A stretch of DNA of 64,000 nt from Mytilus edulis. Its lineage: Eukaryota. How positions within the stretch are numbered: position 1 is the first letter of the stretch; each line of letters opens with the position of its first letter. The notes beneath the pieces were generated by a model. That model worked only from the letters and a program-made list of their open reading frames with translations. It had not been told where the DNA came from and did no database searches. The translations under genes and the position numbers were made by a program. The stretch is from assembly GCF_963676685.1 (NCBI RefSeq), contig NC_092351.1:89652001-89716000 (forward strand), given 5' to 3'. Positions 1 through 64,000 of the stretch are shown one piece after another.

Positions 1-265
1 CTCTAGTACGCAAATTTATAAGAGGACGTGTTATCATATAGTTGTTTCTTGAAAAGGTCTCACATTAAAGCAATCCAATTAACGTAGATGACAATTTGTG
101 AACGGTACTGTAGACACGAATTGATGTATTGGTTAAATACGTGAATGACAGCAAAGATGGTAGCACGACGAAGACAGGGATGATAATTGTAATACTCGGT
201 ATAGGATGATGTTAAACCCACATTTTAACAAATTTTATGGGATTAAAATATCATTAAAATTGTTA

Positions 266-274
266 CAATCTACA
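266..274 (+). pseudogene. Disrupted 9-nt microexon (cassette A, first 9-nt unit): donor intact, acceptor absent
   Basis: (c)aatctaca|gtaagt is followed by intron sequence homologous to that after exons 2548, 16312 and 60606. It matches gaatttaaa (16312). Upstream sequence is unrelated and has no AG acceptor. Confidence 0.55.
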
Positions 275-2547
275 GTAAGTATACATTTTTATATGCCTTT
301 TTTAGATTTTTGTTGTATAATTATACCTGAGTTCATCTACTTGTAACATGTGTAACTAGGTCTGAAAAACCATTATTTTCAAAAAAATGTTTTGGACCAT
401 AATTTTCAGACTCGAACAGGATTACAGTGTTCCTCTATAATACTGTTCATGGTATAATCATAAACAAATCGATACATGTACCACTATGAAACATCAGGAC
501 CATGTAACTTATCCTTGTTCGTCATTTCATCATTCCATCATTTGACAACGAACTCTGTACGGATTTTTTTTTCCTAAACGCATTTACAGACTGTTGGTCT
601 TTGGTATGTGAACCTAATATTATGAGTTACAAATTGAGTTCACGTTCGGTTCCGCTCTGCTGAATTTGGCAGAAAGTAGGCACTTTGGACTTTTCGTGAA
701 AATAACATGCATAAACACTTTGTTCCTTAACGCATTGAAATATTTTGAGTTGATTTTTAGTTTGTGAGTCTATTGTGATGAGCTATAGATCATTTATTAC
801 ATTAAGTGCCATTCCTCTAATTTTTTAGAAATCACGGGAATTAAACTTCAACAAATCCGAGTTATAACAGCTGAAAAGTCCTTTTCGTGAAATCCTTCTA
901 ATAATGAGTTTGCAACCGTTTTTGAAAACGGGACCATAATTAAGTGTCTGACACCACATCTTGGTACTGTTTCTGTTTCATTTCACTCTTTGTAATCTAC
1001 ATTTTGAGGAGTTGCAAGACAGGAGTACCAAGTTCAGCTGGAGTACATATAAAAGAAACCATATTCAACCCACACAGTGTTAACGTGTGAAGGATAGTTT
1101 ATTTTATCTGTAGATGGTTTTTTTCTACCGCGATATTTGCTGCATTTTAACAATGTTTGATTTCATTGCTTGGTCTTATAATTGTCTTTTTATATAACCT
1201 ACTATTGCCAATGCCGTCACAATTTGTTTTGGATAACAGCATTGACTATTGCACAATGTTTCCATCATCATAACCATAGGTGTTAAAACAGATTACAATA
1301 TTGCCAGAATTCCCCTTTAGATTACAACCAACAATGACAAGAACCAATGATGGATTTACCCAGATTATTATTTTTTCAAAAACAAATAAAGCTTTGTTCG
1401 TTTCTTTTTAGTTTCAAAATCGGAAAGCGTAACAGACTTAAAATTGCTATATGAAATAGCCAAAAATCGTCGAAACGCAAGGTTCAGAACAGAAATCAAG
1501 ATACAAGAAGACATTGTTCATAATTTGTCCGTATAAAGGGGAAACACCTTGTATGTTGAATTTTAAGCTTAATAACTTTAAAACTACCTGCTTTCTTAAG
1601 TTTACGTCCAAATCTTGTTTTAAAACATGATGATTCAAACCTTCCCATTTTGTAAAAAGTCAAATTTTCAGCATTTTCCTTCAGATTTACAATACATTTT
1701 TGTAAATACCCGTCAAAGGAAGTTTTCTAAAACACATTAGTTTTAGATCTATGACTGAAATGGACTGGATTATTCGCAAATTTAATATTATTTATAATTT
1801 CAATCTTAGACTAAGAGAAGTAATTTAATAAAAAGGGCAAAAGTCACGTGGTGCAAATCATATGAATAAAGTACCTATGATTCGATTGACTACAATTGAA
1901 TTTATGTTTGGAATACCGTTCAGTAGCTGTTGTACATCTTTTTCATCAATTTGTATTGTCACTTCTTTTTATTTTCGTTATTTGTTGTTTTAGTCTTTAA
2001 TATCAGAATGTCAAATTTTACGTCATTATTGAAATTATACATTTGTTTGTTTGTTAGTTGAACCGTATGTGTAACAACGTCCAATTGTGAGCTGAAGTTG
2101 TATAGAATATATCGAGATTGTAATCGCTAAGGTTAACAGGTTTATAAGGAAATGATTCAAACCTCGCTGTTGATGGAAGTGACTAGATTTGTATTACAGG
2201 TCAAATGTATTACACTCATTTAATCACAACAATTGTAAAATTGTAACCAGTTATATATCTGTATTCAAGATAACATGATCCATTCACTGATTTATTACAG
2301 ACAATTTTTTATTAAAATATTTAATGAATATCGTTGTTAAAGGTTTTCCTTGAAGCGTGCTGAAAAATCTTATTTCATTTAGTATTTCAAAGCTGATGTG
2401 ACATTCTTATTTCTATATCTTTTTTTCCAAATAACATTTCATTTGTCCATATCATTTCATTTTACTGTATTTGCATTACCTTATACATTTTATAACGATC
2501 TTGGTAACTATTCTATAGATCAATCTTTTTTTTTCTATTTATTATAG

Positions 2548-2556
2548 AGTTTTTAA
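2548..2556 (+). CDS. 9-nt phase-2 microexon of TRIM-like paralogue, cassette A (x-V-F-K)
   Basis: ttttttttttctatttattatag|AGTTTTTAA|gtaagt; both flanking introns are homologous to those around exon 60606 of the B-box gene. Confidence 0.75.
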   Translation, partial: SF

Positions 2557-5500
2557 GTAAGTATACATTTTTATTTGTCTTTCGTTAGATATTCGTTATA
2601 TTTTTATATCTGAGTTAATCTAGTATCTGCATGTAACTAGGCCTGAAAAACCATTACTTTCACATAATGTTTTGGACATTATTTTCAGACTCGAAAAGGA
2701 TTACAGCGTTCTTCAATAATACTGTTCATGATATAATAATAAATAAATCGATACATGTACTACTGAAAAACATCTGGACCACGTAGTTTAACCCTTGCTC
2801 GTTATTCCATCATTCAATCATTCGACAACAAACTATATACGGAATGTTTCCTAAACGCATTAACAGACTGTTGGTCTTTTAGTATGTGAATCTAATATGA
2901 TAAACTACAGACTGATTAACATTGGATTCCGCTCCGCTGATTTTGGCAGAAATTAAACTCTAAACTTGGAAAATATCGTGAAAATAACATGTATATACGT
3001 TTGGTTCCTAAACGCATTTAAATATTTTGAGTTGATTTTTTCTCTGTGAGTCTATTGTGATGAGTTGCAGATAATATTTACATTATGTTCCATTCCTTTA
3101 ATTTTTTGCCGAAATCGTAGCTATGATTTGAGCTTAAACAAATTTGTTAAAATAACAGTTATTAAGACTATTTTGTAAAGGCCTACCCATATTGAGCTTG
3201 CAACAGTTTTTGAAAACGAGGCCATACATGTCATTCTGACACATCAATGTATTGGTTTTGTTACTCTTTGTTATCTGTAATTTAATGAGTTACACGGCAG
3301 GAATTCAAAATATTACTGAACACGTATTTAAAAAAGATTATCAATCCACGCAGTGTTAACATATAAAGACTAGTTTATTTTATCATGTTGATAGTTATGT
3401 CGTCCGCGCTATTAGCCTTATTTGAGAATGTTTGATTCCATTTCTTTGCCTTATAATAGTCTTTTTATTTATCCTACGATTACCAATGCAGTCACAATTC
3501 ATTTTGGATAACAACAATGATCTTTGCATTAGGTTTCCATCATAACAATAGTTGTTTAAACACATTACTGAATTGCCAGAACATACTTTTAGAATATAGC
3601 CAACATAAGACAAGAACCAATTTTAAATTTAACCAGATTTATTGTACAATTTTACCAGAAATATTATACATTTTTGTACAAATTGAAAAGCCACCTAGAC
3701 TGTTAAATGTCTGACTGTCCTATTCTTGTCTTTTCTTTGTTCGGATTTTTCTCCTAACTGTATCGAAATACAAACTGAATATTATTTAAGATTAGTTCAC
3801 AAAGAAATATGATGTTGTTCATAAATTCAAAGTGTCAATCAAACAACTCCAAAGAACTTCCATTAACACCAAGATATCAATGTCTGAATAATTATTGTGT
3901 CTGTATATATGGTTACTACTGAAATTTCTAGAAAACCATAGAAATTTAAATTTTGCACCGTAGATTATGATCGTTCTTGAATCATTATACAAGTCAAATA
4001 AAAGTTCTTATCATTCCATCAATGTCAATTATTGCTCCAGTGATTTGCTAACATTTTTTTGTAAACAAATTTAAATGATAAACAACCCATCATGTAGCAT
4101 ACAACTACCAAATTTAAGAAAGGCAAAACACATTACGCTTAATTGCATCAAATTTCAAATAAGACAACTATCCAACAGACACCAAATTGGATAAATGAGC
4201 AAATTCCTTAATGTGCTCATCATAATGAAGTTAGACAATTCAAAAGAGCAAAACAAAAACCATTAAAATTTACGAGTACATAATGATTACACGATGTGAT
4301 GTAAACCCCCTGTTTGAATTGTTGCTATGGTGGTGCTATACATTAATCCGTTGCTATACAAGTAAATATGTTGATGATGTGTGACTCCCAAAGATAGGTT
4401 TCTATATGTCTAAATCTTTATCACAACCAGGTTCAAAGTTCAACAAAGAAACAAAATAAAACCCCATTGTTTGATGCATGTGTACATCAAGATTATTTGT
4501 CACTAATTAATGATTTAGTATGGTCTTATTTGACTTGATGAATTCTGCATATAGTTGTTATTATTATTTTAATCACCACGCAATTTTTTACGTCTGTTTC
4601 ACAAGAAAGGTATTTTTGTGTACAATTTTACAATAAGTACAGTAGCAGTATAGATTTTTCGTTTTTCTGTTTATGCTTTTCAACTTCGTGTTAAAATAAG
4701 TCATGTCAATTGTTATTTGAGCTCCACTGGGCATGCGTATTACATTGACAATGAGTTTTGCAGTCCTGATATTATTATTAAGTTTTATCATGAATCACCA
4801 GGTAAAAAAATGAATACTCAACGAAATCTTTATTTTCTATAATTATGTCTGTTTTGCTATTTTTAAGACTTACTTTTTGGTTCTGAATTACTAGTATAAT
4901 TGTATCCAATAAACAGTGACGTAAGGTATATGTTCGTCTGAAAACAGCAACAAACAATCTGGGATCTGGGATTAACTTTTAAATCTTGTTCATGTTGGTT
5001 GTATCAGCACTACAACACTTGAACAGGTCCCTAACTGTGTCATACGGCCCGTCAAAATAAATTATAAGACAATCCAACAGAGCAAAAGCAATGGTTCTCT
5101 TTGCCTTATAAGTGTAACAGCTAAATATTAAAAATTACGAGTATATAGTGTTTAGATGATGTGATTTTAACCCCTGTTTTAAATACAAATATCAATTGTT
5201 GTAAGGTGGTATAATACATAAATGAGTCGCTTTCACTAAAATATGGTGATGCTGTGCGGCTCTCAAAGGTTTTATATATCTAAACCTGTATCACTTTCAG
5301 GTTCAAAATTCCACAACCGAACAAAATATAACGCCAATATTCGATTCATGTGTCTATCAACATTATTTGTCACCAATCAATGCTTTTGTGTGGTCATATT
5401 TGACTTGATGAATTCTGCATATAGTGGTTGGTATTATTTCAATCACCACAAGAGAGGTATTTTTGTGTACAATTCTACAATAAGTACAGTGACAGTACAG

Positions 5501-6434
5501 CCTTGCGGTCATATAACTTAATAATTCTTCTTTTTCTGTGTATGCTTTTCAACTTCGTGTTACAATAAGTCATGTCAATTGTTATTTGAGCTCCACTGGG
5601 CATGCGTAATACATTGACAAAGCATGTCTGGTATCTTTAATGAGTTGTGCAGTCCTGATATTATTATTATGTTTATCATGATTTTTCCGGTGAAATTTGA
5701 AAAATCAACGAAATCTTTATTTTCAATAATTCTGTCGGTTTTACTATCTATTAGACTTACTTTTTTAATTCTGAATTACTGGTATATTTATATCAATAAA
5801 CAGTGACGTAGGATATTTGTTTGTCTGACAACAGTAAGAACACATCATATCCATCAGGGTTTAACTTTTTCACGTTGTTCTTGTTGGTTTCATTAGAACT
5901 TCATCGTTTTACGAAATCTTTTTAAATACTTTTAAAATAATCCAGCATTACTGAAGCGCTATGAAATGTCGAAATGTTGAAATGGTACAAAATATTTTGT
6001 ATCATTAATGCTGTTAATACAAATGAGAAAAAAATGATAAAAAATACGTTGTTACAGGAACTAAGACTGCTTCAGATTAATGTTTATGTTTTATAGACAG
6101 AGGAATATCAGTCAGATAATATTTACATACTTTCATTATGTAATGTATCAGAAATCATACTATCAATTAGTAGTTAAAGATCAGAAAGTTTTTATTAAAT
6201 AAAAGTTTGAGGTTAATGAATTCCAATGGAAAAACTAACATGAATGTTATTGTAATGTACTTTAAAGTGTAATTAAAATAAAAAGATAGAAAGCCACAAG
6301 TCGTCTATTTGGAACCGAGTTTTAAATTCTGCTTTTTTTTTATATAAAGATCAAACATTGATAGTCTTCTTTATTAATATTTAGTTAGTCGTTAAGTTAT
6401 AAACTCATTTATTATCTCTTGTAATCTCTTACAG

Positions 6435-6446
6435 AATTGGAAGATT
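6435..6446 (+). CDS. 12-nt phase-2 microexon, cassette A (K-I-G-R-L)
   Basis: aatctcttacag|AATTGGAAGATT|gtaagt; open in phase 2. Confidence 0.75.
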
Positions 6447-8393
6447 GTAAGTATTGTTATGTTATGTGGAAGATAATAAGTATTTGCATTTCATGGATCT
6501 TTTCTAGCGCTGGTGTTCTTTTTCTAAACGGCCTTTACACTAAAGGGCATACGAACAACTTATGTTATATATTCGTCAGTAATAAATTTTAGGCTGACAA
6601 ACTTTTAGAACTTTTTTGAAATATTGAAACCAACAATTATTATTATTTGTTATAAGAAAACTGTTTGATTTACTTCTTTTGTAAGTACATACATAATATA
6701 CATAACATCAATGTGCTTGTTAAATGAAAACAAAAGTGGTTTATCAATTTGTTTACATTTCTTAGATCATTGAAGCACTAAAACAAGATTACAAACAAAA
6801 ATAAAAGAATTGTAAAATAGATGTCATTATTTTTTCCCTTCAACTTAATCACAAAATAATAAACCTATACTACTAGATTGACGAAACACAGAACTATGAT
6901 TAATGTTATGTCGTGGACCTTTTCTCGGAATCTAAACGGAATATTATCTAAAATTAGTTTACAAACTAGTATGATTTTGTTTATAAATCAAAATTGCCAA
7001 TCCAACAACTCCAAAGAACTTCTAAGAATACGAATACATCCATGTCTGGATAATTTTTGTGTCTGTATATATGGTTACTACTGAAACCTCTAGAACACAG
7101 TAGACATCTGAATTTCGCACCGTAGGTTATGATCGTTCTTGGATCATTATGCAGGTCAAATACAAGGTTCTGATCATTCCCTCAATATCAATGATTGCTC
7201 AACTGATTTGTAAACATTTTTGTGAACACATACAAATAATGAACAACCCAATCATGTAAACAACTTATTGGACCACATACAACAAATTAGATCAAGATAA
7301 ATAACTTGACCATTACTTTATCATAATACTACCAAATTTCAGAAAGGCAAAACACATGACGCTTCACTGCATCCAATTTTCAATTGACAAAAAGAGAACA
7401 AACGATGAGAGTGCTTAATATAAACTTTAAATAAAACAATGTGGTATGATTGACAATTGGACAACTGACCACCAGATACCAAATTAAGTAAATGTACGCA
7501 ACAATAGGTCAATAAGCAAACCCTTACTGTGTAATAAGGCCCGCCATAACAAATTATAATACAAACAAAAGAGTTCTCTTTGCCGTATGGGTGTTTCAGC
7601 CTTACATACAAATTTACGACTATATGGTGTTTACATGATATGATTTTAACCCCTGTTTTAAATACAAACATCAAATTTTGCTAAGGTGGTGCAGTACACT
7701 AATCACTCGCTTTCATCTAAATATGTTGATGATGTGCGACTCTCAAAGATAGGTTTCTAAATCTTTATTACAATCAGGTTCAAAGTTCGACAGACAAAGG
7801 AACAAAATTAAACACCATTATTCGATGCATGTGTACATCAAGGTTATTGGTCATTAATCTTTTGTGTGGTCTTCTTTGACTTCATCAATTCTGCATATAG
7901 TGGTTGTTATTCTTTCAATCACTACGCGTTATTTTTACCGCTGTGTAACAAAACAGATATCTTTATTACATTCTCTTCTTTTTTCTTTTCATTCTGTTCA
8001 GCTTCGTATTAAGATTAGTCATGTAAATTGATTTTTGAGCTGTACTGGACATGCGTAACAAATTGACGAAGCTTGTCTGGTATCTTTAATGAGTGTAACA
8101 GTCCTGATAATTTTTTTCCAGTTTTATCATGATTTAGCGGGTAAAAGTTTGAATACTCAAACTCATTTTCAATACTTATGGCGGTTTTACTATTTTTAAG
8201 TCTTACGTTTGGTTCTAAAATACTGCCATATTTCTATCAGTTTTCATTTTCAGTGACGTACAGTATATGTTCGTCTTACAACAGCACCAACACATCATTT
8301 CAATCCGGGTTTCACTGTCACATCTTGTTCTTGTTGGTTTCATCAGCACTTCAATGATTTTAGAAAAAAATATTTAAAATACTTAATACTCCA

Positions 8394-8436
8394 GTATTAC
8401 TGACGAGATATTAAATGTCTAAATGTAGATCTGATA
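8394..8436 (+). ncRNA. Degenerate minimal type I hammerhead ribozyme relic in an intron
   Basis: gtatta-CTGACGA-gatat(taa)atgtc-TAAA-tgtagatc-tgatac: CUGANGA box, stem II and stem I can pair, but GAAA is mutated to TAAA. Paralogous copies near 5945 and 27635 retain cGAAAt. Confidence 0.45.
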
Positions 8437-8873
8437 CAGTATATTTTGTACCATTAATGCTGTTAAACAAATAAGAAATTGCAACATAAACTCTGACTGT
8501 TTCAGATTAAATTTTATGGTTTATATACAGAGGAATGTTAGATTATAATGACATTATGTAATTTATTAGTAAAAATAACTATCAATTAGCTAAAAATCAG
8601 AAAGTGTTGATAAAACAAAAGTTTAAGGTCAATGAACTCCAAGGGAAAAATAACATGAATGTGGTTGTATGGTACTACAAGTATGTACTCATTTTAAAGT
8701 CTTATTCAAATACAAAGATTAGATAGAAAACCAAAAGTTATTTAGAACCAAGTTTTAATTTCTGCTAATATTTTTTTGATATTAAAATCATAGACTGATC
8801 CGTCTTCTTTCTTAATATTGAGTTTATTCGTTTAGCTACAAACTCATTTAGTATCTCTTATAATCTTTTACAG

Positions 8874-8885
8874 AGGCAAATACAT
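8874..8885 (+). CDS. 12-nt phase-2 microexon, cassette A (L-G-K-Y-I)
   Basis: aatcttttacag|AGGCAAATACAT|gtaagt; lies in a tandem copy of the intron unit that carries exon 6435. Confidence 0.75.
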
Positions 8886-9330
8886 GTAAGTATTATTATG
8901 GGATGTGATATATTTATAATAAGTATTTGCATTTCATGTTATGTCTTTGACCTTTTCTAACGGTGTTCTTTCTCTAAACGTCCTTTTCACTTAAGACCAA
9001 AACAACAATTTATGTTATATATTCGTCAATAATAGATTTTAGGCTGACAAACTGTTAGAACTATTTTGAAATATTCAAACAAACAATGATTATTATTTGT
9101 TATAACGAAACTGTTCTATTTACTTCTTTTGTACAATATCAAGCATGTTGGCCTTTTGAATAATAGCAAATTGATTCATCAATCTTAAAATTTCTTAGCA
9201 CATTGAAGATAGCAAAAAAAATATATAACTTAATCAATGAATAATAAACATATAACACTAGATTCAGGAAACACAAAATATTTTTTTAACTGCTGATAGT
9301 TTCTTCCTTTGGTGTCTTTCATCAAACCGT

Positions 9331-9358
<28 letters not shown>
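9331..9358. repeat. (TA)n microsatellite
   Basis: About 14 TA units; shorter in the paralogous copy near 30724. Confidence 0.9.
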
Positions 9359-9363
<5 letters not shown>

Positions 9364-9471
9364 AACTTGCAATATGTTTTGGTTTTAAAAGACACAAAAA
9401 CATTGCACCTGTATATTAGTATCAGTGCAGTATAGTTATATTAGTTGTTGTTAATCATTTTTCATTTTCAG

Positions 9472-9489
9472 TGATTGTAAGAAATGTGG
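9472..9489 (+). CDS. 18-nt phase-2 microexon encoding the second CxxC knuckle (D-C-K-K-C-G), cassette A
   Basis: tttttcattttcag|TGATTGTAAGAAATGTGG|gtaagt; both Cys are conserved in the copy at 30851. Confidence 0.85.
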
Positions 9490-9590
9490 GTAAGTTTTTG
9501 TTGCTAATTTGTTCTTTTTTTGAAAATATAACTAAATCGTATGAGTTTAAAAAGTATCACAATATACTGGACACCTAAGAACATTCAACA

Positions 9591-11092
9591 AGGGGAAGTC
9601 AAAACAAACCGACAAAATCAAACCATCAATCAACGGAACAAGTGAAACACAACACAATAATCTTGACTTGGTACAGGTTTTACAGCTAGTTATGTCGTGA
9701 TAGAGGGGAGGTCCATAACAACTGACAAAATCAAACTATCAATCAACGGAACAAGTGAAACACAATACAATAATCTTGACTTGGTACAGGTTTTACAGCT
9801 AGTTAAGTCGCGATAGAGGGGAGGTTCATAACAACTTGAAAAATCAAACTATCAATCAACGGAACAAATGAAACACAACACAATAATCTTGACTTGGTAC
9901 AGGTATTACAGTTAGTTAATTCGTGATAGAGGGGAGGTTCATAACAACTGACAAAATCAAACTATCAATCAACGGAACAAATGAAACACAATACAATAAT
10001 CTTGACTTGGTACAGGTTTTACAGATACTTAAGTCGTGATAGAGGGGAGGTCCATAACAACTGACAAAATCAAACTATCAATCAACGGAACAAGTAAAAC
10101 ACAACACAATAATCTTGACTTGGTACAGGTTTTACAGCTAGTTAAGTCGTGATAGAGGGGAGGTCTATAACAACTGACAAAATCAAACTATCAATCAACG
10201 GAACAAGTGAAACACAATACAATAATCTTGACTTGGTACAGGTATTACAGCTAGTTAAGTCGTGATAGAGGGGAGGTCCATAACAACCGACAAAATCAAA
10301 CTATCAATCAACGGAACAAGTGAGACACAATACAATAATCTTGACTTGGTACAGGTTTTACAGCTAGTTACGTCGTGATAGAGGGGAAGTCCATAACAAC
10401 CGACAAAATCAAACTATCAATCAACGGAACAAGTGAAACACAACACAATAATCTTGACTTGGTACAGGTTTTACAGCTAATTAAGTCGTGATAGAGGGGA
10501 GGTCTATAACAACTGACAAAATCAAACTATCAATCAACGGAACAAGTGAAACACAATACAATAATCTTGACTTGGTACATGTTTTACAGCTAGTTAAGTC
10601 GTGATAGAGGGGAGGTCTATAACAAGTGACAAAATCAAACTATCAATCAACGGAACAAGTGAAACACAACACAATAATCTTGACTTGGTACAGGTTTTAC
10701 AGCTAGTTTAGTCGTGATAGAGGGGAGGTCCATAACAACTGACAAAATCAAACTATCAATCAACGGAACAAGTGAAACACAATACAATAATCTTGACTTG
10801 GTACAGGTTTTACAGCTAGTTAAGTCGTGATAGAGGGGAAGTCTATAACAAGTGACAAAATCAAACTATCAATCAACGGAACAAGTGAAACACAATACAA
10901 TAATCTTGACTTGGTACATGTTTTACAGCTAGTTAAGTCGTGATAGAGGGGAGGTCTATAACAAGTGACAAAATCAAACTATCAATCAACGGAACAAGTG
11001 AAACACAATACAATAATCTTGACTTGGTACAGGTATTTTTAAAAGAAAAGTGTGGGCTATAGCTGATTCTACAGCTAGTTAAAGTCGTGATA
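9591..11092 (+). repeat. 113-bp minisatellite, 13 copies, intronic
   Basis: gagggg starts at 9703, 9816, 9929 ... 10946 (period 113). The unit contains the dispersed-repeat motif cttgacttggtacagg. Confidence 0.95.
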
Positions 11093-12276
11093 CATCAATC
11101 TTTTAAAATGTTTTAACAAGACATTCTATTAACATAAAGGCTGCTTTTTTCAACAGAATAAACATTGAAAACATATAAATGTGCTGAAGCAAAGGAAAAC
11201 AAATGATCTTTCTACAAAATTACTTCTTGCATATGACAAACATAAACACTGGTCTTGTATTGTACAGAAATCGTAACAGATTTAATGGGATTCAAAATTA
11301 AAGACAAATATAAACATGATAAAACAAGAGTTGCAATATGAACAGAAAAATAATAATACAAAGTAGAAACCCAATTTTATCAATTGGATCAACAGCACAG
11401 CCCCTTGTAAGAAATGAAAGCACATTTAAGGACATTTTTTGTTATTCATTTAACGAAGACTGTCTTGGTGTTTTGCAACAAATATCAACAAAAAAAGGTT
11501 AACAAATTATTAGTACTATGTAAGAACATTGATATATGACTTTTGGAAAATGCATATAATGTACGTTCTTAACGAAACATTTGGAGAACTTAGTATATAT
11601 TCCGGTAGAAAACAATATAAAATATGGGCATTTAAAGTATAATCATGTACAGCCGAACCATCAATAGTTTACCTTAATCTAAGAGATTTTTTTTTATTTT
11701 GGTTTCATAACTATCGCATATCTTACTTCAAACTGGTCTGAAAGAGAACCGAAAGATACCAAAGGGTATTCAAACCTATAAATAAGTAATTGACTACGCA
11801 TTAGCAATAAGAAGTGAAAAGAAAATGATAAATAATACAAACAACAGTTTACAAAACATCGAAGTTAAAAGACTGAACTACATGACCCCCTTCCGGCAGT
11901 CTATTGTGCTTTGAACAGTTGCTCAGATTCTGTTCCACATGTGCCAATGAGTCGTCGAAAACAAAAAACAAACAAAACAAACACACTCCCAATAAGAGTG
12001 ATTTCAGAACCAACCATTAAATTCCGTTACATCTATTGGTATATATACGAATGTCGTGTCGTACGTTCTTTAGACGACGTTCTCTATCGTGAACATTCTG
12101 GTACATTTCCTGTGTCACAATGCTTAAGTTATTTCATCACAAAAAGTACTTATTGTTCAATGACATTTTCTATGCAGAATGATATCAGGTCCACCTTTGT
12201 AAAAATCTGTTGAATAGAGAAATATATAGCATGCATATTGCTTTATGTACTTTACTCGGTATTTTACTATTTTTAG

Positions 12277-12313
12277 AAAGCGTGAGATTCATTTCTTGAT
12301 TGGCGAACTATAA
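12277..12313 (+). CDS. Terminal coding exon, cassette A (G-K-R-E-I-H-F-L-I-G-E-L-stop)
   Basis: attttactatttttag|A AAG CGT GAG ATT CAT TTC TTG ATT GGC GAA CTA TAA; same length, phase and IGEL* ending as the exon at 33255; several AATAAA downstream (for example ~12430, ~12793). Confidence 0.8.
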
Positions 12314-13577
12314 TACAGAATGACTATGCTAAGTATTTCACCTGAAATTACTTTGAAGGACTTGAGAGTAGTAATCTATAGATTGTTTATCATCAAATCT
12401 TTTATGTTTGTTTTTAGTTTTTGATTTTTAAATAAAGAGGACTTGGGGATCACAAATGAGACATTATTTGGAGAAGCAAGCCCCATGTGCTGTACAATTA
12501 GTTACAAAAATGTTATTACTTTATGGAATTATTGTTAATTGTTTTCCAAATCCACATTTGCAAGACATATTTCATACGACATTTTGTACTTTCAAGCTTT
12601 TCTTCAAATAAATATATTTTGTTATCATATAAAATTAATATTTTTGAACTTCTTTAATCACTTGATACACTTTTCAATATAGAACAAAACAAATATCTTC
12701 AACACTGAAATAGTGTCCTTATCATATGGCAATTTGATTTGTGGTTTTCTTCCTGGCCTTTATCCTACTGATTGTCCTTAGTATCTATTACAATAAATAT
12801 TTGATCAAATAAATATGATATGAGTCCTATATGGATGCTTTATAAGTACATGTACATCATTGACTTGATGTATTTGTGTTTTTACATGTTTTTGTGTTTT
12901 TCTTTTAGATTGAAAATTACATGAAATAGGAAATCTGCTATTTATTTTTATTTTTATTTTTATGGGTAAATTCCCAAAACAGAGAAATGATTTCTTTAGT
13001 GTGCTTTTAAGTCAGTTGATAAGACATGTTGTGTATATATGGTATATCATATAATAAAAAATGTTTTTTTTTCTAAATACTCTATTTGTAACTGTACATA
13101 ACAAGACTGTCACAGTCAAATACAACATGATGTATATAATTTATACCTTTAAGAAATTAAAAAGGGTATTCCCATTAACATGATTTTACTTAAGAGACAA
13201 GAGTATATTGAATAGATATATGTAACTAATGTTTATTATTTAGTTCATTTAAATATTACATTGAAATGAAATAAATATATTGTACAACTAAAATGTAGTT
13301 GAAATGATAATTTATATGATATCCACTTCAACTGGTTGTTTTTGTTATTTTGATTTTGTGTTTACGACAGACAATTTCTTTCTATAATACAAGCAACAGT
13401 ATTACTGCATTGTAAACAGATTTTCAATAAACGTAGACATTTTTATGTACGTTGTTCTTGTGTAGTGGTGCATTAGCACAAGATACGATGAAAATGAGAT
13501 AAGTAGTTGGGAAAGGGTTGAATGGACATATAGAATCGAAGCACAAAGAAAATCCCAACCAACTCACAGACAAACGA

Positions 13578-13817
13578 TCAAATATATTTAAGTTGTGCGT
13601 ACAATATATTTAAGGTAAGTGCACAATATATTTAAGCTGTGCGCACCATATATTTAAGTTGTGTGCACAATATATTTAAAGTGTGCGCACCATATATTAT
13701 TTTGTGCGCACATTATATTTTTTTGTACGAACAATATATTATTTTGCGCGCACAATATATTTAAGTTGTGCGTACAATATTTTTTTTTTCTTTGCATGTC
13801 ACTATCGGGGCTCCGTA
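13578..13817. repeat. Short tandem array (~22-bp aatatatttaagttgtgcgcac) ending in ggggctccgta; probable non-autonomous DNA element end
   Basis: Visible tandem units; absent at the paralogous position near 37665. Confidence 0.55.
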
Positions 13818-14220
13818 TATAGGTGTAAACATACAGCTACGTATAATTTATTATAGTGTTTAAGGTATCAGGAGACAGTTGAAGAAATGTTGGTCCTTGT
13901 AGAACACATATTGAATGATAATTTTGAAAAATACAAAAACGTATGAATTATTTTTCAATTTGAAAGCAGTTTATGCCTGTTAATAAGATATGAATTACTT
14001 AGTTTGATATTTCCAAAAGTACGATGGCCAGTACGGTTTGCTGTTTAGATAACGGAATATTGATCCAGTGTCCATAAAATGTTCGGAAGTTAAAACTTTT
14101 ACGTGGACAGGAATGAAGACCATACCATTGGTATTGCGTGTCTTTTTCAAGTCTTGTACACCAAAACCGGATCAAATACTCCAACCCACTACACGTTTAG
14201 GACGTCCCTAGCACCAACTT

Positions 14221-14876
14221 CATCATTACAAATATATCATCATACAAATATATCATCATACAAATACATCATCATATAAATATATCATCATTACAAATAT
14301 ATCATCATACAAATATATCATCATACAAATATATCATCATACAAATATATCATCATTACAAATATATCATCATACAAATATATCATTTATACAAATATAT
14401 CATCATTACAAATATATCATCATATAAATATATCATCATTACAAATATATCATCATTACAAATAGATCATCATACAAAAATATCATCATTACAAATATAT
14501 CATCATTACAAATATATAAATATATCATCATACAAATATATCATCATTACAAATATATCATCATTACAAATATATCATCATACAAATATATCATCATTAC
14601 AAATATATCATCATACAAATATATTATCATACAAATATATCATCATACAAATATATCATCATACAAATATATCATCATTACAAATTTATCATAAATACAA
14701 ATATATCATCATACAAATATATCATCATTACAAATATATCATCTTTACAAAAGATCATCATACAAATATATCATCATACACAAATGTCATCATTACAAAT
14801 ATATCATCATTACAAATATAGCATCATTACAAATATAGCATCATTACAAATATATAAAATATACCATCATACAAAA
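14221..14876. repeat. 16-17-bp tandem repeat (catcat[t]acaaatatat)n, about 40 copies; probable expanded LINE 3' tail
   Basis: Direct reading; lies at the 3' end of the minus-strand LINE remnant. Confidence 0.9.
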
Positions 14877-15049
14877 TACTCAATAATAATAGGATTCGGA
14901 AACAATCTGTATATGGCTTATACTAATCCGTCTCCTTGAAATAATAACTCCAGTTAACGATAACATAAATATAGCATGCAATTTTACAATGATATGGAAG
15001 AAGAATAAAAAAGTATCTATATAACAGAAAAAGAATGTAGAGATACAAA

Positions 15050-16035
15050 ATATAATTTTAAAATAATGAAAATACAACAAAAGAAGAAAAAAAAAGTAAT
15101 AGAAAAAATTAGACGAAGAATAGAAGACAAAAAAAAAGAATAAACTTAAATACTACACACATGTTTAGATGAAATGCAACTTTGTGAAAATATTTAATAA
15201 CAATTTTACTTGTAAATCTTTTGCACTTTAGTAAGAAGTTTTGTACTTTTCCAAAAATATCTTTGTTTTGGTCTAAAGTTAGAGCTTGTGATCCAAATGA
15301 AAGTAAGTTCGTGTTTAGGGTGACTGGATAATTAAATGAGAAAATAATATTATTACGCAATTCGTCATATATTTTACAATGCAATAACAAATGAGCTGTA
15401 GACTCGATTAGACCACAAGAGCACTTTGAAAAATCTACTAGATTTTCGTTTGAACAAATGTTCATTTAAAGAACTACTATTAATCTGTAACCTAGCATGT
15501 AATACTTGACCCATTCTTGTACAAGTGTAGTAAAAATTAGGGCAATTATTATTTGGGGTTTTTATACGACCTTTAAAAATACTGAATGGCGTAGAATTTC
15601 TTGTTTGATCTGGTGACTTATTCCACAATTTATTAGACGAAGGAAGGAAATAATCGGAGTATACATTAGTTCGTGTATGTATTTCCGAAGTATTTTGAGT
15701 CTGACGAGAGAAATGATTTATGTAAATTAACTATTTGATTTGGTACCAAGTTTTGTAAATAATCTGGAGTTTTCTTATTTACCATTTTATAACAAATAGT
15801 GATATTTTGTTTTCCCCTTCTTTCTGAAAGTGTTTCCCAACCCATTTCCTCATAAAGCATCTGTATAGAAGTTAATATATTCCTACCCGTTACAATTCTC
15901 ATAGCTTCAGTTTGAACATTTTCCACCTTATTAACCAAGTATTGTGTTTGGTTATCCCAAATGACTTTCCAGTACTTTAATTCTGGTCGAATATATGAAA
16001 AATACATTTTTTCTCAAGTGAATTTATCGAGTACA
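15050..16035 (-). mobile_element. 5'-truncated, frameshifted CR1/L2-type LINE (C-terminal part of ORF2)
   Basis: Three consecutive minus-strand ORF pieces: YFSYIRPELKY..VIWD, VENVQTEAMRIVTG, LYEEMGWETLSERR, and CSCG..ESTAHLLLHC..Y (terminal CCHC). Confidence 0.85.
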
Positions 16036-16311
16036 CTTTGATTTGTAAAGTTATATACCTGTATAGTAAATCAGCCATATTTTTTGTGTTTATAGGATTC
16101 AATGTACAATACAATGGACAGCAATATTGTAATACAATAACAACAAATTTTTGTTTGCATAAATTAAGGGTGACAGCATGAAGCGTGCGAGGAAATTTTG
16201 TTGAATTGAGTATTTGACGTTCTTATTTTTATATGTTTTTCTTCTTCAAATAACATTACATTTTTCCGTATCATTTCATTTTGTTCATGAATGTTTTTCT
16301 ATTTATTGTAG

Positions 16312-16320
16312 GAATTTAAA
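16312..16320 (+). CDS. 9-nt phase-2 microexon, cassette B (x-N-L-N/K)
   Basis: tttttctatttattgtag|GAATTTAAA|gtaagt. Confidence 0.7.
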
Positions 16321-17564
16321 GTAAGTATACATTTTTATTTGCCTTTCTTTAGATTTTCGTTGTATAATTATATCTGAGTTCATCGACTTGTAACTGAGTT
16401 TGAAAACCCATTGTTTTCACATAATGTTTTGAACCATAATTTTCAGACTCGGAAAGGATTACAGTGTTCCTCAATAATACTGTTCATGTTATAATCATAA
16501 ATAAATCGATACATGTACTACTGAAAAACATTGTGATCACGTAGATTTATCCTTGTTCTATTATGAGATACAAATTGAGTTCACGTTAGGTTCCGCTCCG
16601 CTGATTTTGGCCGAAATTATGCACTTATGAATTTTCGTGAAAATAACATGTATAAACACTTTGTTCCTGAACGCATTTAAATATTTTGAGTTGAAATCTT
16701 TTTAGAAATCACTGGAATTAAACCTCGACAAATCCAAGTTACAACAGTTATAAAGACCTTTTCGTGAAAACCTTCTAATAATGAGCCCGCAACCGTTTTT
16801 GAAAACGGGACCATAATTAAGTGTCTGACACCACATCTTGGTTTTGTTTTTGTTTCATTTTGCTCTTTGTCATCAACATTTTGATGAGTTACAAGACAGG
16901 AGTACCAAGTGGAACTGGAGTACCTATCTTAGAAACCGTAATCAATCCATGCAGTGTTGACGTGTGAAGGATAGTTTATTTTATCATGTGATGGTTATTT
17001 CTACAAAGATATTTACTGCATTTTGACATTGTTTGATTTCATTGCTTTGTCTTATAATTGTTCTTTTATTTAACCAACGATTGCCAATGCCGTCACAAGT
17101 TGTTTTTGATAACAACATTGCCTATTGCACAATGTTTCCATCCTCATAACCATAGGTGTCGAAACACATTACAATATTGCCAGAATTCCCCTTTAGATTA
17201 CAACCAACAGTTGACAAGAACCAAAGATGGATTTAACCAGATTATTATTTTTTCAAAAACAAATAACGCTTTGTTCGTTTCAATACCGAATGCTTGACCA
17301 GGTGTTATTTTCTCATATTAACTTTTAAGAATGAACCTTGTACAGTGTATGTCATAAACATTTTGCAAGGAACAATCAGAAACTATAGAACACATACTGT
17401 TGGTTGTTTGTCATATTCATGATATTGTAGTAGAAATCACTGTTTGAATTTATGAAGCAACACATATTGATATTCCAATAAATATTGATATTGTAATTTT
17501 TGGCCTATATGAAAACTTTTATCTATACCAGTCATTTCACTGGCAAAGTACATATCAAAGATGC

Positions 17565-17802
17565 AACAGATCCTGCTCCCCATGTGGCACCTGACATGTT
17601 GCTTATGTGATAACAAATCCGGCCAATAGTCTAATTCGGTAGGTCACATTCATGAAAGGGAAGGGGATTGTAGTTACGACGAAAGGAACATATCCGATAT
17701 CATTTGTGAAACGTTTTTCCATATCGGTCAACCAACTCGTGATGGCGTCCGTAAAATTTACGAAGGGATCATTTCAATTTCACCATTTGGAACTCTTGGT
17801 TT
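17565..17802 (-). mobile_element. Penelope-like element 3' fragment
   Basis: Reverse complement matches pieces of 58185-58340 (gtgacctaccgaatt, gatatcggatatgtt, tacggacgccatcacgagttg); related copies at about 35100-35500 and 36220-36630. Confidence 0.6.
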
Positions 17803-19444
17803 AAACGAGGCGTCATTTGTTCATATTATGTCAAAGAAAATGAGAGCAAAAAGGCTCTTCCAATCACTGAGAATAGTTTTATTGCCGACGTTGCACTGGC
17901 ATATATTAATTTGATGACATTATCGTAAATTTCTCTAAATAAACATTCGATATATGCATTGCATCCTTTGTCATAACCGCGTGAACTACTGAATTAAGAA
18001 GGGTATTTTGCTAATTTGCATAACGGCCATTTTGTGCTATCATAACGGCAGCCATTACATTATCATTATATATGCCTCTAAATTAAAAATGCCAATATGC
18101 CAATTTGTATCAACAATTTGTCTGGGTACAGATTTTTAGGGTTCCGTTCGTGTTCAAAAGATCATTGACTACAGCAACTTTGAAAACTTTCAGCCTTTTA
18201 AGTTTTAAAAATCGGAAGCGTAACCAACTGATAATTGCTATATAAAATAGCTAAAAATCGTCGAAACGCAAGGTTCAGAACAGAAATCAAGATACAAAAA
18301 TATATTGATATTGCCAAAACCAAAGCTATGAATTGAGCTTTAATAAATTCGTCATAACAGTTATTAAAACTATTTTTTATAGTCCTTCACATATTGAGCT
18401 TGCAATCGTTTTTGAAAACGAGGCCATACATGTCATTCTGACACATCAATGAATTGTTTTTGCTACCCTTTGTCATCTGTAATTTAATGAGTTACACGGT
18501 AGGAATACAAAGTAGAGCTGAAAACATATTTAAGAAACTAGTATAAATCCACGCAGTGTTAACATGTAAGGACCAGTTTATTTAATCATGTTGATAGTTA
18601 TGTCTCCAGCGCTATTGGCTGTATTTTGACTTTTTGTGATTCCATTGCTTTGCCTTATAATTATGTTTTTTTTTATCCTACGATTACCAATGCAGTCACA
18701 TTTTTTTGTTGGATAACAACAATGACCTTTGCATCAGGTTTCCATCATAACAATAGTCATAAATAACTTTTAGATTATAGCCAACAATGAAAAAGAACCA
18801 ATGATAAATTTTAACCTGGTTTATTTTACAATTTTACCAGAAATAGTATACAAATTGAAATGCCACCTAGACTGTTAAATGTCTTTTCTTTGTCCGGATT
18901 TTTCTCCTAACTGTTTCGAAAATCAAACCGAATATTATTTAAGATTAGTTCACAAAGTAATATGATGTTGTTCATAAATTCAAACTATGAATACAACAAC
19001 TCCAACGAACATCTATAAACACCAAGATATCCATGTCTGAATAACTTTTGTGTCTGTATATCTGGTTACTACTGAAACCTTTACAAATGTTTTAGAACAC
19101 AGTAAAAATTTTGATTTCGAACCGTTGATTATGGTCGAGTTTGTAACCATTCCATCAATTTCAATGATTGATCTAGTGATTTGATAACATCTTATGTGAA
19201 CAAGTATAAATGTTAGACAGCCCAATCATGAAAAATTGTATTGGGCCGCATACAACAAATTAGGGTAAGATAAATTTACACTGATTTGTAAACATTTCTT
19301 GTAAACAAATATAAATGGTGAACAACCCAATAATGTAACGTCTGTCTGGGCCATGCACAACACATTAGGTCAAGATGATTAACGTGAAAATTACAATATC
19401 ATAACACTAACAAATTCAAAAAAGATTAATTAATTGTTAGTTGC

Positions 19445-19965
19445 TGTATGAAGATAATTCGTCAAAGGCTGTAACTTTTTATTGTAAATGATGTTTCAAC
19501 CTAAAAATACACAATATGACAATATTCAACTAACACACAAGTCATAAGTTTGATATGTTGACATCGCGATTGATAACCGTTAATAGACACAATAAGCAGT
19601 TCAAACATTTGTTCAATAATAATGTGCATATCACTTACGCATTGACGGCCTATATCATATCAATCATTAGCTAATAACTTGTAGGTTTTCCAGAATGAAC
19701 AAAGAAGTTCAAAAACCATTTCAGTGTTAAATCGAGTAAGGGGAAAGAAACGAGTCTGTATACAGTACTTTCTGCTCATGATAATACCTCCATAATTTGG
19801 AGCACCACTTCTTTAACGTATAATGTACTTTATCACATAAACAATTCAGGATAAGTCCGTCATAAAATCAATACTAATATCGGAAAAGTTATCAGATTAA
19901 AATAATCGCCATACAATCCAAAATTAATTATCAATCAAAGTTATAATGTTTATCAATCCGATACA
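19445..19965 (-). repeat. 3' LTR of the BEL/Pao element
   Basis: Direct repeat of 25547-26067; I see 2 mismatches. Confidence 0.97.
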
Positions 19966-20008
19966 TTCCCCGCCATAAAGTTTGTGTGAAATTAACTCTC
20001 ATTTGTTA

Positions 20009-23000
20009 CTAACATTGTTCTTCAACTGGAAGCAACACTACAATTATGTGTGCAGATCTTCGGATCAATAAGTCCTGAGTTCCGGTGTATTTAGTTCCCG
20101 GTCCAATGTTCTTGTATCGAACGGTTACATCCCTTGTCACACCATCTCTACTTGAGTTTGCTTCAACTATTTGTCCTAATTTCCAATTACTACGAAACGA
20201 ATTGTTGTCCTGCACAAGAACAAAGTCCAAACTTGAAGGTTCCGTTTACTCACATGCCATTTCTGCCTAATAATTAACGATGGAAAATAATCTCTGTGCC
20301 ATTTTCTCCAAAATGTATTAACTACTTGTTGCACGAATTTCCAACGTTTTTTGAAATTGTCTGATTCATCCCAATGTCCTACTGGCACATTCGAAGATGC
20401 TCTTCCGAGAATAAGATCATTCGGACATAAATATGTTCCCTCGTTCGGATCAGACGTTGAAGTTCCTATAGGTCGCTCATTCAAAATGTTGGCTACTTCA
20501 AGTAACACGGTTTGTAGTTCAGAAAATGTCATGATTGATTGTCCAATGGCAAGACTCAAACTTTTCTTGACGGATTTAATCAATGCTTCACTGCATCCAT
20601 TTTCCCAAGGAGCATCAGCTGCTTTTGTAAATTCCCATTCCATGCCGTTACCGTTCCCAAACATTTTGATCGTATCCCAATGCCAACTTTTTACTACTTC
20701 CTTTAGTTCCTTACTAGCTGATACTAGTTGTGATCCAAGATCCGACCTTATCTTCTTAGGATATCCTCTAATAGATGTAAATCGTCGTAATACCATTATG
20801 AAACTACTAGTATCGTATCCATCAGCAAGATCTACATATACAGCTCTACTGCTCATGCAGTTGAACAACACTCCATAAGCTTTTCCACGAGTGCGCCCCT
20901 TAACGGTATCCTTAATTGTAAGAGGTCCGAAGAGGTCTACTGAACAGTACGAAAACGCTGGTGACGGTTGAAGTCGTTCCAAAGGTAATGGTCCCATTTG
21001 TTGTCCAATACATTTGTTTTCTCGTCTTCGACATATAATGCATTTTTTCCTAATCATAGAAATGTATTTGCGCACCTTTGGAATCCAGAATCTGGATCTC
21101 ACTTTAGCCAATGTTACGTCTACTCCTGCGTGATCCTGATCATGTACTGACTTTAAGTATAACCACACATAATGCCCTTTATTAGGTAATAGCATTAAAT
21201 CAGTTCTGTTCCAAGTGGCTTTCAGCCAATCAGCTAATCTTTTACCAACAACAACTATACCCGCGTCATTCTTTTCTGGAGATAGTCTTCGAAATGTTTT
21301 TATCCAATTATCCGAAATGTCTCTTTGTAAATATCTAATCCATTCAAATTCTGCAGCATTTAGACTTTCGGCAGTTACACCCATTGATGCACCTTTGAAT
21401 GATTTTGTAGTGGCGATTCGCATCAGTATGCATGTTACTCGCAAAAGTTTTGAATATGATGAAATGTTTTCCAGTTTAACATCTTCGAAATTTAAACCAG
21501 ACATTGTATCATTCATCTTCTTGATATCAGATGACATAACAATACCTATCGTGTCGGGTAGCTTGTCATTACCTAAATTACAATCTTGCCTTAAAGGCCA
21601 CTGGTCTATTGGATCATTTAAAAATTTAGGTCCATTTTTCCATATTGAGTTCTTAACTAAATCATTAGGAGATGTAATCCTTGTTGCGAGGTCCGCTCCA
21701 TTGAATTCACTTGGTACGCACCACCAATCGGACGGTTCAGTCTTATTTTGAATTTCTGCTACTCTTGTAGCAACAAATGTGCCGAATCCATAACTCTCTC
21801 GTTGAATTTGTGCCCTAACAATCATTGAATCGACTATGTGTATAACTCGACTAAATTTATAATCCATCTCCTCTACTAACTTTTGTCTAATCCTAGCTGC
21901 CAATACAGCTCCACATAATTCCAGTCTAGGAACAGACATCTGTTTAGTTGGTGCTATACGGTTTTTTGCTATCACTAACCGTGATTCAAATCCCGCTTGA
22001 TCTGTTCCCCATCTGACATATGCACATGTTCCATAAGCTAATTTACTTCCATCCGAAAATATGACTAGCATGGGATCCCCAACAGCATTATTTGGCTTTA
22101 AACATCTGTGAAATTTCAACTGTTCTATGTCGAAAAGCTCTTTGAAAAAATCCATCCATTCTAACCGTGATTCTGCTGACATGGCATAATCCCATCGAGA
22201 ATTGTGTAAAGTCTTGTCATTTGTATTGTTTTCTATGCATAGCTTTCGCATTAGAACCTTAGCTGCTAAAGTATACGGAGTAGCAAGTCCTAACGGATCA
22301 TATACACTAGCAACTTGACTGAGTACCATTCGAGGAGTTAATGACGTAGGTACGCTACTTTCAATCTGTGACTTCGTTATATTTTCTCCTTTCCGAACAT
22401 TCTTGTACTTAGGAGAAAAATTAATCTTCACCTTGAAATCGAACAAGTCTTGTTTTGGATCCCACCTCATTCCGAGAATTTTCTCATGCGCAAATTCATC
22501 TAAATCAACCTCCACGGATTCACCACTAACTGGGGATTGTAGATTACTGCCGCATTTTTCATTCCCAGATATAATCCAATGTTTAATGCGAAAACCTCCA
22601 CATGCCAGCATTTTCTCGGTCTGCTGGGTTATCAAACGAGCATTATCTACACTTTCAACTGACTGTAATATATCATCTACATAACTATTTCTTATCACCA
22701 TTTTTGATGCATCTGGGTAGATGTGTTGATACATTTGTGCTGTTTGATGTAATGCAAGCGTCGAAATAGCTCCACTCGGTCTGTCGCCAAAAGTAACTGT
22801 CAACAATGCATAGTGATCTGGATCTCTGTGTGTTTCTAAATTTCTCCACACAAATCGGTGTGTGTGTGCTGATCTAACGGTGAAAGTCTTATCGCATTGT
22901 ACATTTTTGAAATGTCACCAGCCAAAGCTGTAGATTCTTGTCTGAAACGAATTAAGACCGCTAACAAATCATTGATCACATTGGACCCTTTCGCCCAATA

Positions 23001-25529
23001 GTCATTCAGAGTGTGTCCCATATAAGATGATGAGGAGTTAAATACGATTCTTAATGGTGTCGATTTTGATTCGGGTTTTAATACCTCATGATGTGGTATG
23101 TAATGTATCGGACCGTTATGTCTCATCATTTCCTCCTTGGTCAATTTCCTTGCTATGCCACGTTTCACCATATCCATAATCTGTTCATCGTAGGCACTTG
23201 CATATTTTAATGAATTTCGGAGTAGTCGTTTTTCGGTAGATCCAAGTCTTGATACGGCTGAATTCACGTTATTTGGTAGGTTGTTTGGATTTTTTATCCA
23301 GGGGTAATTTACTATCCATTGCTGTGATTCTTCATCATGTATCATGCCTGATTTAATGATATTTAATTCCCTCTCCTCTCTTAAACTATGTTGCGATTGT
23401 CCCACAGCACATTTGCCACACTTACATGAACCACATTTTAATGTGGTTTGTTTCCCTGGCCCTTCTATGTCAAAAAGAGAATCTAGTTTGTCTTTAATAC
23501 TGTCTCTGTCCAATACATGAATATCATTTAACGGAATGATTTTTCCAGATGCCCAGTAAATACGGACTATGCCATGGTTTGACAATTTTGGCACTTCTAG
23601 ATGAGGATGACTGCCACGAATGCAGTACCCAAACTGATTTTTCATTAACTGTAGATTTCCAATTTGTTCTTCTTTATTAGGCATTAAAATACAACAATCT
23701 GTGCCGATCAATATGTCTACTTGGCAAGTTGGTCTTTGTATATCATTCTTGTTGATACCTTTGAACAGTTGTTCGACTCTACTCATATCAACTCTTGCAA
23801 CCTCGGCCGTAACTTCCTCCATGCCATATGCTTTTATTGTCCATATCTTACCTCCAAGGTCAGTCAACGGTATTACATACTCTTTGCTTTGTACATGTTC
23901 GGTTACATTTCCAACCTTTGTCACAGATAATGTTATATCTTGTCCAGATAATCCTAATCGTTTAGCAGTTTTGTGTGTGATCAGTGACATGTTTGCTCCA
24001 GGGTCCCAAAGTGTTGTCAAAGACATGTCCTTACACTGAACTGAACTGATCATCAATAGTACCCCATTCTTGTTCTTGTCATCGTTTATCACCTGTGTAG
24101 AGTTATGAAAGGATATGCCATCCATGTGTGCAGTGTGCAAATTTTTGTGATGAATTTTCCCACATGGTTGATGAAGTTCATTTTGTATGTCACAAGGTTT
24201 ACGGCTGTGACAATGTCTTGACAAATGTCCTATCTTTAGACAACTGAAACATCCACCATTTTTTCTCACTAAATCAACCTTTGTCTGACTATCTAATCTC
24301 GCAAATATAGAACAATCACCTATTTCATGATTATCTGATTTGTGATACCAACATTTAAACTTCCCTTCTGTATTTCTATTTGTACCGGCATATTTGTCTG
24401 CATTGTATCGACTTGTTGGTTTGTTTGACATTGCTTGAGCTACCTGTGCAAGACCTTCAACAACCTGTTTCATCACTTGTTGGTTCTCTTGTAATTGTAC
24501 TTGTAAGGGATCTACAGCTACATCATTATTATTTTCGTCATTTTCGGATTCATTTGCATCCAAAGTATTGATCTTTCCTTTTGCTGTTCCATATTCACGC
24601 AAATCAGACTCCATGTACTCAAGAGCACTTTTTTCCTCTAACAAAAAATTTAAGAACTCTTTGAAACTCAGGGGAATACTTTTCAATTCTGTCTTTTGTT
24701 TTCGCAATGCCCATTCACGTTTTTGTATAGGGGGTAGGAGTTTTTCTATCTGACTCACCATAGTTGCTGTGTTCATCTCGGATTCGAGGTTCATACGTTT
24801 TAAATCAAGCCAACATTTCTCGACAGTTTCTACTACCGAAATAAACTTCATGTTGTCACCTTCTTGAACTTTCTTTAATCTTTTTAATTCATTTAATATG
24901 TGATCAATCAATTGCTCTGCTCTGCCATATTTCATATCAAGACGCCGAAACATTTCCTCGAAATCATTGTCAACACCTTTCACAACAGTTAAGGCTTCAC
25001 CACTTAAACATTGCTTCAGAGCATAAGGATCTTTACCGTATGACGATATCATGTGTCTTTCATAATCAACTTTGAAACTTGGATAATCACGAATACTGCC
25101 AGCAAAAATAGGAGCCTCTAATTTTTTCACCCTAAACGTTTCAGTATCTTTATTTTTCTTAGCATGCTTCATGGAGTTTTGTTCTATTAACTTACTGTCT
25201 TGTTCATGCTTTATCTTCTGTCTTATATTCTCACACAATGATCTTGATTTACAAAGTTCTCGGTACATACCAGTTAAATCATGATTATATTCGTTTATCT
25301 TTGGTTTGTCTTCTTCATTTTCAGAATCAAATGTTTCTAAAAATACCTCATGTCTTGCTTCTAGTTCTGTGTAAGCTGTTTCCAAATCTTGAAGTATTTT
25401 GTCAACCACAATTATCCCAGACTCATCCTGTATTCCTTCTAGTAAGCGACCATATATTCTATGAAATCTCCCTTTGGCCGTACTTCTTTTCTTCTTTGTT
25501 ACTCTTTTGTGATCGGCATCAACAGACAT
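20009..25529 (-). pseudogene. BEL/Pao gag-pol polyprotein with two frameshifts (about 22860 and about 20230)
   Basis: Gag Zn knuckles (CFSCLKIGHLSRHC), protease LWDPGA, RT (LRIVFNSS, GDISKMY, YVDD), Pao-type RNase H (FSDGS, PRLELC), integrase (HDQDHAG..CIIC, DLFGP, SDLGSQ, PWENG), C-terminal WKLG..V..RDV.V. Confidence 0.95.
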
Positions 25530-25546
25530 CTTGCCTTGCGTTGAAA

Positions 25547-26067
25547 TGTATGAAGATAATTCGTCAAAGGCTGTAACTTTTTATTGTAAATGATGTTTCA
25601 ACCTAAAAATACACAATATGACAATATTCAACTAACACACAAGTCATAAGTTTGATATGTTGACATCGCGATTGATAACCGTTAATAGACACAATAAGCA
25701 GTTCAAACATTTGTTCAATAATAATGTGCATATCACTTACGCATTGACGGCCTATATCATATCAATCATTAGCTAATAACTTGTAGGTTTTCCAGAATGA
25801 ACAAAGAAGTTCAAAAACCATTTCAGTGTTAAATCGAGTAAGGGGAAAGAAACGAGTCTGTATACAGTACTTTCTGCTCATGATAATACCTCCATAATTT
25901 GGAGCACCACTTCTTTAACGTATAATGTACTTTATCACATAAACAATTCAGGATAAATCCGTCATAAAATCAATACTAATATCGGAAAAGTTATCAGATT
26001 AAAATAATCGCCATACAATCCAAAATTAATTATCAATCAAAGTTATAATGTTTATCGATCCGATACA
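25547..26067 (-). repeat. 5' LTR of the BEL/Pao element
   Basis: Direct repeat of 19445-19965. Confidence 0.97.
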
Positions 26068-28092
26068 GTTGCTTCATGTAGCATAAGTACAGAAATGCTA
26101 TATCGCGGCGATTTTGAAAAAAACAAAACACATGAAGCTTAATTGCATCAAATGTCCGGGGAAAAAAAACGTCGAGAGTGCTTAATGTAAGGATATTCAA
26201 TATAACAATGTGGTATGATTAACAATTGGACAACTATCCACCAGATACCTAATTAAGTAAATGAGCAAATCCCTTACTGTGTAATTCGGCCCGTCATAAC
26301 AAATTATAACACAATTCAAAAGAGCAGAACCAAGGGTCATCTTTGCCGTATAAGTGTTTCAGCCTTACCTTACAATTAACGAGTATATGGTGTTTCCATC
26401 ATGTGATTTGAACTTACTGCTTTAAATACAAACATCAGATGGTGTTTGTTATACATTAATCAGTCGCTTTCTTTAAATTATGTTGATGACGTTCGACTCT
26501 CAAACATAGGTTTATATATGTCTTAATCTTTATCAAACTCAGGTTCAAAGTTCAACATACAACGGAACAAAATAAAAAGCCATTATTTGATGCATGAGTA
26601 CATCAAAATTGTTTTCCACTGGGCATGCGTAATACATTTACAAAGCATGTCTGGTATCTTTAATGAGATTTGCAGTCCTGATATTATTACTAAGCTTTAT
26701 CATGAATTACCAGGTAAAAAATTGAATAACTCAACGAAATCTTCATTTTCAATAATTATGTCTGTTTTGCTATTGTAAAGTCTTATTTTTCGGTTCTGAA
26801 TTACTGGTATATTTGTATCAAATAAACGTTGACGTAAGGGTTTTGTTCGTCTGACAACAGTAACAACACATCATGTCAATCTGGGATTAACTTTTAAAGC
26901 TCGTTCTTGTTGGTTTTATCAGCACTCCAACACTTGAACAGATCCCTTAATTTGTAATAAGACCCGTCAAAACAAATTATAACACAATCCAACAGAGCAA
27001 AACCAATGGTTCTCTTTGCCTTATAAGTGTAACAGCTTAACATTAAAAATTACGAGTATATGGTGTTTAAATGATGTGATTTTACCCCTGTTTTAACTAC
27101 AAATATGAATTGTTGTAAAGTGGTACGATACATTAATGAGTCGCTTTCACTAAAATATGTTGAAGCTGTGCGACTCCCAAAGAAAGGTTCTATACATCTA
27201 AACCTGTATCACTTTCAGGTTCAAAGTTCAACAACCGAACAAAATGAAACGCCAATATTCGATTCATGTGTCCATCAAAATTATTTGTCACTAAGAATTG
27301 CTTTTATGTGGTCTTATTTGACTTGATGAATTCTGCATAAAGTGGTTGGTATTAACCTAAGTTTATCATGATTTTCCCGTTGAAATTTGAAAAATCAACG
27401 AAATCTTTTTTTTTAATAATTATGTCGGTTTTACTCTTTCTTAGTCTTACTTTTTAATTCTGAACTACTGGTATATTTCTATCAATACACAGTGACGTAG
27501 GATATTTGTTTGTCTGACAACATTCATAACAAATCATATCCATCTAGGTTTAACTTTTACACATTGTTCTTGTTGGTTTCATCAGCATTTCAACGGTTTA
27601 CGAAATGTTTTTAAATTCTTTTAAAATAATCCAGCATTACTGAAGCGTTATTAAATGTCGAAATGTTGAAATGATGCAAAATATTTTGTACCAATAATGC
27701 TGTTAATACAAATGAGAAAAAAAATGATAAAATTTCCGTTGCGATAAGAACTATGACTGCTTCAGATTAAAGTTGTTGGTTTATAGACAGAGGAATATCA
27801 GATAATATTTACATACTTTTATTATGTAATGTATCAGAAATCTAACTATCAATTAGTAGTTAAAGATCAGAAAGTTTTTATCAAATAAAAGTTTAACGTT
27901 AATGAATTCTCATGGAAAAAAAAGTGTAATGCAAATAAAAAGATAGAAAACCATAAGTCGTCTATTTGGAACCGAGTTTTAATTTCTGCTTTTTTTTATA
28001 TTAAAATCTAAGATTGATAGTCTTATTTCTAAATAGTGAGTTAATTCGTTAAATTATAAACTCATTAAAATATCTCTTAAAATCTTTAACAA

Positions 28093-28104
28093 AGGTCGAG
28101 GATT
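28093..28104 (+). pseudogene. Decayed 12-nt microexon, cassette B (acceptor AG changed to AA)
   Basis: aatctttaacaa|AGGTCGAGGATT|gtaagt; positional counterpart of exon 6435. Confidence 0.7.
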
Positions 28105-30140
28105 GTAAGTATTGTAATGGTATGACATATATATTTATAATAAGTATTTGCATTCCATGTTATGTCTTGGATTTTTTCTAAGGCTCGTGTTCTTTCTCTA
28201 AACGGCATTTACACTAAAGGGCATACCAACAACTAATGTTATATATTCGTCAGTATTAGATTTTAGGCTTACAAACTCTTAGAACTATTTTGAAATATTG
28301 AAACCAACAATGATTATATTTTGTTATAAGAAAACTGTGTGATTTACTTCTTTCGTAAGTACATACATAAACATAACATCAATGTGCTTGGTAAATGAAA
28401 GCAAAAGTGGTTCACAAATCTTTTTAGATTTCTTAGATCATTGAAGCACCAAAACAAGATAACAAACAAAAATGAAAGAATTGTAAAATAGATGTCATTG
28501 ATTTTTCCCTTCAACTTAATCAGAAAATAATTATGATTCATGTTATGTCGTGGACCTTTTTTCGGAATCCAAACGGAATATTATCTAAAATTAGTTTACA
28601 AACTAGAAAGCTTTTGTTTATAATTTGAAAGTGTCAATCCAACAACTCCAGAGAACTTCTAAGAATACGAATACATCCATGTTTGAATAATGTTTGTGTC
28701 TGCATATATGGTTACTACTGAAACTTCTAGAACACCGTAGAAGTTTGAATTTCTTACCGTAGATTGTGATAGTTTTTGAAACATTTTGCAAGTCAAATAC
28801 AAGGTTCTGAACATTCCATCCGTATCAACGATTGATCAACTGATTTGTAAATAGTTTGTGTAAACAAATATGAATAATGAACAATCCAATCAAGTAAATA
28901 ACTTATTGGACCACATACAACAAATTAGGTGAAGATAAATTACAATTACAATGTCATAACACTACCAAATTTCAGGAAGGCAAAACGCATGACGCTTAAC
29001 TGCATCAAATTTTCAATTGAAAAAGAGAACAATCGATGAGAGTGATTAATACAAATTTTAGATAAAACAACGTGGTATGATTGACAATTGGACAACTGTC
29101 CACAAGATATCAGACTAAGTAAATGCATACAACTATAGGTCAATGAGCAATGTTTACATGATATGATTTTAACACTTGTTTGAAAAACAAACATCAAATG
29201 TTGCTAAGGTTGTGCAGTACACTAATTAGTATTTTTCACTTAAATCTGTTGATGATGTGCGACTCTCAAAAATAGGTTTCTATATGTCTAAATCTTTATC
29301 ACACTCAGGTTCAAAGTTCAACATACAAACAAAATAAATCGCCATTAATCGATTCATGTGTCCATCAACATTATTTGTCACTAATCAATGCTTTTGTGTG
29401 ATCTCATTCGACTTGATCAATTTTGCATTTAGTGGTTTGTTTTCTTTGAATCACCACACTTTGTTTCACCTCTGTGTAACAAGAAAAGGTATTTTCATTA
29501 CAATTCTGCAATAAATACAGTCACAGGACAGCCTTGTGGCCATATATCTTAATGATTCTTTTTTTTTCTGTTTATGCTTTTCAACTTTGTGTTAAAATAA
29601 GTCATGTAAATTGTTATTTGAGCTCCACGTGCTCCACTTGGCATGCGTAACAAATTGATGAAGTACGTCGGGTATCTTTGATGAGTTTTGCAGTCCTGAT
29701 ATTATTATTAAGTGTTATCGTGATTTACCAGGCAACAATTTGAATACTTAACGAAATCTTCTTTTCAATAATTCTGTTTTTGGTTCTGAATTACTGGTAT
29801 ATTTGTATCAAATAAACAGTGACGGATGGTAAATGTCGAAATGTAGATCAAGTGCAGTAAATACAAATGAGACAAAATAAATAAAATTTCCGTTGTGATA
29901 GTTACTAAGACTGCTTCAGATTAAAATGTATGGTTTATAGACAGCGGAATACTAGATATTATGTACATATTTTTCATTATCTAGTGTATCAGAAATCTAA
30001 CAATCAATTAGCAATGAAAAATTCAGAAAGTTTTTAGTAAACAAAAGTTAAAGTTAATAGACTGGTCCTTCTTCTTTTTTAATATAGAGTTTATTCGTTA
30101 AATTATAAACTCATTTATTATGTCTTATTATCTTCTAAAG

Positions 30141-30152
30141 AGGTCAATACAT
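30141..30152 (+). pseudogene. Decayed 12-nt microexon, cassette B (donor GT changed to GA)
   Basis: tcttctaaag|AGGTCAATACAT|gaaagt; counterpart of exon 8874. Confidence 0.7.
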
Positions 30153-30395
30153 GAAAGTTTTGTTATGGTATGACATATATTTATAATAAGTATTTGCATT
30201 TCATGTTATGTCTTGGACCTTTCTAACGCCCGTGGCCTTCCTCTAAACGGCATTTACACTAAAGGGCATACGAACAACTTATGTTATATATTCGTCAGTA
30301 ATAGATTTTAGGGCATACCATCAACTTGTGTTAATAAAATATTTCAGGCTGACAAACAGTTTGAACTATTTTGAAATATTGAAACAAACAATGAT

Positions 30396-30460
30396 AAAAT
30401 TGAGAATGGAAATGGGGAATGTGTCAAAGAGACAACAACCCGACCATAGAGCAGACAACA
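30396..30460 (+). mobile_element. Short dispersed repeat (aaattgagaatggaaatggggaatgtgtcaaagagacaacaacccgacc)
   Basis: Same motif at about 59477 and 32857; absent from the paralogous intron near 9088, so it is an insertion. Confidence 0.7.
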
Positions 30461-30850
30461 TGACAAATGATACTTATTTGTTTTAACAAAACTGTTTTAT
30501 TTACGTCTTTTGTAGAATATCAAACATATTGGCCTTTTGAATAATAGCAAATTTGTTCATCAATCTTAATTTTTTTAGATCATTGAAGCACCAAATGAAA
30601 ATAGCAAGCAAAATATATAACTTAATCAGTGAATAATAAACATATAATAGTAGATTCAGGAAACACAAAATATTTGTTTGAAATGCTGATGTTTTCTTCC
30701 TTTGGTGTCTTTCATCAAACCGTTATATATATATATACATATTTGTATCTTGCAATATAGTTTGCTTTTAAAAGACACAAAAAACATTGCACATGTATAT
30801 TAGTATCAGTGCAGTATACTTATATGAGTTAATCATTTTTTCATTTTCAG

Positions 30851-30868
30851 TGATTGTGAGACTTGTGG
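30851..30868 (+). CDS. 18-nt phase-2 microexon (D-C-E-T-C-G), cassette B
   Basis: ttttttcattttcag|TGATTGTGAGACTTGTGG|gtaagt. Confidence 0.8.
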
Positions 30869-33254
30869 GTAAGTTTTTGTTGCTCCTTTGTTCTTTTTTT
30901 GAAGATGTAGAATGATAAACTTTAATTGAAAATATAACTAAATCGTATGAGTTTAAAACGTATCACAATATACTGGACACCTAAGAACATTATAAAAGAG
31001 GAAGTCCATACAAACCGACAACATAAAACTATCAATCAACGGAACAAGTGAAAAACAATACAATTATCTTGATTTGGTGCAGGTATTTTTAAAAGAAAAT
31101 AGTGGGCTATAGCTGGTTTTACAGCTAGTTAAAGTCGTGATACATCAACCTTTTAAAATATTTTAACTAGATATTCTATTAACATAAAGGCTGCTTTTTT
31201 CAACAGAATAAACATTGAAAACATATAAATGTGCTGAAGCAAAGGAAAACAAAGGATCTTTCTACATAACATAAACACTGGTCTGGTGTTGTACAGAAAT
31301 CGTAACAGATTTAATGGGATTCAAAATTAAAGACAAATATAAACATGATAAAACAAGAGTTGCAATATGAACAGAAAAAAAAATAATTCAAAGTAGAAAC
31401 CCAATTGGATCAATTGGATCAACAGCACTGCCCCTTGTAAGAAATGAAAGCACATTTAAGGATATTTTGTTATTCATTTAACGAAGATTTTTTTGGTGTT
31501 TTGCAACTAATATCAACAAAAAAAGGTTAACAAATTATTAGTACTATGTAAGAACATTGATATATGACTTTTGGAAAATGTATATAATGTACGTTCGCAA
31601 CGAAACATTTGGAGAACTTGGTATATATTCCGGTAGAAAACATTTATAATATATTGGCATTTAAAGTATAATCATGTATAGCCGAACCATCAATGGTATA
31701 CCTTAACCTGGGAGATTTTTTTTATTTTGGTTTCATAACTATCGCATATCTTACTACAAACTCGTTAAAAGAGAACCTAAAGATACCAAAGTGTATTTAA
31801 ACCTATAAATAAGCAATTGACCACGCATTAGCAATAAGAAGAGAATAGAAAATGATAACAAATACAAACAACAGTTTACAAAACATCGAAGTTAAAAGAC
31901 TGAACTACATGAGCCCCTTCCGGTAGTCTATGGTACTTTGAACAGTTGATCAGATTCTGTTCCACATGTGCCAATGAGTGGTCGAAAAAAAACAACAAAA
32001 AAACAAACAAACAAACAAACTCCCAATTAGAGTCATTTCAGATCCAACCATTACATTCCGTTACATCTATTGCTATATATATGAATATCTTGTCGTACGA
32101 TCTGTAAACGACGTTCTCTATCGTGAACATTCTGGTACATTTCCTATGTCACAATGCTTATGTTATTTCATCACAGTAAGTACCTATTGTTCAATGACAT
32201 TTTCTATGCAGAATAATAGCAGGTCCACCTTTGTAAAAAAAAACATAATATCGAACTCCGAGGAAAATTCAAAACGAAAAGTCCGTAACGAAATAACAAA
32301 ATCAAAAGCTTAAACATATCAAACAAATGGATAACAACAGTCATAATCCTGACTTTGTACAGGCATTTTCGTAAGTATTTAAAAGTGAATTAAACCTAGT
32401 ATCTTTTTATGTTGTTATGTTACACTACTGTTAAAAGTTAAAGGAAGGTTAGCGCCTGTTAAAACGTAAAACACACTGAGATTTTCCAAGTCAGAAGCCT
32501 GTTGTTCAGTCGTCAGTTATTGGTATTTATATGAGTTTCCCGTTTCCTTTTTTTTTTATATAAAGTACACCGTTGGTTTTCCTGTTGAATAGTTTACACT
32601 AGTCATGTTGGGGTATTTTATAGTTTGCTTTTGATGTGAACCAATGCTCCGTGTTAAAAGCCGTACTTTGACCTATAATTGTTAACTTTTTGATGTGGAT
32701 GTGTACTATATATCCCGTCAATGTGCTTTTTTAGCTATGGTAATACTTTTGTATTCTTGACTTTAATCTTTGCTAATTTGCTATTTCTATATGCCACAAT
32801 GTTGACTGTTGACTGTTGTACCACATTTTTTGACATTTTTTCCTATTGTGTATGACATTGAGAATGTAGATGGGGAATATATTAAGGAGACGACAACCCG
32901 ACCAAAGAGCAGACAATAGTCGGAGACTACCAACGGTATGCTCATTTTGCATGTATGCTTGTTTTGTTCACACATCATTGTCTATATAACGGAATTTAAC
33001 GCGACTGTCATACAAGCGTAAGTATTAGAAAATACTGTACCAAGTCAGGAATATGACAGTTGTTATCCATTCGTTTAATGTGTAAGAGCTTCTGATTTTG
33101 CCATTTGATTACAAAATTTCAGTTTGAATTTTCCTCGAGTTAAGTATTTTTGTTATTTGACCTATTATGCTTTGTGAACTGGATGGAGAGTTGTTTCATT
33201 GACATCAATACAACATATTTCTTTTTAAATTTTTCTATACTTTTATAATTTTAG

Positions 33255-33291
33255 ATTCGTTCAGCTCCATGAAATGATTGGTGAACTGTAA
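33255..33291 (+). CDS. Terminal coding exon, cassette B (G-F-V-Q-L-H-E-M-I-G-E-L-stop)
   Basis: ttttataattttag|A TTC GTT CAG CTC CAT GAA ATG ATT GGT GAA CTG TAA tacagaatg; homologous to exon 12277. Confidence 0.75.
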
Positions 33292-34337
33292 TACAGAATG
33301 ATAATTATAAATATTTGACAAGATATCACAGTTATCTATATATTGTATTATCGCCTTGTTTGTATTACATTTTGTATTTTAAAGTACTGAAGCATTGAGA
33401 TCACAAAAGAGAAATGAATGTCGAAATGACCGTCAGATGTAGTACAATTTGTAATGTTTATAGTATTACTTTATTTTGTATGAAACTGTTATTCAATGTT
33501 ATGCATATCCTGATTTAAAAGATATATACATGTATCATACAAGATTTTATACTTTCAACATTTTCTTCAAATATAATCTTCAACATCAAAGGATAGTGTC
33601 TTTATCATAAGGCAATATTCTACAACGTGAATTTCACTATGAGCTTTACCCTCAGATGTATTTCGCTTATAGTTTTGTTTGGTTGTCTACTTTACGTACA
33701 CTATAGAATAGGGTCTTTGATAATGGCATACACAATTATTCGAAAATGGCATTATTGACCAAATGTATTTTTGTTTGTTATAATATACATTTTTTTAATA
33801 AGAAAAAGAGGAAATTTACTTAAATATTCTATTTCAAGCACGTGTGTCAATTCCCAAAACATGTAAACGATTTGTTTACCAGGCATACTACCAAATAAAT
33901 AACGTAAACTTTTCTAATACTCTTTTGTCACTGGAAACCTATCTCTAGTTTACACAGAACAAAACAGAAAAATACAGCATGATATACATATACATTTTAA
34001 GAAATTATGTGGTGTATTCACTTTGATATGATATAATTACTAAGTTGATTTAAATATTCACATTGCAACTATCACCTAATTTCACTTGACTGCGCGGTGT
34101 TTAAGAAGTTCGCGTATTTAAGACCAGTCCATCTATAGACAGGAGTTTTTGGATAAACTTATTTATGAAGTGTCCAGTTATTCCTTCCATAACATACACT
34201 CAGTTCTTTTGTATATACGTTTGGTGACACTGATAGGTGATTATAATTCAACTATAATTATAACGGCGTCATCCTTATCACACACATCTTCAAATAGAAT
34301 GACCTTATGCAAATTAAAACATAAGCTCCGCCCGATT

Positions 34338-36636
34338 AGTTGAACTAACATTGGCAACAAATAAATATAAATTCAAACTAGTATAAATAATGATATATAT
34401 GTATAGGTTTAAATGATAAATCCACTTTTTCTGTTTGTTTAAACTTGTTTTTTGTATTGTTTTATTTTCAAACCAAGCTCTTTAATGAGCAACATTAATG
34501 ACTTGTTTGTTATTTATAAAGTAAGATCACAAATATACTGACTAAGACGAAAATCAATTCGGAAAGTCCATAATCACATGGCAAAATCAAATATATATCA
34601 ACACGCATCAAAAACGAATGGACAAGAACTGTCATATTCCTGACTTGGTACAGGCATTTTTAAATGTAGAAAATGGATGTCTGTTTAAGAGGGATTGTTT
34701 TCTTCATTTATTCCTCTCCTATTTTTTTGGAAACATATGCATATGCAATTCTGTGTTTAAAACAGTCAAAACAGTATATATAACATGTGACAGTGATATG
34801 TTAATATTGTGTTGTAAATTGATTTCCCATATACGTAGATACTTAATAAACATTAATATAAATAAACATCTTTGCCGTTTCTGTATTTTGAATCTACAAA
34901 CAATATGTATAAGAGAGGGGCGAAAAATGCCAAAGAGACATTCGAATTCATCAGTCGGAAATAAACTGACAACGCCATGGCTAAAAAAGAAAAAGTCAAA
35001 CAGTCAAAAATTATATTCAAAACACGATAGAAAACTTCAGATTGAGCAACAGGAACACTACCAAAACCTGGGAGTTATATCATGTGACCCATAAGGGTAA
35101 GCAGATCCTGCTCCAGATGTGACATTGTCGTGTTGTTAACGTTAGTATTAACCCGTTATAAGTGTAGTTACGACATAAGGAATATATCCGCTGTTATCTG
35201 TGAAACGGATATTCTGTAACGGTCAAACAACTCGTGATAGCATCCGTAGACGAAGATATGATTTCAACTTCACCAATTGAAACTCTTGGTGTAGTAGCTT
35301 CCTTGTCTGCAGCAACCCTATATCAAGGATAGGAAGTACAAGCCACGGAGTATCGTATCAACTGGGAGTTATATACTCTGAAAGCGGTATCCGTTGGAAT
35401 GTTACTGCATAATTTTTTTTTTATCTCAATTGGAAAACTGAAATCATATTTCATTTAAAGCAAGTAATAATAAAAAGTTGAAACACCTGTATCTTAAAGT
35501 ACACCAGATTCAGTTGAACTACCATTGGTAATAGATATATATAAATTCAAACTAGTATAAATAGAGATATATATGTATAGGTTTAAACTTATATAAAATC
35601 CACTTTTTCTGTTTGTTTAAACTTGCTTCTGGTGTTGTTGTTTTTTTAAACCAAGCTCTTTAATGTGCAACATTAATGACTTGTTTGTTATTTAAAAAGT
35701 AAGATAAAAAAAAATACTGAACTTAGAAGAAAATCAATTTGGAAAGTCCATAATCACATGGCAAAATCAAATATATAACAAAACGCATCAAAAACGATGT
35801 CTGTTTCAGAGGAATTGTTTTCTTCATTTATTCCTCTCCTATTTTTTGGAAGCATATGCATATGCAATTCTGTGTTTAAAACAATCAAAACAGTATATAT
35901 AACATGTGACAGTGATATTTTATTATTGTGTTATAAATTGATTTCCCATATACGTAGATACTTAATAAGCATTACCATAGATAAACATATGTGCCTTTTC
36001 TGTATTTTGAATCCACAAACAATATGTATAAGAGAGGAGCGAAAAATACCAAAGAGACATTCAAATTCATAAATCGGAAATAAACTGACAACGCCAGTGG
36101 CTAAAAAAGAAAAAGTCAAAAAGTCAAAACTTATATTCAAAACACGATACAAAACTTCAGATTGATCAACAGGAACACTACCAAAACCTGGGAGTTATAT
36201 CATGTGACCCATAAGGGTAGGCAGATCCTGCTCCACATGTGGCACTGTCGTGTTGTTAACGTTAGTATTAACCCGTTATATGTGTAATTACGACATAAGG
36301 AATATATCCGCTATTATCTGCGAAACGGATATTCTGTAACAGTCAAACAACTCGTGATAGCATCCGTAAAATTTACGAAGATATGATTTCAACTTCACCA
36401 ATTGAATCTCTTGGTGTATTAGCTTCCCTGTTTTTAGCAACCCTATATCAAGGATAGGAAGTACAAGCCATGGAGTATCGTATCAACTGGGAGTTATATA
36501 CTCCGAAAGCAGTATCCGTTGGAATGTTACTGCATAATTTTTTTTTTATCTCAATTGGAAAACTGAAATCATATTTCATTTAAAGCAAGGTAATAATAAA
36601 AAGTTGAAACACTTGTATCTTAAAGTACACCAGATA
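34338..36636 (+). repeat. Tandem duplication of about 1.15 kb (34338-35511 and 35512-36636) made of TE fragments
   Basis: Both copies start agttgaacta.cattgg and end tcttaaagtacaccagat. Confidence 0.9.
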
Positions 36637-39600
36637 ATGATTATGATGGATGGCTGTTTAATGCCGAGCAGCAAATTAAATGCATATTCAAAAGAAGAAC
36701 ATGCAAATGTGATATAAATAATAACCCTGATTTGTACTTGACCCACACGTTTAGCGTGTTTTTTAACATGTTAGATCACAATGCAGCAGTCAGCACGAGG
36801 ACATGTCACCCATCAGTACACATGACTGTGACTTAGAGTCAATAAATATTTGCTTTTACTTTTTTATACTAATTTTGAAGTATGTTGGTTGGCCGGGCCC
36901 CACTCGGTATATGCAATTTCTGAGAAATGACAAAACCCCAGTAAAGTTATAATCTTCAAAAAGGATTGAGACACTTTGTAAATCCCGCACCATTCTGTTG
37001 ACTGTTAAATATCTCAGAATTATAAAATGAATATGATTCCTGAGCAATCATATGTATACTAAATAATTAGTGACAAATAATATAGCAAACACTATCCACG
37101 CCAACCACTAAATTGCAGGCTCCTTCTCTGATACAAGCGCATGAAAATATGGCTTAGTTAAACATACTGTGATTGACCTTGTTCAGTGGAGCATTCGGGC
37201 AAGATGAGATTATACTGTAAAACTAGTTTGTAAAGGATCAACAAGCTAGATAGGATCGAATCACATATCCCAAAAACCCTTAAAGACAAATAGTTGAGGC
37301 TTTAAGATCTCATAAAATTTATCGTTTATTGAACTAAAAATAAAACAAACAGACAAACGTATAAAATTGAATTTAAGGATGTACTTAGGTGAGGTTTTGG
37401 AAACAGTGTCAAATGTTCGGAATCGTTGGTGTTTTTCCATATGTACAAGGTAAAATATTTTGCCCCATGACACCTTTTTATCTCTTAACATAAGACTTAA
37501 AAGTTCATAAGAGGTCATTTGACAAAATTTAAGCAAATTCTTGATTTCTTTCTTTTGATTTAAAACCCAATTATAGTAATGACACAAACAATTATGGGGT
37601 ATTCATCCATGACACAAAATAAGTATATGCAAGGCAAAACAAAATATGTTAACAAAATAGTTTCTACGTATAGGTGTAAATATACAGTTACGTAGAATTT
37701 ATTATAGTATTTAAGGTATCAGAAGACAGGTGAAGAAATGTTGGTCTTGTAGAACACATATTGAATGATAATTATGAAACATACAAAAACGTATGAATTA
37801 TTTGTAAATTGAGGGCAGATATTGTCTGTTTTTTTCATATTTGAATTGCTTGGTTTTGTGTATCCAAAATTCCGATGGCCAGTACGGTCTGTTGTATAAA
37901 TAACGGAATATTGATCCCGTGTCCATAATATGTTTGGATGTTAAAACTTTTACGTGGAAAGGAATGAGGACCAAACGTAGGTATGTCTGTCTTCTTCAAG
38001 TTTTGAACACAAAACCCGAATCAAACACTCCAACCTCACTACACTTTTAGGACGTCCCTAGCACCAACTTCGGCGGAATTCTTTGTAAAGATAATTTGAA
38101 AAGACTTGTAAGATGTTACACCACCGGTCCGGTTAAAAGAAAAACATCAAAAGAAAAGGTTATTTTGTTTTCCTTTGTTATGTTTTTGTGTTTGTTTTTA
38201 TTAAAGCTGTTTTGTTTGTTTGCCTTGGGTTGGGATCAACGCCAACCTTGTTGTTCTGTTAATGGTTTTATTTATTGGTGTGTTTATTGTTATTCCTGTT
38301 GTGTAAGATCAGTTACTTCTTTATTCCAATCACTAATAACAAATATTAAACAACAGAAATGTGAAAATAAAATACTACTGAATATTACAATACTTACTAC
38401 GAGAACAATATCAATTAACAGAATTGACCACCATATAATTTTACACAAAACTTTCGTTGATATTTTACTGAAAATCGAAATATAATTACACACTTATATT
38501 TTCTGGAATATTTCAGAATAACTTTAAAAAAAAGATGTAGAGATAGCACAAAAAAGTACGTAAATTGTATTCCAATCATCAAAATCCAAACAACAAATGC
38601 ATAAATGTTCCCCAAAAATTGATATGTTGTTGATACATTTCACGTTTTGATTGTGTAAGACAACAATAGTGACACCGACTTTATCAAAACTCCTGTACTT
38701 GTTCTCTTTGGTTATGAGCGTTCTTGATGAAGGTAAATCCAAGAAAGGGGTTTCAGACGCATCAGATTGATATCTTATTGTTTTCTTTTTCATATATCTT
38801 GACGTTCGATATTTGTATTTTCTATAAGAATATAATGTCTGTGGAACGTTAAACATCATTTATCTCAACATAAAGAAACTGATTTTCATTTGTTCCCTGA
38901 TGAAGCAAAAATGTCTTTCTCGTCTGTAGATAGAATAATTGTTTTACATTTAATTCCGAATACAGATACCAACGCAATTTGAAACATGTGTTTAAAACCA
39001 ATCTGAAATTTGTAATTCTTAGATAAGTACCACTTTTTGAATAATTACTTAAGGTATTCTTGTAAAAAGGTTGTGTACATTAATTATGTTAGTGCTAAAA
39101 GTTTCAGGTTTGTAAACTTGTTGACAGCTTTTTAACGTTACATTGCTTGATTGTGCGCTAGTATATATACATTTCATAGTTTGAAGAGACCCATGTGATA
39201 CCGTCGAATTTAATGCTGAATGGAATAACCCTGACTGAAACGACAATGTATTGGTATCACATGGATATATAAAACACCTATTGCTATGTTTCATTTTAAT
39301 CATTCATTATTCAATTTGAAAAACAAATTTGATATATAATATCAGAAAAGATTTATTGACTTAATAAATGACTTATTCTGATTTTAGAAATATCTTATAC
39401 GTACTTTCTTTCTAAAAACGTCGCCACATATGTAGGTACGTATACATCTTTTAAGTTAATTTAATTTGTTTTGAGCACTCCTGATAACTGTAAAAATCAT
39501 TAATAGCGGATAAGGTGCAAACAAAGTAATGAAGTTTATTTTCATTTTCTAGTTCGATACTGCTGCTGATTTACTAGTTCCAAAGAGTATCATCAGCTCA

Positions 39601-41231
39601 TTATTTGCATACAAAGTAATGAGTGTTATTTTCATTTTCTAGTACAATACTGCTGCTGATTCACCAGTTCCAAAGAGTATCATCAGCTCAGTATTTGGTG
39701 CTTCGATACTGACTGACTGAACTGAGATACTTCTTTTACACTGGTCAGAATATATGAAACAACATAAATAATGTCACATAAACATCTACAGAAATATACG
39801 ACTAAAATAACGAGATCCAATTTGTTAGCCGGTATGACGTAAAAACGAAAAATTTAAAACTAAGAATTAGAAGTGAATTATTTAGATTAATTTGATACTT
39901 GTTTATTATGTACTAAAGAAAATGTTAGGTAAACATTTACACTTTAGTCTGGTTGTTGTATCTAGTACATATTGGCAGTTTCCATTCTCAATTTTTTAAA
40001 CAGACAGCAAAAAAAAAAAAAACTCAAAACCCATAAAATAGGTATTAAGAAAACAAACAACATATTTTTAAAAGTGTTGTAGGTTATCATTCACTGTTAT
40101 CAATTGTGACAATGACATTCATCATTATATGCATAATACTGATGTCAAAAGTTGGGACACAACTTATATCAGATTAAAGTTATAAAATAAATACTAAACA
40201 AGATAAATTTATTACGAGTAGAGATAATACACATATTTCATTGTCAGTCTATTCAGGTCAGTATATTTTCTTATGGTTTCCTAATTTTTTTTTAAATAAC
40301 TAAAACAATAAAAAACGACAATGCATATCGTGACACCACTACTGGAATCAAGATTGGTTTGTAATAGTTAATAATTTATAACAATTATTTTTTTAATTTA
40401 ATTTAATTTTCTAACGTTTAATGAAATCGAATAAAATTTAGCCACATAGTATGGCAAACGAAGAAATTCAGTGGAAAGTTGTTTGTTCTTCCGTCTGTTT
40501 TTTGTTCGGTTTCGTTGACATTTGCTCGACTTAGATTTTGTATAAATTTGGCGAAACATTTGTGCAGTATCTCCCCATCCCAAATCGAATCGTCCTTTTT
40601 ACAAATATATCAGAACGACTCTTCAACAATACTATTCACATTCTCTGAACACATCGATGAATAATAATTTATGCAATAAATTTCCAGCTAGTATTCTTCA
40701 GGATTACATTTGAAGGCCAACTATATAGACCGTCTTAAACGAAACGGGCAAAAAGAAGAACTTTGTCCGATGAAGAAAAATTATGAAATTGTATGAAATG
40801 GAAACTTTCAGATAATTTATTCCATTTTATTAATGTCAATACCAATTCAATACAAATAAATGCAATAATTTATTTACTTCTCACCTGAAGCATAACTCTA
40901 ACACAATCATAAAAGATAAAAAAAAATTATACATAAGTCAATCGGAACAGACTGATGAACAATGTCTATAACTGAAGAAAACATGTATATAATGTACAAA
41001 TAAGCCATTAATGATAAAAAGCATACAGCATGAGTATGATTTTATTTATAATATAAGACTTTTTCTGAGTCTTTTCAGAATAAAACTAAATTTTTTGGCA
41101 CATGTCTTTGGAAATATGTTGATTTCAAAATTAAAATACCATTTTCTATCAGTTTTTAAAACTATTAAAGACTTTTATAATTTCATGAAATTCAGCAAGA
41201 AAATTTTCTCTAAGATAATAATAAACAGTAC

Positions 41232-41630
41232 AATATGCTAAATTATAATCTTGGTACCTTTAATAACTTTTTACACCACTGGGTCGACGCCACTGCTGGT
41301 GGACGTTTTGTCCCCGAGGGTATCACCAGCCAAGTAGTTTACACTGCGGTGTAGACATGAATATCAATAATGTGGTCATTTTTATAAATGTTTCTGTTTA
41401 CAAAACTTGAATTTTTCGAAAAACTAAGAATTTTCTTATCCCATGCATAGATTATCTTTGTCGTATTTGGCAAAACATTTTTGGAATTTTGGATCCTCAA
41501 TGCTCTGCAACTTTGTACTTTTTTGGCTTGATCAATATTTTAATATCAGCGTCACTGATGAGTCTTATGTAGACAAAAAGAAAAACGCGTCTGGCGTACT
41601 AAATTATAATCCTGATACCTTTGATAACTA
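41232..41630 (+). mobile_element. Non-LTR retrozyme-like monomer (about 365 bp) with a degenerate hammerhead
   Basis: Direct repeats ctaaattataatc.tg.taccttt.ataac at both ends; CTGATGA-gtct(tatgt)agac at 41555-41574, then a disrupted GAAA and gcgtc|tggcgt. Confidence 0.7.
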
Positions 41631-44370
41631 TTTGATAATATGATTTTTATCCTAAAAAGTATGTCTCTACAGTGACGTACTACCATATCTTCCATCTTGA
41701 AGACTAATCTAAATTTAACAAAGGCATTCTATCACTACCGTAATATAGCTAATAAATGAATAACAATTTCAAGGCAGTCAACAGGAAGCAAAATAATTTT
41801 AGTGGAATTATAGCCTTTATTGTTTTTTTAAGGAATACAAGCGCTTTGGCTATCGTCAACTGGTGTCAATGATCGCAAATGCAAATTAAAAATGATGGCG
41901 GCAATTTTTTGGACTACAGTACTGTTATTCTGATTTTAATGCTTTTCCATTATTGATAAGTTACGTTGAGAATAATTTCAAATACACTTCACGAATGATT
42001 TTGGTGCAGAAAAGTCAGAGCAAGAAGTGGCGTCATAAAAATCAGATCTTACAAACTGGTTGCTATTACATCACTTACACTATTTTGATAAATTTACCTT
42101 TAAATGGCGTTTTTTTGGATTGGTATTGTTTTATTTTCTATGAAATCGAGAAAAATCGATTGTTTATTCAAAATAGCGGTCAAAATATTAGTTACTATCA
42201 TCAAGGAAGGACGAAAGATAACAGAGTTACTATCATCAACTGTTGATTCGATAGTAGGTTAAGAGTATGAAATGAATTGTAACATAAAATTTCTTAAGGA
42301 TAATTATTGCACGAAACAAGAGTTTCTTGATTATATTTTAGCAGGAAAGTCCGAAGGACTTTTCTGTAAAGTTTTTCGGACTTTTATGTAAAGTTTGTGC
42401 GCAAGAGTCTCGGTTTACACATCAATAACCTCTAGAAAAAATGTGTTGATCCTTATAATTCTGAGCTTAATAATCTCGATTTTTAATTAACTTTTTTTTT
42501 TGTAAACGCTTCAATAATAACCATCAAATGTACAATTGACATGTCGTAACTAAGGAGTTTGCCGCCATATTGACTTTCTAAAATCACTAAATGTTCGAAA
42601 AATGCAACAAAATCTAAAGTTAATAAAATAGCACCTACCTTCAAAACTTAATTTTAATGAGATATTATCCGAATTTGAAGCGTTCAAGTCACGAAATGAA
42701 ATAATCTTTGCGATGAAATTGTTCATTAGTATGACATCGTGTATTGCCGTGACGTAAATTCGCCAAATCATTCATGATATTTCGCGGAATTTTATATAAA
42801 TGTTAATTATACACATTTTAGAAGCTTAAATGCATTTATTTCATTTATTTCTTTTTGGTGATAAATGCACTAGAATAGACACAACAATTATGCATTTGGT
42901 TTCTAATTTCAATTTGCTGAAAGTCCCGGGATCCTTGCAAGGTTGTGCATCGCGCATGAATAGATTACGAAAGTAGTTTCGGAACCAATGGTTTATTGAA
43001 TTGTAAACTAAGAGAAAAATTCTAATTGACCAATCCAATTTAAGTATTTATAGATATGTAAATCATATGAGAATTATATCACAGTAATGGCTAACCTCTC
43101 CACTTTACTCCTATGTGAACAGTTACATTTTGAGGCACAAATTGATCGTCGACTAATGTGATTGACCTTTAATAGTTCTGCTAACGGAGCTGACAAAACA
43201 TCGTTATATAGGTTTACACAATAATATGTATTCAAAGATATGCTACCAGTCACTATGTTGTATAATTTTTTGTAACAATTACCGATATTTTTCTTAGAAG
43301 AATATATATGGTTGGTTCGGTTCATTAAGGATGTTCACCTTTGAGGAGCCCATTATTTTTAGAATTATTATTTTTTTCTTAACTTGAGTTTTAGGTTGAT
43401 ATGACTGTAAAAACATTAATTGGTGCACTTTTGTTTTTTACTACGGCCATTTGAAAGTACTCAAGTCTGATGATTTTTCCATGATTCATCAATTTTACCT
43501 GTTTTGGGGCTATCATAATGAAAAAAAATCTCAGTTTCACAATTAAACCAATTTGAATGAATTTAACTTTAAAACTATAGGAAATTGTAACTATAAGAAA
43601 GTTTTATAAAATTGTATTGCTTTTTTTGGTCAAATTTACCATGCCAATGTTGCATTTTTTGGTTTTTAAAAACATATTATTTCAACTTCTTTGTTATCAA
43701 TGATTGAACAATACATATCTAAGTCTTGAAAAGAAAAAAAAATGATTTAGATGTACCTGTTTCTGGAAAATAATTTCTTGTACTCCATATTCATTTTCTC
43801 AAAACAATTGGCTAATGAGTCTGACTTGATTGGTATTAACAATTGAATTGTTACTACTCATAAACTACCCATTGCATGTATTGTAAATATACATTTTTGT
43901 CACAGAGTTAAATTTGTTTATAATGTTTTTTTTAATGCATTGCTATTTTCACGTTGCATCACATGTCCAAGAACGAGATTTAAACAAAACTGAAACGTCA
44001 AAATAATACATTATTGCTTTAATAAACCCCTTGAATACATTTGTTTTCAACTTCACAGTTAAAGTATCATACACAATTAACCCAATAACAACTCCTAATG
44101 GAAAGAAACACATACACATTTACTTCCTATTTTTCAGTCATATCAGAACAGACGATAACGTACGTTCAATACATTCATTTGTTGTCAATAAGACACATTC
44201 CACATTTGCATGCTTAATTTTAGTCAAAATGGTGAAAAGTAATTTAGATTTTAAGTTTTATTTGCATCCGTATACCATGAATGAATAATACCAGGATACA
44301 CATCTAGGCGACCACAGTTCGATGACACAAGAAACAAGAGGACAATATGTTTTAGTTATTTTAATTTCTT

Positions 44371-47300
44371 TGTCAAATAAAGGCAACAGTAGTATACCGG
44401 TGTTTAATGTCAAATTAAGGCAATAGTAGTATACCGGTGTTCAATGTCAAATTAAGGCAATAGTAGTATACCGGTGTTCAATGTCAAATTAAGGCAATAG
44501 TAGTATACCGATGTTCAATGTCAAATTAAGGCAATAGCAGTATAAAGGTGTTCAATGTCAAATTAAGGCAATAGCAGTATACCGGTGTTCAATGTCAAAT
44601 TAAGGCAATAGTAGTATACCGGTGTTCAATGTCAAATAAAGACAACAGTAGAATACGGGTGTTCAGTGTCATATAAAGGCAATAGTAGTATATCGGTGTT
44701 CAATGTCAAATAAAGGCAATAGTAGTATACCGGTGTTCAATGTCAAACAAAGGCAACAGTAGAATACCGGTGTTCAATGTCAAATTAAGGCAATAGTAGT
44801 ATAGATGTGTTCAATGTCAAATTAAGGCAATAGCAGTATACCGGTGTTCAATTTCAAATTAAGGCAATAGCAGTATACCGGTGTTCAATGTCAAATTAAG
44901 GCAATAGTAGTATACCAGTGTTCAATGTCAAATAAAGACAACAGTAGAACACGGGTGTTCAGTGTCAAAAAAAGGCAATAGTAGTATATCGGTGTTCAAT
45001 GTCAAATTAAGGCAATAGCAGTATATCGGTGTTCAATGTCAAATAAAGGCAATAGTAGTATACCGGTGTTTAATGTCAAATTAAGGCAATAGTAGTATAC
45101 CGGTGTTCAATGTCAAATTAAGGCAATAGTAGTATACCGGTGTTCAATGTCAAATTAAGGCAATAGTAGTATACCGATGTTCAATGTCAAATTAAGGCAA
45201 TAGTAGTATACCGGTGTTCAATGTCAAATTAAGGTAAAAGTAGTATAACGATGTTCAATGTCAAATAAAGGCAACAGTAGAATACGGGTGTTCAATGTCA
45301 AATTAAGGCAATAGCAGTCTACCGGTGTTCAAGGTCAAATTAAGGAAATAGCAGTATACCGGTGTTCAATGTCAAATTAAGGCAATAGTAGTATACCGGT
45401 GTTCAATGTCAAATAAAAACAACAGTAGAACACGGGTGTTTCATGTCAAATTAAGGCAATAGGAGTATACCGGTGTTCAACGTCAAATAAAGACAACAGT
45501 AGAATACGGGTGTTCAGTGTCAAATAAAGGCAATAGTAGTATATCGGTGTTCAATGTCAAATAAAGGCAATAGTAGTATACCGGTGTTCAATGTCAAACA
45601 AAGGCAACAGTAGAATACCGGTGTTCAATGTCAAATTAAGGCAATAGTAGTATAGCGGTGTTCAATGTCAAATTAAGGCAATAGTAGTATACCGGTGTTC
45701 AATGTCAAATTAAGGCAATAGTAGTATACCGGTGTTCAATGTCAAATAAAGACAACAGTAGAACACGGGTGTTCAGTGTCAAATAAAGGCAATAGTAGTA
45801 TATCGGTGTTCAATGTCAAATGAAGGCAATAGTAGTATACCGGTGTTCAATGTCAAACAAAGGCAACAGTAGAATATGGGTGTTCAGTGTCAAATAAAGG
45901 CAATAGTAGTATACCGGTGTTCAATGTCAAATTAAGGCAATAGCAGTATACCGGTGTTCAATGTCAAATTAAGGCAATAGTAGTATACCGGTGTTCAATG
46001 TCAAATAAAGACAACAGTAGAATACAGGTGTTCAGTGTCAAATAAAGGCAATAGTAGTATATCGGTGTTCAATGTCAAATAAAGGCAATAGTAGTATACC
46101 GGTGTTCAATGTCAAACAAAGGCAACAGTAGAATACGGGTGTTCAGTGTCAAATAAAGGCAATAGTAGTATACCGGTGTTCAATGTCAAATTAAGGTAAT
46201 AGTAGTATAACGATGTTCAATGTCAAATAAAGGCAACAGTAGAATACGGGTGTTCAGTGTCGAATAAAGGCAACAGTAGTATACCAGTTTTCAATGTCAA
46301 ATTAAGGCAACAGTAGAATACGGGTGTTCAGTGTCAAATAAAGGCAATAGTAGTATACCAGTGTTCAATGTCAAATTAAGGCAATAGTAGTATACCGATG
46401 TTCAATGTCAAATAAAGGCAATAGTAGTATACCAGTGTTTAATGTCAAATAAAGGCAATAGTGGTATATCGGTGTTCAATGTCAAATAAAGGCAATAGTA
46501 GTATACCGGTGTTCAATGTCAAACAAAGGCAACAGTAGAATACCGGTGTTCAATGTCAAATTAAGGCAATAGTAGTACAGCGGTGTTCAATGTCAAATTA
46601 AGGCAATAGCAGTATACCGGTGTTCAATGTCAAATTAAGGCAATAGTAGTATACCGGTGTTCAATGTCAAACAAAGGCAACAGTAGAATACGGGTGTTCA
46701 GTGTCAAATAAAGGCAATAGTAGTCTACCGGTGTTCAATGTCAAATTAAGGTAATAGTAGTATAACGATGTTCAATGTCAAACAAAGGCAACAGTAGAAC
46801 ATGGGTGTTCAGTGTCAAATAAAGGCAATAGTAGTATACCGGTGTTCAATGTCAAATTAAGGCAATAGCAGTATACCAGTGTTCAATGTCAAATTAAGGC
46901 AATAGTAGTATACCGGTGTTCAATGTCAAATAAAGACAACAGTAGAATACAGGTGTTCAGTGTCAAATAAAGGCAATAGTAGTATATCGGTGTTCAATGT
47001 CAAATAAAGGCAATAGTAGTATACCGGTGTTCAATGTCAAACAAAGGCAACAGTAGAATACAGGTGTTCAGTGCCAAATAAAGGCAATAGTAGTATACCG
47101 GTGTTCAATATCAAATTAAGGTAATAGTAGTATAACGATGTTCAATGTCAAATAAAGGCAACAGTAGAATAATGGTGTTCAGTGTCAAATTAAGGCAATA
47201 GTAGTATACCGGTGTTCAATGTCAAATTAAGGCAATAGCAGTATATCGGTGTTCAATGTCAAATAAAGGCAATAGTAGTATACCGGTGTTCAATGTTAAA

Positions 47301-50117
47301 TTACGATAATAGTAGTATAACGATGTTCAATGTCAAATAAAGGCAATAGTAGTATACCGGTGTGCATGTGCAATGTCATATAAAGTCAATAGTAGTATAC
47401 CGGTGTTCAATGTCAAATAAAGACAACAGTAGAATACGGGTGTTCAGTGTCAAATAAAGGCAATAGTAGTATATCGGTGTTCAATGTCAAATAAAGGCAA
47501 AAGTAGTATATCGGTGTTCAATGTCATATAAAGTCAATAGTAGTATACCGGTGTTCAATGTCAAATAAAGACAACAGTAGAATACGGGTGTTCAGTGTCA
47601 AATAAAGGCAATAGTAGTATATCGGTGTTCAATGTCAAATAAAGGCAATAGTAGTATACCGGTGTTCAATGTCAAACAAAGGCAACAGTAGAATACGGGT
47701 GTTCAGTGTCAAACAAAGGCAATAGTAGTATACCGGTGTTCAATGTCAAATAAAGACAACAGTAGAATGCGGGTGTTCAGTGTCAAATAAAGGCAATAGT
47801 AGTATATCGGTGTTCAATGTCAAATAAAGGCAATAGTAGTATACCGGTGTTCAATGTCAAACAAAGGCAACAGTAGAATACGGGTGTTCAGTGTCAAACA
47901 AAGGCAATAGTAGTATACCGGTGTTCAATGTCAAATTACGGTAATAGTAGTATAACGATGTTCAATGTCAAATTAAGGCAACAGTAGAATACGGGTGTTC
48001 AGTGTCGAATAAAGGCAACAGTAGTTTACCAGTGTTCAATGTCAAATTAAGCCAACAGTAGAATACGGGTGTTCAGTGTCAAATAAAGGCAATAGTAGTA
48101 TATCGGTGTTCAATGTCAAATAAAGGCAATAGTAATATACCGGTGTTCAATGTCAAACAAGGGCAACAGTAGAATACGGGTGTTCAGTGTCAAATAAAGG
48201 CAATAGTAGTATACCGGTGTTTAATGTCAAATTAGGGCAATAGTAGTATACCGGTGTTCAATGTCAAATTAAGGCAATAGTAGTATACCGGTGTTCAATG
48301 TCAAATTAAGGCAATAGTAGTATACCGATGTTCAATGTCAAATTAAGGCAATAGCAGTATACCGGTGTTCAATGTCAAATTAAGGCAATAGCAGTATACT
48401 GGTGTTCAATGTCAAATTAAGGCAATAGTAGTATACTGGTGTTCAATGTCAAATAAAGACAACAGTAGAATACGGGTGTTCAGTGTCAAATAAAGGCAAT
48501 AGTAGTATATCGGTGTTCAATGTCAAATAAAGGCAATAGAAGTATACCGGTGTTCAATGTCAAACAAAGGCAACAGTAGAATACCGGTGTTCAATGTCAA
48601 ATTAAGGCAATAGTAGTATAGCGGTGTTCAATGTCAAATTAAGGCAATAGTAGTATACCGGTGTTCAATGTCAAATTAAGGCAATATCAGTATACCGGTG
48701 TTCAATGTCAAATTAAGGCAATAGTAGTATACCGGTGTTCAATGTCAAATAAAGGCAACAGTAGAATACCGGTGTTCAATGTCAAATTAAGGCAATAGTA
48801 GTATAGCGGTGTTCAATGTCAAATTAAGGCAATAGCAGTATATCGGTGTTCAATGTCAAATAAAGGCAATAGTAGTATACCGGTGTTCAATGTCAAACAA
48901 AGGCAACAGTAGAATACCGGTGTTCAATGTCAAATTAAAGCAATAGTAGTATAGCGTTGTTCAATGTCAAATTAAGGCAACAGCAGTATACCGGTGTTCC
49001 ATGTCAAATTAAGGCAATAGCAGTATACCGGTGTTCAATGTCAAATTAACGCAATAGTAGTATACCGGTGTTCAATGTCAAATAAAGTCAACAGTAGAAC
49101 ACTGGTGTTCAGTGTCAAATAAAGGCAATAGTAGTATATCGGTGTTCAATGTCAAATAAAGGCAATAGTAGTATACCGGTGTTCAATGTCAAACAAAGGC
49201 AACAGTAGAATACGGGTGTTCAGTGTCAAATAAAGGCAATAATAGTATACCGGTGTTCAATGTCAAATGAAGGCAACAGTAGAATACGGGTGTTCAGTGT
49301 TAAATAAAGGCAATAGTAGTATACCAGTGTTCAATGTCAAATTAAGGCAATAGTAGTATACCGATGTTCAATGTCAAATAAAGGCAATAGTAGTATACCA
49401 GTGTTTAATGTCTAATAAAGGCAAAAGTAGTATATCGGTGTTCAATGTCAAATGAAGGCAATAGTAGTATACCGGTGTTCAATGTCAAATAAAGTCAATA
49501 GTAGTATACCGGTGTTCAATGTCAAATAAAGACAACAGTAGAATACGGGTGTTCAGTGTCAAATAAAAGCAATAGTAGTATATCGGTGTTCATTGTCAAA
49601 TAAAGGCAATATTAGTATACCGGTGTTCAATGTCAAACAAAGGCAACAGTAGAATACGGGTGTTCAGTGTCAAATAAAGGCAATAGTAGTATACCGGTGT
49701 TCAATGTCAAATTAAGGTAATAGTAGTATAACGATGTTCAATGTCAAATAAAGGCAACAGTAGAATACGGGTGTTCAGTGTCGAATAAAGGCAACAGTAG
49801 TATACCAGTGTTCAATGTCAAATTAAGGCAACAGTAGAATACGGGTGTTCAGTGTCAAATAAAGGCCATAATAGTATACCAGTGTTCAATGTCAAATTAA
49901 GGCAATAGTAGTATACCGATGTTCAATGTCAAATAAAGGCAATAGTAGTATACTAGTGTTTAATGTCTAATAAAGTCAATAGTAGTATATCGGTGTTCAA
50001 TGTCAAATAAAGGCAATAGTAGTATACCGGTGTTCAATGTCAAATAAAGGCAATAGTAGTATACCAGTGTTCAATGTCAAATAAAGGCAGTAGTGGTATA
50101 CCGGTGTTCAATGTCAA
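44371..50117 (+). repeat. 37-bp satellite, about 155 copies (tgtcaaattaaggcaatagtagtataccggtgttcaa)
   Basis: Head-to-tail units with period 37 (44371, 44408 ...) and no spacers. Confidence 0.98.
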
Positions 50118-50850
50118 CAATTATCCTGCCTTTATTATTAGACACATCATACATACTTATGTCATAAATTGGGACATATCTTCTATCAGTTGTAATGTAA
50201 CTACGTTGTAAGATAAATAATGTTGATATAGAGGTTATATTTATTCTAAAGCCCTCTTAATTGATTTTCATATGCTTATAAATGTTAAAGCACTTTGTTG
50301 ATATCGCTAATGATCGAATTTGATTCTTGAATTTGACAAAATAGTTAAATTGTTGATGAAGTCCTCTTTCGATATTTTTTATGTAAAATAGCAGACTATA
50401 AAAGGTATAGGTTTGCGATGATCGAATTCAACAAATTCGATACAGAAATTAACTCATAGAAAAATTCATTCAGATAAACATGTTTATACGATTTTACTCT
50501 ATACGTGTGTAGTTACTTACATTTTTGAAAAGAAATAATAGACTTACTTGATTCAATCATTATTCATTAAACGTATTGAGGGAAAGCTATGCGTTATGGT
50601 ATAATTTAAAGAAATCTGCATGAAATGTCATGTTTCCGTTACGGCAGGATAAACGTACGGTTAACCCGGGTTTTTTTTGTTTTTTAAGCATTTCTTTTTT
50701 CGTCATATCATAAAGATGTGCTTCCATTCACATCCTAACGTTGCTTTGGATAGGCTATACATATTGTGTCATTTACCACAGCCTGTTTTTTTTTAAATTC
50801 TCTTAAAATAATCTTTGGTATGTTCGGCAAATTTATTGTCAATATTTGAA

Positions 50851-51603
50851 TCAATAGGATGTGTAACCACCTTTCATCCGGTACAGTTCCATATCACGGC
50901 GTCTAATACTCTGTACAAGCGTTCTGCATTTTAGTGGATCAAGTTTATTTCATCCATCAATAATTGCCCATCTTTAATAGCCAAAATTTAAAAAGGTAGA
51001 TCTCTGTTATTGAGATTTGTGCCAATGGCATCCCAGCCATGTCCAATAGGGTTGATGTCTGGAGACATGGGGGCAAAAAGAAAGTGGCTTCTTGCTATTT
51101 GTACTCGGTTACAATCCTTGTCCTGTGTGGTATAGCGTTGTCGTATATGTACAAGGGTCAAGGAGTTGAACGGGTTCTTCCGGACCGTTGTCTATCATTA
51201 CATTTCCTTTGGCAACATGCCGTTGTGAAAATCTGACAATGAAGGTGTGAATAACATTGAAATGGTTACCTATTTTTCTATTGCTGCTACCGGCATTTGA
51301 CATGTCAATTGCTTGTCAACGTTTAGTCACAGAGACTTGGTGAAGGTTTAATTTCACCTGTACGCGGTATAGTAGAATAAAATATAAATGCACCGAAACA
51401 GTGTATTTTTAAAAGTGCAGATGACCTTTAAAACAATTTGATTGGCGGGTTTATCGGAGTTTGACTTTTTTTTGTCCAAATCGTTTTTTCTTAACGTGTG
51501 TTATATGCAATTCATAACACCAAAAATAAAAATATTATTTTCCCAAAAGTTGAAAAAAATTTTGCCAGTTATATATAGATGGTGCTTAACTTTTGGCGGA
51601 CTG
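50851..51603 (-). mobile_element. Internally deleted, degenerate Tc1-like transposon
   Basis: Minus strand gives a CAGTCCGCCAAAAG terminus, DRQRSGRTR (GRPR-like), SPDINPIGHGWD (SPDLNPIEHxW-like) and LVQSIRRR..KGGYTSY*. Confidence 0.8.
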
Positions 51604-51873
51604 CATATTAGCAATACCTTTGGCAAGAGTTGTCTTACAAGAAACAAAAACAAATAGCTTCAGGAAATAAGATTCATACAACTTATTAATGCAAATTATG
51701 CAATTCGTTGAGTACTGCAAAATTTAAAACTTGCATTCTTATACAGATATCCTTATGTAACTCCCCCCTTCCCAATAAATTAAATAAAATTAATTAAATA
51801 AAAAACTAAATATATGTTTCTATTGACACACAAGCTAGGCCACAACTGTAATACATTAATTGAGATTTGTTGC

Positions 51874-51963
51874 TGGAATTTCGTAACAGGAATTTGTCAT
51901 TTGCATGGAACCTCACGTGAAATTACTCAACAAAACCGAAGTATTAATTAAATGCGATATAAA
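51874..51963 (+). promoter_or_regulatory. Candidate proximal promoter of the B-box gene
   Basis: GGAATTT twice, octamer ATTTGCAT (51899-51906), TCACGTGA (51913-51920), AAAACCGAAG, and TATAAA (51958-51963) about 85 bp upstream of the ATG. Motif matches only. Confidence 0.35.
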
Positions 51964-52046
51964 CATTACATGAATTTGGAGCTTTATGATATTTTAAAAT
52001 GAATTTTCATTTTATGCAATAGATAAATCAACGCAAGCAAACTGAG

Positions 52047-52813
52047 ATGACACAGGCTGCGTACAAAACGTGTGAGATATGTGTATCTAGTCCTGGACAT
52101 AACTATTGCGAAGAGTGCGACCAGCTGTTTTGTGATGGATGTAAAATATCTCACTTACGGACAAAAATGAGCAAAGACCATACATTTCTAAGTGGCCCAA
52201 ATATAAACCCAGGAGTTAAACAATATTGTAAAGAACACGATGAAACATTTATATATTACTGCATGGAATGTAATTCGCCGATATGCAAAATATGTGTAAT
52301 TAAAAAACACAAATCACATGACTTTGCTGAAATCAAGGAAACAACTGACGGAATCAAAGCTGAGGTCAAAAAGGGGATGGACATGAAGATGGAACACCTG
52401 CAGTCAAAGATAGCAGATATTGAACAAAGTTCAAACAAATACCAAACTGATGTTAACGGAGTCATTCACGCTATCAGGGAAGAAGGGAAACACTTAAAAG
52501 AGCTGATTGATAAGAAGGTCGAAATTCTGGTTAAATCTGTGAAAGAGGAAGAAACAAAGAATTTACAAATTTTACAGTCCAATAAAAATGAGATTAAAGC
52601 AGCTTTGAATAAGGCAAAGGAGCAGCAGAAGTTCTATCAAGACTCACAGGGTATAAAAGATTCTACGAAATTGATACAAAAGCTAAAACAAATTAAGTCA
52701 CAAATCGACAAAAAAGAAGAAATACAGATTCCTATTATGCCATCAGTCAAATATGTTAGACAGAAAGTAGCAGAGTGTGAAATAGAAAAACTGTTTGGGG
52801 AATTAAGATTTGG
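52047..52813 (+). CDS. RING-less TRIM-like protein, coding exon 1: B-box1, B-box2, coiled coil
   Basis: CEIC..CEECDQLFCDGC..H..H (B-box1), CKEH..CMECNSPICKIC..HKSH (B-box2), long K/E-rich heptads; ends FGELRF-GG|gtaaat (phase-2 donor). Confidence 0.93.
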
Positions 52814-53926
52814 GTAAATATGTTCTTAGTTATTGATTTTTTTATATGGACTTTGGTGTGGCAGTTGCTTTTCGTCTATAAAGGGTTGAATATATATGAC
52901 ATCTTCCGCTTCTTGTTCCCTTTACATTCTGGGTGTGTTTCTCAGATAATCAAATGTCTTACATGTGATAATACAATGCCCAGTTATACGTGCTTGGCTT
53001 TATAAAAATTGTCAGTTGTGTTTTCTGATCATTGATTAAAAATACCATCATTTGATTATTTGTAAAACAAACACATTGATGCGCTGACTATATAGAATCC
53101 TAAATATATGTTAACATAACAAGTTAGATTTTAGTAAGATCCATCATCCTCCTAGTACTCATTTGAATTTAAATATCTACTACTAGAAATTGTTATTCCG
53201 ATTTATACTATTTAAAATTAGTACCAATCAGAATTTTAATAACTACTATAATAATAAAATGATGGTTTTTTTTTTATCTCATAGAGAAAATCTCAAATAC
53301 GTCCAATACATTTTGGCTTTGGTTAACATTGTCATTATAATTACTGTTACAAATTAACAAAAAAGAAGTTATAATTTGATAAAGTGTTAAGACATACCTG
53401 TAAACTAAAGAGTTATAAAACCACAAAGCACCTCTTATAAACATATGATATAGCGAATTTTTAGATAAGATTAAAAGACTTTTGAACTATTTATAGCTGA
53501 AGTTTTATCTCAAGAAGTCAGTAACCAAAGAAAACCTAAACGATCTTTAATAATAGACATACATGAACATACAGTTTTCATTTACAAAGTGTTAGTACAA
53601 ACTTTATATACAAATTATTATCAAAATTTTATCAAATCGTTCATAAGAAAAACATTTCGACAGGGCATACACAAGGAAAACCGCCATTTCAAATTACTGT
53701 GTTAATTATAATTCCCCTTTGCATCTGAATAAGTGAAAAAGAAACAAAAAAGAAACAAAAAGCAATATGGAAACACGTTTCATTATTTTTGGAATATCTT
53801 AAAACAGCTTATTTCGATTGTTTATATTTAGAAATACACTATTTGTTTGTTTTATAAACAATTACAGTTTTGACGCACAAATTAGATGACAATGAAATTG
53901 TTAATAGGTCATTATTTTTTTCTCAG

Positions 53927-53974
53927 AGAAACTGTCAAAAAAGAAGAAAACCCGGAACCGCAGGAGAGCGTCAG
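53927..53974 (+). CDS. TRIM-like exon, 48 nt, phase 2-2 (G-ETVKKEENPEPQESV-R)
   Basis: ttatttttttctcag|AGAAAC...GTCAG|gtttgt; purine-rich, open in frame with exon 1. Confidence 0.8.
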
Positions 53975-54460
53975 GTTTGTATTTACATTAGACATTTAAC
54001 AAAGTTGTTTCTATTGTTACCTTGTCCATGTTCATCTCTTCTGTTGATTGACTTTTGCTATAATAAAATCAATCTAAATACCTAGGTTTGTCTTCCTAAG
54101 GCCGTATTCACACCAAACGCCATGCACAGTAAACATGTTTATAATTAGTTAAATGTAATGTACACTGGTTTCACATTATATTTGTTAACATCTATATACC
54201 TGGTTTAATTACCTGTAAATAAGATTTCTTCTCTAAGTAGTATTAAGCAAAGGGAGTGGCAAATATTTTCGTGTACGTCCAGTCGATTCGGGAAAACCTT
54301 TTCAAAGGAATTATGTGTTCAGCAATGATAATGCTTGAGTTTTGATAAAGGGTTAATAAAGATACCTCAAGGTTTTTTTTTTATAACAAATTAATATTTC
54401 AAGTTTAAAAACATAATTGTTATAACTTTCAATTTTATTCAAAACTTGTTTCTTCCTTAA

Positions 54461-54733
54461 GGTGGTACCCAACACGTTCACTAAAATTAATTTGGTTCGT
54501 TTAATTTTCATAAAATTTTGTCAAAGTATTTAATTTGATCCTTTAACAAAACTATAAAATTTTCAAAAATTTTGAACCAACTGTTTTGTCAGAAAAATTA
54601 CACTGGTTATATAGCAGTTTAACAAACATCAATTTTGATCATTGAGAAGCTTTATATTCCATTTACAACACAACGTTATTAAAACGTTTAGCTAACTTCA
54701 CAGAGTTTTCTCCCTGTATTGTTAGGTACCACC
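54461..54733. mobile_element. 273-bp MITE with TTAA target duplication (Kolobok-like)
   Basis: ttaa-GGTGGTACCcAAC ... GTTaGGTACCACC-ttaa. Confidence 0.85.
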
Positions 54734-55396
54734 TTAAATTTACATGGTAAAATTAATGTTCTAAATGCCTAGTTTTGTGTACACTTAACCAACACAAGGC
54801 CTACATTGACTATCAACTGCATGTAGAAAAAAACATGATTTACACTACATGTAAACATTGACTTTTATCAATGTGAATGTTTTTGTGTTTAGTTTGCGTG
54901 TGAGTTACACTAACCCAACACCAATTTTAGGTCATTGTGAACACGGCCTAGGTCATATTTACATAAAGCATTGCGTTCTACTGTTCTTGATCTCGATAAT
55001 TATCCTTTGTTTAATTGGTTGTGATTCCTCTTGCACCGATGAGTATGATATACAAAAAACACGCGTATAATATACTTAGTTATCATAAGTTAAATACTGT
55101 TTTTTTCTCTTGTAGACATGCTTTAATTATATAATAAACCCTAAAAACTAAGCAGTGATTTACAGTACCGTAAATTGCTTCAAAATGTGTCTCTTTTTGC
55201 ACGTAATCGATTAATGTTAGCTACGTTGTTTTAAGAATATACATATGGTTTACTTTTGATAGATAAGACTAAAGAGTTGCACGACATATATGAACAATGT
55301 AAATATATATAATTCGTTCAATTTAGCTTTCCGAAAAACAAATGTTATAAAAGTTAGACATCTCCCTTGAGAATATCTTAATATGATATTTTATAG

Positions 55397-55450
55397 AGTT
55401 GGAACAACAGTTACTAGTAAACAATACAGATACAGATGCCTAAGATGCAA
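55397..55450 (+). CDS. TRIM-like exon, 54 nt, phase 2-2, first CxxC (R-VGTTVTSKQYRYRCLRC-K)
   Basis: attttatag|AGTTGG...TGCAA|gtaagt; open in frame. Confidence 0.8.
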
Positions 55451-56018
55451 GTAAGTGTGGTGTTATGTAGTTTCGGAAGAGAACAAAAGACCAAATATAA
55501 GTTCAAAGTTAATTATCAAATAAAAAATGCAAATTTAAAAAAACAAATATATGTAAAACACAAAGCAATACAAAAAAAACAAAAAACAAATAGCAGACAG
55601 CAATACTATTTCAAGCCTTGTTAACATGTATAAAAAAAAGTTATAAAGCCGAACAAGTACAAAGTTAAAGATTGTTTCGTGATCTATTATTCCTTATAAA
55701 TTGCAAAGTAGTATTTGACGCTTTCCGCATGATTTACTAGTGTATACTTCAATTTGTTTTAGTTATCTACACTTATTATGCTTATTAACTGAGAAAAAAA
55801 ATGTATTAATCGTATGATTTGTAGTTTTTTATACTTTTACCCGGAACTTGTTGAGGACACTATAAATGATAGGATTACACTGGTGTGCATACTTCATATC
55901 GACAATACTTATACAAAACAAACATATGTGTGTGTGTGTCTATTATATTGTCTTAGGTTCATTGATATGTGTATTGATTTACAAATAAACTGTTAACTCT
56001 AACATGTCTTCATTTCAG

Positions 56019-56036
56019 GACAAATACAACTTCTGA
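56019..56036 (+). CDS. TRIM-like microexon, 18 nt (K-TNTTS-E)
   Basis: tcttcatttcag|GACAAATACAACTTCTGA|gtaagt. Confidence 0.8.
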   Translation, partial: DKYNF

Positions 56037-56427
56037 GTAAGTACCTCTATTCAAATTAATTAACGAAAAATATTCTGAAAAAGTCTGTCTTATAGAATGT
56101 TACATATTCATTTTTACACACTAATATTATCAAAAAACAGCCCGTACGAATATATTTGAGTAATTTACATGAACACAAATATATTCATCATATCTTATAG
56201 GGGAAATGTTGCTGATAAACACAACAGATTTGCAGTTAAATGAGTCATATGACCGACCGATTATAGATCACAAGTAATAGTTTATCATTTATAACAATCC
56301 ATCTTACTGATAGTTGATTTATGTAAGTGGCAAAAACTGTAGCCTATTTATTAACTGTTGTTCAATATGTATAAATATTTCACAATAGTATGCACTTTAT
56401 CTTACAATTATATTGATTCATTTACAG

Positions 56428-56442
56428 ACAATCACCTATTCA
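56428..56442 (+). CDS. TRIM-like microexon, 15 nt (E-QSPI-Q)
   Basis: ttcatttacag|ACAATCACCTATTCA|gtaagt. Confidence 0.8.
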
Positions 56443-57449
56443 GTAAGTATAAGCATCATGTCATTGAAAAAAAAATTAAGTGTACCTGATATAAGACAAA
56501 CAATTCAACATTGAGTTCATGAGTGAGATCTATCAATGTTAAAAAGAGGGACGAAAGTGCCAGAAGGACTACACAAGAAGTTAGACAAAGATTCAAAAGT
56601 CATGTATACCGGTATTACAATTTTAAACCAAGGTTCAATACCAGTTGAAATTGCAGCTGATCAAAATTTTAAGATCACATAAAATAAAAATATTTGAAAT
56701 TGCAAATCAAAGTAGTACACAATTGTGTTATTAAGTTTTTTTAAAACGAAAAAATGCTATGTTCGTTTCTATACCGAATTATTGACCGGGTTTTATTTAC
56801 TTATATTAACTTTTAGAATGAACACTGTTCAGTGCAATTTATGAACATTTATTTAGGAAGAAACCAGAAACTATAGAACACTTACTATGAGGCTGTCATC
56901 ATGGTTACATTGTTGTATTCATCAATCTTGCACTATCTGAATATTTGAATTTATGAAGCAACAGATATTGAAATTCCACTGAATATTATCATTGTCATCA
57001 TTCGTGTCATTGGCCCATATAAAAACTATAATCTATAAAAGTCATTTTACCAGCAAAGTACAGATCAAAGATGCAAGATGAAAAACCAGAGGGACTTAAA
57101 ATTTTATTAAAGACAATTTTAGAAAGCATACTTGCTAACAAAAAACATATACTGGAACTCCTGGGTTAAAGTCACTGATTAGGTTTTAATGATATTAATT
57201 ATTAATGCATCAATATGCTTGTACTGTAATTCCAATTATCTTTATACTAGTGAAAATATTATACTTAGTTATTCTGTTATATGATATCGTATATTCCCCC
57301 CCCCCTTATCTTTGATTGATTATGCTTATTTATCTGGCTTTTTTTTATCATATGTCACCATAAATGAATATATATATATAAATGCCTGTCAATCAAGGAA
57401 GAAAAAGAAAATCTTAACACTTTATTAATTTCTAAATTATTATCAGCAT

Positions 57450-58345
57450 GTGATACAAATTCAAAAGATCTTTTAGAGAACAATCAATCTAAAAAACTTT
57501 TATCTTGCAATATTATTAAAACATTTTTACACAATTCTAATTTGCACAAGTATTTCCCATACCAAGAGAAAAGAAAAATTGAAAGAGCTGGTATTGCTAC
57601 GTTATTAAAAAGGATTGCAAACGTAAAGAATATTATCTTGTCTTAGGGAGGGATATTTCCTACTTTGTAAAGGATCACTATAATTCAAACAAAAAAATCT
57701 CTGAAACTTACATTAGCAATATGCTTAATTTTTTTATTGACAACATATTTGGAAAACGTGTTTTCAACAGACTGTCGAAATTCCAATGGGAACCAATTCT
57801 GCCCCTCCCATGCCGACGTTATTGACTTGTTTCTTTATTATTATAAGGCTGACTTAATACATGAACTTCTTAGAAAGAAAGAGAAGAAGTTAACAATATC
57901 CTTTAATAAACTTTGCATTCCGGTATATTGATGATTTTCTGTCACTAAATGTTTCAAAATTTGGTGCTTATGTTGAACTTATCCATCCAAACGAACTAGT
58001 GATAAAGGACAGAACAGATACAGTGAAATCTGTCTCATACTTTGACTTACATCTAGAAATTGACAATTAGGGTCGGTTGAAAAGAAATTTGTAATTGATA
58101 TGATATTCCCGGGCTTGTATTCCCTATCATGATGTCCTTGATAGAGGGTTGCTGCTCACAAGGAAGCTTTTAAACCTAGAGTTTCAATAGTGCAGTTGAA
58201 ATCATTCTTTCGTAAATGTTACGGACGCCATCACGAGTTGATTGACCGGTATGGAATAACTGTTTCAGATATGATATCGGATATGTTCTTCCCTTTTCAT
58301 GTGACCTACCGAATTGGACTTTTTACCGGGTTCGTATTAATATGA
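57450..58345 (+). mobile_element. Degenerate Penelope-like reverse transcriptase fragment
   Basis: Broken frames give QQTVEIPMGTNSAP, DLFLYYY, RYIDDFLSL and YFDLHLEID. Confidence 0.75.
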
Positions 58346-58351
58346 GACATG

Positions 58352-59332
58352 TTTTTACGACCGCAAACATTAGAAATTTTTTGGTCATATATTGGTATGA
58401 CGTTGCGTCGTAGCGTCGTCGTCGTTGTTGTTGTCGTCGTCGTCGTCGTCGTCGTTGTCGACGTCTTGGTTTGGATTGATTTTGGAAGTTTTGGTACCAA
58501 CAGTTTAGGAATTAGGGGCAAAAAAAGGACCAACACAAGCATTTTTTTTAGTTTTTGCACAATAACTTTAGTATGAGTAAATAGAAATCTATGAAATTTA
58601 AACACAAGGAGTATGACGACAAAAGGAAGGTTGGGATAGATTTTGGGAGTTTAGGTCTCAACAATTTAGGAAAAAGGTCAAAAGGGTCTAAAATTGAATT
58701 ATTGAGGTTTTGATATGCCAAATGCAACCGTGTATTTAGATTCTTAATTTTGGTGCTGTTTTCAGATTGGTCAACATTAAGGTCCAAAGGATCCAACATT
58801 AAACTTAGTTTGATTTTAACAAAAATTGAATTCTTGGGTTTCTTTGATATGCTGAATCTATACATGTACTTGGATTTTGAATTATGGTCCAGTTTTCAAG
58901 TTGGTCAAAATCGGGGTCCAAAATTAAAATTGTTTGATTTCAACAAAATCAATATTTGGGGTTCTGCAATATGCTGAATCTAACCATATATTCAGATTTT
59001 TAATATTTGAGCCCGGTTTATAAAATTAATCCATATTGAGGTCAAAAGGGTCCAAAATTGAACATTATTTTATTTCATCAAAAATTGAATTCTTGGGGTT
59101 CTTTGACATGCTGAAAATAACCATGTATTTAGATTTTGGATATTGGGATATCGACCATAATAGGTAAATGTCCAATTTAAAATTTTTAAGTTAAGAAACC
59201 GATGTTGTGTCAACTATTTAATCACAATCCGAATTCAGAGCTGTATCAAGCTTGAATGTTGTGTCCATACATGCCCCAACTGTTCAGGGTTCGACCTCTG
59301 CGGTCGTATAAAGCTGCGACCTGCGGAACATC
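58352..59332 (+). mobile_element. Helentron-associated (HINE/DINE-1-like) non-autonomous element
   Basis: Sub-terminal inverted repeats tacgaccgca (58356-58365) and tgcggtcgta (59299-59308), a (GTC/GTT)n microsatellite near the 5' end, internal degenerate repeats, a 3' GC-rich hairpin and T-rich flanks. Confidence 0.75.
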
Positions 59333-60605
59333 TTTTTTGTCATAATTCAGTAAACCGCTGATTTTGGTTTGTTAAGTCTAAGTATATTCGTTAAGCTGTG
59401 CTATATATTTTTCATTTATTTGTTTTGTCTATTCTTTTTATTTTTGTAACTTATTGTCCTAGTCTTTAATATCATAAATTGAGAATGGAAATGGGGAATG
59501 TGTCAAAGAGACAACAACCCGACCAAATAAAAGAACAACAGCATAGGGTCACCAACAGGTCTTCAATGTAGCGAGAAATTCCCGCAGAAATGTCAATTCT
59601 CACATCATTGTTGAATGATACATTTTTTATTTGAATGGTATGATGAACAACGTAAAATTGAGAGCTGTGGTTGTATCGAAAATATCGAAATTCAACCTGT
59701 TATTGGTTTCGAGGTTTACAAGGAAATACTTCGTGTTGAACTTCGGATTTCGAAAATAATAAAACAGAACGGCCCATATCATACCCCTATAGTCATGTAA
59801 GTGACGAGGTGTCTAACCTTAATTGTTTCCGTAGATCACCACTCCACTTTTTTAATTTGCTTAAGATATTTTTGCCATACAACTAAAGCCGTTATTCAAC
59901 CATTCAATAAAACAAATAATTTAATAGAATCTCTGTAATGTCAGGATACATAATGTGTTGTGGTAATCATGGTAACATAAGTATACAAATGGAATAACAC
60001 TAACGGGATCAGTATAACTTTGATGAACCTTAACAATACAAAATTGATAAACAAGTATTGTAACATTACAGATCCAAAGTACTTTGCTCATCAAATCGCA
60101 AGAACTGTAAAGTTTAAACCAATTATATATGTTATATAAAGGTGTAATCGTTTGCCAAATTATGATGTTAGGACAATTATTTAAAAAAATAAACGAAAAT
60201 TTATTATGCTGTAGTTGTACCTTGTAGTTAAAAGTAACGCATGATCTCTCGTTATTTCAGTTTTGGTACTCTGGATTAACATGATCCAGGAACTGAATAC
60301 CATTTCTAAAAGGTCAATCTATTTCAGTCGAATGTTCTTGACGACAAAAATGAGTATCGTTATCACACGTAAATGAAACAGGCGAGGAATTTTTGTTGAA
60401 TATATTGTTCGAATATACTTTGCCGTTCTTACATGGTTTGTTTGAATCGGTTAATTTTGAATTTTTTAATGTTTTTTTTTTTTTTTTTTTTTTTTTTAAT
60501 GTTACATAACTGTATTTGCATTTCTATATACATTTTAATAATTGTTTGATAACGATAGTTAATGTTAAATAAAATTAAATGCCAATGTCTTTCTATTTTT
60601 TATAG

Positions 60606-60614
60606 GTATACTCC
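60606..60614 (+). CDS. TRIM-like microexon, 9 nt (Q-Y-T-P); the gene continues beyond the window
   Basis: tctttctatttttatag|GTATACTCC|gtaagt; flanks homologous to those of exon 2548. Confidence 0.75.
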
Positions 60615-61064
60615 GTAAGTATATATTTGTTATTGTTCTTTGTTAAGATATTTGTTGTAAATTTATATCTGAGTAAATCTGGTGTAAATTTGTAACTAGG
60701 TCTAAAAAACATTATATTCACATGATGTTTCGGACCATAACTTTTAGACTCAGAAATGATTAAAATGTCCCTTATTAATACTGTTTACGGTATAATTATA
60801 AACTAATCGACACATGTACTACTGAGAAACATCGGGACCTTGTAGTTTTATCTTTGTTCGACATTCCATCATTCCATGAACAATCTATATACGGACATTT
60901 TCATAATCGCCTTCACAGATTGCATTGGTCTTCAGTATGTGAATCTAGTACGATGAGCTACAGATTGAGTTCACGTTTGTTTTCCCCTGCTGATTTTTAA
61001 TTTAAACTTTGAAAACTCGTACAAATAACAGAAATAAGACTTTTTACTCAAGTCCGATTCATTT

Positions 61065-61300
61065 TGAGGGTGCAAACTGAAAAAAGTAAAATCACAAAAA
61101 TATTGAACTCCGAGAAAAATTCAATCGGAAAGTCCCTAATCACATGGCAACATCAAACGACAAAGCATATCAAACGAATGAACAACAACTGTAATATTCC
61201 TGACTTGGTACAGGCATTTTCAAATGTAGAAAATGGTGGATTGAACCTTGTTTTATGGCGCTAAACCTCTCACTTGTACGACCGTCGCATCAAATTTAAT
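61065..61300 (+). mobile_element. Dispersed repeat family with core attcctgacttggtacaggcatttt
   Basis: Related copies at about 32250, 34520 and 62570, and inverted copies at about 33040 and 63650. Confidence 0.7.
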
Positions 61301-64000
61301 AATATTGATTATGAACCATTATTGTCATTCCGATACATCTTGCTATCAATTTGGTTTCATTTTCTCTCTTTTTGTCTGTTTTTTAATGAGTTACACGGCA
61401 GAGGTACCAAATGCAGCTAGCGTACGAATCTAAGGAAACGTCATGAATCAACTCAATGATAACGTGCAAAGGATACTTTATTTTATCTTATCACACATTT
61501 TGCACTAATAAGTACGTCTTTGCATGGCCAATACTAGCCGGAATTCAAGGTTGGTTTTTTGCCCCCGAGGCCAATATTGATATTAGTCCTCGAATTCCAC
61601 ATCGAGCCCCCGAATTTGACCTCCTGTAATCTGTCAATCAAAATCTATTTTGAAACAAGATGTAATCTGAAGCAGCTAGACTATATATTTATGACAGAAC
61701 TTTGTTTTCTCACTGTGATACGAATTTTGTTAACTCAGTGTGATACATTTTTTTTATGTTTGTCTTCAAATATATTTTGAATTTTTGTTGAAAATACTAA
61801 ACATGATTTGATATATGCCTCCTTTTTTTCTCCAGCTTGAAAATATGTGATTAATCGTTTATTACATGTCAATTTCCATATTGGCCGTGGTATCAGCCCA
61901 CGACTCATAATAAGCCATCGGGCTAAAGACCTCTGGCTTGATATCGGAGTCTAGGGCTGATACCTTAACTGTTAGAATATCTGATTTTCAGATCCTAGTC
62001 TTTTCTTTATCCGGAATTCTTCTTCTAACGGTTTCGCAATCCAAACTGAATTTTATCTGCGATAAGTTCACAAATAAGTACGATGTTTTGAAGAAATTTC
62101 GGAAAATTCTGAGACAACGTATATATCAATATCTGAATAAGTCTTTTTTGGTATCTGTGTATATGGTAACACAGGAAACTTCTAGATCAATGTAGAAGAG
62201 AAATTTAATGATAAGCAACTTGAAAACGTCGAAGGTTCTAGATGTAGGTCAATACCAATTATTACATTAAGTGTTGCGAAAGGCACGTATTTTATGATAC
62301 TGCATTGAAATTGAGTGTTTGATTACTTTCAACATATTTATTTATAGTGGATTGGGAAACAAGTAATGGAAACTTATATTAATCCTTTTCCACCTTGGGG
62401 ATGAGAGTGCTGCCTTGTAGTGGAAATAACCTGCTCTTTTTCGGAATATACAAGGATGTCTTTTACGTGCAAGAGATATGGCTCTCTCATTTCACGGGTC
62501 AGCCATATATCGCCCTCTTCCTACGGACTATCATCGTTTCTAAAAATCATACTCGATAATGGTGTCCAAAAGTAAAATCACAAAAATACTGCACTTTTCA
62601 AAAAATTTGGCAAAATCAAAAGCTCAAACACATCAAAAGATCAAACACATCAAACTAGATAACAACTGTCATATTCCGAACTTGGTACAATCATTCTCAT
62701 CCTGTGTCAAAGGAGATCCGAAAATTCAGTCCCCGAAATTTGAACGAACATTGAACCCGGAACCATTGTGCTAGTAGTCCGATACGTCAAAATTAATATA
62801 ATCAACCTGGTATAATTTATAAAAAATGTTATATTGTTTATCAATCTCTTTTCTATGCACAACTGAAGAAGTTAAACAAACACTGCACGTTTAGTTTGCA
62901 ACATACGTTTTTAATGATTGGAAATGATTTGTATCGTAAATATTAAAGATACCAAATTAGACAGTTTCTTGTCAGAAAAAATGCCTTATCAAAGGACATA
63001 AGAATGGAAAGAATGAAATGCCTTGATTGAAAGCAGAACAGGTACACTGAGACGGAGAACAGCAGTAAAACCGCGATTCATTATCGGAAATTTTATGTTA
63101 GGAAATATCATAAAAAAACTCTTTGCCGTCGAGTGAATGTTCCTTGACTGTTAACATTGATAGATAACCCCAATGGTATACAACATGTTTAGTCTCGTTA
63201 AAGTTAAAGTGAAGTATGTTCTTTAACAGAACTACAGTCCAAGTACTTGTCTTTACATTCCTGGAGTTTTTATATCACTAACTGCTGTTAACGTTTTATA
63301 AATATTTTACGTATTTTATTTAGTTGGTTTTTGTATTCCTGGAATTTCATTTTGTTAGTCTCGTGACATGCTGTTTTCATAATTTGTTTGATAATCTAAG
63401 GATTTTCTACACGTATGCATTGATATCGAGCTCAGCTATACTCTGTCTCGATGATATATTTCAAATGGGTATAATTATGTTCTTTTATAGGTTGTCAATA
63501 ACAAACAAAAAATCGTATTCTTGATTTCGTCTGGAGTTTTGAAATAACTTTGCAATATAATGGAATTTTGTCATTCAAGATAGAGGTTCTGCTAGCTATA
63601 ACACCAGGTTCAATCCTCAGTTTTCAACATAAGCAAATGGATGTGCCAATTAAGGAATATGACAGTTCTTGTTCAATCGTTTGATGTGTATGAGCTTTTG
63701 ATTTTGTCATATGCTTAGGGACTTTTAGTTTATGATTTTCCTAGGTTTTTTTTTTTTATTATTTTTTGTATTAGAATAGGCTCCACGTCCACTTTTTTTT
63801 GTCCATCTGATGAGTGAAGCCTTTTTAACTGAATTTTATAGTTCGTTCTAATGTTGTACTATTATACCTCTGTCCAAAGTTAGGGGAGGGTTGGGGTCCC
63901 GTTTACATGTTTAACCCCGCCACGGTATGTATGTACGTGCCTGTCCCGATTCCGGAGCCTGTAATTCAGTGGTTGTCGTATGTTTATGTGTTACATATTT

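Follow-up and report, generated by a model that had tools for sequence, protein, structure and literature searches.

A cluster of TRIM-like mussel genes, part of which lies in the window analyzed here (a stretch of 64,000 nt), contains old tandem copies of intron-microexon-intron units. We consider it probable that turnover of these units resizes, and that likely positive selection recodes, the loop of a predicted zinc ribbon that would serve as a target-recognition tip. Loop length would shift as units are gained, lost and swapped, probably via unequal crossing-over, while likely positive selection would alter loop sequence, as expected for such a tip. Divergence is far faster in the exons than in the introns that were copied with them, a feature that went unnoticed in the preliminary description of this DNA.

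Gene family and predicted C-terminal tail

As judged from sequence, the family comprises clustered TRIM-like (RBCC-type) mussel genes with B-boxes and a coiled coil, without a RING and without any described C-terminal class. The window holds the 3′ half only of one gene (A), a mussel B-box/B-box/coiled-coil gene lacking a RING, together with a partial copy that is dead (B) and the beginning of another gene, the third (C). Unless stated otherwise, all features lie on the forward strand. In gene C, exon 1 (52047-52814) encodes two B-boxes and a coiled coil, with no RING. It is followed by exons 2-5 (53927-56442, present in public model P0103), namely 48 nt at 53927, 54 nt at 55397 carrying the first CxxC, 18 nt at 56019 and 15 nt at 56428, and by a single 9-nt exon (60606-60614), the one-unit state. 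The AG acceptor is found in 15 of 16 exon-3 copies across the family. Gene tails are chains of phase-2 symmetric exons of 9-54 nt each. Exon 1 accounts for 256 of about 330 codons, and most of the coding region therefore lies outside the microexons, unlike in a schistosome-type micro-exon gene. Exon 1 has a dN/dS of 0.22, indicating purifying selection.

Both B-boxes (PF22586 and PF00643) were matched above cut-off in P0001 and P0096, and a domain search found no RING finger in P0001, P0053 or P0096; the public models begin at the first B-box. The structure model of P0096 contains a long coiled coil (helix 85-200, pLDDT 77-90), for which the TRIM_CC domain matched below cut-off only and Foldseek rows to KAP1, TRIM72 and TRIM5alpha were weak, none reaching E 0.001. 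C-terminal domain classes described for TRIM proteins include SPRY, NHL, PHD-bromo and others. None of these was detected in the tail with Pfam, where no family passed the cut-off and the only matches, all sub-threshold, were to small zinc-finger families. About 50 residues long, the tail is predicted to fold as a four-cysteine zinc ribbon (CxxC...CxxC), in which the loop separating the two knuckles is likely specified by the microexons. Both CxxC motifs are conserved throughout the cluster. Knuckle strands are predicted with low confidence (pLDDT 51 for the tail alone, about 65 at the knuckles and 38 in the loop), and fold searches with the tail yielded no significant match and no VIA-align match.

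Gain and loss of tandem units

The preliminary description held that microexons multiply by tandem duplication of intron-exon units. For the two 12-nt units of gene A (3693-6893 and 6925-9278) we recovered the proposed repeats, with 3763-4096 aligning to 6925-7258 (82%), 5029-6683 to 7521-9133 (74%) and 6842-6893 to 9227-9278, as well as the nested sub-duplication within the first unit (4262-5014 versus 5127-5903, 75%). Each carries one microexon predicted to be live, t1 (6435-6446) and t2 (8874-8885, whose exon class has a homologue in public model P0057). These two exons differ at 9 of 12 bases, and their flanks are 13% apart. Both have a pyrimidine tract, an AG and a GTAAGT, as does the 9-nt symmetric phase-2 exon of class n at 2548-2556, likewise predicted to be live. 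Downstream are an 18-nt exon that encodes the second CxxC knuckle (9472-9489) and the coding part of the terminal exon (12277-12313), the first four residues of which are hypervariable within the family. A terminal exon start at 12178 was rejected, as contigs place it at 12277.

The claim of two 9-nt units in gene A survived only in part. The repeat itself exists (274-1366 versus 2556-3639, 76% over 1114 columns), but there is no first 9-nt exon before 275, and the homology covers only about 1.1 kb, along with an upstream portion that has been lost, rather than the whole 2.3-kb spacing. Position 275 is a deletion junction, because there is no AG acceptor for an exon at 266-274 and 124-274 matches the plain intron 5 of paralogue g8, with a switch at 275 to a unit donor. 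Thus 124-274 is intron-5 sequence with no AG acceptor and not an exon, and 275-1366 is the remnant of unit 1, consisting of an orphan donor and the downstream intron. As the deletion removed the exon and its acceptor, the second 12-nt exon is the sole gain in gene A. The remnant clusters with units of B, g1 and g5 in the unit tree, at a fork that is open, and unit 2 (1925-3639, comprising upstream intron, exon and downstream intron) is 92% identical to a unit of gene g14r compared with 76% to unit 1.

Cassette B had been cited as having lost its second 9-nt unit. Alignment to gene A confirmed a junction at 18304-18311 that removes the second 9-nt exon (18195-18307 corresponds to A 1404-1516, and 18311 onward to A 3106 onward), but B is a dead partial copy and does not function as a gene. 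A search for its exons 1-5 found none, its copy of t1 (28093-28104) has a broken acceptor lacking AG, and its copy of t2 (30141-30152) has a broken donor lacking GT. A 9-nt exon (16312-16320) and a copy of the second CxxC exon (30851-30868) are still present. B is interrupted by a Pao/BEL-type LTR retrotransposon on the reverse strand (19445-26067), with 521-bp LTRs that are 99.6% identical and a 5-bp target duplication.

We surveyed the cluster over about 1.2 Mb. A live exon was present in 24 of 33 units of the 9-nt class, the other nine being five dead donors, three exon deletions and one fragment. Two or three live n exons occur in 5 of 13 chains and two t exons in one, gene A being alone in having two live exons of the 12-nt class; predicted loop length ranges from 17 to 24 residues across these chains. 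Each of the 46 distinct live loop exons has a length divisible by three and contains no stop codon; in 2000 draws of random intron pieces of matched lengths, no set was free of stops throughout. At the family level, then, multiplication by tandem duplication stands, with repeats linked to exons and numbers of live units that differ among genes. The further statement that each duplication adds 3-4 residues was overstated, given the units without a live exon, the single chain with two live exons of the 12-nt class, an example drawn from a dead copy and the lack of both copies of an exon in any one read or contig examined. Over 14.4 kb, genes g4 and g13 share 98.7% identity; this drops to 80-90% from a point inside a unit, and the two genes differ in unit numbers at the end. 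A phylogeny of the units was built, in which 13 of 27 inner branches were open and the trees were blurred by mosaic histories. Homology among the n, t, e5 and e8 classes consists only of overlaps and one intron match of 59-66 bp, so that descent from a shared ancestral unit was not supported. Broken units and genes are numerous in the cluster (B, g7, g11 and orphans). The duplications are old, predating most gene duplications. An assembly artefact was rejected as the source of the units, which are only 74-82% identical, although it may account for the 98-99.9% identical twins g3/C and g4/g13.

Exon divergence, transcripts and alternative explanations

Live n9 exons changed at 4.3 times the rate of their flanks (p 6e-11), n12 exons at 3.9 times and t exons at 2.0 times. 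The two 18-nt structural exons changed at 0.71 and 0.56 times the flank rate (0.56 for the second CxxC exon), dead n copies at 0.20 times (n = 4 copies, one lineage), and the e5 class showed no excess (1.0-1.25). Six sites that were junction artefacts or had no exon were left out of the exon sets (88692520, 89410644, 89255432, 88963553, 89652275 and 89533811). The n12 and dead-n tests excluded two units because their flanks are truncated. By parsimony, n9 exons underwent 37 changes at six first and second codon positions versus 4 at three third positions, and their flanks 1.55 changes per site, with 0 of 362 flank windows reaching the exon count. Intron flanks are a lenient baseline, since exon 1 diverges at its synonymous sites 2.0 times faster than the intron next to it; against third positions the n excess holds (0.66 versus 0.29) and the t excess shrinks (0.47 versus 0.33; parsimony 25/8 versus 12/4). 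A distant paralogue, about 44% identical, shows the same pattern independently: in a 1.08-kb duplication, only two of the nine bases agree between its two 9-nt exons (7 of 9 differ) while their flanks are 9.2% apart (binomial P 1.7e-6). Positive selection has likely changed the sequence of the 9-nt exons.

RNA-type contigs confirmed the last splice: in 5 of 7 runs, the terminal exon follows directly on the 3′ end of the second CxxC exon. These contigs stem from paralogues or alleles and not demonstrably from gene A, and no listed data set is recorded as RNA. Upstream of the CxxC exon the contig ends are loose, mixed consensuses with an agreement of 0.67-0.70, and raw-read runs X23 and X24 (about 6% of reads) had almost zero exon coverage. 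No read or contig examined had a spliced-in 9-nt exon, or t1 and t2 in one transcript; from the genes we infer that the 9-nt exons are included and that duplicates are included together. Among proteins, transcript-type P0096 has a complete tail with a 23-residue loop, and the public models P0006 and P0095 have two near-repeated 5-residue modules in succession. Searches for further complete tails gave few matches (1, 1 and 3). The public gene models examined mostly omit the predicted zinc-finger loop, P0115 ending after exon 4 and P0103 after exon 5.

Other explanations for the repeats and for the exon divergence were considered. If the repeated introns belonged to a transposon family spread across the genome with no relation to the exons, copies should not be confined to one cluster. 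Yet for two repeat parts for which every candidate was scored, all genome matches (34 of 34 and 30 of 30) fell on C8 at 87.26-89.75 Mb, and the copies keep gene order with an exon at the homologous place. The 9-nt unit query (250-760) had 40 of 51 matches in the cluster, with 40 of 208 candidates scored, and 10 of 51 on other contigs, these being 69-75% identical and limited to the distal half of the query. They may reflect an old repeat fragment inside one intron. For whole units the transposon origin is refuted, and we give it practically no credence; the link between repeated introns and microexons, as first described, held. Neutral duplication in an unstable cluster, with the loop a tolerant linker under relaxed selection and exon differences due to drift, would be in keeping with the many broken copies, with possibly constrained flanks and with e5 and t classes near the synonymous rate. 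Relaxed selection, however, cannot raise first and second positions to four times third positions (37/6 versus 4/3), nor explain why two exons differ at seven of nine bases when their flanks have diverged by only 9%, and frame and stop-freedom are preserved in every live loop exon; we regard drift as very improbable. A targeted mutational process, such as cDNA-templated conversion or a local mutator diversifying spliced microexons independently of selection, seems to us a shade less probable still. A transcript-dependent process would likewise make live exons fast and dead ones slow, and sequence exchange does occur in the cluster, but the excess tracks codon position, base 4 of the 9-nt exon is invariant among 15 distinct sequences, the neighboring 18-nt exons are slow and the introns beside the exons are kept.

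It is also conceivable, if unlikely, that the duplicated microexons act as alternative cassettes that are skipped or exclude one another. Duplication would then widen the isoform repertoire of each gene instead of lengthening one loop, as in schistosome micro-exon genes or Dscam. P0055 differs from P0096 in lacking one 6-residue module, exon 2, with its 16 residues, is missing from the public isoform P0039, and in P0057 exon 2 runs straight to the t exon; moreover, every exon is symmetric and therefore any subset of exons preserves the frame. On the other hand, in P0096, which was examined as a protein, 9 residues separate the e5-like module from the t-like one, a length that fits three 3-residue exons together, and the repeated loss of surplus exons fits a loop-length limit better than free choice. 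Such cassettes and additive loop growth are compatible, and both can hold.

Significance and relation to known systems

The preferred explanation, in which unit turnover and likely positive selection shape the loop, makes the tail likely to be a TRIM5-like variable recognition tip assembled from microexons. More tentatively, and with somewhat less than an even chance in our estimation, these genes would encode intracellular TRIM-like pathogen sensors in which a zinc ribbon built of 3-5-codon exons provides a germline CDR-like repertoire. Birth, death and exchange of exon units would then set loop length, and positive selection and skipping would set loop sequence. Annotation would have missed this repertoire owing to the phase-2 donors, every one of which is read as a stop codon in a kept intron. 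The cluster allows microexon birth and loss and stepwise change in loop length to be seen with intron homology still readable, and its dead copies serve as an internal control for selection on microexons. The analysis also uncovers a domain that likely serves recognition in a family of bivalve TRIM-like genes and is truncated in the public models examined, and intracellular pathogen recognition in mussels therefore becomes testable at a defined 50-residue tip.

Our literature search, which covered few subscription papers, found no description of this mussel family or its tail. TRIM5alpha SPRY variable loops (PMC11281341) and teleost finTRIM clusters (PMC2657112) resemble the mussel family in having clustered B-box/coiled-coil genes, a conserved front, a fast C-terminal tip and loop-length change by internal duplication. 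The mussel genes, however, have no RING and no SPRY/B30.2, their tip being a predicted four-cysteine zinc ribbon, and their loop length changes as entire microexons, each flanked by introns, are gained or lost, not through indels within one exon; any antiviral activity of the mussel family is putative. Schistosoma MEGs, as presented in PMC4350168, likewise have tiny symmetric exons, occur as tandem copies, evolve at an accelerated pace and include one reported exon duplication. Their products are secreted or gland-associated parasite proteins, mostly built from microexons and varied by splicing, while the mussel microexons are restricted to the tail of a host B-box protein and their units can be counted with dated intron homology. 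Aphid bicycle genes, according to PMC9168663, are likewise a large family with many micro-exons, nearly all in phase 2, under strong positive selection; they are putative salivary effectors with a CYC motif and no B-box or coiled coil, and no sequence relation is expected. Dscam exon arrays also diversify a recognition surface through tandem exon duplication, but with large, mutually exclusive exons, whereas the mussel microexons, which may be included together, are 3-5 codons long.

The exon chain of gene A and its predicted tail

The window (G000:C8:89652001-89716000; 32% G+C) contains a single long cellular reading frame, 52047-52817. Its product has two B-boxes and a coiled coil but no RING, and every named homologue (71 matches) is a Mytilus TRIM-like model. 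At 69% identity or above, this B-box/coiled-coil exon has about 15 copies in the interval 87.3-89.75 Mb; related exons at 30-45% identity form additional large clusters at G000:C8 73-77 Mb and on C11 and C12. We analyzed 1.16 Mb surrounding the window, together with outlying copies, and mapped exons by homology of the intron sequence flanking them; the labels g1-g14, o1-o5 and h1-h2 and the exon classes e2-e9, n and t were coined for this analysis.

Gene A starts 6.4 kb upstream of the window. Its exon 1 (B-boxes and coiled coil) and the following exons of 48 nt, 48 nt (with the first CxxC at its end), 18 nt and 12 nt all lie upstream; the chain continues with a 9-nt exon at 2548 (class n), 12-nt exons at 6435 and 8874 (class t), an 18-nt exon at 9472 that carries the second CxxC and, at 12277, the terminal exon, with introns in phase 2 throughout. 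Public model P0115 matches gene A over exons 1-4 and P0103 matches gene C up to exon 5, and both then end; the sequence suggests that this is because the phase-2 donor GTAA brings TAA into frame. P0057, a model from a homologue of gene C, contains that gene's t, second-CxxC and terminal exons. In five of seven sequencing runs (X1, X2, X4, X5 and X9; the other two are shallow raw-read runs), contigs join 9489 to 12288-12305, with differing letters between. These runs are guessed to be RNA and their contigs may derive from family members other than gene A; at family level they establish splicing of the second knuckle exon and variation where the terminal exon starts. In gene C and its twin, the terminal exon contains an internal duplication (G000:C8:89719166-89719290), which lengthens the C-terminus and is also present in P0057. 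The Mytilus coruscus models P0102 and P0116 contain several copies of the 16-residue module from exon 2, a hint that in relatives this 48-nt exon multiplies too.

P0096, the sole complete transcript-type tail found, has its CxxC motifs 23 residues apart; P0055 is without one 6-residue module. AlphaFold2 modeled a long coiled coil confidently; confidence was about 65 for the strands around the knuckles and 38 across the n-exon region. The isolated tail did not give a confident model and a structure search with it returned no match; the zinc ribbon is therefore a prediction from its motifs.

Repeated introns and turnover of microexon units

The preliminary description proposed that tandem intron-exon duplications multiply microexons, each adding 3-4 residues to the predicted loop. 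Every repeat it named was found, and the deletion junction in cassette B, a dead partial copy, had been called correctly. Its first 9-nt exon, before 275, does not stand: 124-274 belongs to intron 5, and position 275 marks the junction of a deletion, with an orphan donor left behind. Cassette B is without exons 1-5, both its 12-nt exons are broken, and it carries a recent Pao/BEL-type LTR retrotransposon (19445-26067, minus strand; LTRs 99.6% identical, 5-bp target duplication, two long frames matching the Pao peptidase and integrase-zinc families of Pfam). Within the window, duplication has thus left one extra live exon, one of the two 12-nt exons of gene A, and the proposal is supported in part.

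Other repeats in the window are a 113-bp tandem array within the final intron of gene A (9591-11037; about 13 copies, 93-95% identical), present as a single unit in cassette B (30997-31087) and therefore expanded after the A/B split; a 1.2-kb tandem duplication (88%) enclosing dispersed repeat fragments (34331-36635); and a 5.7-kb array of a 37-bp satellite (44365-50117) separating cassette B from gene C.

Were the repeated introns a genome-wide transposon family, their matches should be unlinked to these exons. Instead, all genome matches of two parts of the 12-nt unit fell within the cluster (34/34 and 30/30, all candidates scored). For the 9-nt unit intron, with 40 of 208 candidates scored, 40 of 51 matches lay on C8 at 87.3-89.75 Mb, one on a small contig and ten, weak and partial, elsewhere. 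On these matches, the repeated introns are not, as whole units, a transposon. The units of gene A are 86-92% identical to those of other genes, as against 74-79% to their own sister unit, so the duplications precede most gene duplications; trees agree, although they are weakly resolved.

Units have since been lost as well as kept. Among 33 n-class units, 24 have a live exon, which measures 9 nt in 18 units and 12 nt in six. Of the others, five share a common dead donor, three have exon deletions, one of which took out 33 bases comprising just acceptor, exon and donor, and one is a fragment. A short inversion, with matches on both strands, lies within the g1 copy of the 9-nt unit, which is dead (G000:C8:88692162-88692732). 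Class t has 15 live and two dead exons, and in four further units the exon has been deleted. Of 13 chains, 5 have multiple live n exons and only gene A has two t exons; gene C and its twin have a single unit per class. Predicted loops between the knuckles span 17-24 residues in the 13 chains. Genes g4 and g13 are 98.7% identical across 14.4 kb and then diverge within a unit, with predicted loops of 24 and 20 residues; exchange between misaligned copies would be the simplest cause. About 800 kb upstream, genes C and g13 have near-identical twins (94-99.9%; G000:C8:88867831-88954742 vs 89703881-89751367), which represent either a recent segmental duplication or an uncollapsed haplotype.

Rates of change in the loop exons

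Exon rates were measured relative to flanks on flank-built trees. The ratio was 4.3 for live 9-nt exons (p 6e-11), 3.9 for n exons of 12 nt and 2.0 for t exons, compared with 1.0-1.25 for e5 exons, 0.71 and 0.56 for 18-nt exons and 0.20 for four dead n copies. The 9-nt class owes its excess to the first two codon positions (37 changes at 6 such sites vs 4 at 3 third sites; flanks, 1.55 per site). Synonymous sites of exon 1 evolve at 2.0 times the rate of the adjacent intron, and flanks therefore understate the neutral rate. Against a third-position baseline, n exons are still clearly high (0.66 vs 0.29, uncorrected) and t exons marginal (0.47 vs 0.33). Near-saturation is also seen at the two residues enclosed by the first CxxC and at the four that open the terminal exon, whereas dN/dS in exon 1 is 0.22. 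The distant paralogue h1 (exon 1 about 44% identical) shares this exon plan and has a separate duplication of 1.08 kb. Between the two 9-nt exons of that duplication 7 of 9 bases differ, against 9.2% divergence in their flanks; the sister of h1, h2, has one such exon.

A possible role and comparison with known systems

All loop exons are symmetric; gaining, losing or skipping a unit therefore preserves the reading frame. Introns of kilobase length would offer large targets for misaligned recombination, after which new copies may either diverge fast or be deleted. TRIM proteins hold SPRY domains on their B-box/coiled-coil part. Here this part would dimerize, holding a predicted small zinc ribbon at each end, whose exposed loop and knuckle tips might contact a changing target (compare the variable loops of the TRIM5 SPRY; PMC11281341). 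We infer from this pattern, and from the precedents of finTRIM (PMC2657112) and TRIM5, that the target may be immune; a B-box orthogroup is among those tabulated as expanded in bivalves (PMC8382680).

What appears new is the combination of countable microexon-unit turnover and a predicted, unannotated zinc-ribbon tip in a host TRIM-like family, a combination not found in the literature searched, which included few subscription papers. Its elements have precedents: symmetric microexons under positive selection are already known from schistosome MEGs and aphid bicycle genes (PMC4350168 and PMC9168663, respectively), and tips of variable length are a known feature of TRIM5.

Follow-up and report, generated by a model that had tools for sequence, protein, structure and literature searches.

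How does a TRIM-like gene end when its B-boxes and coiled coil fill a single exon and that exon runs straight into a stop codon? The question is raised by the window, a 64,000-nucleotide stretch of the Mytilus edulis genome (contig NC_092351.1, positions 89,652,001 to 89,716,000), whose list of open reading frames contains a B-box/coiled-coil ORF at 52047-52817 (256 aa). A preliminary description, made from the letters alone, proposed that the gene instead continues through a chain of very small exons, each preserving the frame. The reading favoured here, to which we give a probability of roughly 70%, is that the window holds the 5′ part of one gene (gene D) and the 3′ part of another upstream (gene U), both belonging to a Mytilus-specific, arrayed family of RING-less TRIM-like genes in which a chain of microexons encodes a tail with two cysteine knuckles.

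The first exon

Exon 1 of gene D ends at 52813 and is followed directly by GT (donor GG/GTAAAT), giving a phase 2 intron (Table 1). Pfam recognizes two B-boxes in its protein, ANCHR-like_BBOX at residues 9-46 (E=5e-8) and zf-B_box at residues 59-95 (E=9.8e-14); on the 256-aa exon it gives B-box models only, and no RING was found in gene D. The ORF begins 8 residues ahead of the first B-box, the open frame adds only 8 codons, and the homologues have the same start Met, all beginning MAQAA. In relatives, TRIM_CC stays below the Pfam threshold (E = 0.002-0.09), and the AlphaFold model of P0216, a transcript-derived Logan protein of 336 aa from a 1362-nt contig, has one long helix at residues 93-204 (pLDDT 70-84).

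Table 1. Exons of genes D and U and other family fragments in and just past the window (window coordinates).
Feature	Position	Strand	Content and evidence
Gene D exon 1	52047..52813	+	Start codon, two B-boxes, predicted coiled coil; 255 aa + 2 bases
Gene D exon 2	53927..53974	+	48 nt, (G)ETVKKEENPEPQESV; donor GTTTGT; RNA contig and RefSeq tails ETVKKEENPKPQKNVR
Gene D exon 3	55397..55450	+	54 nt, (R)VGTTVTSKQYRYRCLRC; first CxxC knuckle; RNA contig, motif search, family conservation
Gene D exon 4	56019..56036	+	18 nt, (K)TNTTS; RNA contig, splice sites; TEIISE in RefSeq tails
Gene D exon 5	56428..56442	+	15 nt, (E)QSPI; RNA contig; homologous exon in U 12 nt
Gene D exon 6	60606..60614	+	9 nt, (Q)YT; loose end of RNA contig
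Gene D 12-nt exon	65548-65559 (window-equivalent, past window end)		(P)YRE; RNA contig
Gene D 18-nt exon	66274-66291 (window-equivalent, past window end)		(F)YCKKC; RNA contig
Gene D terminal exon	from 67166 (window-equivalent, past window end)
U 9-nt exon	2548..2556	+	(I)VF; predicted by homology (cassette alignment, strict scan, genome-wide cassette list)
U first 12-nt exon	6435..6446	+	(K)IGR; homologous to gene D's RNA-confirmed 12-nt exon
U second 12-nt exon	8874..8885	+	(L)GKY; duplicated intron-exon unit; usage predicted
U 18-nt exon	9472..9489	+	(I)DCKKC(G); second knuckle
U terminal coding exon	12277..12313	+	(G)KREIHFLIGEL, then stop; length and pattern as P0216 end DTMWFRLIEEE
Orphan tail fragment of a lost paralogue	16290..32400	+	Cassette and exon remnants
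Orphan fragment, 9-nt cassette	16312-16320
Orphan fragment, degenerate 12-nt cassette	near 28090
Orphan fragment, 18-nt exon	30851-30868		DCETCG
BEL/Pao retrotransposon splitting the orphan fragment	20176-25529	minus

A microexon chain spliced in RNA

After exon 1, the exons of gene D measure 48, 54, 18, 15, 9, 12 and 18 nt and are followed by a terminal exon. Their splice sites are canonical and their phase is 2-2 throughout, with a GTAAGT donor everywhere except at exon 2; the first five sizes and the reading QYRYRCLRC(K) TNTTS(E) QSPI(Q) YT(P) are those of the preliminary description. Five consecutive exons are microexons (18, 15, 9, 12 and 18 nt); together they make up 72 nt of a coding sequence of about 1005 nt.

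The decisive evidence for the chain is an RNA contig from run X1 (274 nt, depth 22) that carries the exons of 48, 54, 18, 15, 9, 12 and 18 nt in order. Its exon-2 piece (53926-53972, 4 mismatches to gene D in 47 nt) is joined to 55395 (cut +2), where the exon-3 piece (55395-55451) begins and continues with 0 mismatches; 17 contig letters between 55451 and 56428 are exon 4, and the contig picks up at 56428 with exon 5 before departing from the window genome at 56445. The loose end past that point, TACTCC followed by GTATCGTGAATT and TTATTGTAAAAA, contains the rest of exon 6 and the 12-nt and 18-nt exons. These last two lie beyond the window and were first predicted from homology to the paralogue and then found in the contig. 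Exons 4, 6 and the 12-nt exon are exact in it, the 18-nt exon agrees at all 12 letters displayed, and in the same run the introns of gene D have zero depth except at repeats. The proposal of symmetric phase-2 microexons is thus confirmed for a gene D-type chain: the contig spans the predicted junctions from exon 2 onward, instead of the transcript stopping at 52817. At the junction of exons 1 and 2 there is a loose end at 52813, which carries the exon 2 of a relative. The one exon seen to be skipped is the 48-nt exon 2, in RefSeq isoform P0201 and at a joint 52813->55418 belonging to a near-identical relative; no alternative use of the loop microexons appears in the one contig that covers them.

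The contig does not separate gene D from a twin of 95% identity at C8:88.868 Mb, in which the 9-, 12- and 18-nt exons have the same letters. Gene D could be a decaying copy that makes little or no functional protein; the transcripts would then come from the intact twin, or from another individual's orthologue. This is possible but unlikely. The mismatches in the exon-2 piece are consistent with it, as are two deep raw-read RNA runs with no reads on gene D's exons, a nearest RefSeq model (P0165) of 256 aa only, and the frequency of decay in the window (an orphan tail fragment, a dead cassette). The terminal exon carries a repeat insertion, because of which the C-terminus departs from the family pattern, and meets an in-frame TAA earlier than U does. 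The eight exons through the second knuckle are nevertheless undamaged: their splice sites are perfect and the frame stays open, and most of the chain matches the RNA exactly. Moreover, decay of gene D would concern one copy and leave the family-level finding untouched.

The upstream paralogue and the family

The segment 2548-12313 had been taken for the 3′ end of an upstream paralogue. This assignment is supported: its exons could be located, with the B-box exon of U 5.6 kb ahead of the window start. U has exons of 48, 48, 18, 12, 9, 12, 12 and 18 nt and then its terminal exon; about 400 conserved nt follow its stop, to about 12700, and are probably the 3′ UTR. The homology of 59340-62190 to 1920-3935, from which the relationship was first deduced, is real though patchy (four blocks, 71-81% identity), and its cassette recurs at 275-1109 and 16290-18980. 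The preliminary description joined exons across the two paralogues to obtain a CxxC, loop, CxxCG pattern. That step proved needless: gene D has its own 12-nt, 18-nt and terminal exons at 65.5-67.2 kb, and the pattern is present in its own exons.

The window falls inside a 1-Mb tandem array with more than 15 B-box exons (69-95% identity). A pattern search of the genome returned 17 xCxxCG exons; every one of them falls within the family cluster at C8 85.9-89.75 Mb and, wherever strands were compared, on the strand of their gene; the reversed-pattern control gave 0 matches. The same cluster holds 16 nine-nt and 14 twelve-nt cassettes, nearly all different in content and all open in phase 2. Independent support comes from the transcript-derived P0216, whose tail, CDDCG-KKPIDD-VYG-CEGQ-GNYF-DCETCG-DTMWFRLIEEE, corresponds to 18+9+12+12+18 nt and an 11-codon end, the layout of U minus one exon. 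A more distant subfamily (locus K) has exons of 48-18-9-18-18 in the same phase.

Public models miss the tail, as had been anticipated, but are not limited to the 256-aa ORF: exons 2-4, which are common to the RefSeq tails of five Mytilus species, are often called. All the RefSeq Mytilus models in the search end by donor read-through, at 256-311 aa, and none reaches the second knuckle. The explanation lies in the donor, G/TAAGT, which sets a TAA in frame in every intron except intron 2: an unspliced intron stops the protein one residue on, and the models end at differing exons because of it. RefSeq labels family members as TRIM9-, TRIM33-, TRIM45- or TRIM71-like.

A putative two-knuckle tail

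In the proposed architecture, B-box1, B-box2 and the coiled coil occupy a 256-codon first exon. The chain of symmetric phase-2 exons behind it encodes a linker plus a mini-domain some 45 residues long, [KQ]-Y-R-Y-R-C-x2-C-x ... 19-23-residue loop ... [DY]-C-K-K-C-G-x(10), with the loop encoded solely by exons of 9-18 nt. In gene D the mini-domain reads QYRYRC-LR-C, a 20-residue loop and YC-KK-CG; in U the spacing is C-RK-C, 23 residues, C-KK-C, and in P0216 C-DD-C, 19 residues, C-ET-C. The mini-domain may be a zinc-ribbon or rubredoxin-like module with two CxxC(G) zinc knuckles around the loop. The second knuckle is conserved, mostly as DCKKCG, and its Cys codons are invariant in the 17 exons, though the search pattern demanded them. 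The suggested CxxC-x5-H motif holds in part: D and U have a His at the fifth residue past the second CxxC, but P0216 has a Trp there, and the His is therefore probably not a zinc ligand.

Other expectations about the fold found no support. Among the Pfam matches of P0216, P0151 and P0007 at E <= 1, ribosomal protein L33, to which the tail had been likened, is absent, and no model matches the tail. The single-sequence AlphaFold model gives the tail a pLDDT of around 30 (with a low-confidence hairpin at 320-331), and look-alikes in the ESM Atlas are unnamed and score 0.88, under the level that counts. With no domain match, weak Atlas scores and an uninformative AlphaFold model, it is the spacing of the cysteines that suggests zinc binding and a fold.

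The tail also varies between paralogues. First, loop exons vary in number and size. Second, the 9- and 12-nt exons are less alike between copies (32/71 positions identical, 45%) than their 60-nt intron flanks (~74%); across all microexons the difference from introns has a Fisher p of 0.002. Third, across 24 RefSeq tails the tip of the first knuckle is hypervariable: the two residues enclosed by its CxxC have entropies of 3.5 and 3.1 bits, followed by CxxC+1 (2.5 bits), with every other position of exons 2-3 at <=1.4. The earlier idea of a hypervariable recognition loop is thus met by suggestive evidence in the loop exons and first knuckle, but does not extend to the conserved second knuckle. 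Intron-exon units of 2-3 kb that duplicate and decay would multiply, shrink or delete loop exons, and would so account for the differences in loop length and sequence between paralogues. A coiled-coil dimer might then display the variable tail as a binding surface, at the position held by SPRY or NHL domains in other TRIMs.

The chain could instead be spliced as described and yet encode a linker or peptide motif that is flexible and largely disordered. Its Cys would then pair in disulfides or play no structural part, and relaxed constraint would drive the rapid change in the microexons. The low pLDDT and the lack of a domain match would fit such a tail, as would the K-, E-, P-, T- and S-rich composition of exons 2 and 4-5 (typical of disorder) and the repeat insertion tolerated by gene D in its last exon. 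We consider it improbable, though. Subfamilies whose B-box exons share only 42-51% identity have all retained the four Cys, a Gly behind each CxxC and the aromatics before the first knuckle; all 30 of the listed 9- and 12-nt cassettes are multiples of 3 with an open frame; the loop exons have diverged beyond neutral-looking introns, which relaxed constraint alone would not give; and disulfides are unlikely because the protein has no signal peptide.

The preferred reading, a two-knuckle tail built from microexons, has one further competitor, in which the stop in exon 1 is the true end of the gene and the short AG...GT segments are matches that arose by chance in transposable elements or in duplicated repeats of the introns. 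Its basis is that cassette flanks are repeated in the window, in a region consisting partly of interspersed repeats, and that stretches of 9-12 nt between an AG and a GT often occur by chance; it is hardly credible given the confinement of the cassettes to the family cluster and the gene strand (with a control of 0 for the 18-nt exon), the shared layout of P0216 and the strand asymmetry of a strict scan, and for the gene D chain it is ruled out by the RNA contig, with its exons in order and free of introns. That scan, which required a YAG behind a pyrimidine tract, an exon length of 6-60 nt and a GTAAGT donor, gave 11 matches on the gene strand of 104 kb and 2 on the opposite strand; on the gene strand 10/11 were multiples of 3, nine of those ten with phase 2 open, though all fall into about three cassette types and hence are not independent.

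Comparison with known systems

The tail resembles zinc-ribbon and rubredoxin-like modules in its two CxxC(G) knuckles about 20 residues apart, a spacing within the zinc-ribbon range, and in the aromatics before the first knuckle; it differs from them in matching no sequence model and no confident structural model. The likeness to TRIM proteins lies in a B-box1-like domain and B-box2 (Pfam) followed by a predicted long coiled coil (the helix of the AlphaFold model), and in a variable C-terminal module at the place of the TRIM ligand-binding domain. However, RING, SPRY, NHL, filamin and COS are missing from the mussel family, and the C-terminal module is a microexon-encoded piece of ~45 residues with two CxxC pairs. 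As has been reported for B-box genes in bivalves (PMC8382680), the mussel family has undergone a large tandem expansion specific to its lineage.

Schistosome micro-exon genes (MEGs) share with this family runs of tiny symmetric exons between ordinary exons, in gene families, where gain or loss of an exon alters the protein without a frameshift. In MEGs, microexons make up as much as 75% of the coding sequence, most products have a signal peptide and are secreted, and skipping is documented (DeMarco et al. 2010, summarised in PMC4015677). The mussel microexons (9-18 nt), by comparison, account for ~8% of an intracellular-type protein, or ~24% when exons 2-3 are counted in, and are bracketed by two conserved Cys knuckles in a protein that begins with a B-box and has no signal peptide. 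Variation in the mussel is found between paralogues, with skipping limited to exon 2.

A sister subfamily (P0207, P0209 and P0010) shares the B-box/coiled-coil exon and exon 2 (ETVKREETPKQQENVR), after which a UBZ-type tail (Zn-C2H2_12, “autophagy receptor zinc finger”, E = 1.1e-6) replaces the microexon chain. Because the sister subfamily carries Zn-C2H2_12 there, the tail position hints at a swappable small zinc-finger binding module.

Locus and exon chain

The sole long non-transposon ORF of the window encodes 256 aa, with two B-box matches (Pfam) followed by a helical region, and forms exon 1 of the B-box/coiled-coil gene, here gene D. A six-frame search of the 1.37-Gb genome gave more than 150 matches to this exon, and more than 15 copies (69-95% identity) lie in a tandem array at C8 88.67-89.74 Mb, mostly on the same strand. 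The B-box exon of the nearest upstream paralogue (gene U) is 5.6-6.4 kb upstream of the window start, and the 3' exons of U would accordingly be expected within the window's first 12 kb. The 3' exons of D may likewise extend beyond base 64000; the next downstream copy, gene E, is 25.6 kb past the window end. The sequence examined came to 104 kb, the window being extended by 10 kb on its upstream side and 30 kb on its downstream side.

D and U are collinear, in blocks of 67-85% identity, and each carries a chain of small exons (see the table). Every exon of both chains is phase 2-2, acceptors have a pyrimidine tract and YAG throughout, and donors are GTAAGT except at e1 (GTAAAT) and e2 (GTTTGT). 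With junction codons derived one exon at a time, D reads (G)ETVKKEENPEPQESV (R)VGTTVTSKQYRYRCLRC (K)TNTTS (E)QSPI (Q)YT (P)YRE (F)YCKKC (G)... and U reads ...QYRCKCRKC (G)TEMTS (E)EKP (I)VF (K)IGR (L)GKY (I)DCKKC (G)KREIHFLIGEL, stop. The exon peptides of the preliminary description were therefore read correctly, and its joining of D to the last exons of a paralogue is unnecessary: D has its own late exons just beyond the window end.

Coordinates of the features, in window numbering (negative or above 64000, outside the window; strand in brackets)
Feature	Gene D	Gene U	Elsewhere
B-box ORF	52047-52817		
e1 end	52813	about -5593	
e2	53927-53974, 48 nt	about -3650 to -3603, 48 nt	
e3 (first CxxC knuckle)	55397-55450, 54 nt	about -2842 to -2795, 48 nt	
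e4	56019-56036, 18 nt	-1250 to -1233, 18 nt	
e5	56428-56442, 15 nt	-251 to -240, 12 nt	
e6	60606-60614, 9 nt	2548-2556, 9 nt	
B	65548-65559, 12 nt	6435-6446 + 8874-8885, 12 + 12 nt	
C (second knuckle)	66274-66291, 18 nt	9472-9489, 18 nt	
Terminal exon	from 67166	12277-12313, 37 nt	
Repeat copy in terminal exon	67182-67262 (window-equivalent)		
Loop exon sizes (nt)	18+15+9+12	18+12+9+12+12	P0216 18+9+12+12; K 18+9+18
"A" intron repeat	64578-64978		4824-5020; 5543-5932; 7972-8365
High-depth intron segments	54300-54900; 58500-58700		
Dead 9-nt cassette			275-667
Orphan tail fragment			16290-32400 (+)
Its 9-nt cassette			16312-16320
Its 12-nt cassette			near 28090
Its 18-nt exon			30851-30868
BEL/Pao retrotransposon			20176-25529 (-)
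~150-nt repeat copies			32247-32400; 34518-34676; 61083-61251; 62568-62699; 33024-33161 (-); 63570-63725 (-)

The predicted last exon of D begins at an acceptor homologous to that of U and encodes (G)MDSVH, after which an inserted copy of an interspersed repeat, running to ...QMDNNYHNPELVQTFL and a stop, replaces the family's usual C-terminal residues. This repeat is about 150 nt long, has the pseudo-ORF motif NNC.IPDLVQAF, and occurs in further copies in the window.

When the 104 kb were scanned strictly, requiring YAG preceded by at least 70% pyrimidines, an exon length of 6-60 nt and a GTAAGT donor, 11 candidates came out on the gene strand and 2 on the opposite strand. Ten of the 11 were multiples of 3, and 9 of these 10 were open in phase 2; the matches belong to three cassette types (a cassette being a microexon with its conserved intron flanks) and hence are non-independent.

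Transcript evidence for splicing

Runs containing D exon 1 were identified, and four RNA runs were compared with 52700-58699. In run X1, a single 274-nt contig (depth 22) aligned to 53926-53972 and 55395-55451, which it joins at GT..AG sites. Its letters from there to 56428 are ACAAATACAACTTCTGA, which is e4, and then e5 aligned; past e5 it continues TACTCC GTATCGTGAATT TTATTGTAAAAA..., that is, what remains of e6, the 12-nt exon in full and the first part of the 18-nt exon, the latter two having been predicted beforehand from homology. The introns of D showed no depth outside repeats. Given the order of the contig and these depth-free introns, the splicing of the D chain matches the prediction, and e6, B and C follow one another directly. 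The symmetric-microexon splicing first proposed from sequence is thereby seen in RNA, from e2 through the start of C. The "A" intron repeat, tried as a further exon of D, has no conserved AG...GT exon and is ruled out by the contig, which passes directly from the 9-nt to the 12-nt exon.

The e2 piece of the contig has 4 mismatches to D, so its source may be an allele, an orthologue or the 95%-identical twin at C8:88.868 Mb rather than the D copy itself; e6, B and C of the twin are identical to those of D. For the e1-e2 junction of D there is only a loose end at 52813 bearing a relative's exon 2. In a second contig, 52813 runs straight into exon 3 of a near-identical relative, so that exon 2 is skipped, as it is in the RefSeq "isoform X2" (P0201). 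Raw-read runs X21 and X24 had zero reads on D exons, which means that D was unexpressed in those samples and nothing further. Two intron segments of D had very high RNA depth in all four runs; nearly all of their reads are partial fits running into unlike sequence, and the segments are repeat fragments transcribed elsewhere, not D exons.

Truncation of public gene models

Close relatives of D in M. edulis, M. galloprovincialis, M. trossulus, M. californianus and M. coruscus are modelled at 256-311 aa. After ...LFGELTFG, their RefSeq tails consist of successive blocks (ETVKKEENPKPQKNVR, VTTTAKQYRYRCxxCx, TEI[IT]SE, EAPSI...), and each model ends one residue past one of them. In the genome these blocks end NN/GTAAGT in phase 2, where reading through the donor gives NNG TAA, an immediate stop. 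All introns of D and U except intron 2 share this arrangement (phase 2 with a G/TAAGT donor, or GTAAAT at D intron 1), so that an unspliced intron gives a stop one residue after the exon. The in-frame TAA at unspliced donors accounts for the staggered ends: each RefSeq model breaks off at the microexon that its annotation pipeline missed. Exons of 9-18 nt escape short-read aligners and gene finders. It had been anticipated that gene finders would call the 256-aa ORF and nothing more; this holds for P0165, P0181 and P0202, which are that exon only, but other models keep later tail blocks.

An RNA-assembled relative from Logan (P0216; a 1362-nt contig encoding 336 aa, with 51% identity to D) has a longer tail than the models: ...TLYEYECDDCG KKPIDD VYG CEGQ GNYF DCETCG DTMWFRLIEEE. 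The real product of the family ends in a small two-knuckle module with a microexon-built loop, a C-terminus absent from every RefSeq Mytilus model found in the search. Dozens of mussel genes may need re-annotation, and bivalve proteins catalogued as "256-aa B-box only" may be models cut short.

Cassette copies and turnover of the loop

The second-knuckle exon with its splice sites (CAG-N4-TGY-N6-TGY-GG-GTAAGT) has 17 matches in the 1.37-Gb genome, all at C8 85.9-89.75 Mb and on their own gene's strand wherever strands were compared; the reversed pattern, used as a control, has 0 matches in the whole genome. The product is mostly DCKKCG, and the second knuckle is thus conserved. With 0-1 mismatch allowed in the fixed flanks, the 9-nt cassette is present in 16 copies and the 12-nt cassette in 14, all in the C8 cluster; their contents are nearly all distinct and all open in phase 2. 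Loop size also differs: at locus K, which belongs to a more distant subfamily (exon 1 identity to D, 42-47%), the exons measure 48, 18, 9, 18 and 18 nt and keep the same phase. K is the genomic locus nearest to P0216, at 75% identity, with direct matches limited to exons 2-3; tblastn of the P0216 tail on K gave mostly chance 4-residue matches.

Three observations indicate how such loops change. In U, a 12-nt exon unit was duplicated together with its adjoining intron repeat. Near the start of the window, a dead 9-nt cassette has homology to live cassettes that begins exactly at the donor GTAAGTATAC, its exon and acceptor being gone. Finally, an orphan tail region of the family, without B-box exon or terminal exon, retains a 9-nt cassette and an intact-looking 18-nt DCETCG exon, and in its 12-nt cassette the acceptor AG is now AA; this region, split by a retrotransposon, is apparently what remains of a lost paralogue. 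Together these show new modules arising and decaying through duplicated 2-3 kb intron-exon units. The retrotransposon is of BEL/Pao LTR type, with 38% GC in surroundings of about 30% and two long ORFs overlapping by 16 nt in different frames: one of 897 aa with DUF1759 and DUF1758 (gag and protease-like), the other of 891 aa with Peptidase_A17 (E = 1.4e-44), an integrase zinc-binding domain and DUF5641.

Nature of the tail

The likeness to ribosomal protein L33 that the preliminary description saw in the tail is without support, and no Pfam family at all matches the tail at E <= 1. Queried alone, the P0216 tail retrieved no homologue but P0216 itself, the ESM Atlas look-alikes were unnamed clusters only (0.88), and AlphaFold without an alignment was uninformative for the tail (pLDDT around 30; mean 48 for P0216). 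Across subfamilies the tail keeps two CxxC(G) knuckles with a spacing of about 20 residues, and conserved aromatic residues ahead of the first; by these features it would be a zinc-ribbon or rubredoxin-like module. The His five residues past the second knuckle in D and U is unlikely to be a zinc ligand, since P0216 has Trp at the same place.

A sister subfamily at other Mytilus loci (P0207, P0209, P0010) has the same exons 1-2, and a C-terminal UBZ-type finger (Zn-C2H2_12, E = 1.1e-6; Pfam's "autophagy receptor" zinc finger) replaces the microexon chain. This suggests that small zinc-finger binding modules are what the tail position generally accommodates. Separately, B-box/coiled-coil proteins from metagenome and Logan contigs (P0151-P0164; 30% identical, 281-322 aa, apparently intronless) end in RYELWVCQMCN, 17 residues and CCYGYMCKRG, and may represent the family's architecture in a distant form without introns.

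Variability and possible function

Across 24 RefSeq tails, exons 2-3 are nearly invariant (0-1.4 bits per position), the variable sites being both x residues of the first CxxC and the residue that follows it (3.5, 3.1 and 2.5 bits). Among genomic copies, the 9- and 12-nt exons are 32/71 identical, against about 74% for their 60-nt intron flanks. For all microexons the figure is 62%, versus 72-76% for introns (Fisher p = 0.002, from small counts of non-independent pairs uncorrected for kinship). Exons that change faster than their introns while frame and splice sites are kept would fit selection for diversity.

These patterns open the hypothesis that the family's binding surface has been diversified through microexon turnover. 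More fully, the loop and the tip of the first knuckle could be a germline-diversified recognition surface of intracellular B-box/coiled-coil sensors, a tentative reading to which we give a probability of roughly 0.3. New specificities would arise as 2-3 kb intron-microexon units are duplicated, resized and lost, and as the 9-12-nt exons change at an accelerated rate beside conserved, splice-signal-bearing introns. Since TAA stands in frame at the donors, regulated intron retention could add graded tail-truncated isoforms.

Comparison with known systems

In mussels, B-box and TRIM-like genes have undergone large lineage-specific expansions, which are thought to serve innate immunity. B-box expansions in bivalves are known (PMC8382680); in literature on Mytilus, microexons and B-box genes, no description of a microexon tail was found. 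The family is TRIM-like, yet lacks a RING and so is not TRIM in the strict sense. It is a rare case, outside parasitic flatworms, of a microexon-encoded, paralogue-variable loop in an intracellular protein. The likeness to schistosome micro-exon genes lies in the symmetric, modular microexon run. The mussel genes differ from them in the share of coding sequence held by microexons and in having no signal peptide, and their variation is documented between paralogues, not isoforms (PMC4015677).
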